A stretch of 48,735 nucleotides of DNA from an uncultured Clostridia bacterium. GTDB taxonomy: Bacteria; Bacillota; Clostridia; TANB77; CAG-508. The position numbers and the translations under genes are program-made. Below are positions 1 to 48,735 of the stretch, piece after piece; within the stretch, counting starts at the first letter, position 1, and each line of letters opens with the position of its first letter. The stretch lies in the NCBI GenBank assembly GCA_944388985.1, contig CALXKT010000002.1:1-48735 (forward strand). Direction: 5' to 3'. Under the pieces are notes generated by a model. That model was not told the DNA's origin, ran no database searches, and saw only the letters and a program-made list of their open reading frames with translations.

Positions 1-9
1 TAACTAATT

Positions 10-297
10 TTGAAGATATTAATACTTCTAAAAATAGTTCTACCGTTACGAAAAGTAACATCGGTACACAAAGATGTTAGTGAACGATTACAAAAAATAA
101 GCCCTTATCTCGCGGCAGAAGTAAGAAGCGTTTTAGATGAAAATAAAGCAGAGAGACACATTCGAGGAGGTTTGGCTACTAAGCTAAAATATGAACATGA
201 ACATATGAATGGAAATGTTCGGATGAAACAAGGGGACACACAATGTGTTTCAACTTTGGAACAAAGGGACAGACATATTAGTTTGACGGAAAATTAA
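10..297 (+). CDS. SpoIIID-like sporulation transcription factor, atypical and possibly degenerate copy
   Basis: The translation contains VHKDVSERL..AAEVRSVLDENKAERHIRGGLATKLKYE, which matches the conserved C-terminal half of SpoIIID. There is an in-frame TAA at 1-3, a TTG start, and the helix-turn-helix part looks shortened. Part of the roughly 30-codon C-terminal tail (nt 223-274) is read through GGGACA-box repeats. Confidence 0.45.
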   Translation: MKILILLKIVLPLRKVTSVHKDVSERLQKISPYLAAEVRSVLDENKAERHIRGGLATKLKYEHEHMNGNVRMKQGDTQCVSTLEQRDRHISLTEN

Positions 298-403
298 ATT
301 AGGAGCAATTGGGGACGTTCTTATTTTGCGCAAGTACCTGTGCAAAATAAGAACGTCCCCAATTGCTCCTCTTGAACAAATAGGAGTGTCCCTTCTGTTC
401 AAG
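223..403. repeat. GGGACA-box repeat cluster (subfamilies D, E, A), including a 32-bp-stem hairpin at 301-370
   Basis: Boxes at 233, 266, 312, 354 and 387. AGGAGCAATTGGGGACGTTCTTATTTTGCGCA / TGTGCAAAATAAGAACGTCCCCAATTGCTCCT form an inverted repeat with one G:T mismatch. Confidence 0.85.
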
Positions 404-413
404 TTATTTTTTT
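371..413 (+). terminator. repeat-derived hairpin with T-run (terminator of the SpoIIID-like gene)
   Basis: CTTGAACA-aataggagtgtcccttc-TGTTCAAG followed by TTATTTTTTT. Confidence 0.5.
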
Positions 414-1182
414 AGATTCCCATTATATTATAGCCGTTATCTGCATATATCACTTGGCCAGTAATTACAGAAGACATATTACTAAATAAGAAAGCTACTA
501 CATTTCCTACTTCCTCAGTTGTAACATTTCTTCTAAGTGGTGCCTTTTCTTCTACAACATCTAAAATGCTTCCAAAGTCTTTGATACCTTTTGCAGACAA
601 TGTTTTAATAGGTCCTGCAGATACTGCATTCACACGAATGTTTTTCTTTCCTAAGTTATCTGCTAAGTATCTTACACTTGTCTCTAAAGCAGCTTTTGCT
701 ACTCCCATTACATTATATCCTGGTAATACTTTTGTTGAACCATAATAAGTTAAGGATACTAAACTAGCTCCGTCGTTTAGCATTTCTAGTTCTTCTGCAA
801 TTCTAGCAACTGCAACAAAAGAATAAGCACTTACATCATTTGCATGTGAAAATCCCTCTCTGCTTGTTGTAATAAAATCATTTCTTAAATCTTCTGTATT
901 GGCATGTGCAATACTATGTAAAATACCATCTAAATTTCCATTCTCCGCTTTGATTTTTTCAAAACATTCTTTAATAGACTCATCACTAGAAGCATCGCAA
1001 GAATATGCCTTTGCTCCAGGAATTTCAGAGATTAATTCCTCTATTTTTTCTCTATTTTCTTCTCCCATAAAAGTAAATAACACTTTTGCTCCATTGTCGG
1101 CAGCAGATCTTGCTGCTCCCCATGCAATACTCCACTTATTTCGAATTCCCATAATTAATACTGTTTTGTTTTCTAATAACAT
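412..1182 (-). CDS. fabI: enoyl-ACP reductase (NADH), FabI type
   Basis: SDR fold with N-terminal GIRNKWSIAWG loop and FabI-type YNVMGVAKAALE (Y-x6-K). It is the last gene of the fab/acc cluster. Confidence 0.85.
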   Translation of the reverse strand: MLLENKTVLIMGIRNKWSIAWGAARSAADNGAKVLFTFMGEENREKIEELISEIPGAKAYSCDASSDESIKECFEKIKAENGNLDGILHSIAHANTEDLRNDFITTSREGFSHANDVSAYSFVAVARIAEELEMLNDGASLVSLTYYGSTKVLPGYNVMGVAKAALETSVRYLADNLGKKNIRVNAVSAGPIKTLSAKGIKDFGSILDVVEEKAPLRRNVTTEEVGNVVAFLFSNMSSVITGQVIYADNGYNIMGI

Positions 1183-1204
1183 TTTTCTTTCCTCCTATTT
1201 TTAT

Positions 1205-1993
1205 TTACATTTTTCTAAACTTTTGATAACGTTGTTCTACTAAGTCGTCTACTTTTATCGCCTGCAACTCTTCGGTAATAGCTACTATTTTCTTTTTAAG
1301 CGTCTCTGCCATTTTTTCCACATCGGTCTTAGCATTTCCATTTGGCTCTTTTATCACTTCATCAATGACGCCTAAATCTAGTAAATCTTTTGCAGTAAGC
1401 TTCATTTTTTCGGCAGCCTCTTCGGCCCTTGTGCTATCTTTCCATAAAATACTGGCATAACCTTCTGGTGAAAGGATGGAATAAACCGCATTTTCTAGCA
1501 TCAATACTCTGTCTCCTACACCTATTGCTAAGGCTCCACCGCTAGAGCCTTCTCCAATTACAATTGCAATAATTGGCACTTTTAAGTCCGACATTTCCAT
1601 CAAATTTCTAGCAATGGCTTCGCCTTGCCCTCTTTCCTCTGCGCCAATTCCTGGATAAGCCCCCTTGGTATCGATAAAAGTAATAATTGGTCTATGGAAT
1701 TTTTCAGCCTGCTTCATAAATCTTAATGCCTTGCGATACGCTTCTGGGTTAGGCATTCCGAAATTTCTTTCAATGTTTTCTTTGGTATTTCTACCTTTCT
1801 GTTCTGCCACAATGGTATAATTTTGTTTTGCAATATTCCCAAGACCACACACAATTGATTTATCATCTTTAAAATAACGGTCTCCATGCAATTCTATGAA
1901 TTCATCAAATATCTTTTCAATATAATCTAGTGCAGTAGGTCTTTCTGGCTCTCTTGCAATCTTTACTCTTTCCCATGCAGTTACCTTTGCCAA
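1205..1993 (-). CDS. accA: acetyl-CoA carboxylase carboxyltransferase alpha subunit
   Basis: IGEGSSGGALA motif and full-length alpha-CT pattern. TTG start preceded by AAAGGATGG. Adjacent to accD. Confidence 0.88.
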   Translation of the reverse strand: MAKVTAWERVKIAREPERPTALDYIEKIFDEFIELHGDRYFKDDKSIVCGLGNIAKQNYTIVAEQKGRNTKENIERNFGMPNPEAYRKALRFMKQAEKFHRPIITFIDTKGAYPGIGAEERGQGEAIARNLMEMSDLKVPIIAIVIGEGSSGGALAIGVGDRVLMLENAVYSILSPEGYASILWKDSTRAEEAAEKMKLTAKDLLDLGVIDEVIKEPNGNAKTDVEKMAETLKKKIVAITEELQAIKVDDLVEQRYQKFRKM

Positions 1994-2012
1994 GTTAATC
2001 CATCCTTTCTCT

Positions 2013-2858
2013 TTATTTGTTTAGCAGTAAAAGTTTATATAATGTTTCTTTCATGTCTTTTCGATTTACCACTTTATCTACAAATCCATGTTCTAATAAA
2101 AACTCTGCTGTTTGGAAGCCCTCTGGTAAGTCCTCTCCAATGGTTTGCTTTATTACTCTAGGTCCTGCAAAACCTATCATCGCATTTGGTTCTGCTAAAA
2201 TGATATCCCCTAAAGTAGCAAAACTTGCCGTAACTCCACCATATGTTGGATCTGTCAAAATGGAAATATAGAGATTTCCTGCCTTTTGTAATTTTTCGAC
2301 AGCAGCTACTGTTTTTGCCATCTGCATTAAAGAAATAATTCCTTCCTGCATTCTGGCTCCTCCAGAAGCCGAGAAGATAATCACCGGTAACTTTAGCTCT
2401 ATCGCTTTTTCGATAGAATTGGTAATATTTTCACCAACTACTCTTCCCATACTTCCCATCATAAAATTACTATCCATAACACAAATAACTACTTTTTCTC
2501 CATTAATCTTACCAATGCCACATTTTACTGCTTCCTCTAAACCTGTTTTTTCTCTTAGCACTTCTAACTTTTTCACATAGTCGTCCATTTCTAAAGGATT
2601 CGTGGTATTGCAATCTAGCTGAAACTCTTCAAAAGTACCGCTGTCTACGATTTGGTCTATTCTTCTTCTGCTAGACAAACGAAAATGATTTCCACAATTA
2701 GGGCACACACTGTAATTCTTGTGTAAATCTTCTTTATATAATATCTCCTTACACTTGCTACACTTTACCCACATTCCTACTGGAATATCACTTCGATGCT
2801 CTTTCTCACTTCCATCTTCTTGGTATTCAATTCTTTTCTTAATTTTATCAATAACCAT
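2013..2858 (-). CDS. accD: acetyl-CoA carboxylase carboxyltransferase beta subunit
   Basis: N-terminal zinc ribbon (CSKCKE..CPNCG) followed by the beta-CT domain with SGGARMQEG. Confidence 0.9.
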
Positions 2859-2872
2859 ATTTCTTCCTTTCT

Positions 2873-3021
2873 TTCCAGTTTGGGGACAGGCGTTTTTCTC
2901 TACTTTTTTCCAATTTAGGGACAGGCGTTATTTTCACGCCATTTTATTATCTTACTTTTATCCTAAAGGGTGTCCCCATTTTGGAAAAAAGTAGAGAAAA
3001 ACGCCTGTCCCCAAACTGGAA
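2873..3021. repeat. GGGACA-box repeat cluster (subfamily C) between accC and accD
   Basis: Perfect 41-bp inverted repeat, 2873-2913 vs 2981-3021. Four boxes at 2883, 2918, 2971 and 3006 with 35-bp phase in each arm. Confidence 0.9.
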
Positions 3022-3022
3022 C

Positions 3023-4360
3023 TCACATATACTTCTCAATGAAAGAGGTATCATAGTCATTGTTTACAAACTTCTCATTGGATAATATGCGAAATAGAAA
3101 ATCGATATTCGTATCAATTCCTTCAATGACGCATTCTTCCAATGCTCGCTTCATTTTTGCTATTGCAGCATTTCTGTTTTCTGCATGTACAATTAATTTT
3201 GCTATCATGGAATCATACATAGGTGGAATAGTATAGCCTGTATACACTGCTGTGTCTATTCTTACTCCATTTCCTCCTGGTAGATTTAGTTCTGTAATCT
3301 TCCCTGGACATGGTCTAAAGTTTTTGTCTGGATTTTCCGCATTAATTCTGCATTCAATTGCATGCCCTCTAAAAGTAATGTCCTTTTGTGTAAATGCTAG
3401 TGGCTCTCCAGATGCAATCTTTATCTGCTCTTTTACAATGTCAATCCCTGTTACCATCTCTGTTACAGGATGTTCTACTTGAATTCTTGTGTTCATTTCC
3501 ATAAAGTAAAAGTTTTTATCTTTGTCCACTAAAAATTCTATTGTTCCTGCATTGGTATAGCCAGATGCTTTTACTGCACGAATGGCTGCTTTTCCCATTT
3601 TGGCTCTTAGTTCTTCGTCAATTACCATGGATGGGCTTTCTTCCAATACTTTTTGGTTTCTTCTTTGGATAGAGCAGTCTCTTTCTCCTAAATGTACTAC
3701 ATTTCCTTGCTCATCTGCCAAAACTTGCATTTCTACATGGCGTGGATTAACAATAAACTTTTCCATATAGATGGCATCATCTTTAAAGGATGCTTTTGCT
3801 TCTTGCTTTACTAGGTGAAAGGCATTTTCCATTTCAGATTCACTTTCTACTTTTCGAATGCCTTTGCCTCCTCCACCAGCAGACGCCTTAAGAAGAACCG
3901 GATATCCTATTTCTGCCGCACATGCAATAGCCTCTTTTACGGTTTCAATACACCCATCTGAACCTGGTACAACTGGTACCTTTGCATTTTTCATTAATTC
4001 TTTACTATTGGATTTGTTTCCCATTAAATCAATTACATGGTAAGATGGTCCAATAAATTTTAATTTACTTTCCTCACACATTTTAGCGAAACTAGCATTT
4101 TCCGATAAAAAACCAAAGCCGGGATGAATGCTATCGCAATTCGTTGTACATGCTGCTTCTAGTATGTTCTGAATATTTAAGTAACTTTTTGCGGAAGGAG
4201 CTGGCCCTACACAAACTGCTTCATCTGCAAGTCTTACATGTAAGGCATCTCTATCTGCTTCCGAATAAATTGCTACAGTTTTAATATTCATTTCCTTGCA
4301 AGCTCTTATAATTCTAACTGCTATTTCTCCTCTGTTTGCCACTAAAACTTTCTTTAACAT
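3023..4360 (-). CDS. accC: biotin carboxylase
   Basis: ATP-grasp motifs GGGGKGIR and EMNTRIQVEHPVTE. 445 aa, typical length. Confidence 0.92.
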   Translation of the reverse strand: MLKKVLVANRGEIAVRIIRACKEMNIKTVAIYSEADRDALHVRLADEAVCVGPAPSAKSYLNIQNILEAACTTNCDSIHPGFGFLSENASFAKMCEESKLKFIGPSYHVIDLMGNKSNSKELMKNAKVPVVPGSDGCIETVKEAIACAAEIGYPVLLKASAGGGGKGIRKVESESEMENAFHLVKQEAKASFKDDAIYMEKFIVNPRHVEMQVLADEQGNVVHLGERDCSIQRRNQKVLEESPSMVIDEELRAKMGKAAIRAVKASGYTNAGTIEFLVDKDKNFYFMEMNTRIQVEHPVTEMVTGIDIVKEQIKIASGEPLAFTQKDITFRGHAIECRINAENPDKNFRPCPGKITELNLPGGNGVRIDTAVYTGYTIPPMYDSMIAKLIVHAENRNAAIAKMKRALEECVIEGIDTNIDFLFRILSNEKFVNNDYDTSFIEKYM

Positions 4361-4465
4361 GAACTCTCTCCTTGTTTTTTATTAAATTCTAGCTTGATTC
4401 TTTCCTTTTATACGCATTAAATTTTCCCAAACGTCTTCTTTTGCAATAAAAAACGACAATCTTCC

Positions 4466-4888
4466 TTACACAATTGCAAAAGTAAGCTCTCCTTTTGCTG
4501 CCACTTTTCCATCTACGGTTGCAATTGCTTCTCCTACTCCGATAGGACCTTTTTGCTTTATTATTTTCACTTCTAGTTTTAACACATCGCCAGGAACCAC
4601 TTGCTTTTTGAAACGAAGTTTATCAATTCCTCCAAATAAAGCATTTTTCCCCTTATTTTCTTCCATAGAAAGAATGGCAACAGCACCCGTTTGTGCTAAT
4701 GCTTCTACAATAAGCACACCTGGCATAATTGGTTGCCCTGGAAAATGCCCTTGAAAATGTGGCTCATTAATGCATACATTTTTATAAGCTGTGCAACTTT
4801 GCCCTGGCACATATTCCTCTACTCTGTCTATCATCAAAAATGGTGGTCTTTGAGGTATTATTTTCATTATTTCATTAATATCTAACAT
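4466..4888 (-). CDS. fabZ: 3-hydroxyacyl-ACP dehydratase
   Basis: Hot-dog fold with [19 protein letters not shown] active-site region. Confidence 0.9.
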
Positions 4889-4965
4889 GGTTTTCTCTCC
4901 CTACTTTCACGTTTAATTTAGCACTACTAAGTTTTGACAACGCAAGATGCCATTTTTCATTCGTT

Positions 4966-5412
4966 TTATCTTATTTTAAATAGTGGCTTCCCATAATCCA
5001 CCATTTCTCCATCTTCTACACATACTTCTACTACTTCTCCATCAAATTCCGACTCAATTTCGTTCATCAATTTCATGGCTTCTACAATGCAAAGAATGTC
5101 TCCTTTTTTTACTTTGCTTCCTACTGTTACATAAGGCTTTGCTTCTGGGGAAGATTTTGAATAAAAAGTTCCTACCATTGGTGATTTTACCACTTTACAT
5201 TCTTCAACTTCTTTACTATTTTCTTCTTTTTCTGTAGCTTCTGTTTTCACTGGTGCTTTTTCTGGCACGGTAATGTATTGCACTCCTCCTGCTACTGGTG
5301 CTTTATCTTTCTTCATGCTAATTTTCACACCATCTGGAAATTCAATACTAAGCTCATCAATTTTAGAATCTCCCATATCATCAATTAATCTTTTAATTTC
5401 TTCGTAATTCAT
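4966..5412 (-). CDS. accB: biotin carboxyl carrier protein
   Basis: C-terminal biotinyl domain with EAMKLMNEI. Start moved to the ATG at 5412, which has AGGAG 7 nt upstream, rather than the ORF-track start at 5430. Confidence 0.85.
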   Translation of the reverse strand: MNYEEIKRLIDDMGDSKIDELSIEFPDGVKISMKKDKAPVAGGVQYITVPEKAPVKTEATEKEENSKEVEECKVVKSPMVGTFYSKSSPEAKPYVTVGSKVKKGDILCIVEAMKLMNEIESEFDGEVVEVCVEDGEMVDYGKPLFKIR

Positions 5413-5422
5413 GTTTTCACTC

Positions 5423-6661
5423 CTATTCATACTTTTTTAACAATATACTAGCATTGTGTCCACCAAATCCTAACGAATTCGACATAGCATATTTTACATC
5501 TACTTTTCTTCCTTCATTTGGAACAATATCTAAGTCGCATTCTTCGTCTGGTACTTTATAGTTGATAGTTGCTGGTACAAAGCCTTCTTCAATTGCTTTT
5601 GCACATACAATAGCTTCTACTCCTCCTGCTGCTCCTAATAAATGGGCTGTATGGCTCTTTGTAGAACTAACCATTACTTTCTTGCTTGCTTCTTCTCCCA
5701 AAGCTGTTTTGATAGCTTGCGTTTCTCCTGAATCATTTAAATGAGTAGATGTTCCATGCGCATTTATGTAGGTAATTTCTTCTGGTTTTGCTCCTGCTTC
5801 TGCCATCGCAATTTTCATTGCTCTTGCTCCACCTTCTCCTCCTGGCGCAGGTGAAGTAATGTGGTAAGCATCCGATGTTGCACCATAACCAACTATCTCT
5901 GCATAGATTTTAGCGCCTCTTTTTAAAGCATGTTCTAACTCTTCTAGGATAATAACACCAGCTCCTTCTCCCATAACAAAACCGCTTCTCTCTTTGTCGA
6001 ATGGGATACTTGCTCTGTTTTTATCTGTTGCTTGGGATAATGCTTTAATATTGGTAAATCCGGAAATTCCCATTGGCGTAATAGGTGCTTCTGTTCCACC
6101 AGCTAATACAATATCTTGATATCCATGTTTTATCATGTGAAAACTTTCTCCAATACAGTGAGTTCCCGTTGCACAAGCCGTTACCATGGAAATCGATTCT
6201 CCTTTAATTCCTAGTTCAATGGCTACGTTTCCTGCTGCCATATTTACAATACTCATTGGAATAAACATAGGAGATACTCTATCTGGTCCTTTTGCAAACA
6301 AGTTGGAAGATTCGCGTTCAATAGTCTCTAAACCACCAATTCCAGAACCTAGGATAACACCTACTCTTTCCATATTTTCTGTTTCTTTATCTAATTTACT
6401 ATCTTGCCAAGCTTCTTTCGCTGCAACGATTGCAAACTGTGAATATCTATCTAATCTTTTTGCATTTCTTTTATCGAAATGTTCTTCTGCATTATAACCT
6501 TTTACTTCTGCTGCTAATTTTACTTTATAATTGGTAGTATCAAAATGCGTAATTTCATCAATTCCACATTTTCCCTCTTTAATTCCTTTCCAGAATTCTT
6601 CTGCATTATTTCCAATAGGAGTAATCGCTCCCAATCCTGTAATAACGACTCTTCTTTCCAT
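5423..6661 (-). CDS. fabF: 3-oxoacyl-ACP synthase II
   Basis: KAS II motifs: active-site Cys in VTACATG, then NAHGTST, HLLGAAG and C-terminal NSLGFGGHNAS. Start taken at MERRVVITG, which has AAGGAGA 9 nt upstream. Confidence 0.9.
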   Translation of the reverse strand: MERRVVITGLGAITPIGNNAEEFWKGIKEGKCGIDEITHFDTTNYKVKLAAEVKGYNAEEHFDKRNAKRLDRYSQFAIVAAKEAWQDSKLDKETENMERVGVILGSGIGGLETIERESSNLFAKGPDRVSPMFIPMSIVNMAAGNVAIELGIKGESISMVTACATGTHCIGESFHMIKHGYQDIVLAGGTEAPITPMGISGFTNIKALSQATDKNRASIPFDKERSGFVMGEGAGVIILEELEHALKRGAKIYAEIVGYGATSDAYHITSPAPGGEGGARAMKIAMAEAGAKPEEITYINAHGTSTHLNDSGETQAIKTALGEEASKKVMVSSTKSHTAHLLGAAGGVEAIVCAKAIEEGFVPATINYKVPDEECDLDIVPNEGRKVDVKYAMSNSLGFGGHNASILLKKYE

Positions 6662-6696
6662 TTTGCACATTCTCCTTTTTTATTTTTAATTTTAGC

Positions 6697-7437
6697 CTAC
6701 ATTACCATACCGCCATCAATGTTTATAACCTGTCCCGTCACATACGAGCTATCTTCTGATGCCAAGAACTTAACCACTTTTGCTACTTCCCTTGGAGTTC
6801 CCATTCTTTTTAGTGGTATTTGAGCATGAATTCCATCTTTTACGGTATCAGATAATACCTTTGTCATATCTGTATCAATAAAACCTGGTGCTACTGCATT
6901 TACTAAAATATTTCTACTTGCCACTTCTTTTGCTAAACTTTTAGTAAATCCAATAATTCCTGCTTTTGATGCGGAATAATTCGTTTGCCCAGCATTTCCT
7001 GCTACTCCTACTACAGAAGATAAACTAATAATTCTGCCCGATTTTTGCTTAATCATGTAAGGAATGACATTTCTTGTTACATTAAAAGTTCCCGTTAAAT
7101 TAACATCAACAACTGCTTCAAAGTCTTCTTTCTTCATTCTCATAATCAAGCCATCTCTTGTAATTCCTGCATTATTTACTAACACATCAATTCTGCCAAA
7201 TTTTTCAATGGTATCCTTTACCATTGCTTCACATTGTTCGAAATTTGCTACATCTGCTTCCACAAATTCGCATCTTACACCATTTTTTTCTATCTCTTTT
7301 CTTAATTCTTCTAAAGAATCATCTTTTCTTCTGCAATTTACAGCAATGTCAAATCCATTTTCGGCAAGTTCTAAGGCAATTTCTTTTCCAATTCCTCTGG
7401 TTGCCCCAGTAATTAAAGCCACTTTATTTTCACTCAT
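6697..7437 (-). CDS. fabG: 3-oxoacyl-ACP reductase
   Basis: TGATRGIG cofactor loop and NYSASKAG (Y-x3-K). Sits between fabD and fabF. Start at the second ATG, which has better RBS spacing. Confidence 0.88.
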   Translation of the reverse strand: MSENKVALITGATRGIGKEIALELAENGFDIAVNCRRKDDSLEELRKEIEKNGVRCEFVEADVANFEQCEAMVKDTIEKFGRIDVLVNNAGITRDGLIMRMKKEDFEAVVDVNLTGTFNVTRNVIPYMIKQKSGRIISLSSVVGVAGNAGQTNYSASKAGIIGFTKSLAKEVASRNILVNAVAPGFIDTDMTKVLSDTVKDGIHAQIPLKRMGTPREVAKVVKFLASEDSSYVTGQVINIDGGMVM

Positions 7438-7535
7438 TTTCTTCATCCTTTCTTGTTTTATTCGTTTATTCCTAAATTTTATTATGTACTTTTCTTATTC
7501 TCTGTGAAGACTTTTTTGTTCGTTTTTTGACCGTT

Positions 7536-7557
7536 AAGAGTGTCCCTTTTGTCCAAG
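7536..7557. repeat. single GGGACA-box unit (subfamily B)
   Basis: AAGAGTGTCCCTTTTGTCCAAG, 4 nt from the fabD stop codon. Confidence 0.7.
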
Positions 7558-7560
7558 CTA

Positions 7561-8499
7561 CTATTTTAATTGTTGTAAAGCACTCTCCATTGTTTCTATA
7601 TTTTCAATGTTAAGCACTGTCACACCTAGTTCTTTTTCCTTTGCTACTTTTCTTACAAAACCAGATAGAGTTTTTCCTGGTCCTATTTCCGCAAAAGTAT
7701 CGATTCCCATAGCTAACATGGTCTCCACCGATTTTCTAAATTTTACTGGGCACATAACATGGTTCGCTAATATTTCTACCATATTATCTTCTTCTGCATA
7801 AGGAGTGCCATCTAAGTTTTTTATAACAGGAAGCTGACATGGTGCAAAAGTAATTTTTTCTAATTCTTTTTTTAAAGCTTTCGATGCTTCCTGTAGTTTT
7901 TCAGTGTGGAAAGGTCCACTTGTTTTTAGCTCTACTGCTTTTCTTGCTCCTAAAGCTTTTGCATTTTCCATTGCCTTTGTTACTGCTACTTTCTCCCCAG
8001 AAACAACTACTTGCCCTGGGCAATTGTAATTTACTGCTCTTACGAAGCCCTCTGTCACTTTGCTACAAGCTTCCTCTACTTTGTCATCTTCTAGCCCAAT
8101 AATTGCGGCCATAGCCCACTCGCCTTTTGGTGCTAGCTCTTGCATCAAAGTTCCTCTTGTTCTTACAATTTTTGCTCCTTCTTCTATAGAAATAACTTTT
8201 GCACATGTTAAAGCACTATATTCTCCTAAACTTAATCCTGCTGCTGCATCTACTTGAACACCTTGTGTTTTTAGAATTTCTAAAATTGCCATGCTCATAG
8301 CATAAATAGCAATTTGTGTATTTTTTGTTTGATTCAATTCTTCCTCACTTGTTTCAAACGTTAATTTTGCGATATCTTCTCCTAAAACTTGCTCTATCTT
8401 TTTATATACCTTTTTAGCTTCGTCATATTTTTCATATAAGTCTTTTCCCATTCCTACTGTTTGCGTTCCTTGCCCTGGAAAAACAAATCCAATTTTCAT
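7561..8499 (-). CDS. fabD: malonyl-CoA:ACP transacylase
   Basis: FPGQGTQ and GLSLGEYSA (active Ser). Start set to MKIGFVFPGQG, with AAAGGA upstream. The 18-codon N-terminal extension in the ORF track is unsupported. Confidence 0.88.
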   Translation of the reverse strand: MKIGFVFPGQGTQTVGMGKDLYEKYDEAKKVYKKIEQVLGEDIAKLTFETSEEELNQTKNTQIAIYAMSMAILEILKTQGVQVDAAAGLSLGEYSALTCAKVISIEEGAKIVRTRGTLMQELAPKGEWAMAAIIGLEDDKVEEACSKVTEGFVRAVNYNCPGQVVVSGEKVAVTKAMENAKALGARKAVELKTSGPFHTEKLQEASKALKKELEKITFAPCQLPVIKNLDGTPYAEEDNMVEILANHVMCPVKFRKSVETMLAMGIDTFAEIGPGKTLSGFVRKVAKEKELGVTVLNIENIETMESALQQLK

Positions 8500-8542
8500 T
8501 TTCTTCGTCCTTTCTTTTGCATTTTTTGTTATTTTTTGAACA

Positions 8543-9469
8543 TTAAATTTCAATCAAAATACTTCCCAAATTAAGTCCTCCGCCATATCCCGCAAGCAAA
8601 ATTTTATCGTTTTCTTTCAAAAGTTTTTTATCCAAAATTTCATTTAAAGCTATCGGAATACTAGCATTAAAGGTATTTCCTATTTCTGCAATATTGCTAT
8701 ACATTTGTTTTGGCTTTGCACCTATTTTTTCAGCAATATTTGTTAATATGCGTATATTAGATTGGTGTGGAATAAAATATTTAATATCTGCAATATTTAA
8801 ATTTTGTTCTTCTAACAGTTCTGTTATATTTTTGGTTACTTTTTCGATTGCGAATTTATATACTTTTTTTCCATCCATCCAAATAGGCTGATTTTCTTTA
8901 CAGGTTAGAATATCTCCCTCTTGCCCAATACTTTTGATATTTTGTGCATATAGCTTATTTTTCGCTTTGCTAAGCAAGGTAGCTCCTGCACCATCTCCTA
9001 ATAAGATGGTAGTGTTAATATCATTTTTATCTAAGTATTTCGAAAGTTTTTCTACTCCTACAACTAATGCCTGCTCTACTTCTTCTACCTCCAAGTATTT
9101 TCTTGCAATATCAATACCATTAATATAGCCACAGCAACCGGCTAAAAGGTCCATGCACATGCAATTGGTAATACCAAAATATTTTTGAATTTCAAAAGAA
9201 ATCCCAGGCATTGTATTTTCAAAATTAGTAGATGCCACAATAATAAGTCCAATTTTACTGAAATCCAAGTCGCTTTTTTCCTTTAAGTTTTCAACCGCCT
9301 TAATGGCTAAATCTAATGTTGTTTCCTCTTCTGCCCAATATCTTGTTTTTATTCCTGTTCTTTTATAAATCCAATTTTTATCTATGCCAAATTTTTCATT
9401 TAATACTTCATTTTCTATCTTTTGTTTCGGTAAATACATCCCACTTGCCAATAATTTTATTGAATTCAT
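8543..9469 (-). CDS. fabH: 3-oxoacyl-ACP synthase III
   Basis: KAS III pattern: LAGCCGY active-site Cys, HQSN, and GNTFNASIP near the C-terminus. First gene of the fab operon. Confidence 0.88.
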   Translation of the reverse strand: MNSIKLLASGMYLPKQKIENEVLNEKFGIDKNWIYKRTGIKTRYWAEEETTLDLAIKAVENLKEKSDLDFSKIGLIIVASTNFENTMPGISFEIQKYFGITNCMCMDLLAGCCGYINGIDIARKYLEVEEVEQALVVGVEKLSKYLDKNDINTTILLGDGAGATLLSKAKNKLYAQNIKSIGQEGDILTCKENQPIWMDGKKVYKFAIEKVTKNITELLEEQNLNIADIKYFIPHQSNIRILTNIAEKIGAKPKQMYSNIAEIGNTFNASIPIALNEILDKKLLKENDKILLAGYGGGLNLGSILIEI

Positions 9470-9501
9470 ATGTATTCCTTTCCGTTAATTTTTCGAATAG
9501 T

Positions 9502-9510
9502 ATTATACCA
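9502..9510 (-). promoter_or_regulatory. extended -10 element (TGgTATAAT) of the fab operon promoter
   Basis: The minus strand reads TTTATGGTATAAT about 30 nt upstream of the fabH RBS. The -35 is weak. Confidence 0.35.
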
Positions 9511-9594
9511 TAAATGTAATTTTTTTGCATCCTTTCTAACCAATTGGTCGAAATTTTTGGTTACAGGATAATGGTTTATCATTCTTTTTATTTT

Positions 9595-9801
9595 GAAATG
9601 CAGGTAGTGGGTACTTTTCATTTTGTATTTACTCCCCCCAACATCGAACAGTCTGTAGTAAAAATTACAGGGATACTGCCTATTTCTACTTGAAGAAAAA
9701 ACAAGTTTTTTCTTCAAGAGTAATTTTTCCACAGACTGTAACTTGTCGGTCCCCACCTTGAGTCGTAAATAAAAATGAAAAGTACCCACTACCTGCATTT
9801 C
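9595..9801. mobile_element. 207-bp nested palindromic, MITE-like element (unclassified)
   Basis: 37-bp terminal inverted repeats GAAATGCAGGTAGTGGGTACTTTTCATTTT(G)TATTTAC with one indel. Inner inverted repeats are ACAGTCTGT..GTAAAAATTAC / GTAATTTTTCC..ACAGACTGT and CTTGAAGAAAAAAC-aa-GTTTTTTCTTCAAG. Confidence 0.5.
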
Positions 9802-9819
9802 AACAAGATATAATCTATT

Positions 9820-9838
9820 GTGTGTCCCCTTGTTTCAT
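9820..9838. repeat. single GGGACA-box unit (subfamily D)
   Basis: GTGTGTCCCCTTGTTTCAT, 4 nt from the rimO stop. The same unit occurs at 46358-46376, and in the inverse orientation at 223-241. Confidence 0.7.
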
Positions 9839-9841
9839 TTT

Positions 9842-11206
9842 TCAACTCACAATCAAATCGTAATTGCTTACATCTTCTACTCTTCCCTTTACAAAAGTAC
9901 CTAATTTCAATTTTTCCTTTGCATGAAAGTATACTATTCCATCAATTTCGGGTACATCTTTGTCGGTTCTTCCTATATAAGTTTTTCCATCAAAAGATAC
10001 CTCTTCTAGTAGAACTTCTACTTCTTTTCCAATTTGCTTTTCTAAATTTTCCTTAGAAATCTGCTGTTGCAAAGTCATAATCTTATTATATCTACTCTTC
10101 TTCGTCATCGGATGTATCTGTTCTTTTATTCTAGCAGCAGGTGTTCCTTCCTCTTTGGAATACGAAAAGCAACCTAACTTATCAAATTTTGCTTCTTGCA
10201 AAAAGGCATATAGCTCCTCAAAATCTTCTTTTGTTTCTCCAGGAAAGCCAACCATAACGGTTGTTCTAATGACAACATCCGGAATCTCGCTTCTTAATTT
10301 TTGAATAAGTTTTCGGATGGATTTTCCATCACTTTGTCGATTCATTCTTTTTAAAACCGAATCGGAAATATGCTGGATAGGAATATCAAAATAATTACAT
10401 ATTTTTTTATTCTCTTTTACCACTTTTATTAATTCGTCATCAATCGTTTCCGGATAAGCATATAAGAAACGAATCCAATGGATTTCTTTTATCCTGCATA
10501 ACTCTTGCAAAAGTTCAGCCAAACGTGGTTTTCCATATATATCGATACCATATTTGGTCGTATCTTGTGCAATTAAAATAAGCTCTTTATATCCTTGTTT
10601 TGCAAGTTTTTTTGCTTCTTTTAGAATTTCCTCCATTTTTCTGCTAATTTGTGGACCTCGAATATATGGTATTGCACAATAGGTACATCGATTGCTACAG
10701 CCATCTGCAATTTTCAGATAAGCATAATTTGAGCCTGTCGAAATAACCCTATCTTCTACTTGGTTAAAATTACAATACTTTTCTTTGTTTTGAGCTAACA
10801 TGTTCTCCTTGTTGTTACTGGTTGTTTGCTCACCAATCGCATCTTTTGTCTTTTTCTCCTCTAGCAAATCCACAATTTGTTCCCATAAAGAATTATATTC
10901 ACTATATTTAATAAATAAATCCACTTCTGGAATCGCCTTTTGTAATTCCTCTTTATACCTTTCTACTAAACATCCCATCACAATAAGATATTTACATTTT
11001 TTCTTTTTGTATTCAGCCATTTCCAAAATGGTATTAATCGCCTCTTCTTTAGCTGATTGAATAAAGCCACATGTATTAATCACAATGGCATCTGCTTCTT
11101 CTGGCTTATTTACAATTTCATAATTGTTTGCTTTAAAAATTCCAATTGTTTTTTCCGTATCTACCAAATTCTTACTACATCCCAATGATACAAATCCTAT
11201 TTTCAT
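9842..11206 (-). CDS. rimO: ribosomal protein S12 methylthiotransferase
   Basis: N-terminal MTTase domain (VSLGCSKNLVDTE), radical-SAM CSNRCTYC and a C-terminal TRAM-like domain. Confidence 0.8.
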   Translation of the reverse strand: MKIGFVSLGCSKNLVDTEKTIGIFKANNYEIVNKPEEADAIVINTCGFIQSAKEEAINTILEMAEYKKKKCKYLIVMGCLVERYKEELQKAIPEVDLFIKYSEYNSLWEQIVDLLEEKKTKDAIGEQTTSNNKENMLAQNKEKYCNFNQVEDRVISTGSNYAYLKIADGCSNRCTYCAIPYIRGPQISRKMEEILKEAKKLAKQGYKELILIAQDTTKYGIDIYGKPRLAELLQELCRIKEIHWIRFLYAYPETIDDELIKVVKENKKICNYFDIPIQHISDSVLKRMNRQSDGKSIRKLIQKLRSEIPDVVIRTTVMVGFPGETKEDFEELYAFLQEAKFDKLGCFSYSKEEGTPAARIKEQIHPMTKKSRYNKIMTLQQQISKENLEKQIGKEVEVLLEEVSFDGKTYIGRTDKDVPEIDGIVYFHAKEKLKLGTFVKGRVEDVSNYDLIVS

Positions 11207-11227
11207 TTTTTCTTCCTTTCTTAATTA

Positions 11228-11366
11228 CTTGAACAGAAGGGACACTCCTAAACGTTCAAGAATTTGAACAAAAGGGACAGTCCTTGTTCGCTGTTTCCTT
11301 AAAAAAATAAGGAGTGTCCCAAAAGTTTAAGAACTTGAACAAAAAGGAGTGTCCCTTCTGTTCAAG
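11228..11366. repeat. GGGACA-box repeat cluster (subfamily A), 139-bp expanded palindrome
   Basis: Outer 21-bp arms CTTGAACAGAAGGGACACTCC / GGAGTGTCCCTTCTGTTCAAG are perfect. Four boxes at 11239, 11274, 11315 and 11350. Confidence 0.9.
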
Positions 11367-11383
11367 CTTTTCTTCTTTTGTTG

Positions 11384-12649
11384 TTACTGTGCTAGCACTC
11401 CATTCAATCGATTTAATCCCGAAACTAATTTGTCATACGTCTCTCTTGTTATGGTATTTAAAAGTTCTGGATTATATGAATTAATAGCGCCTTTCATATC
11501 AATTAATTCTATTCTATTTTCCGCTTCTGTTCCATTGTCTAATACATAAATTGGCGTATAATCCACTTTGTTTAAATAAACTTCTCCTTCACTTTTTATT
11601 AATTCAATATTGAGTATTAGCTCTGTTCTAGCATCTTCTGAGCTTAACGTAGAAATAAAGGTTCCTATGGAATAAGCAATAAAAACATTTTTTCCTTGCT
11701 TGTTTTGCACTACCTCCATTGGTTGAACCACAGATGGATGGGAGCCTAGAATTAAATCTGCTCCATTTTCTACTAAAAATCCAGCAATTTGCCTTTGTTC
11801 ATCACTAACCGTTGTAGAAAGAGCATCTCCCCAGTGAATTAGAACGCAAATGTAATCAGCTCCCTCTTTTTTAGCATATTCAATATCAGACTTTGCTTGC
11901 TCTTCACTATATAAATTGATGGCACTTAATTCTTTGTCTGTTTTTTTGTCTTGTTCATCTACAAAACAGGTATATGTTAAAAATGCAATCTTTGTGTTTT
12001 TTACTTCTTGCATTTCTACAGCTCGTGGCGTATCTATTTTATCACCTACTACCAAAAAGCCCATTTCCTCTAGGTTGTTTTTTGTCTCAGTTAATCCTGT
12101 TAATCCTCTGTCTAAACTATGATTATGCGAAATAGAAACAACATTAATTCCTGTGTTGCTTACAGCTTGTGCAAATTCTCGTGGAGCATTTTCACTATTA
12201 TATTCTCCTTCTGAAACACAGGTTTCCATCGTTCCCATAACTATGTCTGCACCTTTTACATAGTCTGTAACATTAGTGAACATATGCGAAAAATCATATT
12301 CTCCCTTTTCACTCTGATAAGCATCATCTAGCATTTCTTGACTACATAAAATATCTCCCACAGCAGACATTGTAATTAAAACATCAGAATTCGATATATT
12401 CTGATTTGCTCTTGTAATAGCTTCATTCATTTTAGTAAATACCTCTTGTGACTGCTTTTCTATTGTTTCCTTTTCTTTTGCTATTTCTTGCTTATCTAGA
12501 TACCTTTGATAGTTATAAATCCCAGTGCAAATGATAATAATTACAATTAATATTCCTATAATAATGAAAAAATTTCTATTTGTTAACACTTCTTTTATGG
12601 AACGAATTCTTCTAACATTTCTTCTATTTCTTGCCATTTTTTCTATCAT
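11384..12649 (-). CDS. CapA-family (PGA_cap, metallophosphatase-like) membrane-anchored protein
   Basis: N-terminal TM helix followed by SAVGDILC, ISHNHSLD and HWG motifs typical of CapA/YwtB-like proteins. Confidence 0.7.
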   Translation of the reverse strand: MIEKMARNRRNVRRIRSIKEVLTNRNFFIIIGILIVIIIICTGIYNYQRYLDKQEIAKEKETIEKQSQEVFTKMNEAITRANQNISNSDVLITMSAVGDILCSQEMLDDAYQSEKGEYDFSHMFTNVTDYVKGADIVMGTMETCVSEGEYNSENAPREFAQAVSNTGINVVSISHNHSLDRGLTGLTETKNNLEEMGFLVVGDKIDTPRAVEMQEVKNTKIAFLTYTCFVDEQDKKTDKELSAINLYSEEQAKSDIEYAKKEGADYICVLIHWGDALSTTVSDEQRQIAGFLVENGADLILGSHPSVVQPMEVVQNKQGKNVFIAYSIGTFISTLSSEDARTELILNIELIKSEGEVYLNKVDYTPIYVLDNGTEAENRIELIDMKGAINSYNPELLNTITRETYDKLVSGLNRLNGVLAQ

Positions 12650-12790
12650 TCCTTCCTAAGGTACACATTCGGTTGTAGCAAAATGAAAATCTCCAACCTT
12701 TTCCCTTTTGTGAATTTATATAACACCACTATTATAAAGAATTTGTAGAAATATGTCAACCAACTTTTTGGTCAATATTTTTACTTTGTA

Positions 12791-12819
12791 TTGAATATTT
12801 TTGGTTAATATTGTAAAAT
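12791..12819 (+). promoter_or_regulatory. putative promoter of the acyl-CoA synthetase gene
   Basis: TTGAAT, 17-nt spacer, TAAAAT. The spacer contains the TTTTTGGTTAAT motif shared with the fab promoter region. Confidence 0.4.
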
Positions 12820-12904
12820 ATATCCAAATTCAAATTTAATTCTTTTCCAAGCAGATGTATGCCTTAAGAATATAAATAAATATAAAGTGAAAGGAAATGA
12901 TAAA

Positions 12905-14632
12905 ATGAGTAAATACAAAAGAAAATTATATGATGCAGACAAAATAAATGATTTTCGTGGACTTATTAATCGCTATTCTACTCTTTATGCTGATAAAGTT
13001 GCATTCGAATTCAAAAAAACACCAGATGCAACAGAACATATAAAAATTACTTATGGTCAATTTGTAAAAGATATTAAAGCACTTGCTACTTCTTTACTTG
13101 GGCTTGGCTTATCTCAAAAAAGAGTTGCTTTAGTTGGTCCCAACCGTTATGAATGGTGCACCAGCTACTTAGCAATTACTACTTCCGACATGGTAGTAGT
13201 CCCACTTGATAAATCCTTACCAGATAATGAAATTGAAGACCTAATTATGCGAAGCAAAGCGGAAGCTGTCATTTTTGACCAAAAATATGCAGAAGTATTT
13301 TCCAAAATCGCAGCCGAGGGAAAATCCCATTTAACTTCTTTTATTTGCATGGATGAAACGGAGCATTTTCCAAGTCTATCTAGCCTTATTCAAAAAGGTA
13401 ATTCAATGCTTACCAATGGAGATACTACCTATGATTCCATTAAAATTGATAACCAAAAAATGTCGATTATGCTTTTCACTTCTGGTACCACCTCCATTTC
13501 CAAAGCAGTGGCTCTTTCCCAATCTAATATTTGCGAAGACATCTATGCTCTTGCACAAATGACAGATATTCGAAAAGAAGATACTTTTTTATCTTTTTTA
13601 CCACTGCATCATACGTTTGAATCAACTTGTACTTTTTTATATGGTACTTTTTCTGGCATCACAGTTGCTTTTTGTGATGGGCTTAAATACATTCAAAAAA
13701 ATCTAGCAGAATTTAAAGTAACAGGACTTGTTTGTGTTCCTTTAATGTTAGAAATTATGTATAAAAAAATCAAAAAAGGAATTGAAGAAAAAGGAAAAAC
13801 AAAATTAGTACACAATATGACCAAAGTTTGTAATGGCCTATTAAAATTTGGAATTGATATTCGTCGAAAAGTATTTAAAGAAGTATTAGACAACTTAGGT
13901 GGCAAAATCCGATTTTTAATTGCTGGAGGCGCTGCGATGAGTCGAGAGGCTATCCAAGGATTTTTAGACTTAGGCATCAATTTGCTACAAGGTTATGGAT
14001 TAACTGAAACTTCTCCTGTGGTAGCCGGGGAAAATGACAAATTTAAAAGATGTGGTTCTGTTGGTTTTCCTCTTCCAGGAATTGATGTTAAAATAGACAA
14101 CCCAGACAAAGACGGAACTGGAGAAATTGCAGTAAAAGCACCTACCGTAATGCTTGGCTATGTAGACAATCCTAAAGCAACTGCTGAAGTTCTAAAAGAT
14201 GGATGGTTTTATACTGGAGATTTAGGCTATTTTGATAAAGATGGATTTTTATTCATCACGGGAAGAAAAAAAGATGTAATTGTTTTAAAAAATGGAAAAA
14301 ATATTTTTCCAGAAGAAATTGAAATATTAATAAATAATTTACCTTATGTATCAGAATGCATGGTTTTTGGAAGACCTTGTGATGATGGCGACTACAAAAT
14401 AGGAGCCAAAATTGTCTATAACAAAGAGATAGTAGAAAAAGAATTTCCAAATATTACGCAAGAAGAGTTATACAAAATAATATGGAATGATATTAAGGAA
14501 AAAGTAAATCATAAGATGCCAGCTTATAAATACGTAAGAGAAATTATGATAACAGAAGCACCTTTAATTAAGACTACCACGCAAAAAGTAAAACGCCATG
14601 AGGAATTAAAGCTAATTTTAGGCGAAGCTTGA
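12905..14632 (+). CDS. AMP-dependent long-chain acyl-CoA synthetase/ligase
   Basis: AMP-binding motifs MLFTSGTTSISKAV, GYGLTETS and TGDLGYFDKDGFLFITGRKKD. Start placed at the ATG at 12905 (AAAGGAA upstream). The stop TGA at 14630-14632 lies inside a repeat unit. Confidence 0.8.
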   Translation: MSKYKRKLYDADKINDFRGLINRYSTLYADKVAFEFKKTPDATEHIKITYGQFVKDIKALATSLLGLGLSQKRVALVGPNRYEWCTSYLAITTSDMVVVPLDKSLPDNEIEDLIMRSKAEAVIFDQKYAEVFSKIAAEGKSHLTSFICMDETEHFPSLSSLIQKGNSMLTNGDTTYDSIKIDNQKMSIMLFTSGTTSISKAVALSQSNICEDIYALAQMTDIRKEDTFLSFLPLHHTFESTCTFLYGTFSGITVAFCDGLKYIQKNLAEFKVTGLVCVPLMLEIMYKKIKKGIEEKGKTKLVHNMTKVCNGLLKFGIDIRRKVFKEVLDNLGGKIRFLIAGGAAMSREAIQGFLDLGINLLQGYGLTETSPVVAGENDKFKRCGSVGFPLPGIDVKIDNPDKDGTGEIAVKAPTVMLGYVDNPKATAEVLKDGWFYTGDLGYFDKDGFLFITGRKKDVIVLKNGKNIFPEEIEILINNLPYVSECMVFGRPCDDGDYKIGAKIVYNKEIVEKEFPNITQEELYKIIWNDIKEKVNHKMPAYKYVREIMITEAPLIKTTTQKVKRHEELKLILGEA

Positions 14633-14695
14633 ACAGAAGGGACACTCCTAAACGTTCAAGAACTTGAACAAAAAGGAGTGTCCCTTCTGTTCAAG
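14628..14695. repeat. GGGACA-box repeat, 68-bp palindrome (subfamily A) between convergent genes
   Basis: Same perfect 21-bp arms as at 11228/11346. The 26-nt spacer contains the palindrome GTTCAAGAACTTGAAC. Confidence 0.9.
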
Positions 14696-14702
14696 TTCTT
14701 GT

Positions 14703-15887
14703 TTAATCATTGCTACACATATGTTTACGTGTCATTTCTAATAAATTTAGTTTGGAAAATCCTACAATTTGTGTTTTTGATCTATCTCTTCGCAACTGTT
14801 CGCGAAGTAACTCGATAATTTTTTCTTCGTTTTCTTTGCTTTGCATATCAATATAGTCAATAATAATAATTCCGCCAATGTCTCTTAGTCTTAATTGTTT
14901 TGCAATTTCAATGGTTGCCTCTTTGTTTACGGTAAAGATGGTTTCTTCTAAATCTTTCTTTCCTGTATATTTTCCAGAATTCACGTCAATGGCAGTTAAT
15001 GCTTCTGTTTTGTCAATTGTGATAAATCCCCCGCATTTTAGCCAAATTTTTCGATTATTCATCTCTTCCAATTGCTTTTCCAAATCGTAAAATTCTAACA
15101 AATTTTCTCTCATTTTCAATTGGATTTCCACATTTTCCTGTTTTAAAAAGCTTTCTATTTCTTTATAAGTTGCCTTATCATTCGTTACAATGCGGTATAA
15201 GTCTTGATCCATCAAATCAACCAAAGTTTTTTGAATCACACTTTCGCTTTGGTATAAAAGTACCGGTTTTTTTACTCTTTTGGCTTTTTGAAACTTTTTC
15301 TGAATATCCTCGCATCTATTAACAAGCTTTTTTACATCGTATTCTATTTCCTCTTTTGTCTTGGAAACAGCAGAAGTTCTTACAATAGCGCCATACCCCT
15401 CTGGTACCACTTCTTTTAGAATAGTAAGCAATCTTTCTCTTTCTTGTTCATCATCTATTTTTTGCGAAATAGTAATAAAATTTTCTTGTGGCATAAGAAC
15501 ACAAAATCTACCAGATATGCTAATATGGGAAGAAATTCTAGCACCTTTTTTATTGGTACTATCTTTTTTTACCTGTACCATAATTGGCATCCCCGGTTTC
15601 AAATAATCTTTAATATCATATTTGCCAAAGATTTCGTTTTTGTTTCCGGTTTCATTACTTGCTTTTGGAATAATATCACGAATATGAATAAAAGTATTTT
15701 TTTCCTTTCCAATATCCACAAAAGCAGCTTGCATACCAGGCAATACATTTTCAACAATACCTAAATAGATATTGTCTTCCATTCGTTCCTTGCCATCTTC
15801 TTCCTCGTATTTTTCAATTAATTTTCCATTTTCGATTAATAGGATTTTTTTAGAATGGTTTTCTACATTAATAAATAGTTCTTGCAT
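14703..15887 (-). CDS. rng: ribonuclease G/E family (Rne/Rng)
   Basis: S1 domain (NIYLGIVENVLPGMQAAFVDIG), IDVNSGK and GGIIIIDYIDM catalytic-core motifs. Start at the second ATG, which has AAAGGAA upstream. Confidence 0.8.
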   Translation of the reverse strand: MQELFINVENHSKKILLIENGKLIEKYEEEDGKERMEDNIYLGIVENVLPGMQAAFVDIGKEKNTFIHIRDIIPKASNETGNKNEIFGKYDIKDYLKPGMPIMVQVKKDSTNKKGARISSHISISGRFCVLMPQENFITISQKIDDEQERERLLTILKEVVPEGYGAIVRTSAVSKTKEEIEYDVKKLVNRCEDIQKKFQKAKRVKKPVLLYQSESVIQKTLVDLMDQDLYRIVTNDKATYKEIESFLKQENVEIQLKMRENLLEFYDLEKQLEEMNNRKIWLKCGGFITIDKTEALTAIDVNSGKYTGKKDLEETIFTVNKEATIEIAKQLRLRDIGGIIIIDYIDMQSKENEEKIIELLREQLRRDRSKTQIVGFSKLNLLEMTRKHMCSND

Positions 15888-15918
15888 TTTTTTCCTTTCT
15901 TGCGTCATAAAAATTATT

Positions 15919-16476
15919 TTAATTAAATTGATTCATTGTATTATCAATACCATTTTTTATCCAGTATTCAATTGCTTCTACTGCTAAATCTTCTCCTTTT
16001 TGCAATTCGACATACTCTTCTGCAGGAATCTGCCCTATTACATAATCGATTCGGTCAAATTCGTCTTTTGGTCTGCCGATTCCTACACGAATACGAGGAA
16101 AGTCTTCGCTTTTTAATTCATATACCAATGATTTCATTCCATTGTGCGAACCCGGACCACCTTTGGCACGTACTCTAACCTTGCTTATTTCTGTGTCCAT
16201 ATCATCATACACAATTAGCACATTTGCTAATGGCTCTTTATAAAAGCGCACAAATTCCACTACAGACTCTCCACTATTATTCATAAAGGTTTGTGGTTTT
16301 ATTAAAATAACTTTTTCTCCTGCAACAATACCTGTTCCATAGATTGCATTATATTTTGTTCTATTTAAGCTTATTTCATGTTTTTGCGCTAATTTATTTA
16401 TTACATCAAATCCCATATTATGCCTAGTATTCGCATATTCTGGTTCTGGGTTACCAAGCCCTACAATTATGTACAT
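15919..16476 (-). CDS. pth: peptidyl-tRNA hydrolase
   Basis: GLGNPEPEYANTRHNMGF N-terminus and overall Pth pattern. 185 aa. Confidence 0.9.
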   Translation of the reverse strand: MYIIVGLGNPEPEYANTRHNMGFDVINKLAQKHEISLNRTKYNAIYGTGIVAGEKVILIKPQTFMNNSGESVVEFVRFYKEPLANVLIVYDDMDTEISKVRVRAKGGPGSHNGMKSLVYELKSEDFPRIRVGIGRPKDEFDRIDYVIGQIPAEEYVELQKGEDLAVEAIEYWIKNGIDNTMNQFN

Positions 16477-16533
16477 ATCTTTACCTTTCTTTAATTTTGC
16501 TCTAATATTTTGAATTATACATATATTGTCATC

Positions 16534-16989
16534 TTATATATATAATTCAAAATACCTCGCACCATTATCACTATCATATAAGTTTTCTAATTGCGTAAAA
16601 CCTCTTTTCAAATAAAAATTAATAGCCGTTTCTAACTTATCATACGTACCAAGCACTATCCTCTTGTAATTATCTTCTTTGGATTTTTCCATTACTCTAC
16701 GATACAAATCTTTTGATAGGCCAGTACCTCGATAATCTTTTCTCACATAGAGTTTTTTTAATTCTGCATCAAAATCATTAATTTTTCTTAAAGCAATAGT
16801 ACCTATTACGTTATCTTCTTCATCTAGTGCAATCCATAGTCCTCCGCCATTTTCTATGTATTCTAAATTGTTTTGTTCTTCTAATTCTTTTCTATATTCT
16901 TCAAATCCATATTCTTCCACAAAGATGGATATAATGAAATCATTTACATTCTCATTATATCTGTCTTCAAATTCTTTTATTTTATACAT
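16534..16989 (-). CDS. GNAT-family N-acetyltransferase
   Basis: LYVRKDYRGTGLSKDL acetyl-CoA binding motif. 151 aa. Confidence 0.75.
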   Translation of the reverse strand: MYKIKEFEDRYNENVNDFIISIFVEEYGFEEYRKELEEQNNLEYIENGGGLWIALDEEDNVIGTIALRKINDFDAELKKLYVRKDYRGTGLSKDLYRRVMEKSKEDNYKRIVLGTYDKLETAINFYLKRGFTQLENLYDSDNGARYFELYI

Positions 16990-17000
16990 TTTAAATCACC

Positions 17001-18128
17001 CTATTCTATTACATAATTGGCGATTTCTCGATAATATTTCTCAATTTTACTTATTGTAATATCCCAAGAATATCGCGCTGATTCTTCAACTCCATTCTTT
17101 ACTAAGGATTCTTTTAAATCCTTATCTTTTAAAATTATTTCAACTTTTTTAACAATGTCTTCTACATTGTCTTTTTCAATTATTAAGGCATTCTTGCCAT
17201 CCTCTATAAAATCCATATTTCCACCATTATTGGTCGTAACAATAGCTGCTCCACAAGTCATTGCTTCTAATACGGGTAAGCAAAAAGATTCGTACATAGA
17301 AGCACAGATATAAATATCTGTTTCCCTTAAAATATCGCCTATCACTTTTTGTGGTGGGTTTACAATAGGATTTAGGTTTGTGTTTTTTATAGGTACTGTA
17401 GGTGTAATCCAATTTAATTTTATTTGGTAACCTTTGTTTTTCAATACAGTAACAGCATCTAAAATATTTTGTATTCTTTTAAAATTTGTCTCTTCTGAGC
17501 CAATAATCGTAATATTGGGTACCTCGTTTTCAGGATGTGGTTTATAATAAAATACCCTATTATCTACCGCATTTGGTATTACGATTGCATCTGTATTATA
17601 AATTTGTTTTAATTTTTGCTTTGCGAAATTAGAGACCGTATAAACAAATTGAATCGTTTTTAATTGTTTTTTAATATATTCATAGGTTCTGTCCTCTAAC
17701 TTATCCAAATCAAATAAATGATAGTCTCCTTGCTCAAAATAAACAACTGGTGCTATTTTCTGTTCTACACTCTCATATATTTCTCTCCAATAGGTGGTAA
17801 CAATGACGTCTGTATCTTTTTCAATTACTTCGCATAGCACTTTTTCCCACGGTACTTGTAGAAATTGAACTTCTTTTCTTAAAGGAAACCATTCCGGTCT
17901 TTTATCATGAGAGATTAAGGTAACCTGATGTCCGGCTTCTGTTAATCTATTAGCATGTTCTAATATTATTTTAGAGCCTCCACACACTCCTGTCCAAGTC
18001 ATAACATAAGTTATTTTTAAGTTTTGTTTATTTTTTTCTGTTCGTCGTAATTTTTGTTTTTCTGCATGTTTCAGTCGTTCCTCACGTCTCATAAATTCCA
18101 TATTTTTTAGGAATTGGATATCTTCCAT
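17001..18128 (-). CDS. GT4/GT-B family glycosyltransferase
   Basis: C-terminal ESFCLPVLEAMTCGAAIVTTNNGG..DFIEDGKN signature of GT1/GT4 enzymes. The exact start is uncertain because there are several in-frame Met codons. Confidence 0.7.
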   Translation of the reverse strand: MEDIQFLKNMEFMRREERLKHAEKQKLRRTEKNKQNLKITYVMTWTGVCGGSKIILEHANRLTEAGHQVTLISHDKRPEWFPLRKEVQFLQVPWEKVLCEVIEKDTDVIVTTYWREIYESVEQKIAPVVYFEQGDYHLFDLDKLEDRTYEYIKKQLKTIQFVYTVSNFAKQKLKQIYNTDAIVIPNAVDNRVFYYKPHPENEVPNITIIGSEETNFKRIQNILDAVTVLKNKGYQIKLNWITPTVPIKNTNLNPIVNPPQKVIGDILRETDIYICASMYESFCLPVLEAMTCGAAIVTTNNGGNMDFIEDGKNALIIEKDNVEDIVKKVEIILKDKDLKESLVKNGVEESARYSWDITISKIEKYYREIANYVIE

Positions 18129-18179
18129 ACTTAATCCCCTTCCTTTCTAAATGTACATACTTTAAATGATGACTGTCCT

Positions 18180-19412
18180 TTACATTTTTTTTAATTTATC
18201 CCATACTTCATTTGTCTTAACAAATTCATCATAATTTTTTTGCACTATTTTGTCATAATTTTCTAAATCTGTAAGTAAAGTATCAAAAACATCTGCTCCA
18301 AAAAGTTTATTAATCTCTGGAATACTTCTTTTCAATTTATCTAAATTTTCTTGTATTTTTTCCTTATATTCCTTCTTATTTAAAATATACAATAGTAATG
18401 GCTTATATTTTATCCATCCTCTAGAAGCTTTTAAAAATCTTTGCTCTACTTCTTCATCTGTTGCTTTTATTCGTTTTAACATTTTAGGATATTTTCTTCT
18501 TACTACACTAGTATATTTCAAAAATCCATCATGGAAATGATATACTGGTACTTTTACAATTTTAGAATTTATTAAGTTAATGGAAAAGAAAGCATCTTCT
18601 CCTCTTGCCCCTTCTGGATTATAGAAAGCAGGGATTTTATCAATATGGTTTAAATTCAAGCACAATGTGGATCCCACTACCCAATTTCCTTTTCCTTCAT
18701 CTTTCTGAACATAAGCTCCTTCACCATTTGCTATTTTTGGATCCGCATAAGTAATGCCATCATCTTTTACAAATTTTTCTTTAATCGATTCCCATGAGAC
18801 CACTTCGTTGCTAATAGCCTCGATATATTGTTTAAATAGATTTTCATCAATATCTTCATTTAATTCCACATAAGGAATTGGTGAAATGTATCCGCAATGA
18901 TATCCAATAGTAACATCTGCATCCTTTATATAAGTTAAATGTCTAGCAATATTGTCTTGCTCTTTCCATTCAATTTCATTGCTATTTTCCTTTTTTATGC
19001 AAGCTACAGGATATTCATCATCATCCCAAAATAATAAATAATCTATTTTCGCTTTTTTTGCATAATACATAAGCGTATTTCTTCCTTTAGCATGTCCATG
19101 CCCAAAAAAAAGATCCGCTTCTTGTTTTGTCAAAATTTCTCTACCTATTAATTTCTTTTTTTCTTCATCAATGTCTTCAGGAGTAATATATCTTATTTTT
19201 ATATCCTTATATACATTCGGTATAATTCCATAAAAATCCACTCTTGTAGTAAATTGATACCCTAAATCAAATAATATAAATATGGTAATTTCGACTCTTT
19301 CTTTTGAATCTTTAAATTGGTTAATTAACCTTTCATACGTATTATTAATTACTTTACATACATTTGGTCTGCCTGTAACAAAACCTATCCCAAACTTTAT
19401 TACATTCTCCAT
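18180..19412 (-). CDS. hypothetical protein, possibly a GT-A-like glycosyltransferase
   Basis: WDDDEYP (DxD-like) and GEDAFF motifs. Directly upstream of the GT4 gene. I recognise no family. Confidence 0.35.
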   Translation of the reverse strand: MENVIKFGIGFVTGRPNVCKVINNTYERLINQFKDSKERVEITIFILFDLGYQFTTRVDFYGIIPNVYKDIKIRYITPEDIDEEKKKLIGREILTKQEADLFFGHGHAKGRNTLMYYAKKAKIDYLLFWDDDEYPVACIKKENSNEIEWKEQDNIARHLTYIKDADVTIGYHCGYISPIPYVELNEDIDENLFKQYIEAISNEVVSWESIKEKFVKDDGITYADPKIANGEGAYVQKDEGKGNWVVGSTLCLNLNHIDKIPAFYNPEGARGEDAFFSINLINSKIVKVPVYHFHDGFLKYTSVVRRKYPKMLKRIKATDEEVEQRFLKASRGWIKYKPLLLYILNKKEYKEKIQENLDKLKRSIPEINKLFGADVFDTLLTDLENYDKIVQKNYDEFVKTNEVWDKLKKM

Positions 19413-19573
19413 TTCCTTTCTCCTTTAGAATTCTCTGTTGTGTTAAACACTTCCGAATTATCTTTCATTAGCTAATTTATTTTAGCACATTTTGCATATT
19501 ATGTCAAATTTCGCTTTCCCTTATCGCTGTAGTTATTTTTTATTCTATTTTCCTTTTTATTTTTCCCATTTTC

Positions 19574-19614
19574 TTAAAAAATAACCTGTTATCTTGATTT
19601 TATAACAGATTATT
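19574..19614 (-). terminator. Rho-independent terminator after recO
   Basis: On the minus strand: AATAATCTGTTAT-aaaatcaag-ATAACAGGTTATT followed by TTTTT. Confidence 0.6.
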
Positions 19615-20345
19615 TAAAATAACTTTTCTAATTTATATTCTTTGTCTAACTTTTCATTTAAATACAAATTACTTATCATTTGCAATTCTTTTAAACTGTT
19701 TTCTGCTAAGCTAAATGAAAAAAGTTTTTTTGGTGGTGCCAATACAATATATTTTATTGCTTGCATCGTTGCTTCCGAGATTTCAACTGCTCCTTTATCT
19801 TGCCTGCTACAAATATCACATTTAACTCCGCTGTCACGCAAGCTAAAATGATTAAAAAAAACATTCTCTGTTTTTTTACAGGCAGTACATCGATCGATAA
19901 TCGGTGTAAACCCCAATAAGCACATAAGTTTTAATTTAAAAATGCTAATTACTAAATCCATATCCTTATCCGTTTCTGAAAGGACATATAAGGTATTTAA
20001 AAAAAGTTGTAAGATTTTATAGGTATTCTGATTTTCGTCAGTAACATCATTGATAATTTTAGTAATATGTGCTGCATATTGGAGCTTTTCCAAATCCATT
20101 CGTAGATTGTAAAATACTTCATTTACTTCGCAAGAATTGATATGATAAGAACTCGCCCCTTGATAAATCAAATAATCTCCAAAACATAAAAATTGCGTTG
20201 CTGCCATCAGCTGGCTCTTAGGTCTCCTTGCTCCTTTGGCAGCACACCCAATTTTACCATTCGGAGTTAATATCGTAACCATTTTATCATAATCGCTTAA
20301 ATTGTTCTCCGCTATTACGATTCCCTTCACTTTTATTATTCCCAT
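19614..20345 (-). CDS. recO: DNA repair protein RecO
   Basis: RecO-like N-terminal OB region, zinc-finger CTACKK..CDIC, and the conserved era-yqzL-recO order. Confidence 0.8.
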   Translation of the reverse strand: MGIIKVKGIVIAENNLSDYDKMVTILTPNGKIGCAAKGARRPKSQLMAATQFLCFGDYLIYQGASSYHINSCEVNEVFYNLRMDLEKLQYAAHITKIINDVTDENQNTYKILQLFLNTLYVLSETDKDMDLVISIFKLKLMCLLGFTPIIDRCTACKKTENVFFNHFSLRDSGVKCDICSRQDKGAVEISEATMQAIKYIVLAPPKKLFSFSLAENSLKELQMISNLYLNEKLDKEYKLEKLF

Positions 20346-20460
20346 TCTGTTTTTCCGCCTCTAACATGTTTTTTTCTATATTTTCTACTTCTACTAATTC
20401 TAGAAAAGTGTTGATATCTCCCGTATTTTTAAAAGTATTCCATGCCATTTGTTTTATCAT
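20287..20460 (-). CDS. yqzL: YqzL-like small protein
   Basis: AWNTFKNTGDINTFLEL resembles the YqzL-family motif. It lies between era and recO as in Bacillus. Start set to the ATG 9 nt after GGAG. Overlaps the recO start. Confidence 0.55.
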   Translation of the reverse strand: MIKQMAWNTFKNTGDINTFLELVEVENIEKNMLEAEKQNGNNKSEGNRNSGEQFKRL

Positions 20461-20712
20461 GCTAATCATCTCCAATTTTGAAAGTTAAGTAGTTACTTTT
20501 CATAACTACTTTTCTTACTTTATCATTTGCATTTTTTTCTGTTTTATACGCCTAAATTTTCATTTTGTTTTTTCTAGGTAAAGTATATATTTTTTTATTT
20601 TCTAATTGTCAAAAGAAACAAGCAATGCAAGAAAATCAAGAAAAAATTATCGAGATAGTACTTTGTGTACATCGAGAAAATTTTTTCGTAGATTGACACA
20701 GCAGTGCGACGT

Positions 20713-21627
20713 TTATTTTGGCAATTTAAATGGTTTGAGGAATTGAGAATCATTAATCCAATCTTCTCTCACTTTCACCCACAATTTTAAGTTTATCTTT
20801 ATGCCAAGCATTTTTTCTAAATCTTCTCTTGCATAGATTCCAATTTTTTTCAGCATTGCTCCATTTTTTCCAATAATAATGCCTTTATGGGATTCTCTTA
20901 AACAATAAATGGTAGCATCTATATTATAGAACGGCTCATTTTCCATTGTTTTTCTTTTTTTCATTTTTTCAACTTCAACAAATATTCCATGTGGTACTTC
21001 ATCATTTAGTAGCTTCAATGCTTTTTCGCGTATCGTTTCTTCTACCAATTGTCTTGTCGTTTGGTCTGTATACTCTTCTCTATCATAATATGCAGGACCT
21101 TCTTTTAAGTTCTTCTCTATTTCATCTAATATTGTATCTAAGTTAATATTTTTTACCGTAGATACCGGAATAATGCTAGCAAAATCATACTCAGCTTGAT
21201 AAATCGCAATTAATTCGGCAACTTTTGCTTTCTCTACTAAATCCACTTTATTAATAATCAAAATCGTTTTCTTTTTTGCTTCTTTTATTTTTTCTAAAAT
21301 AAGTTTGTCTCCTCTGCCGATTTCATGGGAAGTAGCTTCTATTACAAATAGCACTACGTCAACATCTTTTGAAACTTCAAAAGCATTTTCTACCATAACA
21401 TCCCCTAATTTGGATTTTGGTTTATGAATACCTGGCGTATCTATAAAAATAATTTGTGAATTTGGTCTATTTACAATTGCTCTGATGACAGTCCTTGTAG
21501 TCTGTGGTTTATTTGCAATTGCTGCCACCTTTTCTCCTACTAAACAATTAATAATACTTGATTTTCCCACATTAGTTCTTCCTAATATAGAAACAAATCC
21601 TGATTTAAATATTGTCTTTTCTTCCAT
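20713..21627 (-). CDS. era: GTPase Era
   Basis: G1 GRTNVGKSS, G3 DTPG, G4 NKVD and a C-terminal KH domain. Confidence 0.92.
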   Translation of the reverse strand: MEEKTIFKSGFVSILGRTNVGKSSIINCLVGEKVAAIANKPQTTRTVIRAIVNRPNSQIIFIDTPGIHKPKSKLGDVMVENAFEVSKDVDVVLFVIEATSHEIGRGDKLILEKIKEAKKKTILIINKVDLVEKAKVAELIAIYQAEYDFASIIPVSTVKNINLDTILDEIEKNLKEGPAYYDREEYTDQTTRQLVEETIREKALKLLNDEVPHGIFVEVEKMKKRKTMENEPFYNIDATIYCLRESHKGIIIGKNGAMLKKIGIYAREDLEKMLGIKINLKLWVKVREDWINDSQFLKPFKLPK

Positions 21628-21641
21628 TTAACTTCTCCTTT

Positions 21642-21735
21642 TTCCAATTTAGGGACAGGCCTTTTTCTCTACTTTTTTCCAATTTAGGGACAGGCCTTTT
21701 GGTCTCCTTAGCGAAATGATAAAGCCTGTCTCTAT
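21642..21735. repeat. GGGACA-box repeat cluster (subfamily C) between hydA and era
   Basis: Two identical direct units TTCCAATTTAGGGACAGGCC at 21642 and 21677 (35-bp phase), plus a degenerate inverted copy at about 21719-21735. Confidence 0.85.
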
Positions 21736-21834
21736 ACTTTAACTTTTCTATATTATATTCTTTTTATTATCACTTTTTTGTAGAATTAAGTAAACAATTT
21801 TTTCTAACTTTTCGTCATTTTTTACTTGACAAAA

Positions 21835-23574
21835 CTATATCCTATATTCCTCCATTGGCGTATAATGCGTATGTAACAATTCATGTGCCTTGTGCTCTCC
21901 CGGCTGTCCGATGTATTCTTTGTAAATTTCTTTTAAAATTGGATTTTCATGCGATTTTCGAATGGTACTTCTTTCATCGATTGAATACATTGCTGCAGCT
22001 CTTTTTGCTCTTACATCAACTGTCATCCTTGTTTTTGAATTCTTAATCGGTTGTCCTCCTCCCATGATGCATCCTCCTGGGCAAGCCATTACTTCTACAA
22101 AACTATAATCTGCCGTTCCGTTTTTTATTTCTTCCATTACTTTTCTTGCATTTCCTAATCCATGTGCTACCGCTACTTTTACTTCTTTTTCTCCTATTTG
22201 TATGCTTGCTTTCTTTATGCCTTTGGCACCTCTAACCTCTTCAAATTCTAACTTTTGCAATTCTTCACCTGTTATTAGTTCATAAGCGGTACGAAGTGCT
22301 GCTTCCATTACACCACCAGTAACACCAAAAATAGCTGCCGCACCAGTTGCCTCTCCCATTGGGTTATCAAAGGTTTCATCTTCCAATTTTTCAAACTCAA
22401 TATTAGCCTGTTTTATCATTCTAGCAAGTTCACGAGTTGTTATAACGGCATCGACATCTCTGTATCCTTTTACTTCCATTTCTTCTCTTTTACATTCGTA
22501 TTTCTTAGCAATACATGGCATTACCGAAACAACATAAATTTTACTTGGATCTATATTATTTTTTTCTGCATAATAAGATTTAATAATCGCTCCAAACATT
22601 TGGTGTGGTGATTTACAGCTAGACAAATGGTCTAAATTCTCTGGATACTCCATTTCTGCAAAACGCACCCAGCCAGGGCAACACGAAGTGGTCATTGGCA
22701 AATGGTCATTTTCTTTAAAGCGTCTTACAAATTCGGTAGCTTCCTCCATAATCGTAAAATCTGCACCTGTATTTGTATCAAACACTTTATCAAATCCCAA
22801 CGCTTTAAGTGCGGATACCATCTTACCTGTAACATTGGTACCTATCTCCATTCCAAACTCTTCGCCAAGCGCCACTCTAATAGATGGAGCTGTTTGCACT
22901 ACCACAAAAGTATCTGGATCTTTTAATTTAGCCCAAACATCATTGATATTCTCTTTTTCATGAAGTGCGCCAGTTGGGCAGGATTCAATACATTGTCCGC
23001 AGAAAGTACAGTTTACATCATTTAAGCTGTGGTCATACGTTGTAGAAATGCAAGATTCAAAACCTCTTTCAATACAATCAATTGCTCCAATATTTTGCAC
23101 ATTTTTACAAGTTGCAACACATCTTCTGCACAAAATACATTTATTAAAATCCCTTACAATCGATGGAGACTTATCATCAATCTTATGCTCGGTTCTCTCT
23201 CCTTTAAATTCAATATCGAGTACATTAAATTTTATTGCCAAATCTTGCAATTCGCAATTACCAGAACGAGTACAAGTTAAACAATCTTTGGAATGGTTGG
23301 AAATAATCAAATCCAATATGGTATGTCTTGCTTCTAATACATTCGGTGTATGAGTATGTACTACCATTCCTTCCTCTACTGTTTGGATACAAGAGGTAGC
23401 AAAACCACGTCTTCCCTCTACTTCTACAATACACATTCTGCAATCGCCAACCTCATTGATGTCTTTCAAAAAGCACAAGGTTGGAATATCAATTCCGGCT
23501 TGTTTTGCTGCATCTAGTATAGTTGTGCCCTCTGGCACACACACTTTTTTATCATCTATTTTTAAATTAACCAT
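21835..23574 (-). CDS. hydA: [FeFe] hydrogenase catalytic subunit (multimeric HydABC type)
   Basis: N-terminal 2Fe-2S and multiple 4Fe-4S Cys clusters. H-cluster motifs TSCCPGW, MPCIAKKYE and EVMACPGGCIMGGGQP. Start moved to MVNLKIDDKK (AAGGAGG upstream), because the 19-codon extension in the ORF track is repeat-encoded. Confidence 0.9.
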   Translation of the reverse strand: MVNLKIDDKKVCVPEGTTILDAAKQAGIDIPTLCFLKDINEVGDCRMCIVEVEGRRGFATSCIQTVEEGMVVHTHTPNVLEARHTILDLIISNHSKDCLTCTRSGNCELQDLAIKFNVLDIEFKGERTEHKIDDKSPSIVRDFNKCILCRRCVATCKNVQNIGAIDCIERGFESCISTTYDHSLNDVNCTFCGQCIESCPTGALHEKENINDVWAKLKDPDTFVVVQTAPSIRVALGEEFGMEIGTNVTGKMVSALKALGFDKVFDTNTGADFTIMEEATEFVRRFKENDHLPMTTSCCPGWVRFAEMEYPENLDHLSSCKSPHQMFGAIIKSYYAEKNNIDPSKIYVVSVMPCIAKKYECKREEMEVKGYRDVDAVITTRELARMIKQANIEFEKLEDETFDNPMGEATGAAAIFGVTGGVMEAALRTAYELITGEELQKLEFEEVRGAKGIKKASIQIGEKEVKVAVAHGLGNARKVMEEIKNGTADYSFVEVMACPGGCIMGGGQPIKNSKTRMTVDVRAKRAAAMYSIDERSTIRKSHENPILKEIYKEYIGQPGEHKAHELLHTHYTPMEEYRI

Positions 23575-23590
23575 TTCTTTCCTCCTTATT

Positions 23591-23831
23591 TTCCAAATTG
23601 GGGACAGGCGTTTTTCTTCACTTTTTTCCACTTTTGGGACAGGCGTTAAAATTTTTGTGCATTCATCATTTTAGAATTTTACCTGTATAATCTGTTACGT
23701 TCAAATCATTTAGCCATTTTACAAATATTTCTGTATTTTTAATCTTCTTCTCTACCTTCTCCTTTAATTCCTAAAAGGGGTGTCCCTAAATTGGAAAAAA
23801 GTGGAGAAAAACGCCTGTCCCTAAAGTGGAA
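23591..23831. repeat. GGGACA-box repeat cluster (subfamily C) filling the hydB-hydA spacer
   Basis: Two direct boxes (23601, 23636) and two inverted boxes (23781, 23816) flank an AT-rich core of about 120 bp. The arms are about 85% complementary. Confidence 0.85.
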
Positions 23832-25688
23832 TTACCCAATTGCGTGGAATGGGCAAGAACGTACACACGTCGTACACTTAATGCACTTGTCTTGATTAAT
23901 ATGCCTCTTCTCTCTTCCTTCTCCCTCAATCGCATTTACAGGGCAATTGCGTTGGCATAATCCACAAGCTTTACACTTATCTTCGTCGATTTCAATTCGG
24001 GACAACGCCTTACATTCCATAGCCTTACATTCTTTTTCGATAGCATGTTGCCTAAATTCTTCTCTAAAATATTTCATTGTGCTAATTACTGGGTTTGGCG
24101 CGCTTTGTCCTAGTCCGCAGATACTTGCTTTTTTGATATTAGCTGCTAATTTTTCTAGCTTGTAAATATCATATTCGTCTCCCTCTCCACTGCATAATCT
24201 CTCCAATATTTCTAGCATTCTTTTGGTTCCAATACGGCAAGGGGTACATTTTCCACAACTTTCGCTTACGGTAAATTGTAAATAAAATTTTGCTAAACAT
24301 ACCATACACTTGGTGTCATCCATGACAATTAGTCCCCCCGACCCCATCATAGAGCCAATTTCTTTTAAGGACTCGTAATCAATTGGTGTATCCAAATGTT
24401 CTTTCGGAATGCATCCTCCAGATGGTCCTCCTGTTTGTGCTGCTTTAAACTCTCTACCATTTGGTATGCCTCCACCAATGTCAAACACAATTTCTCTTAA
24501 CGTAGTTCCCATTGGCACTTCTACCAATCCAACATTGTTGACATTTCCTCCCAAAGCAAATACTTTGGTTCCTTTCGATGTTGCAGTTCCAATGGATGAA
24601 TACCAATCCGCTCCTTTCAAAATAATTTGGGCAATATTGGCATAGGTTTCTACGTTGTTGATTAACGTTGGACATCCCCATAATCCAGATGTAGCTGGAT
24701 AAGGAGGTTTTACTCTTGGCTGTCCTCTTCTTCCCTCGATAGATTCCAAAAGTGCGGTTTCCTCACCACAAACAAAGGCTCCTGCACCAAGTCTTATTTC
24801 GATGTCAAAGTTAAAGTTGGTTCCGAAAATGTTTTTTCCTAATATTCCATATTCTCTTGCTTGATCTATGGCAATTTGAAGTCTATGTACCGCGATAGGA
24901 TATTCCGCTCTTACATATATGTAGCCTTTTTCTGCTCCTACAGCAAACCCGGCTATTTCCATTGCTTCTAGCACGGCATGTGGGTCCCCCTCCAAAATGC
25001 TTCTATCCATGAATGCTCCTGGGTCTCCCTCGTCAGCATTACATACAACGTATTTTTTCTCTCCTTTTGCATCTCTTGTTGTTCTCCATTTCTTGCCTGT
25101 AGGGAATCCTGCTCCTCCTCTACCACGTAAGCCAGATTTTTCAAGTGTTTGAATTACTTCTTCCGAATCCATTTCGAATAATACTCTTCCTAAAGCTCGG
25201 TATCCATCAAAAGCAATGTATTCATCAATATCTTCTGGATTAATTACTCCACAGTTTTTTAATGCAATTCTTTTTTGTTTTTTATAAAAAGTAAGGTCGT
25301 CTAATTTTGTAACTTTTGTGCTATCAATATCCTTGCAAAGTAATCTATCTACTACTTTTCCCTCTATAATATGGGATTGGATAATTTCTTCGCAATCCTC
25401 TGGTGTTACCATGGCATAAAAAGTATCCTCTGGACGTATAATAACAATAGGCCCTTTCGCACATAACCCAAAGCATCCTGTTTTTATAACACGTACGTTT
25501 TCGATTCCTTTTTCCTTTATGATTTTATTAAAATTTTCTAGTATTTGTGGTGATTTCGAAGAAGTACACCCTGTTCCTTGGCATACTAGAATATGTTTTT
25601 CTCTTGTGTCTGCATTAGTATTTTTACGCAAGTCTAATTCTATTCGCTTTTCCGCTCTAATTTTATTTAATTCTTCTATTGTTTTCAT
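23832..25688 (-). CDS. hydB: NuoF-like flavoprotein subunit of bifurcating hydrogenase
   Basis: GRGGAGFPTGKKW (FMN/NADH site), ESCGKCTPCR, an N-terminal thioredoxin-like 2Fe-2S domain and a C-terminal 2x[4Fe-4S] ferredoxin domain. Start at the ATG with AAGGAGG 6 nt upstream. Confidence 0.88.
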   Translation of the reverse strand: MKTIEELNKIRAEKRIELDLRKNTNADTREKHILVCQGTGCTSSKSPQILENFNKIIKEKGIENVRVIKTGCFGLCAKGPIVIIRPEDTFYAMVTPEDCEEIIQSHIIEGKVVDRLLCKDIDSTKVTKLDDLTFYKKQKRIALKNCGVINPEDIDEYIAFDGYRALGRVLFEMDSEEVIQTLEKSGLRGRGGAGFPTGKKWRTTRDAKGEKKYVVCNADEGDPGAFMDRSILEGDPHAVLEAMEIAGFAVGAEKGYIYVRAEYPIAVHRLQIAIDQAREYGILGKNIFGTNFNFDIEIRLGAGAFVCGEETALLESIEGRRGQPRVKPPYPATSGLWGCPTLINNVETYANIAQIILKGADWYSSIGTATSKGTKVFALGGNVNNVGLVEVPMGTTLREIVFDIGGGIPNGREFKAAQTGGPSGGCIPKEHLDTPIDYESLKEIGSMMGSGGLIVMDDTKCMVCLAKFYLQFTVSESCGKCTPCRIGTKRMLEILERLCSGEGDEYDIYKLEKLAANIKKASICGLGQSAPNPVISTMKYFREEFRQHAIEKECKAMECKALSRIEIDEDKCKACGLCQRNCPVNAIEGEGREKRHINQDKCIKCTTCVRSCPFHAIG

Positions 25689-25726
25689 GTAAGACCTCCT
25701 TTTTCTACTTATTGTTCTATTATCTT

Positions 25727-26206
25727 TCAAACTTTTTCAAGTTCATCTAAAACCTCGTCAAGCTTCTTCACCGTCGCATGCCCATACACCTCATCATTTA
25801 CAGTAAATACAGGTGCTATTCCACAGGCTCCTACGCATCTTGTGGTATCGATGGAAAACTTGCCATCCTCGCTTGTCTTTCCTTCTTCTAATTTTAGTCT
25901 TTCTTTAAGTCTATCTAAAATTGCTTGTGATCCTTTTACAAAACAAGCGGTTCCTAAACATACAGATATATTATATTTTCCTTTTGGTTCTAAGGTAAAT
26001 CTCGCATAAAAGGTAATAACACCATAGATTTCCGCCATCGGAACTCCTAAATATTTTGATACTTCTTGTTGTGCCACTTTCGGAATATATCCATATTTTT
26101 CTTGAATCTCATTCAAAATTTGTATCAAGTTATCTTTCTCTTGCTTATATGGTTGCATTATTTCATTTACTTCTTGCCTTATTTTATTTTCTACACATTC
26201 ACACAC
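25727..26206 (-). CDS. hydC: NuoE-like 2Fe-2S subunit of hydrogenase
   Basis: Thioredoxin-like ferredoxin pattern CLGTAC...CVGACG. GTV start, so the exact start is uncertain. Confidence 0.8.
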   Translation of the reverse strand: MCECVENKIRQEVNEIMQPYKQEKDNLIQILNEIQEKYGYIPKVAQQEVSKYLGVPMAEIYGVITFYARFTLEPKGKYNISVCLGTACFVKGSQAILDRLKERLKLEEGKTSEDGKFSIDTTRCVGACGIAPVFTVNDEVYGHATVKKLDEVLDELEKV

Positions 26207-26244
26207 TTTCTCATTACTTCCTTTCTCTCTTATTTCATGGTTGT

Positions 26245-26273
26245 ATTATATCAAATAGATGGATTTTGTACAA
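26245..26273 (-). promoter_or_regulatory. putative hydCBA promoter
   Basis: The minus strand reads TTGTAC, 17-nt spacer, TATAAT, in the 71-bp gap upstream of hydC. Confidence 0.4.
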
Positions 26274-26277
26274 TAAA

Positions 26278-27276
26278 TTATCGCAAAATTCCTGCCCTAT
26301 TAATTACTCTACTACTATAGATAAAAAGTACGTCTTGATTTTCATATTCCGAAAAGTCAAGATAATTTTCCAGTATGGTATAATTGACATAGCGTAAATC
26401 GATTAAAACAATTTCATCATAATATGGAATTAGCAATGGTGCTAAGCTACTTCCAAAAGAATCACGAAATAGGATTAATTTTTTTCCTGTATTCGCATTT
26501 TCGTTTTTAATTGTTTCAATAGCAGATGCTCCAGATAGAAATACATCATATTTGTTTCCTGTTTCTTCAGCTTTTGCTAAGTTGTAGACAGGCTGATTGG
26601 TTTGACTTTCTTCACTATATACATTACTGTTTTCGATTTCTGCATTTGTTAAATAACGCAATTCATCTGGTGTTACACTATTTTCAATTTCTGTCGTATA
26701 GGTTCCGTAAAATTCTCCTAATGATTTTTCTTCATACGTAGGTGTTTCTATTTCTTTAGAACCAATTTCTGATTGTGCTTGAATTGATGCCTCATTATTC
26801 AAATTAAATTGCTCCAAAATTGTGCTAACTACCTTTTCCAAATTTTCTTGTTTCCAATGCATATCGGTTCGATAATAGTCCTCTAAAGATAACACATCGC
26901 TTATCTTAAAATACGTAATAGCCGGATTTAAGTTGTTTGCCACTTCTGTTTCTATTTCTCGAAAAGAGGTATCAATTTGGTTTTCCAAGTAATACGTTTT
27001 GTCTGGTATTACAGTGAAAGCTACTTTATTATTCTGCAAATAGTTCTCCCACACAGCATTGATTTTTTTCATATTAGACGCTATCGCATTCGAATTGGTA
27101 TCTCCCATTTTTTCATAAATTGCATCTTCCACAATATAATAGTCTGTGCTTGTTCCGATACCATTCTCCATATCACTGTCGCTATCCTCTCCGTCACTTC
27201 CAAGCCATATACTAATTCCCACTGCTGTAAGAATAATTACTAGAACAATTCCTACAACCAACACTATTTTCTTCAT
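26278..27276 (-). CDS. DHHW-family envelope protein
   Basis: N-terminal signal anchor and YYRTDMHW (a DHHW-motif variant). AlgX/SGNH-like architecture inferred from family knowledge. Confidence 0.55.
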   Translation of the reverse strand: MKKIVLVVGIVLVIILTAVGISIWLGSDGEDSDSDMENGIGTSTDYYIVEDAIYEKMGDTNSNAIASNMKKINAVWENYLQNNKVAFTVIPDKTYYLENQIDTSFREIETEVANNLNPAITYFKISDVLSLEDYYRTDMHWKQENLEKVVSTILEQFNLNNEASIQAQSEIGSKEIETPTYEEKSLGEFYGTYTTEIENSVTPDELRYLTNAEIENSNVYSEESQTNQPVYNLAKAEETGNKYDVFLSGASAIETIKNENANTGKKLILFRDSFGSSLAPLLIPYYDEIVLIDLRYVNYTILENYLDFSEYENQDVLFIYSSRVINRAGILR

Positions 27277-27311
27277 TTTGCTTTTCTCCTTTTATCCTGT
27301 TTTTTCTCCGT

Positions 27312-27345
27312 CAAAATAGCCTTGAACCACTTTCGATTCAAGGCC
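27312..27345 (-). terminator. hairpin terminator after the DUF4358-like gene
   Basis: GCCTTGAA-N10-TTCAAGGC followed by TATTTTGA on the minus strand. Confidence 0.4.
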
Positions 27346-27350
27346 GTTTT

Positions 27351-28031
27351 CTAATATTCTATTACTCCATTTTGCTCTAACATTTGGTCTGTTGCTGCTT
27401 GTGTATTATCTTTTACATATTCCTCATTTGTGGTTCCTAATATTTCTTTTAAACTGTTATATACTGGAGTAGCCCATTCATCACTTGCCATAACAAGTGC
27501 CACTAAATTACCGCTACTTGTTGCATATAATTTTTCGGCTTCCACACATATCCATTTTCTAGTATCTACTTTTTCTGACATTTCTTTTGCAATAGCATCT
27601 GCATCAGCTCCGTCTTTTACTTTTACCAAAACAAAGGAATAGGCTTGTGAACTCATCATTGGTTCTGATACTACAACAGCATCAATGTTCTCTGTAGAAG
27701 TAAGTCCTGTATATGAAGTAACGATATCGATATTGCTCATATCTACCACTTGGGTCATAAGGCTAGTTGGTAAAACTGTCTCTTGTCCTTCATAGACTTG
27801 GTTAATTAAATTTTCCATATCTGTAGTAGAATTGATTTGCACATTGCTATTGGAATTTCCTCCATTATCAGAGGTAGCATTATTATCAATTGGTGTATTA
27901 TTTTGTGTTCCACCTTTTCCTCTAAAATATAATGCTCCTAATATAATTAATACTATAATTACGATGACAAGAATAAGCCACACCATAACTCCTTTATTAT
28001 TCTTTTTTTCTTCTTTTGGTTGTTCTCCCAT
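27351..28031 (-). CDS. membrane-anchored secreted protein, DUF4358-like
   Basis: N-terminal TM helix, a low-complexity linker and a C-terminal globular domain. The family assignment is from memory of the DUF4358 pattern only. Confidence 0.4.
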   Translation of the reverse strand: MGEQPKEEKKNNKGVMVWLILVIVIIVLIILGALYFRGKGGTQNNTPIDNNATSDNGGNSNSNVQINSTTDMENLINQVYEGQETVLPTSLMTQVVDMSNIDIVTSYTGLTSTENIDAVVVSEPMMSSQAYSFVLVKVKDGADADAIAKEMSEKVDTRKWICVEAEKLYATSSGNLVALVMASDEWATPVYNSLKEILGTTNEEYVKDNTQAATDQMLEQNGVIEY

Positions 28032-28047
28032 TTTTTAATCTCCTTTC

Positions 28048-29121
28048 TTACTCTTCAAATTCTATTTCTGCATCTGATGGACAAATCTGAATAAACGTTT
28101 TTCCATCATTTACTTCTATTTCATTTCCTTCTAAATCTTCATAAACTGTCTGTGAAGACCTTGACTCTTTTGTACAAGTAATTGGAATTGCTTTTCCATT
28201 GGTAATATAATAACCATCTACTTCTTTAATATTATCAATTGTTTGTCTTCCTTTGCCAGAGCCATCATTCAAAGTAGTATTGGTAACAAATTCGATAATA
28301 ATATTCTTTGTAGTAACTGATTTTTCTGTATCCCAATCAACTTGTTCTTCTCCTCTTGTATAACGCTTATATACTTTGTTTTTGGAATCATATTCATACG
28401 TTACTGTATTAGCATAAGAATATGGTATAGTAACCGTATTCGCGGTTTCTCCCTCTTCCAAATTCACTTCATCAACCACATAGTTTAAAACAGGTTCCTG
28501 TTCAGTTGTTGTACGATATCCTTTTCTTTCTGCAATACTTAATATTTTCTCTGTGCTTGTCACAGCATTATGTGGTGCATATCTTTCGCTTACTCTCCAA
28601 AAATTAGAGGAGCTTTCATAAATACCATTAATATTGTCCACTCCTAATTCTTCAACATCATCCTCTGCTTGTGGACTTGTTCCATAATGTACATAAATAG
28701 CATCATTTTCTAAAGCATAATCTAGGAAATAGTGTCTTGCACTACGAATAGGACCTATCTTGTCTAAATCTTTGCCTTGCAAAATGGCCATTAATCTAGT
28801 TTCTCCACCCTCTACAATTATCTCATAGACGATGTCTGCTTCTAAAAGACCTGCTTGTGGTACTGCATTAATATTATTATCAATCATAACAGCAATTGGT
28901 CTTTCACTACCGGCTAATGTTTTTGGTTTTTCTTCTTCTGGCTCTTCCACTACCACATTAGCAGCAGCCAAATTCGTATCTGCATTTGCTGGCTCTTCGG
29001 CATTATTATCCATAAATATTTTTACAGCAAATAACACTGCTGCAATAATAATTAATACGACAAGAACTATCACAAACGCCTTTGTTCCGCCTCTTTCGCT
29101 TTTCCAATCAAACCTTTTCAT
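28048..29121 (-). CDS. DUF3048 (YerB-like) envelope protein
   Basis: RPIAVMIDN, GPIRSARHYF and APHNA motifs typical of DUF3048. Start moved to MKRFDWK (AAAGGAAG upstream), because the longer ORF-track start is encoded by a repeat hairpin. Confidence 0.7.
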   Translation of the reverse strand: MKRFDWKSERGGTKAFVIVLVVLIIIAAVLFAVKIFMDNNAEEPANADTNLAAANVVVEEPEEEKPKTLAGSERPIAVMIDNNINAVPQAGLLEADIVYEIIVEGGETRLMAILQGKDLDKIGPIRSARHYFLDYALENDAIYVHYGTSPQAEDDVEELGVDNINGIYESSSNFWRVSERYAPHNAVTSTEKILSIAERKGYRTTTEQEPVLNYVVDEVNLEEGETANTVTIPYSYANTVTYEYDSKNKVYKRYTRGEEQVDWDTEKSVTTKNIIIEFVTNTTLNDGSGKGRQTIDNIKEVDGYYITNGKAIPITCTKESRSSQTVYEDLEGNEIEVNDGKTFIQICPSDAEIEFEE

Positions 29122-29138
29122 ACGGTTACTTCCTTTCT

Positions 29139-29169
29139 TTGGACAAAAAGGAGTGTCCCTTTTGTCCAA
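29139..29169. repeat. GGGACA-box hairpin unit (subfamily B)
   Basis: TTGGACAAAA-aggagtgtccc-TTTTGTCCAA. Confidence 0.8.
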
Positions 29170-29181
29170 GCCTTGATTTCT

Positions 29182-30495
29182 TTATAAAGCTTGCATTACG
29201 CCAAGCGTAATACCATAAATAAACAATATTAAAATAATTCCAATACAAGCACTAAACACAATTTCTGATACTTTATGAGCTTTTGCTTCTACTCTACTTG
29301 CTGCCACTAAGATGGAAAGTACAAGTGATAGTGTGAGAATAACAATATTTACTGCTTCATTATTGGTTAAATTATCAACCATAAGCCAAATAATCGTATT
29401 TGCTGCAAAGGCTAACGTAGTAAAACCACTCGGTACAAATTTTTTATTCAATACTTTATTCTTGTTCGTTCTTGCAATAGCAATTAGTGCCACAATAGCA
29501 ATTACCACAATCACAATTGCAGTAAAGGCTAAATGTACTGGGGAATTTACTATATTTTCAAGAAAAGTTATTCCAATTGTGCTTATCTTATCAAAGAATA
29601 AAAAGTAAGCAACTATAACGGCATTAATTGCTGTAATTACCACACCTCCGGCAGCCACATCTTTTGCAATTTTTGCTTTAGGATGGTACACATCCACATA
29701 TAAATCTACCACTGTTTCAATGGCAGTATTACACATTTCTGCAAATAAAATTAAAATAATGGTAAACAAAAAGCATAAAAATTCAGCTCTACTTAAGTCG
29801 AAGAACAAGCTTATAATTACCACTGCCACAGCAATAACTAACTGTATCTTAATATTTCGCTGGGTGGTAGCTGCATAAATAATTCCATCGATTGCATTTT
29901 TCCATGCATCTAAGAAATTACTATTGGACGTTTTTTTTGAGTTTTTTCTTTCTTGTTCTTCTATTTGCTCTAATTCTTTTTCGCTTTCTTCAGAAGAGGT
30001 TTCTCTTTTAATTCCTAAGCCAGCCAATATCTTTTCTTCTTTTTCACGCATAACAACCTTGTCTTTTTCTTCGATATGGTCATGTCCCATTAAATGATAA
30101 AACCCATGCACTACCATATAAGCTAGTTCTCGTTCAAAACTATGTCCATATTCTTCTGCTTGTTCATATACTTTTGGAATGGATATTACAATATCTCCTA
30201 AAATATCAGCCTGTACATTACTATCTGCATTTTTAGAACTTTCTTCGACGAACTGTTCTAGTTCTTCCTTTTCAAACATAGGAAAAGATAGTACATCTGT
30301 AGGTCTATCAATGTTTCGATATTGCTTGTTTATTTTTTCAATTTCATTCGGTTCAGTTAGTGTAATGCTTACATATAAATTCGTTTTGTCCAATTTTTCT
30401 GTTTTAAAACATTCCTCTACAACCTGTTTGATGGTACTATCGTATTTTTCATTTTTTTCAAGATTTTTATAGATAATTTCGCAATTTTCCTTCAT
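29182..30495 (-). CDS. ybeY: fusion protein: YbeY endoribonuclease + DgkA-type lipid kinase + C-terminal PAP2-like membrane segment
   Basis: N-terminal part has HGFYHLMGHDH (YbeY zinc site). Middle part has EMCNTAIETVVD...HPKAKIAKDVAAGGV (DgkA). C-terminal part has PSGF...SRVEAKAHKVSE, resembling degenerate PAP2 motifs. It is one uninterrupted 437-codon frame. Confidence 0.75.
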   Translation of the reverse strand: MKENCEIIYKNLEKNEKYDSTIKQVVEECFKTEKLDKTNLYVSITLTEPNEIEKINKQYRNIDRPTDVLSFPMFEKEELEQFVEESSKNADSNVQADILGDIVISIPKVYEQAEEYGHSFERELAYMVVHGFYHLMGHDHIEEKDKVVMREKEEKILAGLGIKRETSSEESEKELEQIEEQERKNSKKTSNSNFLDAWKNAIDGIIYAATTQRNIKIQLVIAVAVVIISLFFDLSRAEFLCFLFTIILILFAEMCNTAIETVVDLYVDVYHPKAKIAKDVAAGGVVITAINAVIVAYFLFFDKISTIGITFLENIVNSPVHLAFTAIVIVVIAIVALIAIARTNKNKVLNKKFVPSGFTTLAFAANTIIWLMVDNLTNNEAVNIVILTLSLVLSILVAASRVEAKAHKVSEIVFSACIGIILILFIYGITLGVMQAL

Positions 30496-30528
30496 AACTA
30501 TTTCCTTATTTTCTTTTTATTCTTCCTC

Positions 30529-31764
30529 TTACACTGCTTCTTTCTTTACTTTTGTGTTTCTTCTTTCTCTTGCTACTTTTCGATAAGTACCTTCCGATGT
30601 ATATGTATTATACAATTTTCTCATTGCGCCTAATTCCACTAGTTTATTTCGATAGAATTGAACGATTTTATAATATTTGTTTTCATTGGTAGCTACTTTA
30701 GCTAAATCGCTTCGAATAAATAGAATTTCTTTTTGCTTAATGTATTCGTCATAGTCTTTGTCTTTTAGTTTTTCTACTTCTTTATAGGCATCAAAGAATT
30801 TTTTGTATTCTTCTCTTTGCGCTGGTTTTTCCCAATAAATTTTGGTGCTTAGTAATTTTGCATTATATTCTTCTATTATATTAATAAGTAACGAATAAGC
30901 TTTTTCTTGTTTTCTAAGCACTTTTGTGTCTACAATTAAACTTCTCACATCTTTTAACAATTTAATATAGCATTGTTCTGCTACCACAAGTGGCAAGCTA
31001 TGTGTAAACAATTTTCTACTTAATCCTAAAAGAATCATATTCTTTTCAATAACATCATTTTGGTCTAATTTTCCGACTGAAAAACGATCAAAATTGTCAA
31101 ATTCATCTAGGATTTCTTTATAAGTTTCATTATTCTCTAATTCAAATTTTATTGGTAGGATATTGGATATGTATTCTTCTAGTGTTTTGAAAATTTTGTT
31201 ATAAATTTCTTGTTTTTCACCATCCGTAATATTATCTGCAAGTCTTATAGAATAGTGTTTTAACAATCCTTTATATAAAACTTCTGCCTCATAGCTGTAA
31301 AATTTTTTGTATCTATCTATTACTTTTGGTTTTTCATTTAATACGTTTTGATAATCTAATCCGATTAAATAAATTTGTTTTCTATATTTATACTCTGTAT
31401 AACCCGTTTCTTTCAAATGCGTTATCATATAATATTGCGATAATGCATCCTTTTCGAATTCGTTAGCAGTATCATTTCTTACTTTTTTATAAATCGAATC
31501 CATAATATGTTTGTCAATCGCTTCTAAATAAAGTGCATAAGTATCATCCATTTTCTTGGACAACGCTTCCTTTTTTTCTTGTTCAGTCGCATTATTTAAT
31601 GCTTCAAATGTTTTTAATACATTACTTCTTTTTAGGGAAATAATCACACTATTTAGCCCTATCTTTGTTGGTATTAAAAGTTTGCTTATTGTGTTTGTAA
31701 TCTTAGAGAAAAATGTTCTTTCTGAATTGTAAATTCTTAAACTTCTTTCTTCCATCTTATCCAT
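30529..31764 (-). CDS. hypothetical protein (411 aa, Lys/Glu/Tyr-rich, likely helical)
   Basis: Long ORF with coding-like composition between yqfD and ybeY. I recognise no motif. Confidence 0.5.
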   Translation of the reverse strand: MDKMEERSLRIYNSERTFFSKITNTISKLLIPTKIGLNSVIISLKRSNVLKTFEALNNATEQEKKEALSKKMDDTYALYLEAIDKHIMDSIYKKVRNDTANEFEKDALSQYYMITHLKETGYTEYKYRKQIYLIGLDYQNVLNEKPKVIDRYKKFYSYEAEVLYKGLLKHYSIRLADNITDGEKQEIYNKIFKTLEEYISNILPIKFELENNETYKEILDEFDNFDRFSVGKLDQNDVIEKNMILLGLSRKLFTHSLPLVVAEQCYIKLLKDVRSLIVDTKVLRKQEKAYSLLINIIEEYNAKLLSTKIYWEKPAQREEYKKFFDAYKEVEKLKDKDYDEYIKQKEILFIRSDLAKVATNENKYYKIVQFYRNKLVELGAMRKLYNTYTSEGTYRKVARERRNTKVKKEAV

Positions 31765-31793
31765 CCTTTCTCTTCCTTTGTAATCCTCTTGTT

Positions 31794-32975
31794 TTAAAGT
31801 TCTAGTTTTTCTTGCACCCCTATATTTTCCTTCACTTCGTAAGTAACCTCTACTTCAATAAAGTCTCTCTCTGTTTTCACATTTATTTGCTTATCGGTTA
31901 TTTCTTTGTTTTCGATATTTTCCTTTAATGCCTCAGTTGCTCTGTCTATTCCTATTTGTTTTGCTTCCTCTAAGCTATGAATAACAACTATTTCCTCATA
32001 TTCTTGATAGGTATATTCTATAAGCTCTATTGGCAAATAAAAATCGGAAAATAATTTTAATTTTTTACATGTCTCTATTGTATCATATTTTTCGAATTTT
32101 GGAATACTTTTATGAAAATTTATTTGAAAATTATTTATTTTTACGGAATACTTTGTTTCCAGATTTCCCGTTTCTCTTTTTTGTGTCTCTTTTAATTCCA
32201 CTTTTTGGGTATTTGTATACCAAACTTTTGCCTGGACCTCGCCCCTAGAGTGCATATACTGCTTTCCTGTATATTTTCCTTCCATCCACCCAGCAATTAA
32301 AATATCTCCTTTTGTTACAACATCTCCCTCTTTTACTAGGGCAGTACCATTTTGCGCCGTTATTTTACTAATTACTCCATCTTTATCTGCCACAATATTA
32401 CAATACTCTGCTTCGTCGACAATCTCAGGTTTCGGATCTGCTTCTACAATTTCTATTCTTGCATTCGTTCCTTTTATTTCCATTCCTACCCAAGCTACAT
32501 CATCTCGTTTCAATCGTATTTGATTAATAATTTGCTTTGTATCTACACTACTTTTCCATTTTCCAATGGATAGTCCCTCTTCTTCTACTATTTGCAATAT
32601 TTCTTCTTGTGGAATGGTGTTTGTCCCCACTATTTCAATATTCCAAATGAATTTTGATAAGAGGAATATGGCAAAAAGAATGAGGATTAGAAATCCAATA
32701 AACACTTTTCTTTTTCGGTATTTTTTTGCCACAAAAGGAAGTCCCTTTTTCTTCTCTATTTTCATTTTGCATTTGGTCTTTTTGCAAATTCCTTTTAATT
32801 GCTTAAAATATTTTGCTTCCACACATGCATGCAAAACAATGGAATTTTCTCTTTTTAAATTCCATAATAGAATTTGACTCGCATTGCACAAGTTAATAAA
32901 TCTTTCAATATAATAACCCTCAATTGTAATGGATACATACCCAGACAAGTATTGCGCTATCCTGTTTGTATTCAA
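31794..32975 (-). CDS. yqfD: sporulation protein YqfD
   Basis: About 390 aa with a single central TM segment. It follows yqfC with a 4-nt overlap, which is the conserved yqfC-yqfD pair. Confidence 0.7.
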   Translation of the reverse strand: MNTNRIAQYLSGYVSITIEGYYIERFINLCNASQILLWNLKRENSIVLHACVEAKYFKQLKGICKKTKCKMKIEKKKGLPFVAKKYRKRKVFIGFLILILFAIFLLSKFIWNIEIVGTNTIPQEEILQIVEEEGLSIGKWKSSVDTKQIINQIRLKRDDVAWVGMEIKGTNARIEIVEADPKPEIVDEAEYCNIVADKDGVISKITAQNGTALVKEGDVVTKGDILIAGWMEGKYTGKQYMHSRGEVQAKVWYTNTQKVELKETQKRETGNLETKYSVKINNFQINFHKSIPKFEKYDTIETCKKLKLFSDFYLPIELIEYTYQEYEEIVVIHSLEEAKQIGIDRATEALKENIENKEITDKQINVKTERDFIEVEVTYEVKENIGVQEKLEL

Positions 32976-33265
32976 TTTTCTTCCCCCTCTTCCTCTGTTT
33001 CTTCAAAATCGATGCTGTCGATTTTGCCAGTTACAAGTAAATCATCAGTCGTCATCTCTTCCAAGTTGAGGTTGAATCCATTAATATTAATAATGCCAAT
33101 ATGAGTATTCAGTCTTACAAAATAATCTTGATATTCGAAAATACCTTTATAATTCTCAATTAAAACTCTCTCAAACCCAACCACCGTAATTTTTGGATTA
33201 TTGGTACTAAGTTCAACAGGTATTTCTAAAATTTCATCTAATTTTCTTGCTTTTCTTCTCATCAT
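32972..33265 (-). CDS. yqfC: sporulation protein YqfC (YabP/YqfC family)
   Basis: 97 aa, YabP-like pattern (ITVVGFERVLIENYKGI...VTGKIDSIDF). Upstream of yqfD. Confidence 0.7.
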   Translation of the reverse strand: MMRRKARKLDEILEIPVELSTNNPKITVVGFERVLIENYKGIFEYQDYFVRLNTHIGIININGFNLNLEEMTTDDLLVTGKIDSIDFEETEEEGEEN

Positions 33266-33279
33266 ACACTTACCCTCTC

Positions 33280-33441
33280 CTTGAACAGAAGGGACACTCC
33301 TTTTCGTTCAAGTTCTTAAACTTTTTGGACACTCCTTTCCGTCCAAGTTTTTGGACATTTAGGAGTGTCCCTTTTGTCCAAACTCTTAAAGTTTGAAGTA
33401 TTCCTTTTTTGCTTAAGTCCTTAAACTTCTTGGGCATTCCC
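33280..33441. repeat. GGGACA-box repeat cluster (subfamilies A/B) with decaying copies
   Basis: Intact units at 33280-33300 and 33351-33382, followed by progressively degenerate copies (TTGGACACTCC, GTATTCC, GGGCATTCCC) at a spacing of about 35 bp. Confidence 0.75.
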
Positions 33442-33461
33442 CTCTTCTTCTTTTAGATTAC

Positions 33462-34292
33462 TCACTTTTCAAATTCATCCAATGATTTAAACTCATACCC
33501 CATATTCTTTATTTCTTTAATGCAATAATCTAATATATTGCTATTGTCTTTTGAGGTGCTATGCAAAAGCATCACTTCGCCATTGTGCACATTGTCTAGT
33601 ATTTTCTGCTTTCCGTACTCTTCTCTTCCCTGCTTGTTATCCTCCCAATCGTCATATGCAAATGACCACATAACTGTTGTATAGCCTAATGTATTGGTAA
33701 ATGCAATGGTTCTTTCACTATATTCTCCTTTGGGTGGACGTAGATATTTCATTTCATAACCAAATTTATCATATAAAGCAGTATGTAATTCCATAACATC
33801 CTCTTTTATTTCTTCATTCGTGGATTCTGGCATACAAATATGGTCTGCTGTATGATTTCCAATAATATGCCCCTCTGTTATCATTCTTTCTACTAAATCT
33901 GGTCTGGAATTTAAGTAGTGTCCTGTAATAAAAAAAGTAGCTGTTACCTCATTTTGTTTCAATACCTCTAATATTTTCTCGGTATATCCTGCCTCATATC
34001 CGCAGTCAAAGGTTAAATAAATATATGGTTTTTCACTGTTTCCCATACTTATTCCTGCATTCTCATCAATGATTCTTTTGTTTTCCGCGCCTAAATCTGG
34101 CTGCTCATGATTATCTCCCCTCTTTATTCCCCACTCGATTTTTTTATTGCTTACGCCTGTCGTAGCAGTAGCACTCGTTTGAACTATATTGCTTTGCTGA
34201 GTTTGGTTCATTTGCACTACTGAAATTGTAAAAATGCAAGTAAGAAAGATGGCAAGATAGGTGGATATCCTTTTCGCTTTTTTTGAGTTCAT
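33462..34292 (-). CDS. pdaA: polysaccharide deacetylase, PdaA-like (delta-lactam biosynthesis type)
   Basis: Signal peptide, LTFDCGYEAGYT, TFFITGHY and GNHTADH NodB-domain motifs that resemble PdaA. Confidence 0.6.
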   Translation of the reverse strand: MNSKKAKRISTYLAIFLTCIFTISVVQMNQTQQSNIVQTSATATTGVSNKKIEWGIKRGDNHEQPDLGAENKRIIDENAGISMGNSEKPYIYLTFDCGYEAGYTEKILEVLKQNEVTATFFITGHYLNSRPDLVERMITEGHIIGNHTADHICMPESTNEEIKEDVMELHTALYDKFGYEMKYLRPPKGEYSERTIAFTNTLGYTTVMWSFAYDDWEDNKQGREEYGKQKILDNVHNGEVMLLHSTSKDNSNILDYCIKEIKNMGYEFKSLDEFEK

Positions 34293-34535
34293 ATTTGCCT
34301 CCTACACTCCTTATTTTTTGTTAGCTCGATTTTGTTTTATTTAATACTATGAGGAAAAAGGCAAAAAAATAACCATATTTTTTTATACTTTGCCTTTATA
34401 ATTTGTACTAATAGCTTTCTTCGTAAAAATAAAAACAGGATATATTTTCCTGTTTTGTTTTTACGAAATTATAATTATTTTCTTAATTTTTTCTCGTTTT
34501 TCGACAAATAATTTTATTTTTGTCATTTTTTTGTA

Positions 34536-34564
34536 TTGACAAGCCAAAATTTTTAGATTATATT
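34536..34564 (+). promoter_or_regulatory. putative promoter of the agrA/agrC-like operon
   Basis: TTGACA (34536-34541), 17-nt spacer, TATATT (34559-34564). Confidence 0.4.
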
Positions 34565-34653
34565 ATAAAAGTGACTGGAAAAAATTGGTTGTATTTTTAC
34601 AGTTTGTCGAATTTTGGTTCGGATTTTAAATTTTATTATATGGGGGATTAACA

Positions 34654-35394
34654 ATGTTGAATTTTGTTTTATGTGACGATAATTCTAGTGCTATTGATAA
34701 GTTATCTAAAATGTTGAATTCTATTATTCTTTCACACAATCTTAAAGGTCAAATTGCTTTTTCTACAACTAATCCCGATGAGCTATTAAATTATGTCAAA
34801 AATAATTTAACACATGTACTTTTGTTAGATATTGACTTAAAATCTTCTATCTCTGGTTTAGAATTAGCTGAGAAAATAAGAGAAGTAGATAAAAGTGTTT
34901 ACATTATATTTATTACTGGTCATTTCGAATATGGTATGATGGCTTATAAATATAAAACTTTTGACTATCTGCAGAAACCTTTAACCAAAGAGCGTTTTGA
35001 AGAAACAATTTTGAGACTATACTCAGATGTGTTCGGAGACAAAACAAAATATCTAAAACTGGATAATGATAAAACGGTAATTAAAGAAAATACCATTAGA
35101 TTTATTAAAAAAGATGGAATGAAGGTAATATTTCACACAGATACTAGGGATTATGAAACATATAGCTCTTTTAATAAAATATCTGCTATGTTACCTTATA
35201 ATTTTGTCCGATGTCATAAATCTTACATTGTAAATATGGACAAGATTACAGATATCGATTTGTCCAACAATTCAATATCTTTTACTAAAAATGATGTTTG
35301 CTATATTGGTCCAAAATATAAAAATGAATTTATGGAGGTTTTAAACAATGAATATTTTTCAAACAATTTGGTCAGCCTTGACCACGCCAAATGA
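34654..35394 (+). CDS. agrA: LytTR-family response regulator (AgrA-like)
   Basis: Receiver domain (LCDDN, LLLDIDL) plus a C-terminal LytTR domain (FVRCHKSYIVNMDKI). Adjacent to an AgrC-like kinase and convergent with agrBD. Confidence 0.8.
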   Translation: MLNFVLCDDNSSAIDKLSKMLNSIILSHNLKGQIAFSTTNPDELLNYVKNNLTHVLLLDIDLKSSISGLELAEKIREVDKSVYIIFITGHFEYGMMAYKYKTFDYLQKPLTKERFEETILRLYSDVFGDKTKYLKLDNDKTVIKENTIRFIKKDGMKVIFHTDTRDYETYSSFNKISAMLPYNFVRCHKSYIVNMDKITDIDLSNNSISFTKNDVCYIGPKYKNEFMEVLNNEYFSNNLVSLDHAK

Positions 35395-36703
35395 GGTGTT
35401 AACTAATATTTTATTTATACCATTATGCTTTTTAGACACTTTCGTCTGCATGCAATTTTTTACTACTGTTCTCAATATAAAGAGCACAACTAAACAAAAG
35501 GTTTTGTATGTAATTATCAATGGAATAATTGCAAGTATTAATAACTTGTTCATTCCTTCTTCTTACAAAGTGTTTATTAATATAATATTATGGCCTATTC
35601 TTGTATTCATTATACTAAAAGCTTCTCCTTTAAAAAGTATATTTGCAATGGCTATAACCCTTATTATTACTCTCATTTTAGAATCTATATTCGCAAATTT
35701 ATTTTTAGTATTATTTAACATTTCATCACAAAATGCTGTAACCATACCTATTTTTAGAATTACTGTTGCATTAACAATATATTTATTTATATTCTTAATT
35801 ACAAAACTTATTAGTTTTCTAAAAATTAACATTAATATAATAGAAAATCTATCTAAGAAAAATAAAATTTTATTAGGAATAAGTCTTTTGCTAATAATAT
35901 TAGTTTTATGCTTACAATTTTATTTAGTAATATTTTATAGTGACACAATGCCTTTGTTGGTTTCTTCAATTAATATCATCTTTTTAATTATCTACTTTAC
36001 TATTAGTATTTGTAGTATTATAAGTATTTCCAATCTAGAAATCACAAAACAAGATTTAGAAAATGCTAATAACACTATTCATTCGCTAAAGATTTTACAT
36101 GACCAAGTTAGATCTTTCAAACATGATTTTGATAATATTGTAAATAGTATTGGCGGTTATGTAGTAAACGAAGATATGGATGGACTAAAGAAGTATTATA
36201 ATCAACTTTTAGAAGAATGCAATAAGACGAATAACTTATATGCACTATCTCCAGAAGTCATCAACCATCCTGCTATTTATCATTTACTTGCCACCAAATA
36301 TTATGATGCTGACCAATTAGCTATTCAAATTAATCTTAATGTATTTTTAGATTTGAATGAAATTGAAAGTCGCATGAAAATTTATGATTTTACTAGAATT
36401 TTAGGTATTCTCTTAGACAATGCTATTGAAGCCGCCAAGGAGTGCAATGAAAAGAAAATTAATGTTAGTTTCCGTAAAGAGTCTAACAATAATGACAGAA
36501 TTCTAGTAATTATTCAAAATACTTATACCAATAAAGAAGTAAACACCGAAGAAATTTATCAAAAAGGTATTACTAGTAAAGAAAATCATAGTGGTCTTGG
36601 ATTATGGAAAGTAAGACAAATTTTAATGCATAACAATAACTTGAATTTATTCACTACCAAAGATGATGAATTCTTTACACAACAATTTGAAATCTATAAA
36701 TAA
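35348..36703 (+). CDS. agrC: AgrC-like (HPK10) sensor histidine kinase
   Basis: About 6 N-terminal TM helices, H-box FKHDFDN and a GHKL ATPase with GLGLWKVRQIL. Confidence 0.8.
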   Translation: MNIFQTIWSALTTPNEVLTNILFIPLCFLDTFVCMQFFTTVLNIKSTTKQKVLYVIINGIIASINNLFIPSSYKVFINIILWPILVFIILKASPLKSIFAMAITLIITLILESIFANLFLVLFNISSQNAVTIPIFRITVALTIYLFIFLITKLISFLKININIIENLSKKNKILLGISLLLIILVLCLQFYLVIFYSDTMPLLVSSINIIFLIIYFTISICSIISISNLEITKQDLENANNTIHSLKILHDQVRSFKHDFDNIVNSIGGYVVNEDMDGLKKYYNQLLEECNKTNNLYALSPEVINHPAIYHLLATKYYDADQLAIQINLNVFLDLNEIESRMKIYDFTRILGILLDNAIEAAKECNEKKINVSFRKESNNNDRILVIIQNTYTNKEVNTEEIYQKGITSKENHSGLGLWKVRQILMHNNNLNLFTTKDDEFFTQQFEIYK

Positions 36704-36712
36704 TTTGCCACC

Positions 36713-36742
36713 AAAAAATAGTCTCTTACGAGGCTATTTTTT
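36713..36742. terminator. bidirectional terminator between convergent agrC and agrD
   Basis: AAAAAATAGTCTC-ttac-GAGGCTATTTTTT, a stem flanked by an A-run and a T-run. It lies 10 nt after the agrC stop and about 55 nt after the agrD stop. Confidence 0.55.
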
Positions 36743-36797
36743 GGTTTGTCGAATTTTATATTTTATTTATGGAAATAGTTGTTATTCCTATTTTTTA

Positions 36798-36917
36798 TTA
36801 ATCTTTTTTAACTATAGAAGCAGGCATTTTTGGTTGATGGAAAAAACCTGCCCAAGCACATGCTGTGTTTGTTGATTTAGCATACTTTTCAGCTATCTTT
36901 GCTAATGTTTTTAACAT
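36798..36917 (-). CDS. agrD: AgrD-like autoinducing peptide precursor (39 aa), not in the ORF track
   Basis: My own translation of the minus strand gives MLKTLAKIAEKYAKSTNTACAWAGFFHQPKMPASIVKKD. GGGGGA RBS lies 8 nt upstream of the ATG. It starts 65 nt downstream of agrB. It has an amphipathic leader, a single Cys and a (H/Y)(Q/E)PxxP tail as in clostridial AgrD. Confidence 0.7.
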   Translation of the reverse strand: MLKTLAKIAEKYAKSTNTACAWAGFFHQPKMPASIVKKD

Positions 36918-36982
36918 AATAAATTCCCCCTATTGCTTAAAATTTATATAATAAACACTGCCGGCTAATGTTCATTACCTAA

Positions 36983-37600
36983 TTAATTATTTTGATTCGC
37001 ATATACTTCATGTCCATATTTATTTTTTGTTAATATATATGCAATTCTTGAAATTGATATTGATTGTATAATACTACCTATTATTAAAATATTGGCTAAT
37101 GTTGAATCTTGTATAAATGTAGCAGCAATAAGTGTTAAGATTAATGTAACGTAAGATAATATCTTTTTCATTTTTCTTTCTTTTTTACTAATTATTGGTA
37201 CATTTTCTGTATCTGCTGGTGCATAAAAACTAACCATCAATATACCAAACAATAAGCTTAAACCTATCAATATATATTTTTGTATATTATCTAATATTAA
37301 AAATTTACTTAGATAAATATTTCCATAATAAACAATTATACTTCCCATTATGCATCCCAAATGTGTATGTAAATGAAATCCTCCAGACATCATTCTATAT
37401 GGCATTAAAGCGACATAAGCAAATATCATGTACCATCCTATTCCTAAGAAAAAACTAACTACAAATAGTAAAATGGTTTTTGGTATTTCGCCCACAATTA
37501 TTTGCAATCCATACTCTATTACTTCTGCTTTTTCATCTGTCATGTCGGGCATCTTTTTTCTCATTTTCTTCAAAATATAATTGCAAATTTTCTCTATCAT
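36983..37600 (-). CDS. agrB: AgrB accessory gene regulator protein B (AIP-processing membrane peptidase)
   Basis: Polytopic membrane protein with PYRMMSGGFHLHTHLGC (AgrB catalytic His/Cys region). Confidence 0.82.
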   Translation of the reverse strand: MIEKICNYILKKMRKKMPDMTDEKAEVIEYGLQIIVGEIPKTILLFVVSFFLGIGWYMIFAYVALMPYRMMSGGFHLHTHLGCIMGSIIVYYGNIYLSKFLILDNIQKYILIGLSLLFGILMVSFYAPADTENVPIISKKERKMKKILSYVTLILTLIAATFIQDSTLANILIIGSIIQSISISRIAYILTKNKYGHEVYANQNN

Positions 37601-37753
37601 TTGCTCACCTCATCTGAACTGAGACTATAATAATACTTTTTTTGACATTGTTTTCGTTTTTTATATGAATAGCTTAATTTTTCATACAAAAAATTTATTT
37701 TTCCATTTTCATATAATATTTTGCGTTTTTATAAAATTTACATAAATAATAAG

Positions 37754-37821
37754 CTTGAACAAAAGGGACACTTCTAAAAGTTCAAGAACGTAAACAAAAA
37801 GGAGTGTCCCTACTGTTCAAG
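37754..37821. repeat. GGGACA-box repeat, 68-bp imperfect palindrome (subfamily A)
   Basis: CTTGAACAAAAGGGACACTTC...GGAGTGTCCCTACTGTTCAAG, with the same 40-bp box offset as 14628-14695. It contains the stop codon of the RluA-family gene. Confidence 0.85.
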
Positions 37822-38503
37822 GTTCACTCCTTCTAATATCTTCCATGTACCATTTAGCTCTGGTACAGAGGTAAAAATCATTTCTTTCTTTGTAATAGGA
37901 TGCTGTATTTTCAATTGATATGCCCACAGAGCAATTTGCTTGCCATGTCCTCTTCCGCCATATTTCTGGTCTCCATAAATGCTATGATTTCGGCTAGATA
38001 ACTGTACTCGGATTTGGTGATGCCTACCGGTATGTAAATCAATTTTCAAAACCGATAAATCAATTTCTGGATTATATTTTAATACTTCATAATCTAAAGA
38101 AGCAAGTTTTGCATTTTTGGTACCTTCTTTTACCACTTTGCTTCTATTTTTTTGCTCATTTTTCCACAAATAGTCCTCTAAAGTTCCGCTTCTCTTGTTC
38201 CATTTTGCCATTTACCACTACCAAATACGTTTTTTGAAACACCTTTTCTCGCACTTGCTCACTAAGCCTTGCCGCAGCTTTCGATGTTTTGGCAAATACC
38301 ATCACTCCGCCAACAGGTCTATCTAATCGATGAACAAGCCCTAGATACACATTTCCGGGTTTATCGTACTTTTCCTTCAAGTATTCCTTTATTATGGTAA
38401 GCATGTCGCAATCTCCGGTTTTATCCCCTTGCGATGGTATGTTTACCGGTTTTTCTACCACAATTATATGATTATCTTCATAAATTACTTTTAATTTCTG
38501 CAT
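37810..38503 (-). pseudogene. RluA-family pseudouridine synthase interrupted by a 1-nt frameshift
   Basis: The N-terminal ORF (38156-38503) carries HRLDRPVGGVMVFAKT. The C-terminal ORF (37810-38211) carries GRHHQIRVQL. The frames join at ..VVNGK/WNKRSGTLEDY across an A4 run (T-run 38203-38206 on the plus strand). Confidence 0.75.
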
Positions 38504-38537
38504 TTTTTACTCCTACTCTTAATTCTTTTTTGCTAAG

Positions 38538-39395
38538 CTATCCTTCCCATTTTCCATAAATTCCACAAGGAAGTACCAATTTCGAATCCGTCATAGGAAG
38601 TCCCACTTCTCCATGTGAAAATTTGCCATGTTTTGTTATATTTAATCTTAAAATATTTTCTAACACGGTACTCGAAATTCCTGTTGTATACGAATTAATT
38701 AAAAAGAATAATGGCTTATCGGATAATACTTTCGTACATAACGCTACTAAATCCGCTATATTCTCCTCAAACTTCCACACTTCTCCATTTGTTCCTCTTC
38801 CATAAGATGGTGGATCCATAATAATTCCATCATATTGATTTCCTCTACGTATTTCTCGGTTTACAAACTTTACCACATCATCTACAATAAAGCGCACTGG
38901 CCTATCTGCAAGACCAGAAGAAGCTATATTTTCTTTTGCCCAAGTTGTCATTCCTTTAGAACTATCTACATGGCATACCTGTGCTCCGGCATAACTACAA
39001 GCAACAGTTGCTCCTCCTGTATACGCAAACAAATTCAACACTTTGATTGGTCTTTTCGCATTTTGAATTTTTTCTATCATCCAATCCCAATTTACTGCCT
39101 GCTCTGGAAATAAACCTGTATGCTTAAATCCCATTGGCTTAATATTAAAAGTTAAGTCCTTATAATGCACTTGCCAATTAGCTGGTACTTTTTTTAAATA
39201 CTTCCAGCCACCTCCTCCGCTAGAACTTCTATTGTATCTAGCATTTGCCTGTTTCCATTTCTCTGGATACGTTTTTTCTTTCCATATAATTTGTGGGTCT
39301 GGCCTTATTAAAACAACATCTCCCCATCTTTCTAATTTTTCGCCATCTGCCATGTCTAGTATTTCGTAATCTTTCCAATTTTTTGCTACATCCAT
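38538..39395 (-). CDS. class I SAM-dependent (rRNA-type, RlmI/RlmK-like) methyltransferase
   Basis: VLNLFAYTGG SAM loop and IIMDPPSYG catalytic motif. Confidence 0.7.
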   Translation of the reverse strand: MDVAKNWKDYEILDMADGEKLERWGDVVLIRPDPQIIWKEKTYPEKWKQANARYNRSSSGGGGWKYLKKVPANWQVHYKDLTFNIKPMGFKHTGLFPEQAVNWDWMIEKIQNAKRPIKVLNLFAYTGGATVACSYAGAQVCHVDSSKGMTTWAKENIASSGLADRPVRFIVDDVVKFVNREIRRGNQYDGIIMDPPSYGRGTNGEVWKFEENIADLVALCTKVLSDKPLFFLINSYTTGISSTVLENILRLNITKHGKFSHGEVGLPMTDSKLVLPCGIYGKWEG

Positions 39396-39420
39396 TACAA
39401 CTTCTTCCTTTCTTCTCTCA

Positions 39421-39488
39421 TTGGACAGAAGGGACTACTGCCCTTTATCCATTTTCTTGGACAAAAAGGTCTGTCCCTTTTGTCCAAG
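39421..39488. repeat. GGGACA-box repeat cluster (subfamily B)
   Basis: TTGGACAGAAGGGACTAC, plus the hairpin CTTGGACAAAA-aggtctgtccc-TTTTGTCCAAG (39456-39488). Confidence 0.8.
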
Positions 39489-39489
39489 C

Positions 39490-39693
39490 TCAAATCTTTC
39501 CAAGCACATTCACAAAACTACTAATGAGTACTATATCTAGAATCATAAAACTTATAGTAGCAGTCACTATCGTAGTCATCATTTTATGTTCAGTAATTAA
39601 ATGTACTATACTCTTTCTGCCACTTTTCTTCCTTTCTAGCCCCTCTTCCAATACTTTTCCTTGCTCTAAAATAATATCTTTTGCATACTCCAT
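39490..39693 (-). CDS. small membrane protein (67 aa), hypothetical
   Basis: GGGGGA RBS upstream, a C-terminal TM helix, and it fills the gap downstream of uvrC. Confidence 0.45.
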   Translation of the reverse strand: MEYAKDIILEQGKVLEEGLERKKSGRKSIVHLITEHKMMTTIVTATISFMILDIVLISSFVNVLGKI

Positions 39694-39823
39694 AAACCAA
39701 TTCCCCCTATCTATTTTTCTCTATTCTATAAATATTCTTGTCCAGAGGAATTTATGCCTATTTTCGTATGCCAAATTATTTGTTTTTTCTCGCTTTAAAG
39801 ATTTTATTCATTTTTATCAAACT

Positions 39824-41653
39824 TTACTCTAATTCTTCTTTTATTTTTTTCGCTAGTTTTTCATTTATTCCTTTTATTTGTGTCAACTCTTCTATTTCCG
39901 CTTCTTTTATTTTCTTTACGCTACCAAATTTTCTAAGTAATTCTTTTTTCTTTACCTCTCCAATTCCGCTTATTTCGTCTAAAGCAGATTTCGTAGTTTG
40001 CTTTTCTCTTAACTTTTTATGATAGCCAATGGCCGTATCATGCACTGCATCTTGGAACATAGTAATTGTATTAAATAACGTATTTGAAATAGCTAGTTCT
40101 TCCCTTTCTTTGTTCATCAAAGCCCTTGTTGAGTGTGTGTCATCTTTTACCATTCCAAAGATAGGAATATTCAAAACACTTGTATCAAATTCCGAATCTT
40201 TTGCTTTGTATTGTTCTTTTACTTCTTCTATTGCTTCTAATGCAGCTCTAATTTGAGTAATTCCTCCATCCACAAAAATTACATCTGGTAATCTTCCAAA
40301 TCCTCCATTTGGATTATCAATGGAATGAACTAATCTTCTTCCAATAACTTCTTTCATACATCTTGGGTCGTCTTGCCCAAATACGGTTTTTATTTTAAAT
40401 CTTCTCGAAAGATTTTTCTTAATTACGCCATCTTGCATCACGCACATTCCTGCTACCATATTGGTTCCAGACAAATTGGAAATATCGTAGCACTCTATTT
40501 TTCTTGGCAATTTATCTAATTGTAATACTTCTTTTAGCTCTGTTAAAATCGCATTTTTGTCTTTTTCTTTGTTTTCTAATGTAATTTTCGCATTGTTTTT
40601 CGCCATTTCAACTAACCTTAGTTTTTCTCCCTTTTGTGGTGTTTTTATTTCTACTTTTCTTCCAGCTGTTTTGGTTAACCAATCCTGCATCAATTCTTTA
40701 TCTTCGATATCTTCTGGTATCATAATTTTATTTGGCAAAATTGGTCTATCCAAATAATATTGTTTAATAAAACTAGATAGAATTTCCTTTGGTTCTTCAT
40801 CTACTAAATCATTTAAAAAATAATGCTCTCTTCCGACCATTTTGCTTTTGCGCACAAAAAAGATTTCAATACAAACTCTCGCATTGCTTTTGGCAAGTCC
40901 AATAACATCAATGTCATTTTCGGATATGTTAGAAACTTTTTGTTTCTCGGAAATCCTTTCAATTGCTAATATCTTATCTCGTAAATAGGCTGCTTTTTCA
41001 AATTGTAACTTTTGCGAAGCCTCCTCCATTTCCTCCGTAATCTGTTTCATTAGCTTGTCCGTCTTTCCTTCTAGCACATCAATAATTTCGTCAATTTGTT
41101 TTCGATACTCTTCTTTGGAAATATACCCCATACAAGGAGCTAAACATTTCTTAATATGATAATGCAAACATGGCCTATCCTTATATTTAAAGGTTTTACA
41201 TTGTCTAATTTTGAATTTCGATTTAATAAATTCAATCATTTCTTTGGCAGCTCCGCTATTTGCATACGGTCCAAAATATTTTGCTCCATCATTTAAAATT
41301 CTTCTGGTAATATAGACATCTGGATAATCTGCTTTTACATTAACTTTGATATAAGGATATGTTTTTCCATCTTTTAATAACACATTAAACTTCGGCATAT
41401 TCTTTTTAATCAAGTTACACTCTAAAATCAATGCTTCTGCTTCATTATCGGTTACAATATATTCAAAATGATCAATTAAGGCAACCATGTTTTGTATTCT
41501 TTTGGTCTTATTCGTTTTACGAAAATATTGCCTTACCCTATTTTTTAATGAAATTGCCTTACCCACATAAATAATTTTGTCATTTTTATCATGCATGATG
41601 TAAACCCCTGGTTTGGAAGGCAATTTTTTTAATTCTTCTTCTATATTAAACAT
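39824..41653 (-). CDS. uvrC: excinuclease ABC subunit C
   Basis: GIY-YIG (GVYIMHDKNDKIIYVGKA), a UVR domain, an RNase H-like endonuclease domain and a C-terminal (HhH)2. Confidence 0.92.
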   Translation of the reverse strand: MFNIEEELKKLPSKPGVYIMHDKNDKIIYVGKAISLKNRVRQYFRKTNKTKRIQNMVALIDHFEYIVTDNEAEALILECNLIKKNMPKFNVLLKDGKTYPYIKVNVKADYPDVYITRRILNDGAKYFGPYANSGAAKEMIEFIKSKFKIRQCKTFKYKDRPCLHYHIKKCLAPCMGYISKEEYRKQIDEIIDVLEGKTDKLMKQITEEMEEASQKLQFEKAAYLRDKILAIERISEKQKVSNISENDIDVIGLAKSNARVCIEIFFVRKSKMVGREHYFLNDLVDEEPKEILSSFIKQYYLDRPILPNKIMIPEDIEDKELMQDWLTKTAGRKVEIKTPQKGEKLRLVEMAKNNAKITLENKEKDKNAILTELKEVLQLDKLPRKIECYDISNLSGTNMVAGMCVMQDGVIKKNLSRRFKIKTVFGQDDPRCMKEVIGRRLVHSIDNPNGGFGRLPDVIFVDGGITQIRAALEAIEEVKEQYKAKDSEFDTSVLNIPIFGMVKDDTHSTRALMNKEREELAISNTLFNTITMFQDAVHDTAIGYHKKLREKQTTKSALDEISGIGEVKKKELLRKFGSVKKIKEAEIEELTQIKGINEKLAKKIKEELE

Positions 41654-41683
41654 CTTTCTCTTCCTTTTTTATTAATCCTCTCT

Positions 41684-41692
41684 ATTATACCA
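41684..41692 (-). promoter_or_regulatory. extended -10 element (TGgTATAAT) upstream of uvrC
   Basis: The minus strand reads CATGTGGTATAAT about 30 nt upstream of the uvrC start. Confidence 0.35.
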
Positions 41693-41744
41693 CATGGTAG
41701 GGGTTATTTTCAAACCTATTTTACGCTTCTTTGCTTATTACAAC

Positions 41745-42425
41745 TCACACTACACTATGTTCTTTCTTCTCCACGGACTGTATCAGCTTTTCTATGTTTT
41801 TTCTTCTATTATATTTTCGAATTTCCAAAATTTCTAAATACCATAAATAAGCAATAATAATAAGAATTGCTATATTTTGTAAGTACAAAATAACAATACT
41901 CGAGATTGCAGTTATTATGACAAGCATAGTTTTTGATACTAAGTATGTAATTTTATTTGCTTTCTTTTTCCCTATTCCTAATTTTAAAATTTCTTTTAAA
42001 AATCTTCCTCCATCCAGTGGATAAATTGGCAATAAATTAAATAGGGCAATTAAAAGATTAGAATAGAGTAATAAAGAAAACCAGTATGTATTAGCAAAAC
42101 CTGGAGCGATAACCGCAAAAAGAATTGTTGCCGTCGACATTCCTAAATTGGTTAACGGTCCCGCCAAGGCGATTATCGCTTTTTTTATGGTTAATGCTTT
42201 TGCTTGCTCTGAATAATCTTGATAATTCACTTTAAAACTTATTTGAAGCCCTACAGGAGTAAGTTTTATTTCTTCCGGCTCAAACTTTAAAAGGATTCCT
42301 GCAATAAGATGTCCCAATTCGTGAAGAATGGCTAATACCATTAGTAGAAGATAAATTTCTAATTGCGAGGTAAGTAAAAATAAAAATAGGAATAAAAATA
42401 TTTTCAAATCGATTTTTATACTCAT
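41745..42425 (-). CDS. spoIVFB: M50 site-2 protease, SpoIVFB-like
   Basis: HELGH zinc motif and NLLPIYPLDGGR in TM helices. It follows an M23-domain gene, as in spoIVFA-spoIVFB. Start set to MSIKIDL because the longer ORF-track N-terminus is repeat-encoded. The exact start is uncertain. Confidence 0.65.
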   Translation of the reverse strand: MSIKIDLKIFLFLFLFLLTSQLEIYLLLMVLAILHELGHLIAGILLKFEPEEIKLTPVGLQISFKVNYQDYSEQAKALTIKKAIIALAGPLTNLGMSTATILFAVIAPGFANTYWFSLLLYSNLLIALFNLLPIYPLDGGRFLKEILKLGIGKKKANKITYLVSKTMLVIITAISSIVILYLQNIAILIIIAYLWYLEILEIRKYNRRKNIEKLIQSVEKKEHSVV

Positions 42426-42460
42426 AGAATTGTCTTTCTCCTTTAAATAAAAATAGTACT

Positions 42461-42565
42461 CTTGCAAAAGCGAAAGGTCTGTCCCTTTTGCCCATGAACT
42501 TAAACAAAAAGGAGTGTCCCTAACGTTCAAGAACTTGGACAAAAAAGAATGTCCCTACTGTCCAA
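42461..42565. repeat. GGGACA-box tandem array, 3 units (subfamilies A/B)
   Basis: TGTCCC at 42480, 42515 and 42550 (exact 35-bp phase). The last unit contains the stop codon of the M23 gene. Confidence 0.85.
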
Positions 42566-43553
42566 AGTCCAAAATAGCTTCTGGATTAATGGATCTGTTT
42601 TCTCTTCTTATCTCAAAATGTAAATGCGGACCCGTGGAATTTCCTGTAGAGCCAACTTCTGCAATTTTGTCTCCTTGTTTTACTTTGTCTCCCTCTTTTA
42701 CCAAAAGCTTACTACAATGGGCATATCTTGTTAAAACATTTCCATTTGTTATATCAATATGCTTGCCATACTCTCCCTCTTCTGAAGAAACTGTTACGGT
42801 TCCATCCATTGCTGCATAAATAGCAGTGCCTTCATTTGCACCAATATCAATACCTGCATGATTTGCAGACACTACTTCTGTTGCCTCTCTTGTGCCATAG
42901 CGAGAAGTTACAGTTCCTTCTACTGGCACAATAAAATGATAATTTTCTTTTATATATTCCACATCTAGTTCATATTGCGATTTTTGTTCTGTGTTTTTTT
43001 CCGCTTCTTTTGTGTCTCCCTCTGCTTCTACAATTTCATTCGTTACAGCTCCGCCCACTCCTCCTACGGTGTTTGTATCCATCGTGTTGGTTGCTATTTC
43101 ATTTGCGTTTACTGTATTACTCTCTACCTCGTTAGTGGTTACAGCGTTAACATTTACTAAATTCGCATCCACTTCACTCTCCATATTTTCGTTTTCTTCA
43201 TCATTCCCACCAAATATTCCTAAAAAAGGAAATCTATCTTTATTTTGATTAATAAATTCCGTCACTTGTTGTCCTATATTTCTAAAATTTATATCATAGG
43301 ATAAAAATTCCTTTGTTTTCTTGATTACGTCTTCAGAAAAAATATAATTACTATTTTTTATCAGATAAAAAATAATATAAATAACAGCACAAATAGCCAA
43401 TTGTAAGAACATTTTTTTAAATAAGGATAGCTTCTTTTTTTCTGCTCGGTTCACTGTATTCGAAGAAACACGTATCCCATTTGCCACTCTTCTCCTTTGA
43501 TAAATTTCTTCTGCTCTTCGAATTCTATCTTCCTGGCTCATCGTTCTTTCCAT
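42555..43553 (-). CDS. M23/LytM-domain membrane protein (SpoIVFA/SpoIIQ-like context)
   Basis: N-terminal TM helix, an Asn/Thr/Val-rich linker and a C-terminal M23 domain (HAGIDI, GSTGNSTGPHLHFEI). The stop codon TAG lies inside a repeat unit. Confidence 0.75.
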   Translation of the reverse strand: MERTMSQEDRIRRAEEIYQRRRVANGIRVSSNTVNRAEKKKLSLFKKMFLQLAICAVIYIIFYLIKNSNYIFSEDVIKKTKEFLSYDINFRNIGQQVTEFINQNKDRFPFLGIFGGNDEENENMESEVDANLVNVNAVTTNEVESNTVNANEIATNTMDTNTVGGVGGAVTNEIVEAEGDTKEAEKNTEQKSQYELDVEYIKENYHFIVPVEGTVTSRYGTREATEVVSANHAGIDIGANEGTAIYAAMDGTVTVSSEEGEYGKHIDITNGNVLTRYAHCSKLLVKEGDKVKQGDKIAEVGSTGNSTGPHLHFEIRRENRSINPEAILDFGQ

Positions 43554-43624
43554 TAAAAAAACACCTCTTCCTTTGTTGTTTTTTTAATGTATATGTGTGC
43601 GAGGTGTTTTTTATTCCTATTCTA

Positions 43625-43966
43625 TTACAGTAAACTAAAAACAATAGTCAAAACCGTAGTAAACAAAAAAACGAAATTAAGTTTTACCGAATTTTTATAT
43701 CTTTTTTCTAGTTTTTTCATATTGTTTTTCCATTTTGGAGACTGCTTTTCTAAATTCTCCGTATAGGATTTTAACAGCATCTCCGCTTCTTTTACAATAT
43801 ATTGGTTATCTTGTTCTTTCTCTTGTTTTTCTTTATTTTCCTTAGCATCCACCATTTGATATTTATGTATTTTTTTATTTTCCTTCAAAAAAACAATTGC
43901 TTCCTCAATTAAATTGGATGGCAAATCTTTTAAAACAATTATATTTTTCATATCATTTTGCTTCAT
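43625..43966 (-). CDS. hypothetical protein with C-terminal TM anchor
   Basis: 113-aa ORF with a charged N-terminal part and a hydrophobic C-terminus. I recognise no family. Confidence 0.4.
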   Translation of the reverse strand: MKQNDMKNIIVLKDLPSNLIEEAIVFLKENKKIHKYQMVDAKENKEKQEKEQDNQYIVKEAEMLLKSYTENLEKQSPKWKNNMKKLEKRYKNSVKLNFVFLFTTVLTIVFSLL

Positions 43967-44022
43967 TTTTCATTCCTCCTAAGTAATAATATCACTTAGA
44001 TTTTTGCCACTTTTTTCTATTC

Positions 44023-44556
44023 TTATACATAAATATTCGATTTTTTTAAAACATTTTTTATTCCACTTGCAACAATGCTTGCCATGGTATAAATTTCTTC
44101 TTGCTTTATAAAATTTAGTTCTGCCATGTTCTTTTCCTTTTCAGCATAATATGTTCCAACAACACATTTTATATTTAGATTCGAATAAAAGCATAAGCTT
44201 TTTTCTAATGCTTTTCCTATTTTTATATATCCCTTTTCTAAAACAATTTCTCCTTTTGGCTTTCTTCTACTCAATGCTGCGTCTACCGTGATTAAAAAGG
44301 GATTCGCAAACTCTGCATAAATACTTTCTATCGTTTCTTTTGCGTTTTGGAAATGCAAATTTTTTGTCTTGTCTCCAAAAACGTGAATCACGGGATTTTC
44401 TATCTCTTTTAAAGAATTCCCCACCGTTGGCCCTATGGCATCTCCTATCATTTTATTCGTTCCAATACAAAGAAAAACAACATCCGAAAAACCACCATTG
44501 ATTTGTTGTATTTCCTGTTCAAATGCTTTCCTAAATTTTAAATATTGCTGATACAA
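44023..44556 (-). CDS. yyaC: spore protease YyaC (GPR-like)
   Basis: VFLCIGTNKMIGDAIGPTVG matches the YyaC signature. 177 aa. Confidence 0.7.
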   Translation of the reverse strand: MYQQYLKFRKAFEQEIQQINGGFSDVVFLCIGTNKMIGDAIGPTVGNSLKEIENPVIHVFGDKTKNLHFQNAKETIESIYAEFANPFLITVDAALSRRKPKGEIVLEKGYIKIGKALEKSLCFYSNLNIKCVVGTYYAEKEKNMAELNFIKQEEIYTMASIVASGIKNVLKKSNIYV

Positions 44557-44597
44557 ATGTCACCATTCCTCCTTAATTGCATTTCTTTTATTGCATT

Positions 44598-44843
44598 CTA
44601 TTCTTTATTTCGTGCAATTATGATGCTAACATTTCTATCATTATTATATTTTTTAATAATATCTTCTGAAAATCCTGCAATTTGGTCTGTTAAAATAATA
44701 AAATCATATCGCTTCTGCACTAACTCTTCTATTTTTGCATCCGTATCTTCTGGCTCCGCCAATTTAAAAACGTCAAATCCTAATCTTTCTGGTACCTTAA
44801 AGCTCTCGTCATCTTTTGCATACTTAATCCATGACATCTTCAT
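44598..44843 (-). CDS. hypothetical small protein (81 aa), possibly V-ATPase subunit F-like fold
   Basis: GFDVF..YDFIILTDQIA pattern faintly resembles the ATP-synt_F family. Weak evidence. Confidence 0.3.
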   Translation of the reverse strand: MKMSWIKYAKDDESFKVPERLGFDVFKLAEPEDTDAKIEELVQKRYDFIILTDQIAGFSEDIIKKYNNDRNVSIIIARNKE

Positions 44844-44947
44844 TTTATTCTATTTCCTTTCTGTGTCACCTTTTTTAGGTTTCCTACCAGTTTTAGTCTT
44901 TGACATTTTTATAAAATTATTCAATTTTTTGTTACAATTTATTCTTT

Positions 44948-45460
44948 TTACTCAGCAAGCAAACTTTTTATTTCTTCCTCCTCTTTTAAAGCCTCATCGG
45001 AAATATATTCGAAAGCTCTTTTATCCTGTTTTACAGCTGCCACAACAATCTCTTTGTTGGCACGTAATCGCTTACTTGCATATTTTAAAATAAGACCTTT
45101 ATTGGTCACGGCAGCTAGTACTACGTCAAAATCGTCTCGTAAAGCAGAGGATGCATAATATAATTCTTGGCCATCAATTTTCACTGCATCTAGCATTGTC
45201 TCTTTATCATCTGCAAGCCTCTCACTTACATAACAAGCTGTCCAGCCCACTTTTTTGATTGATGCAAGCACCACTTCTTTATCATCTTTCAAATTTTTGC
45301 TAGCAAATTCTAAAGCATTTCCATCTTGGTTGATTGCTGCCATTACTACTTCCTTGTCATCCTTTAATCTCTCTGAAGCTAAGTCTAATAAACTACCTTG
45401 TTTGCTTACCATATCTAAAACATAAGCTTTATCATCACATTTTTCCTCATCAAATTCCAT
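44948..45460 (-). CDS. DUF4116 repeat protein
   Basis: Five tandem repeats of about 30 aa of the form L.DDKE.V.AAV..DG..L.YAS..L. Confidence 0.6.
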   Translation of the reverse strand: MEFDEEKCDDKAYVLDMVSKQGSLLDLASERLKDDKEVVMAAINQDGNALEFASKNLKDDKEVVLASIKKVGWTACYVSERLADDKETMLDAVKIDGQELYYASSALRDDFDVVLAAVTNKGLILKYASKRLRANKEIVVAAVKQDKRAFEYISDEALKEEEEIKSLLAE

Positions 45461-45470
45461 TTTGTGCCTC

Positions 45471-46178
45471 CTAATATGTTTTTTTACTACTTTTTCGCTT
45501 CCTACTTTGCATTTCCTCTTTTACTTCTTTACTAACACGATTGGACTCGATTATTTTCTGAAGCGCCTTGTTAAAAGTGAAATCATCTAAATGATTTTGC
45601 TCTAAAAATTTTATAGTTCTTTCCTCATCTTTTACAAAAGCCATTGAAATTCCCCAAGCGATTCCCATTTTCACATAGTATTTATCTAAATGAATAGAGT
45701 CATAAACAGCAAAAACATTATCCATATCTTCCTCTGTTAAATAATAATCCATCATCATAATAACCGCAAATCTCACTTCAAACTCGTTCTGCGAAGTAAC
45801 ATATTTTTGCAAATACTCCCACATTTCTTTTTTATGCTTATTGGTAAATTTAAAAGTAGAACAACAGCAATCACAAATTGCCCAATTATCAATCATAGGA
45901 ACAAATTTATCTAAATACGCTATTCTTTCTGCCAAATCTGCTTTTTCATAACCTATTACTAACCCATAAATCATTTTTTCTTCATAAAATTCACACTTAT
46001 ACGTATCTAAAAATTCTTTTGGATTCTCCTTTGCAATTTTCTTGGCTAATTCTCTTAATTTTGGAATCCTTACTCCTATGATATTGTCAATATTGGGGCA
46101 TAATCCACTATGAAATTTTTTATATTCTTCCTCTGCTAATTGAAATAACTCTTCTCTTAAATTCATATTTAATTTCAC
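45471..46178 (-). CDS. DNA alkylation repair protein (AlkD/HEAT-like family)
   Basis: 235 aa with N-terminal ..EYKKFHSGLCPN..IIGVRIPKLRELAK and a WAICDCCC region typical of the DNA_alkylation family. Confidence 0.6.
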   Translation of the reverse strand: MKLNMNLREELFQLAEEEYKKFHSGLCPNIDNIIGVRIPKLRELAKKIAKENPKEFLDTYKCEFYEEKMIYGLVIGYEKADLAERIAYLDKFVPMIDNWAICDCCCSTFKFTNKHKKEMWEYLQKYVTSQNEFEVRFAVIMMMDYYLTEEDMDNVFAVYDSIHLDKYYVKMGIAWGISMAFVKDEERTIKFLEQNHLDDFTFNKALQKIIESNRVSKEVKEEMQSRKRKSSKKTY

Positions 46179-46275
46179 TACTTTCTTATTCTTCTAATTT
46201 GTTCCGCTTCAGAAACAAAACTTTCTTCCTGTTAGAACACCCTTATTTTACCACTTTTTAATAGTTATATCAACA

Positions 46276-46376
46276 ATGAAACAAGTGGACAGACGTATAA
46301 AGAAAATTTGCAAAATAATTTTATGTCTGTCCCCCTGTTTCAAAAATGAAACGAATTGTGTGTCCCCTTGTTTCAT
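46276..46376. repeat. GGGACA-box repeat cluster (subfamily D)
   Basis: An inverted pair (46276-46296 degenerate, 46323-46343) plus the hairpin ATGAAAC-gaattgtgtgtcccctt-GTTTCAT (46346-46376). Confidence 0.8.
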
Positions 46377-46379
46377 CCC

Positions 46380-47240
46380 CTACGGTTCCAAATCACTTAA
46401 AATCTTATTTTTATACTCTCGATACACATTATCATATTTTTTCACAAAATCCAAAATAACATATTTCGTACATGGATACTCTAATCGCAAAGCATTTCCC
46501 AATACATGTTTTTTTCCATTTTTATACTGCACAACAAATCGGCTTCCTTTAGTTGTTTTTTCTCTTTCTTTGTAGAGCGGAATAATGACATCTCGATATA
46601 ATTTTTCATAAGAAAATAAATACTTTTTTCCCGTAAAACTCTTTGGCACAAAAACAATTGGACGCTCATTATGCATTGGCAACTCTTCCTTTAACCTTAC
46701 CCATTTTTCATTTTCTGCATCCCAGCATAGTTTGTCTAATTTTACTTTCTGCATCTCTATATCCCACATTTCACATTGCTTCTGTGTATAACTAATTAAA
46801 TCTGTAAATAAGATAGTGGTAATTAAATCCGATACTTTATCTTCACCAATATTTGGTATCATTATCAAACAGTCAAAAATATCTTCCACTTCTCCATTTT
46901 GTACCCATTCATTCTTTGCCAATAATCGTATTAAATCTCTCCCACCATTTTCTCCAAAACTCTTTCCGTGTGTAGTTTCTAAGGAATATCCAAGCCTTGT
47001 TTCATTTCTTTCATACAAATTTTCATTAATTTCCATTAATGTTGAATATTCTCTTCTCTTTGACAATTCTAACAAATTTTGAATAAAGTTTTCCACTTTT
47101 TGATAACAACTTTTATGAAATTCAGAAGTGCCTTTTTTTATTTTGGCTGGATCAATAAAAATTTTATTATCCTTGGAAAGATTAATATTCACAAAATCTA
47201 ATTTATTTGCTGAAATATGATATTTCAAACTGATTTTCAT
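46380..47240 (-). CDS. hypothetical protein (286 aa)
   Basis: Long ORF with coding-like composition. The only hint is a possible D..(E)DK acidic cluster (IPNIGEDKVSD). Flanked on both sides by repeat clusters. Confidence 0.45.
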   Translation of the reverse strand: MKISLKYHISANKLDFVNINLSKDNKIFIDPAKIKKGTSEFHKSCYQKVENFIQNLLELSKRREYSTLMEINENLYERNETRLGYSLETTHGKSFGENGGRDLIRLLAKNEWVQNGEVEDIFDCLIMIPNIGEDKVSDLITTILFTDLISYTQKQCEMWDIEMQKVKLDKLCWDAENEKWVRLKEELPMHNERPIVFVPKSFTGKKYLFSYEKLYRDVIIPLYKEREKTTKGSRFVVQYKNGKKHVLGNALRLEYPCTKYVILDFVKKYDNVYREYKNKILSDLEP

Positions 47241-47274
47241 TTTAATCTCCTAACTTTTACGCGTTGATAACAAA

Positions 47275-47365
47275 GGTGTGTCCCAAAAGTTCAAGAACTT
47301 AAACGAATTGGAGTGTCCCTAACGTTCAAGCTCTTGAACATTTAGGAGTGTCCCTTTTGTTCAAG
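47275..47365. repeat. GGGACA-box tandem array, 3 units (subfamily A)
   Basis: TGTCCC at 47279, 47314 and 47349 (exact 35-bp phase). The last unit is the hairpin CTTGAACA-tttaggagtgtcccttt-TGTTCAAG. Confidence 0.88.
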
Positions 47366-47430
47366 TTCCAGTAGGAGTATACCATTTATGTTATTTTCGT
47401 ACAAGAGCGTATTTTGTTTCCTATTTACTA

Positions 47431-47985
47431 CTATGTTAATGCTTTTTTCTTGTTTCGTTTCGGCTTATCTTCTTGTATCATAAAATACAAAAGTAAATCT
47501 TCCATTCTACTTAGCCCTCTTAAGCCTTTAAAAGGGCTTATCACATTCGTGTAAAAATTAATCTGCTTCTTTAAGGTATAATGATATTCCCAATAAAAAA
47601 ATCCTATTACAAAAACAATCACCATTATTAAAATCACGATATCTTGCCAGTCCATATTAATTAGCGGAATGAGACCAATTATGGCTCCAATAATACTGCT
47701 AGGGTCAATAAAATCACGTACTTTCCACCTTTTTATTCTTCCTTGAATTAGTTGCATTTTCTCAGTAGTATTGATATTTTCTTCTTTTAAAAATTGCTCC
47801 ATTAATTCTATTTGCTTTTTATTCACTATTTCTCTTATAGGCTCCATTTGCCCCTCGTTTAATTTTTGTATGCTATCTTGTGTTCTTTCCATGGCAAAAA
47901 AAGAACAACACACGATTGTTCTTTTCATCCGTATATTACGACTAATATTTTTTAGCAGTATCTTTTCTGGCAAAAATAATAGCAT
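47431..47985 (-). CDS. hypothetical membrane protein (start uncertain)
   Basis: Two central TM helices (IIGAIIGLIPLI, IVILIMVIVFVIGFFYW). None of the candidate starts (47985, 47928, 47892) has a convincing RBS. Confidence 0.4.
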   Translation of the reverse strand: MLLFLPEKILLKNISRNIRMKRTIVCCSFFAMERTQDSIQKLNEGQMEPIREIVNKKQIELMEQFLKEENINTTEKMQLIQGRIKRWKVRDFIDPSSIIGAIIGLIPLINMDWQDIVILIMVIVFVIGFFYWEYHYTLKKQINFYTNVISPFKGLRGLSRMEDLLLYFMIQEDKPKRNKKKALT

Positions 47986-48069
47986 TTATCTTTGTTCGTT
48001 AACTTTTACCATTATAGCATATAATTTTTGAAAAATATACTGTTTTTTTGATTATTTTTATTATCATCA

Positions 48070-48258
48070 CTAGTCTTTTATCATTGCTTGAAAAAATTTG
48101 TAAGAATCTGGACCAGTTTTTATTGTAGAAATTCCTCCTTGTACTTTCCATCCATTAGCACATAGTTGATTTACGTTTTTGGAAACAGCTTCAACTCCTT
48201 TACTTATGTTTGAACTCTCACAAAAGACAATTCTGTAACAATCAGCTTGATTACTCAT
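48070..48258 (-). CDS. small protein, DUF1737-like
   Basis: The ..QLCANGWKVQGGIS.. pattern resembles DUF1737/DUF4177-type small alpha/beta domains. Start at the ATG 9 nt after GGAG. Confidence 0.4.
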   Translation of the reverse strand: MSNQADCYRIVFCESSNISKGVEAVSKNVNQLCANGWKVQGGISTIKTGPDSYKFFQAMIKD

Positions 48259-48402
48259 ATACACACTCTCCTTTAACTATCAAATAAATTTTCTCTTTTT
48301 TGCTCTAAGCGAAAAAATATTTATGCAAATATTATATAGCACGTTTATTTAATATTCAAGGTTTTCGATTTTTATATCATTACAAACATTTTCAAATTTT
48401 GT

Positions 48403-48430
48403 TTGACATCTGTAAAAAAAGTGGTATAAT
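48403..48430 (+). promoter_or_regulatory. sigma-A type promoter with extended -10
   Basis: TTGACA (48403-48408), 16-nt spacer, TGg TATAAT (48422-48430). Confidence 0.55.
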
Positions 48431-48436
48431 AATTAT

Positions 48437-48527
48437 AGGAAATGGAGAAACCACAAACGTGGTCAACCTCGGAATAATGTTTTAGACACATCAAACTTTG
48501 GCGAGTTTACAGATGTGTCTGTTTTTT
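48437..48527 (+). ncRNA. candidate ~90-nt sRNA (possible type I antitoxin, 3'-convergent)
   Basis: Near-consensus promoter (TTGACA-16-TGgTATAAT) about 7 nt upstream. Hairpin CCACaaacGTGG, then a long hairpin AGACACATC..GATGTGTCT followed by GTTTTTT. There is no credible ORF. Confidence 0.4.
48484..48527 (+). terminator. Rho-independent terminator
   Basis: 9-bp stem AGACACATC/GATGTGTCT with an inner AAACT/AGTTT extension, followed by a T6 run. Confidence 0.6.
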
Positions 48528-48530
48528 GGT

Positions 48531-48653
48531 TTATTTGCTCTTACAAAGTAGTATTACAAGTGCTATTATCGAAGTAAGAGCTATGATAGTTATTCCTATT
48601 AAAGCATAAAATAGTATGTATATAATTGCTATTAAACATCCAGTATCTACCAT
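48531..48653 (-). CDS. small hydrophobic peptide (40 aa), candidate type I toxin; not in the ORF track
   Basis: My own translation gives MVDTGCLIAIIYILFYALIGITIIALTSIIALVILLCKSK. Strong RBS GGAGGTGA lies 7 nt before the ATG. It has a single TM helix and a basic C-terminus. It is convergent with a promoter-plus-terminator sRNA unit that ends 3 nt from its stop codon. Confidence 0.45.
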   Translation of the reverse strand: MVDTGCLIAIIYILFYALIGITIIALTSIIALVILLCKSK

Positions 48654-48735
48654 AAGCCTCACCTCCTATCTATATTTTCTATTAATATCTTTAAATATCT
48701 CTTTTTTTCTTTATTTTTCATTTTTATTATTATTA

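Follow-up and report, generated by a model that had tools for sequence, protein, structure and literature searches.

A dense family of modular palindromic GGGAC repeats in the intergenic spacers of an uncultured gut Clostridia bacterium

Bacterial MITEs, among them the Correia (NEMIS) elements of Neisseria, have terminal inverted repeats and a short core, are gene-adjacent and co-transcribed and form long hairpins; Correia elements duplicate a defined TA target, and their length is fixed at ~100-155 bp. The REP/BIME/REPIN sequences of the Proteobacteria are mobilised by RAYT/TnpA-REP. They are 20-40-nt imperfect palindromes, high in copy number and strictly extragenic, found alone, as inverted doublets that fold into longer hairpins or in clusters with regular spacing; each genome has several subfamilies, the sequences are co-transcribed with flanking genes, and their positions are sometimes conserved across species with different sequences (PMC6006769, PMC2817692, PMC3733652). 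The BOX elements (boxA-boxBn-boxC) of Streptococcus pneumoniae and S. suis are modular, with variable tandem internal modules and a strongly base-paired transcript; they are intergenic, sometimes change the ends of coding sequences, and their mobilising enzyme is unknown (PMC3049150).

The window analysed here, a 48,735-nt stretch from an uncultured gut Clostridia bacterium, is confirmed to carry a real and dense intergenic repeat family. The sequence GGAGTGTCCC/GGGACACTCC occurs 13 times compared with 0.02 expected from shuffles, and GGGACA 40 times compared with 9.06 expected (shuffle maximum, 16). The intergenic share of the window is ~5.1 kb, or ~10% (hand tally from the ORF table), and 35 of the 40 GGGACA boxes lie inside the loci listed below; the five isolated boxes in coding DNA (6731, 23999, 30083, 32622 and 42310) represent a frequency at or below chance. 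Of the 19 gaps that reach 100 bp or more, about 12 contain repeats. The 22 aligned units of the main subfamily, T1, in the window were used to build a covariance model, which recovered, with filters off, exactly those 22 window units and none in coding DNA. The counts and the model uphold the first-pass annotation, which had described a dense intergenic family with subfamilies, and a motif scan reproduced all of its box positions and 35-nt pairs and triplets, as well as the 33-nt box spacing at 233/266 and 46328/46361. The elements are as follows (arrows give unit orientation; strand is given where assigned):

223-281, plus strand: two → T3 units, 223-252 (ATGAAACAAGGGGACACACAATGTGTTTCA) and a degenerate one at 253-281, both within the 3' end of spoIIID (ORF 10-297)
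302-369: T4, a 68-nt perfect palindrome, GGAGCAATTGGGGACG…CGTCCCCAATTGCTCC, GGGACG boxes inward
371-403, minus strand: single T1 unit (51.6 bits), 8 nt past the stop of an enoyl-ACP reductase-family (adh_short_C2) gene, 412-1182
2873-3021: accC-accD gap, T2 element; a 33-nt core preceded by two → 35-nt units and followed by two ← units, forming a 149-nt hairpin (-93 kcal/mol)
7525-7557, minus strand: lone T1 unit whose 3' arm has decayed, within a ~95-nt insert in the fabD-fabG gap
9820-9841, minus strand: T3 half-unit, ATGAAACAAGGGGACACACA on the minus strand
11228-11366: T1 array →→←←, exact 35-nt phase on each side
14628-14695: T1 doublet →←, forming a 68-nt palindrome where two genes converge (RNA -51 kcal/mol) and providing the TGA stop of gene 12887-14632
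21642-21735, plus strand: T2 half-element adjoining the start of an era-like gene; two → units and a degenerate inverted box, GCCTGTCTC
23591-23831: T2 element separating two genes for hydrogenase subunits; a 139-nt core preceded by two → units and followed by two ← units
29138-29170, minus strand: single T1 unit of the CTTGGACA variant, located between the 29182 stop and the Shine-Dalgarno of the next gene (RNA -18.7 kcal/mol)
33280-33441: T1 array →→←, units at 33280, 33315 and 33350, with decayed units at 33383-33441
37754-37821: T1 doublet →←, comprising the last 4 codons and TAG stop of ORF 37810-38211
39420-39488: T1 doublet, → decayed and ← intact, beginning 1 nt past the stop of an unlisted ~63-aa ORF
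42464-42566, minus strand: three tandem T1 units in 35-nt phase; the M23 peptidase ORF runs into the first unit, which provides its TAG stop
46276-46378: T3 array; one degenerate → unit, a spacer and two ← units 33 nt apart
47263-47365, minus strand: three tandem T1 units in 35-nt phase

An Rfam match of the T4 palindrome (302-369) to a miRNA hairpin was judged spurious.

Each module (33-35 nt) has an outer word, W, separated by 2-4 nt from the invariant GGGAC(A), which is followed by a subfamily-specific tail, and GGGAC lies at a constant offset of 11-12 in five otherwise unalignable subfamilies. Modules combine into a larger palindromic element, [GGGACA→]n–core–[←TGTCCC]m, in which two inverted arms of 1-4 directly repeated modules flank a core of 0-250 nt, with the boxes inward and W toward the flanking genes. 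In mixed arrays plus units precede minus units in 8/8 cases in the window and 38/38 in related loci (46/46 by hand tally), and never the reverse. The exact 35-nt phase extends across →→, ←← and →← junctions, and at the inverted junctions it goes beyond what simple slippage alone can produce. Half-elements, which look like solo ends, are present alongside the full arrays. The organising rule [→…←], with W ends toward the flanking genes, had been missed by the first-pass annotation.

The T1 unit forms a near-perfect 14-15 bp hairpin topped by the box (RNA -18.7 kcal/mol, z -4; DNA -8 to -12 kcal/mol) and contains a repeated GNACA motif, GGACA-N4-GGACA-N8-TGTCC. The hairpin is continuous because GGGA pairs with UCCU, leaving only a CAC triloop; the proposal that the box is displayed in a loop of ~11 nt therefore fails for T1. 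A T1 doublet folds at -51 kcal/mol and a T2 element at -93 kcal/mol. Single units of T2, in the window, and of T5, a subfamily seen in relatives only, do not fold (z about 0) and pair only with a distant inverted copy, so that recognition of a hairpin plus box fails to cover all subfamilies. The compensatory stem variation claimed earlier includes genuine covariation, concentrated at one position, pair 5-31, which among 105 distinct units is AU in 56, GC in 26, CG in 7 and GU in 6. Internal stem mismatches in 51 units oriented by mRNA strand comprise 13 G·U and 3 A·C (hand count), an excess that biased C→T deamination of the coding or leading strand can also produce. As these two strands coincide in the window, RNA-level and ssDNA-level effects are inseparable.

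At least 11 MAG species of gut Clostridia carry the family, and the T1 consensus hardly varies among them. Related loci from about 11 MAG species contain 172 T1 units in 625 kb, many of them identical to the consensus (52 bits), where syntenic genes have 65-84% nucleotide identity. Individual sites differ: the ~95-nt fabD-fabG insert of the window is missing from two related loci (L069 and L043), the M23/M50 gap that holds the three-unit T1 array (42464-42566) is empty in L076, and the accA/enoyl-ACP-reductase gap has an insert in L053 and none in the window. Subfamily replacement is seen in the orthologous accC/accD gap (T2 versus T5) and in the miaB gap, with T1 →→←← in the window (11228-11366) and T5 →→←← in L071. 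Empty orthologous sites are intercistronic spacers of just 3-20 nt, so the previously remarked closeness of copies to stop codons (0-20 nt) is for the most part automatic, a result of insertion into such spacers. Flanks at the empty sites have diverged, and neither a target-site duplication nor a defined cleavage motif was established. The last codons of genes are the only coding part that the units touch, in line with the earlier description, and the stop codons at 14630-14632, 37810-12 and 42555-57 come from units.

The repeats had no family match in Rfam, no match in plasmid and phage sequences and none in a full-text literature search for the box sequence, which agrees with the lack of a named family in the first-pass annotation; T1 had no match in viral contigs. 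The family is apparently undescribed. A Pfam search of the 48 window ORFs revealed no transposase, RAYT or integrase, as expected from the earlier reading that no partner gene lies in the window, and the 10 repeat-flanked ORFs of related loci yielded no partner enzyme. The GT[AG]G or CGTC tag is absent from the repeats, which argues against a canonical RAYT.

The best explanation, to which about an even chance is given, is that these are non-autonomous modular palindromic mobile repeats of the REPIN/BIME/BOX/MITE type, spread by a trans-acting enzyme encoded elsewhere. Conservation of the consensus across species suggests a dedicated protein or RNA partner. The enzyme would spread the family, keep the copies uniform within each genome and recognise the GGGAC box within a single strand that has folded; a nuclease or transposase that recognises hairpins, of the HUH type or another, would be favoured over a classical DDE enzyme. 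Module number would then shift by slippage, and decay or deletion of an arm would leave half-elements. Only elements in non-coding spacers or in the final codons of a gene would persist, and they would for that reason be co-transcribed, placing highly stable hairpins in 3' UTRs and between cistrons. Such intercistronic hairpins would probably alter mRNA decay or processing, as a side effect or through later use by the host.

It is possible, though unlikely, that the repeats are instead host-selected RNA elements that punctuate operons as 3' exonuclease barriers, RNase III or other processing sites or weak attenuators, setting the stability of neighbouring cistrons, with GGGAC as an RNA-binding protein site. 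Every copy lies in transcribed spacers or 3' ends, and the two gaps with divergent promoters (12650-12886 and 34293-34653) have none; the RNA structures are highly stable, mRNA-strand mismatches are more often G·U than A·C, the T1 consensus is kept across species, and several orthologous gaps retain an array despite a different subfamily. However, many arrays are missing at orthologous sites of sister species inside essential operons, which gives no sign that any particular site requires one. As the polarity rule is symmetric between strands, with units sense after a stop codon and antisense before a start codon, no single RNA sequence is presented, and a spreading mechanism would still be required. 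Intrinsic terminators were rejected, as the stems are not followed by a U-tract and a consensus terminator scan flags two T2 fragments only.

Classical cut-and-paste MITEs of a DDE transposon, with IR-DR ends as in Mu, Tn7, IS21 and Tc3-type elements and the 35-nt modules as dsDNA transposase-binding sites, are decidedly unlikely. The inverted arms of 1-4 direct modules with a variable core, the T2 and T5 modules that are unfolded on their own and the half-elements resembling solo ends would all fit such an origin. Against this, a full-length parent was not found, and T2 had no match in 86 related loci or metagenome contigs. Target-site duplications are unconvincing (2-nt matches only, with pyrimidine-rich flanks), the stem covariation of T1 and T3 is unexpected of a dsDNA-binding site, and the coreless 68-nt doublet is very small for a MITE.

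Amplification and homogenisation of a few old insertions by replication slippage, hairpin template switching and gene conversion only, with no dedicated machinery, is very unlikely. Tandem arrays do vary in module number, palindromes are prone to template switching and arrays within a locus often have one stem variant in common, but colonisation of dozens of unlinked 3-20-nt spacers would be unexplained, as would near-identical consensus units where the genes of the species differ by 16-35%. The least probable reading is that of chromosomal dsDNA arrays bound by a nucleoid-associated protein or, as BIMEs are reported to be, by a gyrase- or IHF-like factor, for although the exact 35-nt phase whatever the orientation (taken as bound-protein geometry), the invariant GGGAC at constant offset and the GNACA motifs of T1 agree with it, folding as a single strand is indicated by the compensatory changes in the stem and by its tolerance of G·U, presence at orthologous sites is highly variable and a candidate protein was not found.

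The REP/BIME- or MITE-like behaviour first proposed for the family is supported. Like CRISPR arrays, the GGGAC repeats are ~33-35 nt long, partly palindromic and regularly phased; unlike them, the units adjoin one another, separated by 2 nt and not by unique spacer sequences, and occur in both orientations, scattered over many loci within operons with no cas genes nearby. Inverted ends around a core, gene-adjacent insertion and long hairpins are common to Correia/NEMIS elements and other MITEs, whereas the GGGAC repeats lack an established duplication and have a modular length of 33 to ~320 nt. With BOX they share a Firmicute host, a modular composite structure, variable tandem modules, strong base pairing once transcribed, an intergenic location and occasional changes to the ends of coding sequences. 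BOX, however, has three module types of ~45-60 nt with a self-folding boxB, whereas one 35-nt module builds both inverted arms of the GGGAC repeats and the GGGAC core is common to all subfamilies; we know of no sequence similarity between the two. The likeness to REP/BIME/REPIN extends to palindromic, extragenic units in singles, doublets and clusters, to high copy number, to subfamilies, to sites that may be shared across species although their sequences are not, and to co-transcription. The GGGAC repeats differ in that they have no GT[AG]G/CGTC hairpin-foot tag and no RAYT gene was seen, the conserved part being instead the internal GGGAC at constant offset; their arms are direct tandem modules, with up to 4 same-orientation units (L046), rather than strictly alternating ones, and their host is a low-GC, spore-forming Clostridia lineage.

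The repeat family described in the first-pass annotation is real and is better organised than was described there. The 10-mer GGAGTGTCCC/GGGACACTCC occurs 13 times in the window against 0.02 expected, and the GGGACA box 40 times against 9.06 expected, the highest count in shuffled sequences being 16. A GGGACA scan reproduced all of the box positions and the 35-nt and 33-nt spacings previously reported. Intergenic DNA accounts for ~5.1 kb of the window and holds 35 of the 40 boxes (hand tally from the ORF table), the five in coding DNA being at or below chance. GGGAC repeats make up ~3% of the sequence of the window as a whole and ~30% of its intergenic part. The families were recovered independently by a repeat finder, as direct-repeat sets D1 (13 copies) and D3 (nine copies) and as D4/D5, which are T2 arms; long inverted pairs were also returned. 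The G+C content of the window is ~32% and nearly all genes are on the - strand. Pfam identified ordinary chromosomal genes, including the fab/acc operon, MiaB-like, RNase G, Pth, RecO, Era and FeFe-hydrogenase genes, together with YqfD, YabP, SpoIIID, UvrC and an agr-like locus.

Five subfamilies of repeat module (T1-T5) were distinguished. As proposed from the sequence, they share a constant box: GGGAC(A) is the sole part conserved across the aligned representatives and is always found at unit offset 11-12.

Subfamilies of GGGAC-box repeat modules
T1: 22 units in 48.7 kb, consensus CTTGAACAnAAGGGACACTCCTTTTTGTTCAAG (33 nt); spacers of 2 nt bring the period to 35 nt
T2: 35-nt unit, TTCCAATTTAGGGACAGGCGTTTTTCTCTACTTTT
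T3: unit ATGAAACAAGGGGACACACAATGTGTTTCA
T4: one 68-nt palindrome, 302-369
T5: unit TGTCGTTTTGGGGACAGGTCTCATGCCGACA, found in related genomes only

The 22 T1 units are intergenic or overlap only the last codons of genes, in agreement with the earlier description.

The organising rule of the arrays, overlooked in the first-pass annotation, is the order of their units. In mixed-orientation arrays the GGGACA units (→) come first and the TGTCCC units (←) second, in 8/8 arrays of the window and in 38/38 of those listed from related loci; the reverse order was never found (hand tally). The 35-nt phase is kept across →→, ←← and →← junctions. Each arm of an element consists of one to four modules, the core between the arms ranges from 0 to ~250 nt, and half-elements are seen for either arm. 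The inverted arms of T2 are 51-58 nt long and 81-94% complementary (inverted-repeat sets I10 and I17), and inverted 68-nt T1 doublets are located at 14628-14695 and 37754-37821 (-51 kcal/mol). In one related locus (L008, 430-640) a ~190-nt core between T1 arms is bordered by another inverted repeat, AAAGCTAATACATGTATTT / AAATACATGTATTAGCTTT, which encloses a GC-richer centre and may represent a nested or composite element.

Units that follow stop codons are in mRNA sense at window positions 371, 7525, 29138, 42464-42566 and 47263-47365, and in the related loci L046, L036, L019, L058 and L084. Antisense units are found directly 5' of ribosome-binding sites in L071 (3158-3225 and 5856-5920), in L050 (1516-1583) and at 21642 of the window. 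As units are sense after stop codons and antisense before ribosome-binding sites, the polarity belongs to the palindrome: it is a strand-symmetric property of a modular palindrome in which the ends bearing the outer word (W) point outward, and there is no transcriptional-sense rule. A rule that the first unit past a stop codon is always sense is contradicted by the antisense pairs of L071 and L050.

T1 units are predicted to fold into an uninterrupted hairpin of 14-15 bp, topped by a CAC triloop, in which GGGA pairs with UCCU; the T1 box is therefore upper stem and not, as initially proposed, displayed in a loop of ~11 nt. The unit folds with -18.7 kcal/mol as RNA (z -4) and with -8 to -12 kcal/mol as DNA, and the doublet at 14628-14695 reaches the -51 kcal/mol given for the inverted pairs. 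Taken singly, units of T2 and T5 show no folding (z about 0), inverted copies being their only pairing partners; a 149-nt hairpin of -93 kcal/mol is predicted for the T2 element at 2873-3021. A covariance model built from the 22 T1 units (R1) matched, with filters off, no unit in the window beyond these 22, all of which it recovered, and it found 172 units in 625 kb of related DNA. In 105 distinct T1 units, stem pair 5-31 shows compensatory change (AU 56, GC 26, CG 7, GU 6), whereas sequence is conserved at the rest of the stem; the compensatory variation noted earlier is real but concentrated in this one pair. None of the 500 shuffles and none of the slid controls scored as high for covariation, and additional stem variants include CTTGCAC/GTGCAAG and CATTGAC/GTCAATG.

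A scan for the repeat pattern in which each species was represented by a single genome found at least 86 related loci, nearly all of those listed coming from ~11 species of gut MAGs labelled uncultured Clostridium or Clostridia. The MAGs derive from chicken, from further gut samples and from samples labelled 'BRZ', and one of the listed genomes is Candidatus Fimicola cottocaccae. Lone matches in high-GC genomes are at chance level and mostly fall outside the R1 model. The window is syntenic with several of the related loci at a nucleotide identity of only 65-84%, and many T1 units of the relatives are nevertheless identical to the consensus (52 bits), which indicates that the T1 sequence is constrained or continually renewed by something. 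Comparison of orthologous gaps reveals rapid turnover of the repeats, with gain and loss between species.

Orthologous gaps in the window and in related loci
fabD/fabG gap: window, ~95-nt insert including a T1 unit; L069 and L043, 3-20-nt spacer
M23/M50 peptidase gap: window, three T1 units; L076, none, the stop codon overlapping the ribosome-binding site
accA/enoyl-ACP reductase gap: window, no repeat; L053, ~80-nt GGGAC-box insert
accC/accD gap: window, T2; L053 and L043, T5
miaB-like gap: window, T1 →→←←; L071, T5 →→←←
spoIIID 3' end: window, two T3 units, T4 and T1; L053, T3-like unit and five T1 units

The position of units 0-20 nt from stop codons, to which attention had been drawn, is seen in the window, but it is largely an automatic outcome of insertions having landed in very short empty spacers.

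The arrays rewrite protein C-termini and stop codons and enlarge intercistronic gaps within essential operons, e.g. among the fab/acc and hydrogenase genes; they may also pass as CRISPRs or break MAG assemblies. Repeat units supply the stop codons at 14630, 37810 and 42555. At 1-297 of the window, two T3 units encode a C-terminal extension of SpoIIID of ~24 residues (…YEHEHMNGNVR-MKQGDTQCVSTLEQRDRHISLTEN*), while the SpoIIID orthologue in L053 ends after seven repeat-encoded residues (…YSHETRGQF*). The two tails indicate an old insertion at the spoIIID gene end with divergence afterwards.

The sequence of a pseudouridine synthase (PF00849) is divided between two overlapping ORFs, 38156..38503 and 37810..38211, which points to a frameshift, to a pseudogene or to an error in sequencing; the downstream ORF ends within a T1 unit. 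The 110-aa ORF between fabH and the MiaB-like gene (9466-9798) has no Pfam match and may not be a real gene; it contains a perfect 13-bp hairpin at 9689-9718 (CTTGAAGAAAAAAC-AAGT-TTTTTTCTTCAAG), the feet of which resemble T1 arms and which is weakly matched by R1 (17.9 bits). Between uvrC and a methyltransferase gene there is a small ORF of ~63 aa on the - strand (39495-39690), absent from the ORF list, with a hydrophobic C-terminal half and a TGA stop 1 nt before a T1 unit. Domains of YbeY endoribonuclease, diacylglycerol kinase and PAP2 phosphatase are joined in one ORF of 437 aa (29182-30495), an unusual three-way fusion. The agr-like quorum-sensing locus (34654-37600) is in the region of lowest G+C (26-28%) and encodes a LytTR response regulator, a GHKL histidine kinase (+ strand) and AgrB (- strand); the divergent and convergent gaps that flank it are free of GGGAC repeats.

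A Pfam search of the 48 ORFs of the window found no transposase, RAYT or integrase, consistent with the earlier remark that the window holds no partner gene. No REPtron-like partner was detected by Pfam among ten ORFs flanked by →/← units in the relatives, nine of which are ordinary genes. The exception is a 197-aa protein with three tandem HTH modules (HTH_28, HTH_23 and Sigma70_r4) in L061 (2693-3286), which has T1 units on both sides. A DnaA-box cluster (TTATCCACA, TGTGGATAA) is located at 3380-3560 of the same locus, upstream of a likely dnaA gene (~4061 onwards), and is thus probably oriC. The HTH protein is encoded immediately upstream of this cluster and was judged to be unrelated to the repeats.

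We give an even chance to the reading that the repeats form a modular palindromic family which is non-autonomous, and that an enzyme acting in trans, with its gene at another place in the genomes, both spreads the family and keeps it uniform. Both the existence and the type of this enzyme are what we infer; it would recognise GGGAC within a folded single strand, and slippage would alter the number of modules. In RNA the arrays would place very stable hairpins between cistrons, with a likely effect on decay or processing. To examine strandedness, 51 units were oriented by the adjacent mRNA strand, and a hand count was made of their mismatches. Over stem pairs 2-8, G·U mismatches number 13 and A·C mismatches three, a count in which some units share descent and for which a coding-strand C→T deamination bias would give the same excess; the terminal pair is mixed (nine U·G and seven C·A). 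The G·U excess and the stem covariation together speak for one specific strand being folded rather than for a site recognised as duplex. The coding strand of the window is the G-rich, presumably leading, strand, and therefore effects on RNA and on lagging-template ssDNA are inseparable in the window.

That the units are RNA punctuation elements selected by the host is a distinctly less probable explanation. The stable RNA folds and the G·U excess are in keeping with it; the antisense units before ribosome-binding sites and the strand-symmetric polarity have to be set beside this. Somewhat less probable again are DDE-type MITEs with IR-DR ends. T2 elements have terminal inverted repeats. As to target duplications, flanks rich in T or in pyrimidines match over no more than 2-3 nt, and at empty sites the flanks are highly diverged. 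A pattern search for an autonomous parent with T2 ends found none in the 86 related loci listed or in JGI metagenome contigs. Passive slippage with gene conversion, to which the uniform units and the one to four modules per arm might be ascribed, is improbable. Arrays bound as dsDNA by a protein, for which the phasing might speak, are marginally the least probable, given the mismatch pattern.

Returning to a family mobilised in trans, we tentatively raise the narrower possibility of an undescribed repeat-partner system in gut Clostridia, in which the modules would be copied, maintained or put to use by a vertically inherited, domesticated partner other than a RAYT, be it a nuclease, a transposase or a protein that binds nucleic acids. 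It is suggested by the fixed offset of GGGAC in unrelated modules, the inward polarity and the conservation across species. To our knowledge, a good understanding of small dispersed palindromic repeats exists only for families with a known RAYT partner, most of them in Proteobacteria, and no mobilising activity is known for Firmicute families such as BOX. The GGGAC family is common to at least 11 uncultured gut species, shows gain and loss, and has a simple invariant core, and a comparative search for a partner gene would therefore be tractable with scans of complete genomes; a new type of partner protein, if revealed genome-wide, would raise its importance considerably.

Searches of databases and literature agree with the earlier statement that no named family fits. 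Rfam gave no matches at the gathering threshold and only spurious, sub-threshold miRNA-precursor hairpins at E<=1. The T1 pattern had no match in IMG/VR viral contigs, and blastn found none for a T1 array in plasmids or for a T2 element in phages. A full-text search with the box sequence returned eukaryotic primers only, with no relevant context, and the REP/RAYT literature searched mentions neither Clostridia or Firmicute families nor GGGAC. The repeats are not CRISPRs, as the T1 units are contiguous, with 2-nt spacers, and the window has no cas domains (Pfam). Nor are they typical intrinsic terminators: a consensus scan of 1-20000 gave a chance number of sites, including just two T2 fragments among the repeats and no T1 unit. 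Integron attC sites, DNA-uptake sequences, KOPS/SRS-like polar motifs, the IS91 CTTG/GTTC target and the LexA box bear only a superficial likeness.

The likeness to REP/BIME or MITE families drawn at first holds for the palindromes, doublets and inverted repeats; it does not extend to a REP tag or a parent element, neither of which was found in the sequences searched. Like REP/REPIN sequences, T1 is a short, imperfect, extragenic palindrome in high copy number, and it forms inverted doublets that make a longer hairpin (the 68-nt T1 doublets and the 38 →← arrays of related loci). The defining feature of REP sequences is a GT[AG]G or CGTC tag (PMC6006769, PMC3733652), which is absent from the hairpin foot in both T1 unit alignments (A1 and A4) and their flanks. 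The 5' foot of T1 is CTTG preceded by variable bases, and GTAG occurs in T1 only as an internal variant in 2/22 units (CAGTAGGGAC). With BOX elements, compared by description and not by sequence, the modular logic alone is in common (PMC3049150). The GGGAC family thus behaves like REPIN/BIME and BOX elements while lacking the REP tag and being untied to any named family. If a partner system of the kind outlined here is present, Firmicutes would have an equivalent of the REPIN-RAYT symbiosis that works by a different chemistry, and it might hint at the way in which BOX-type elements move.
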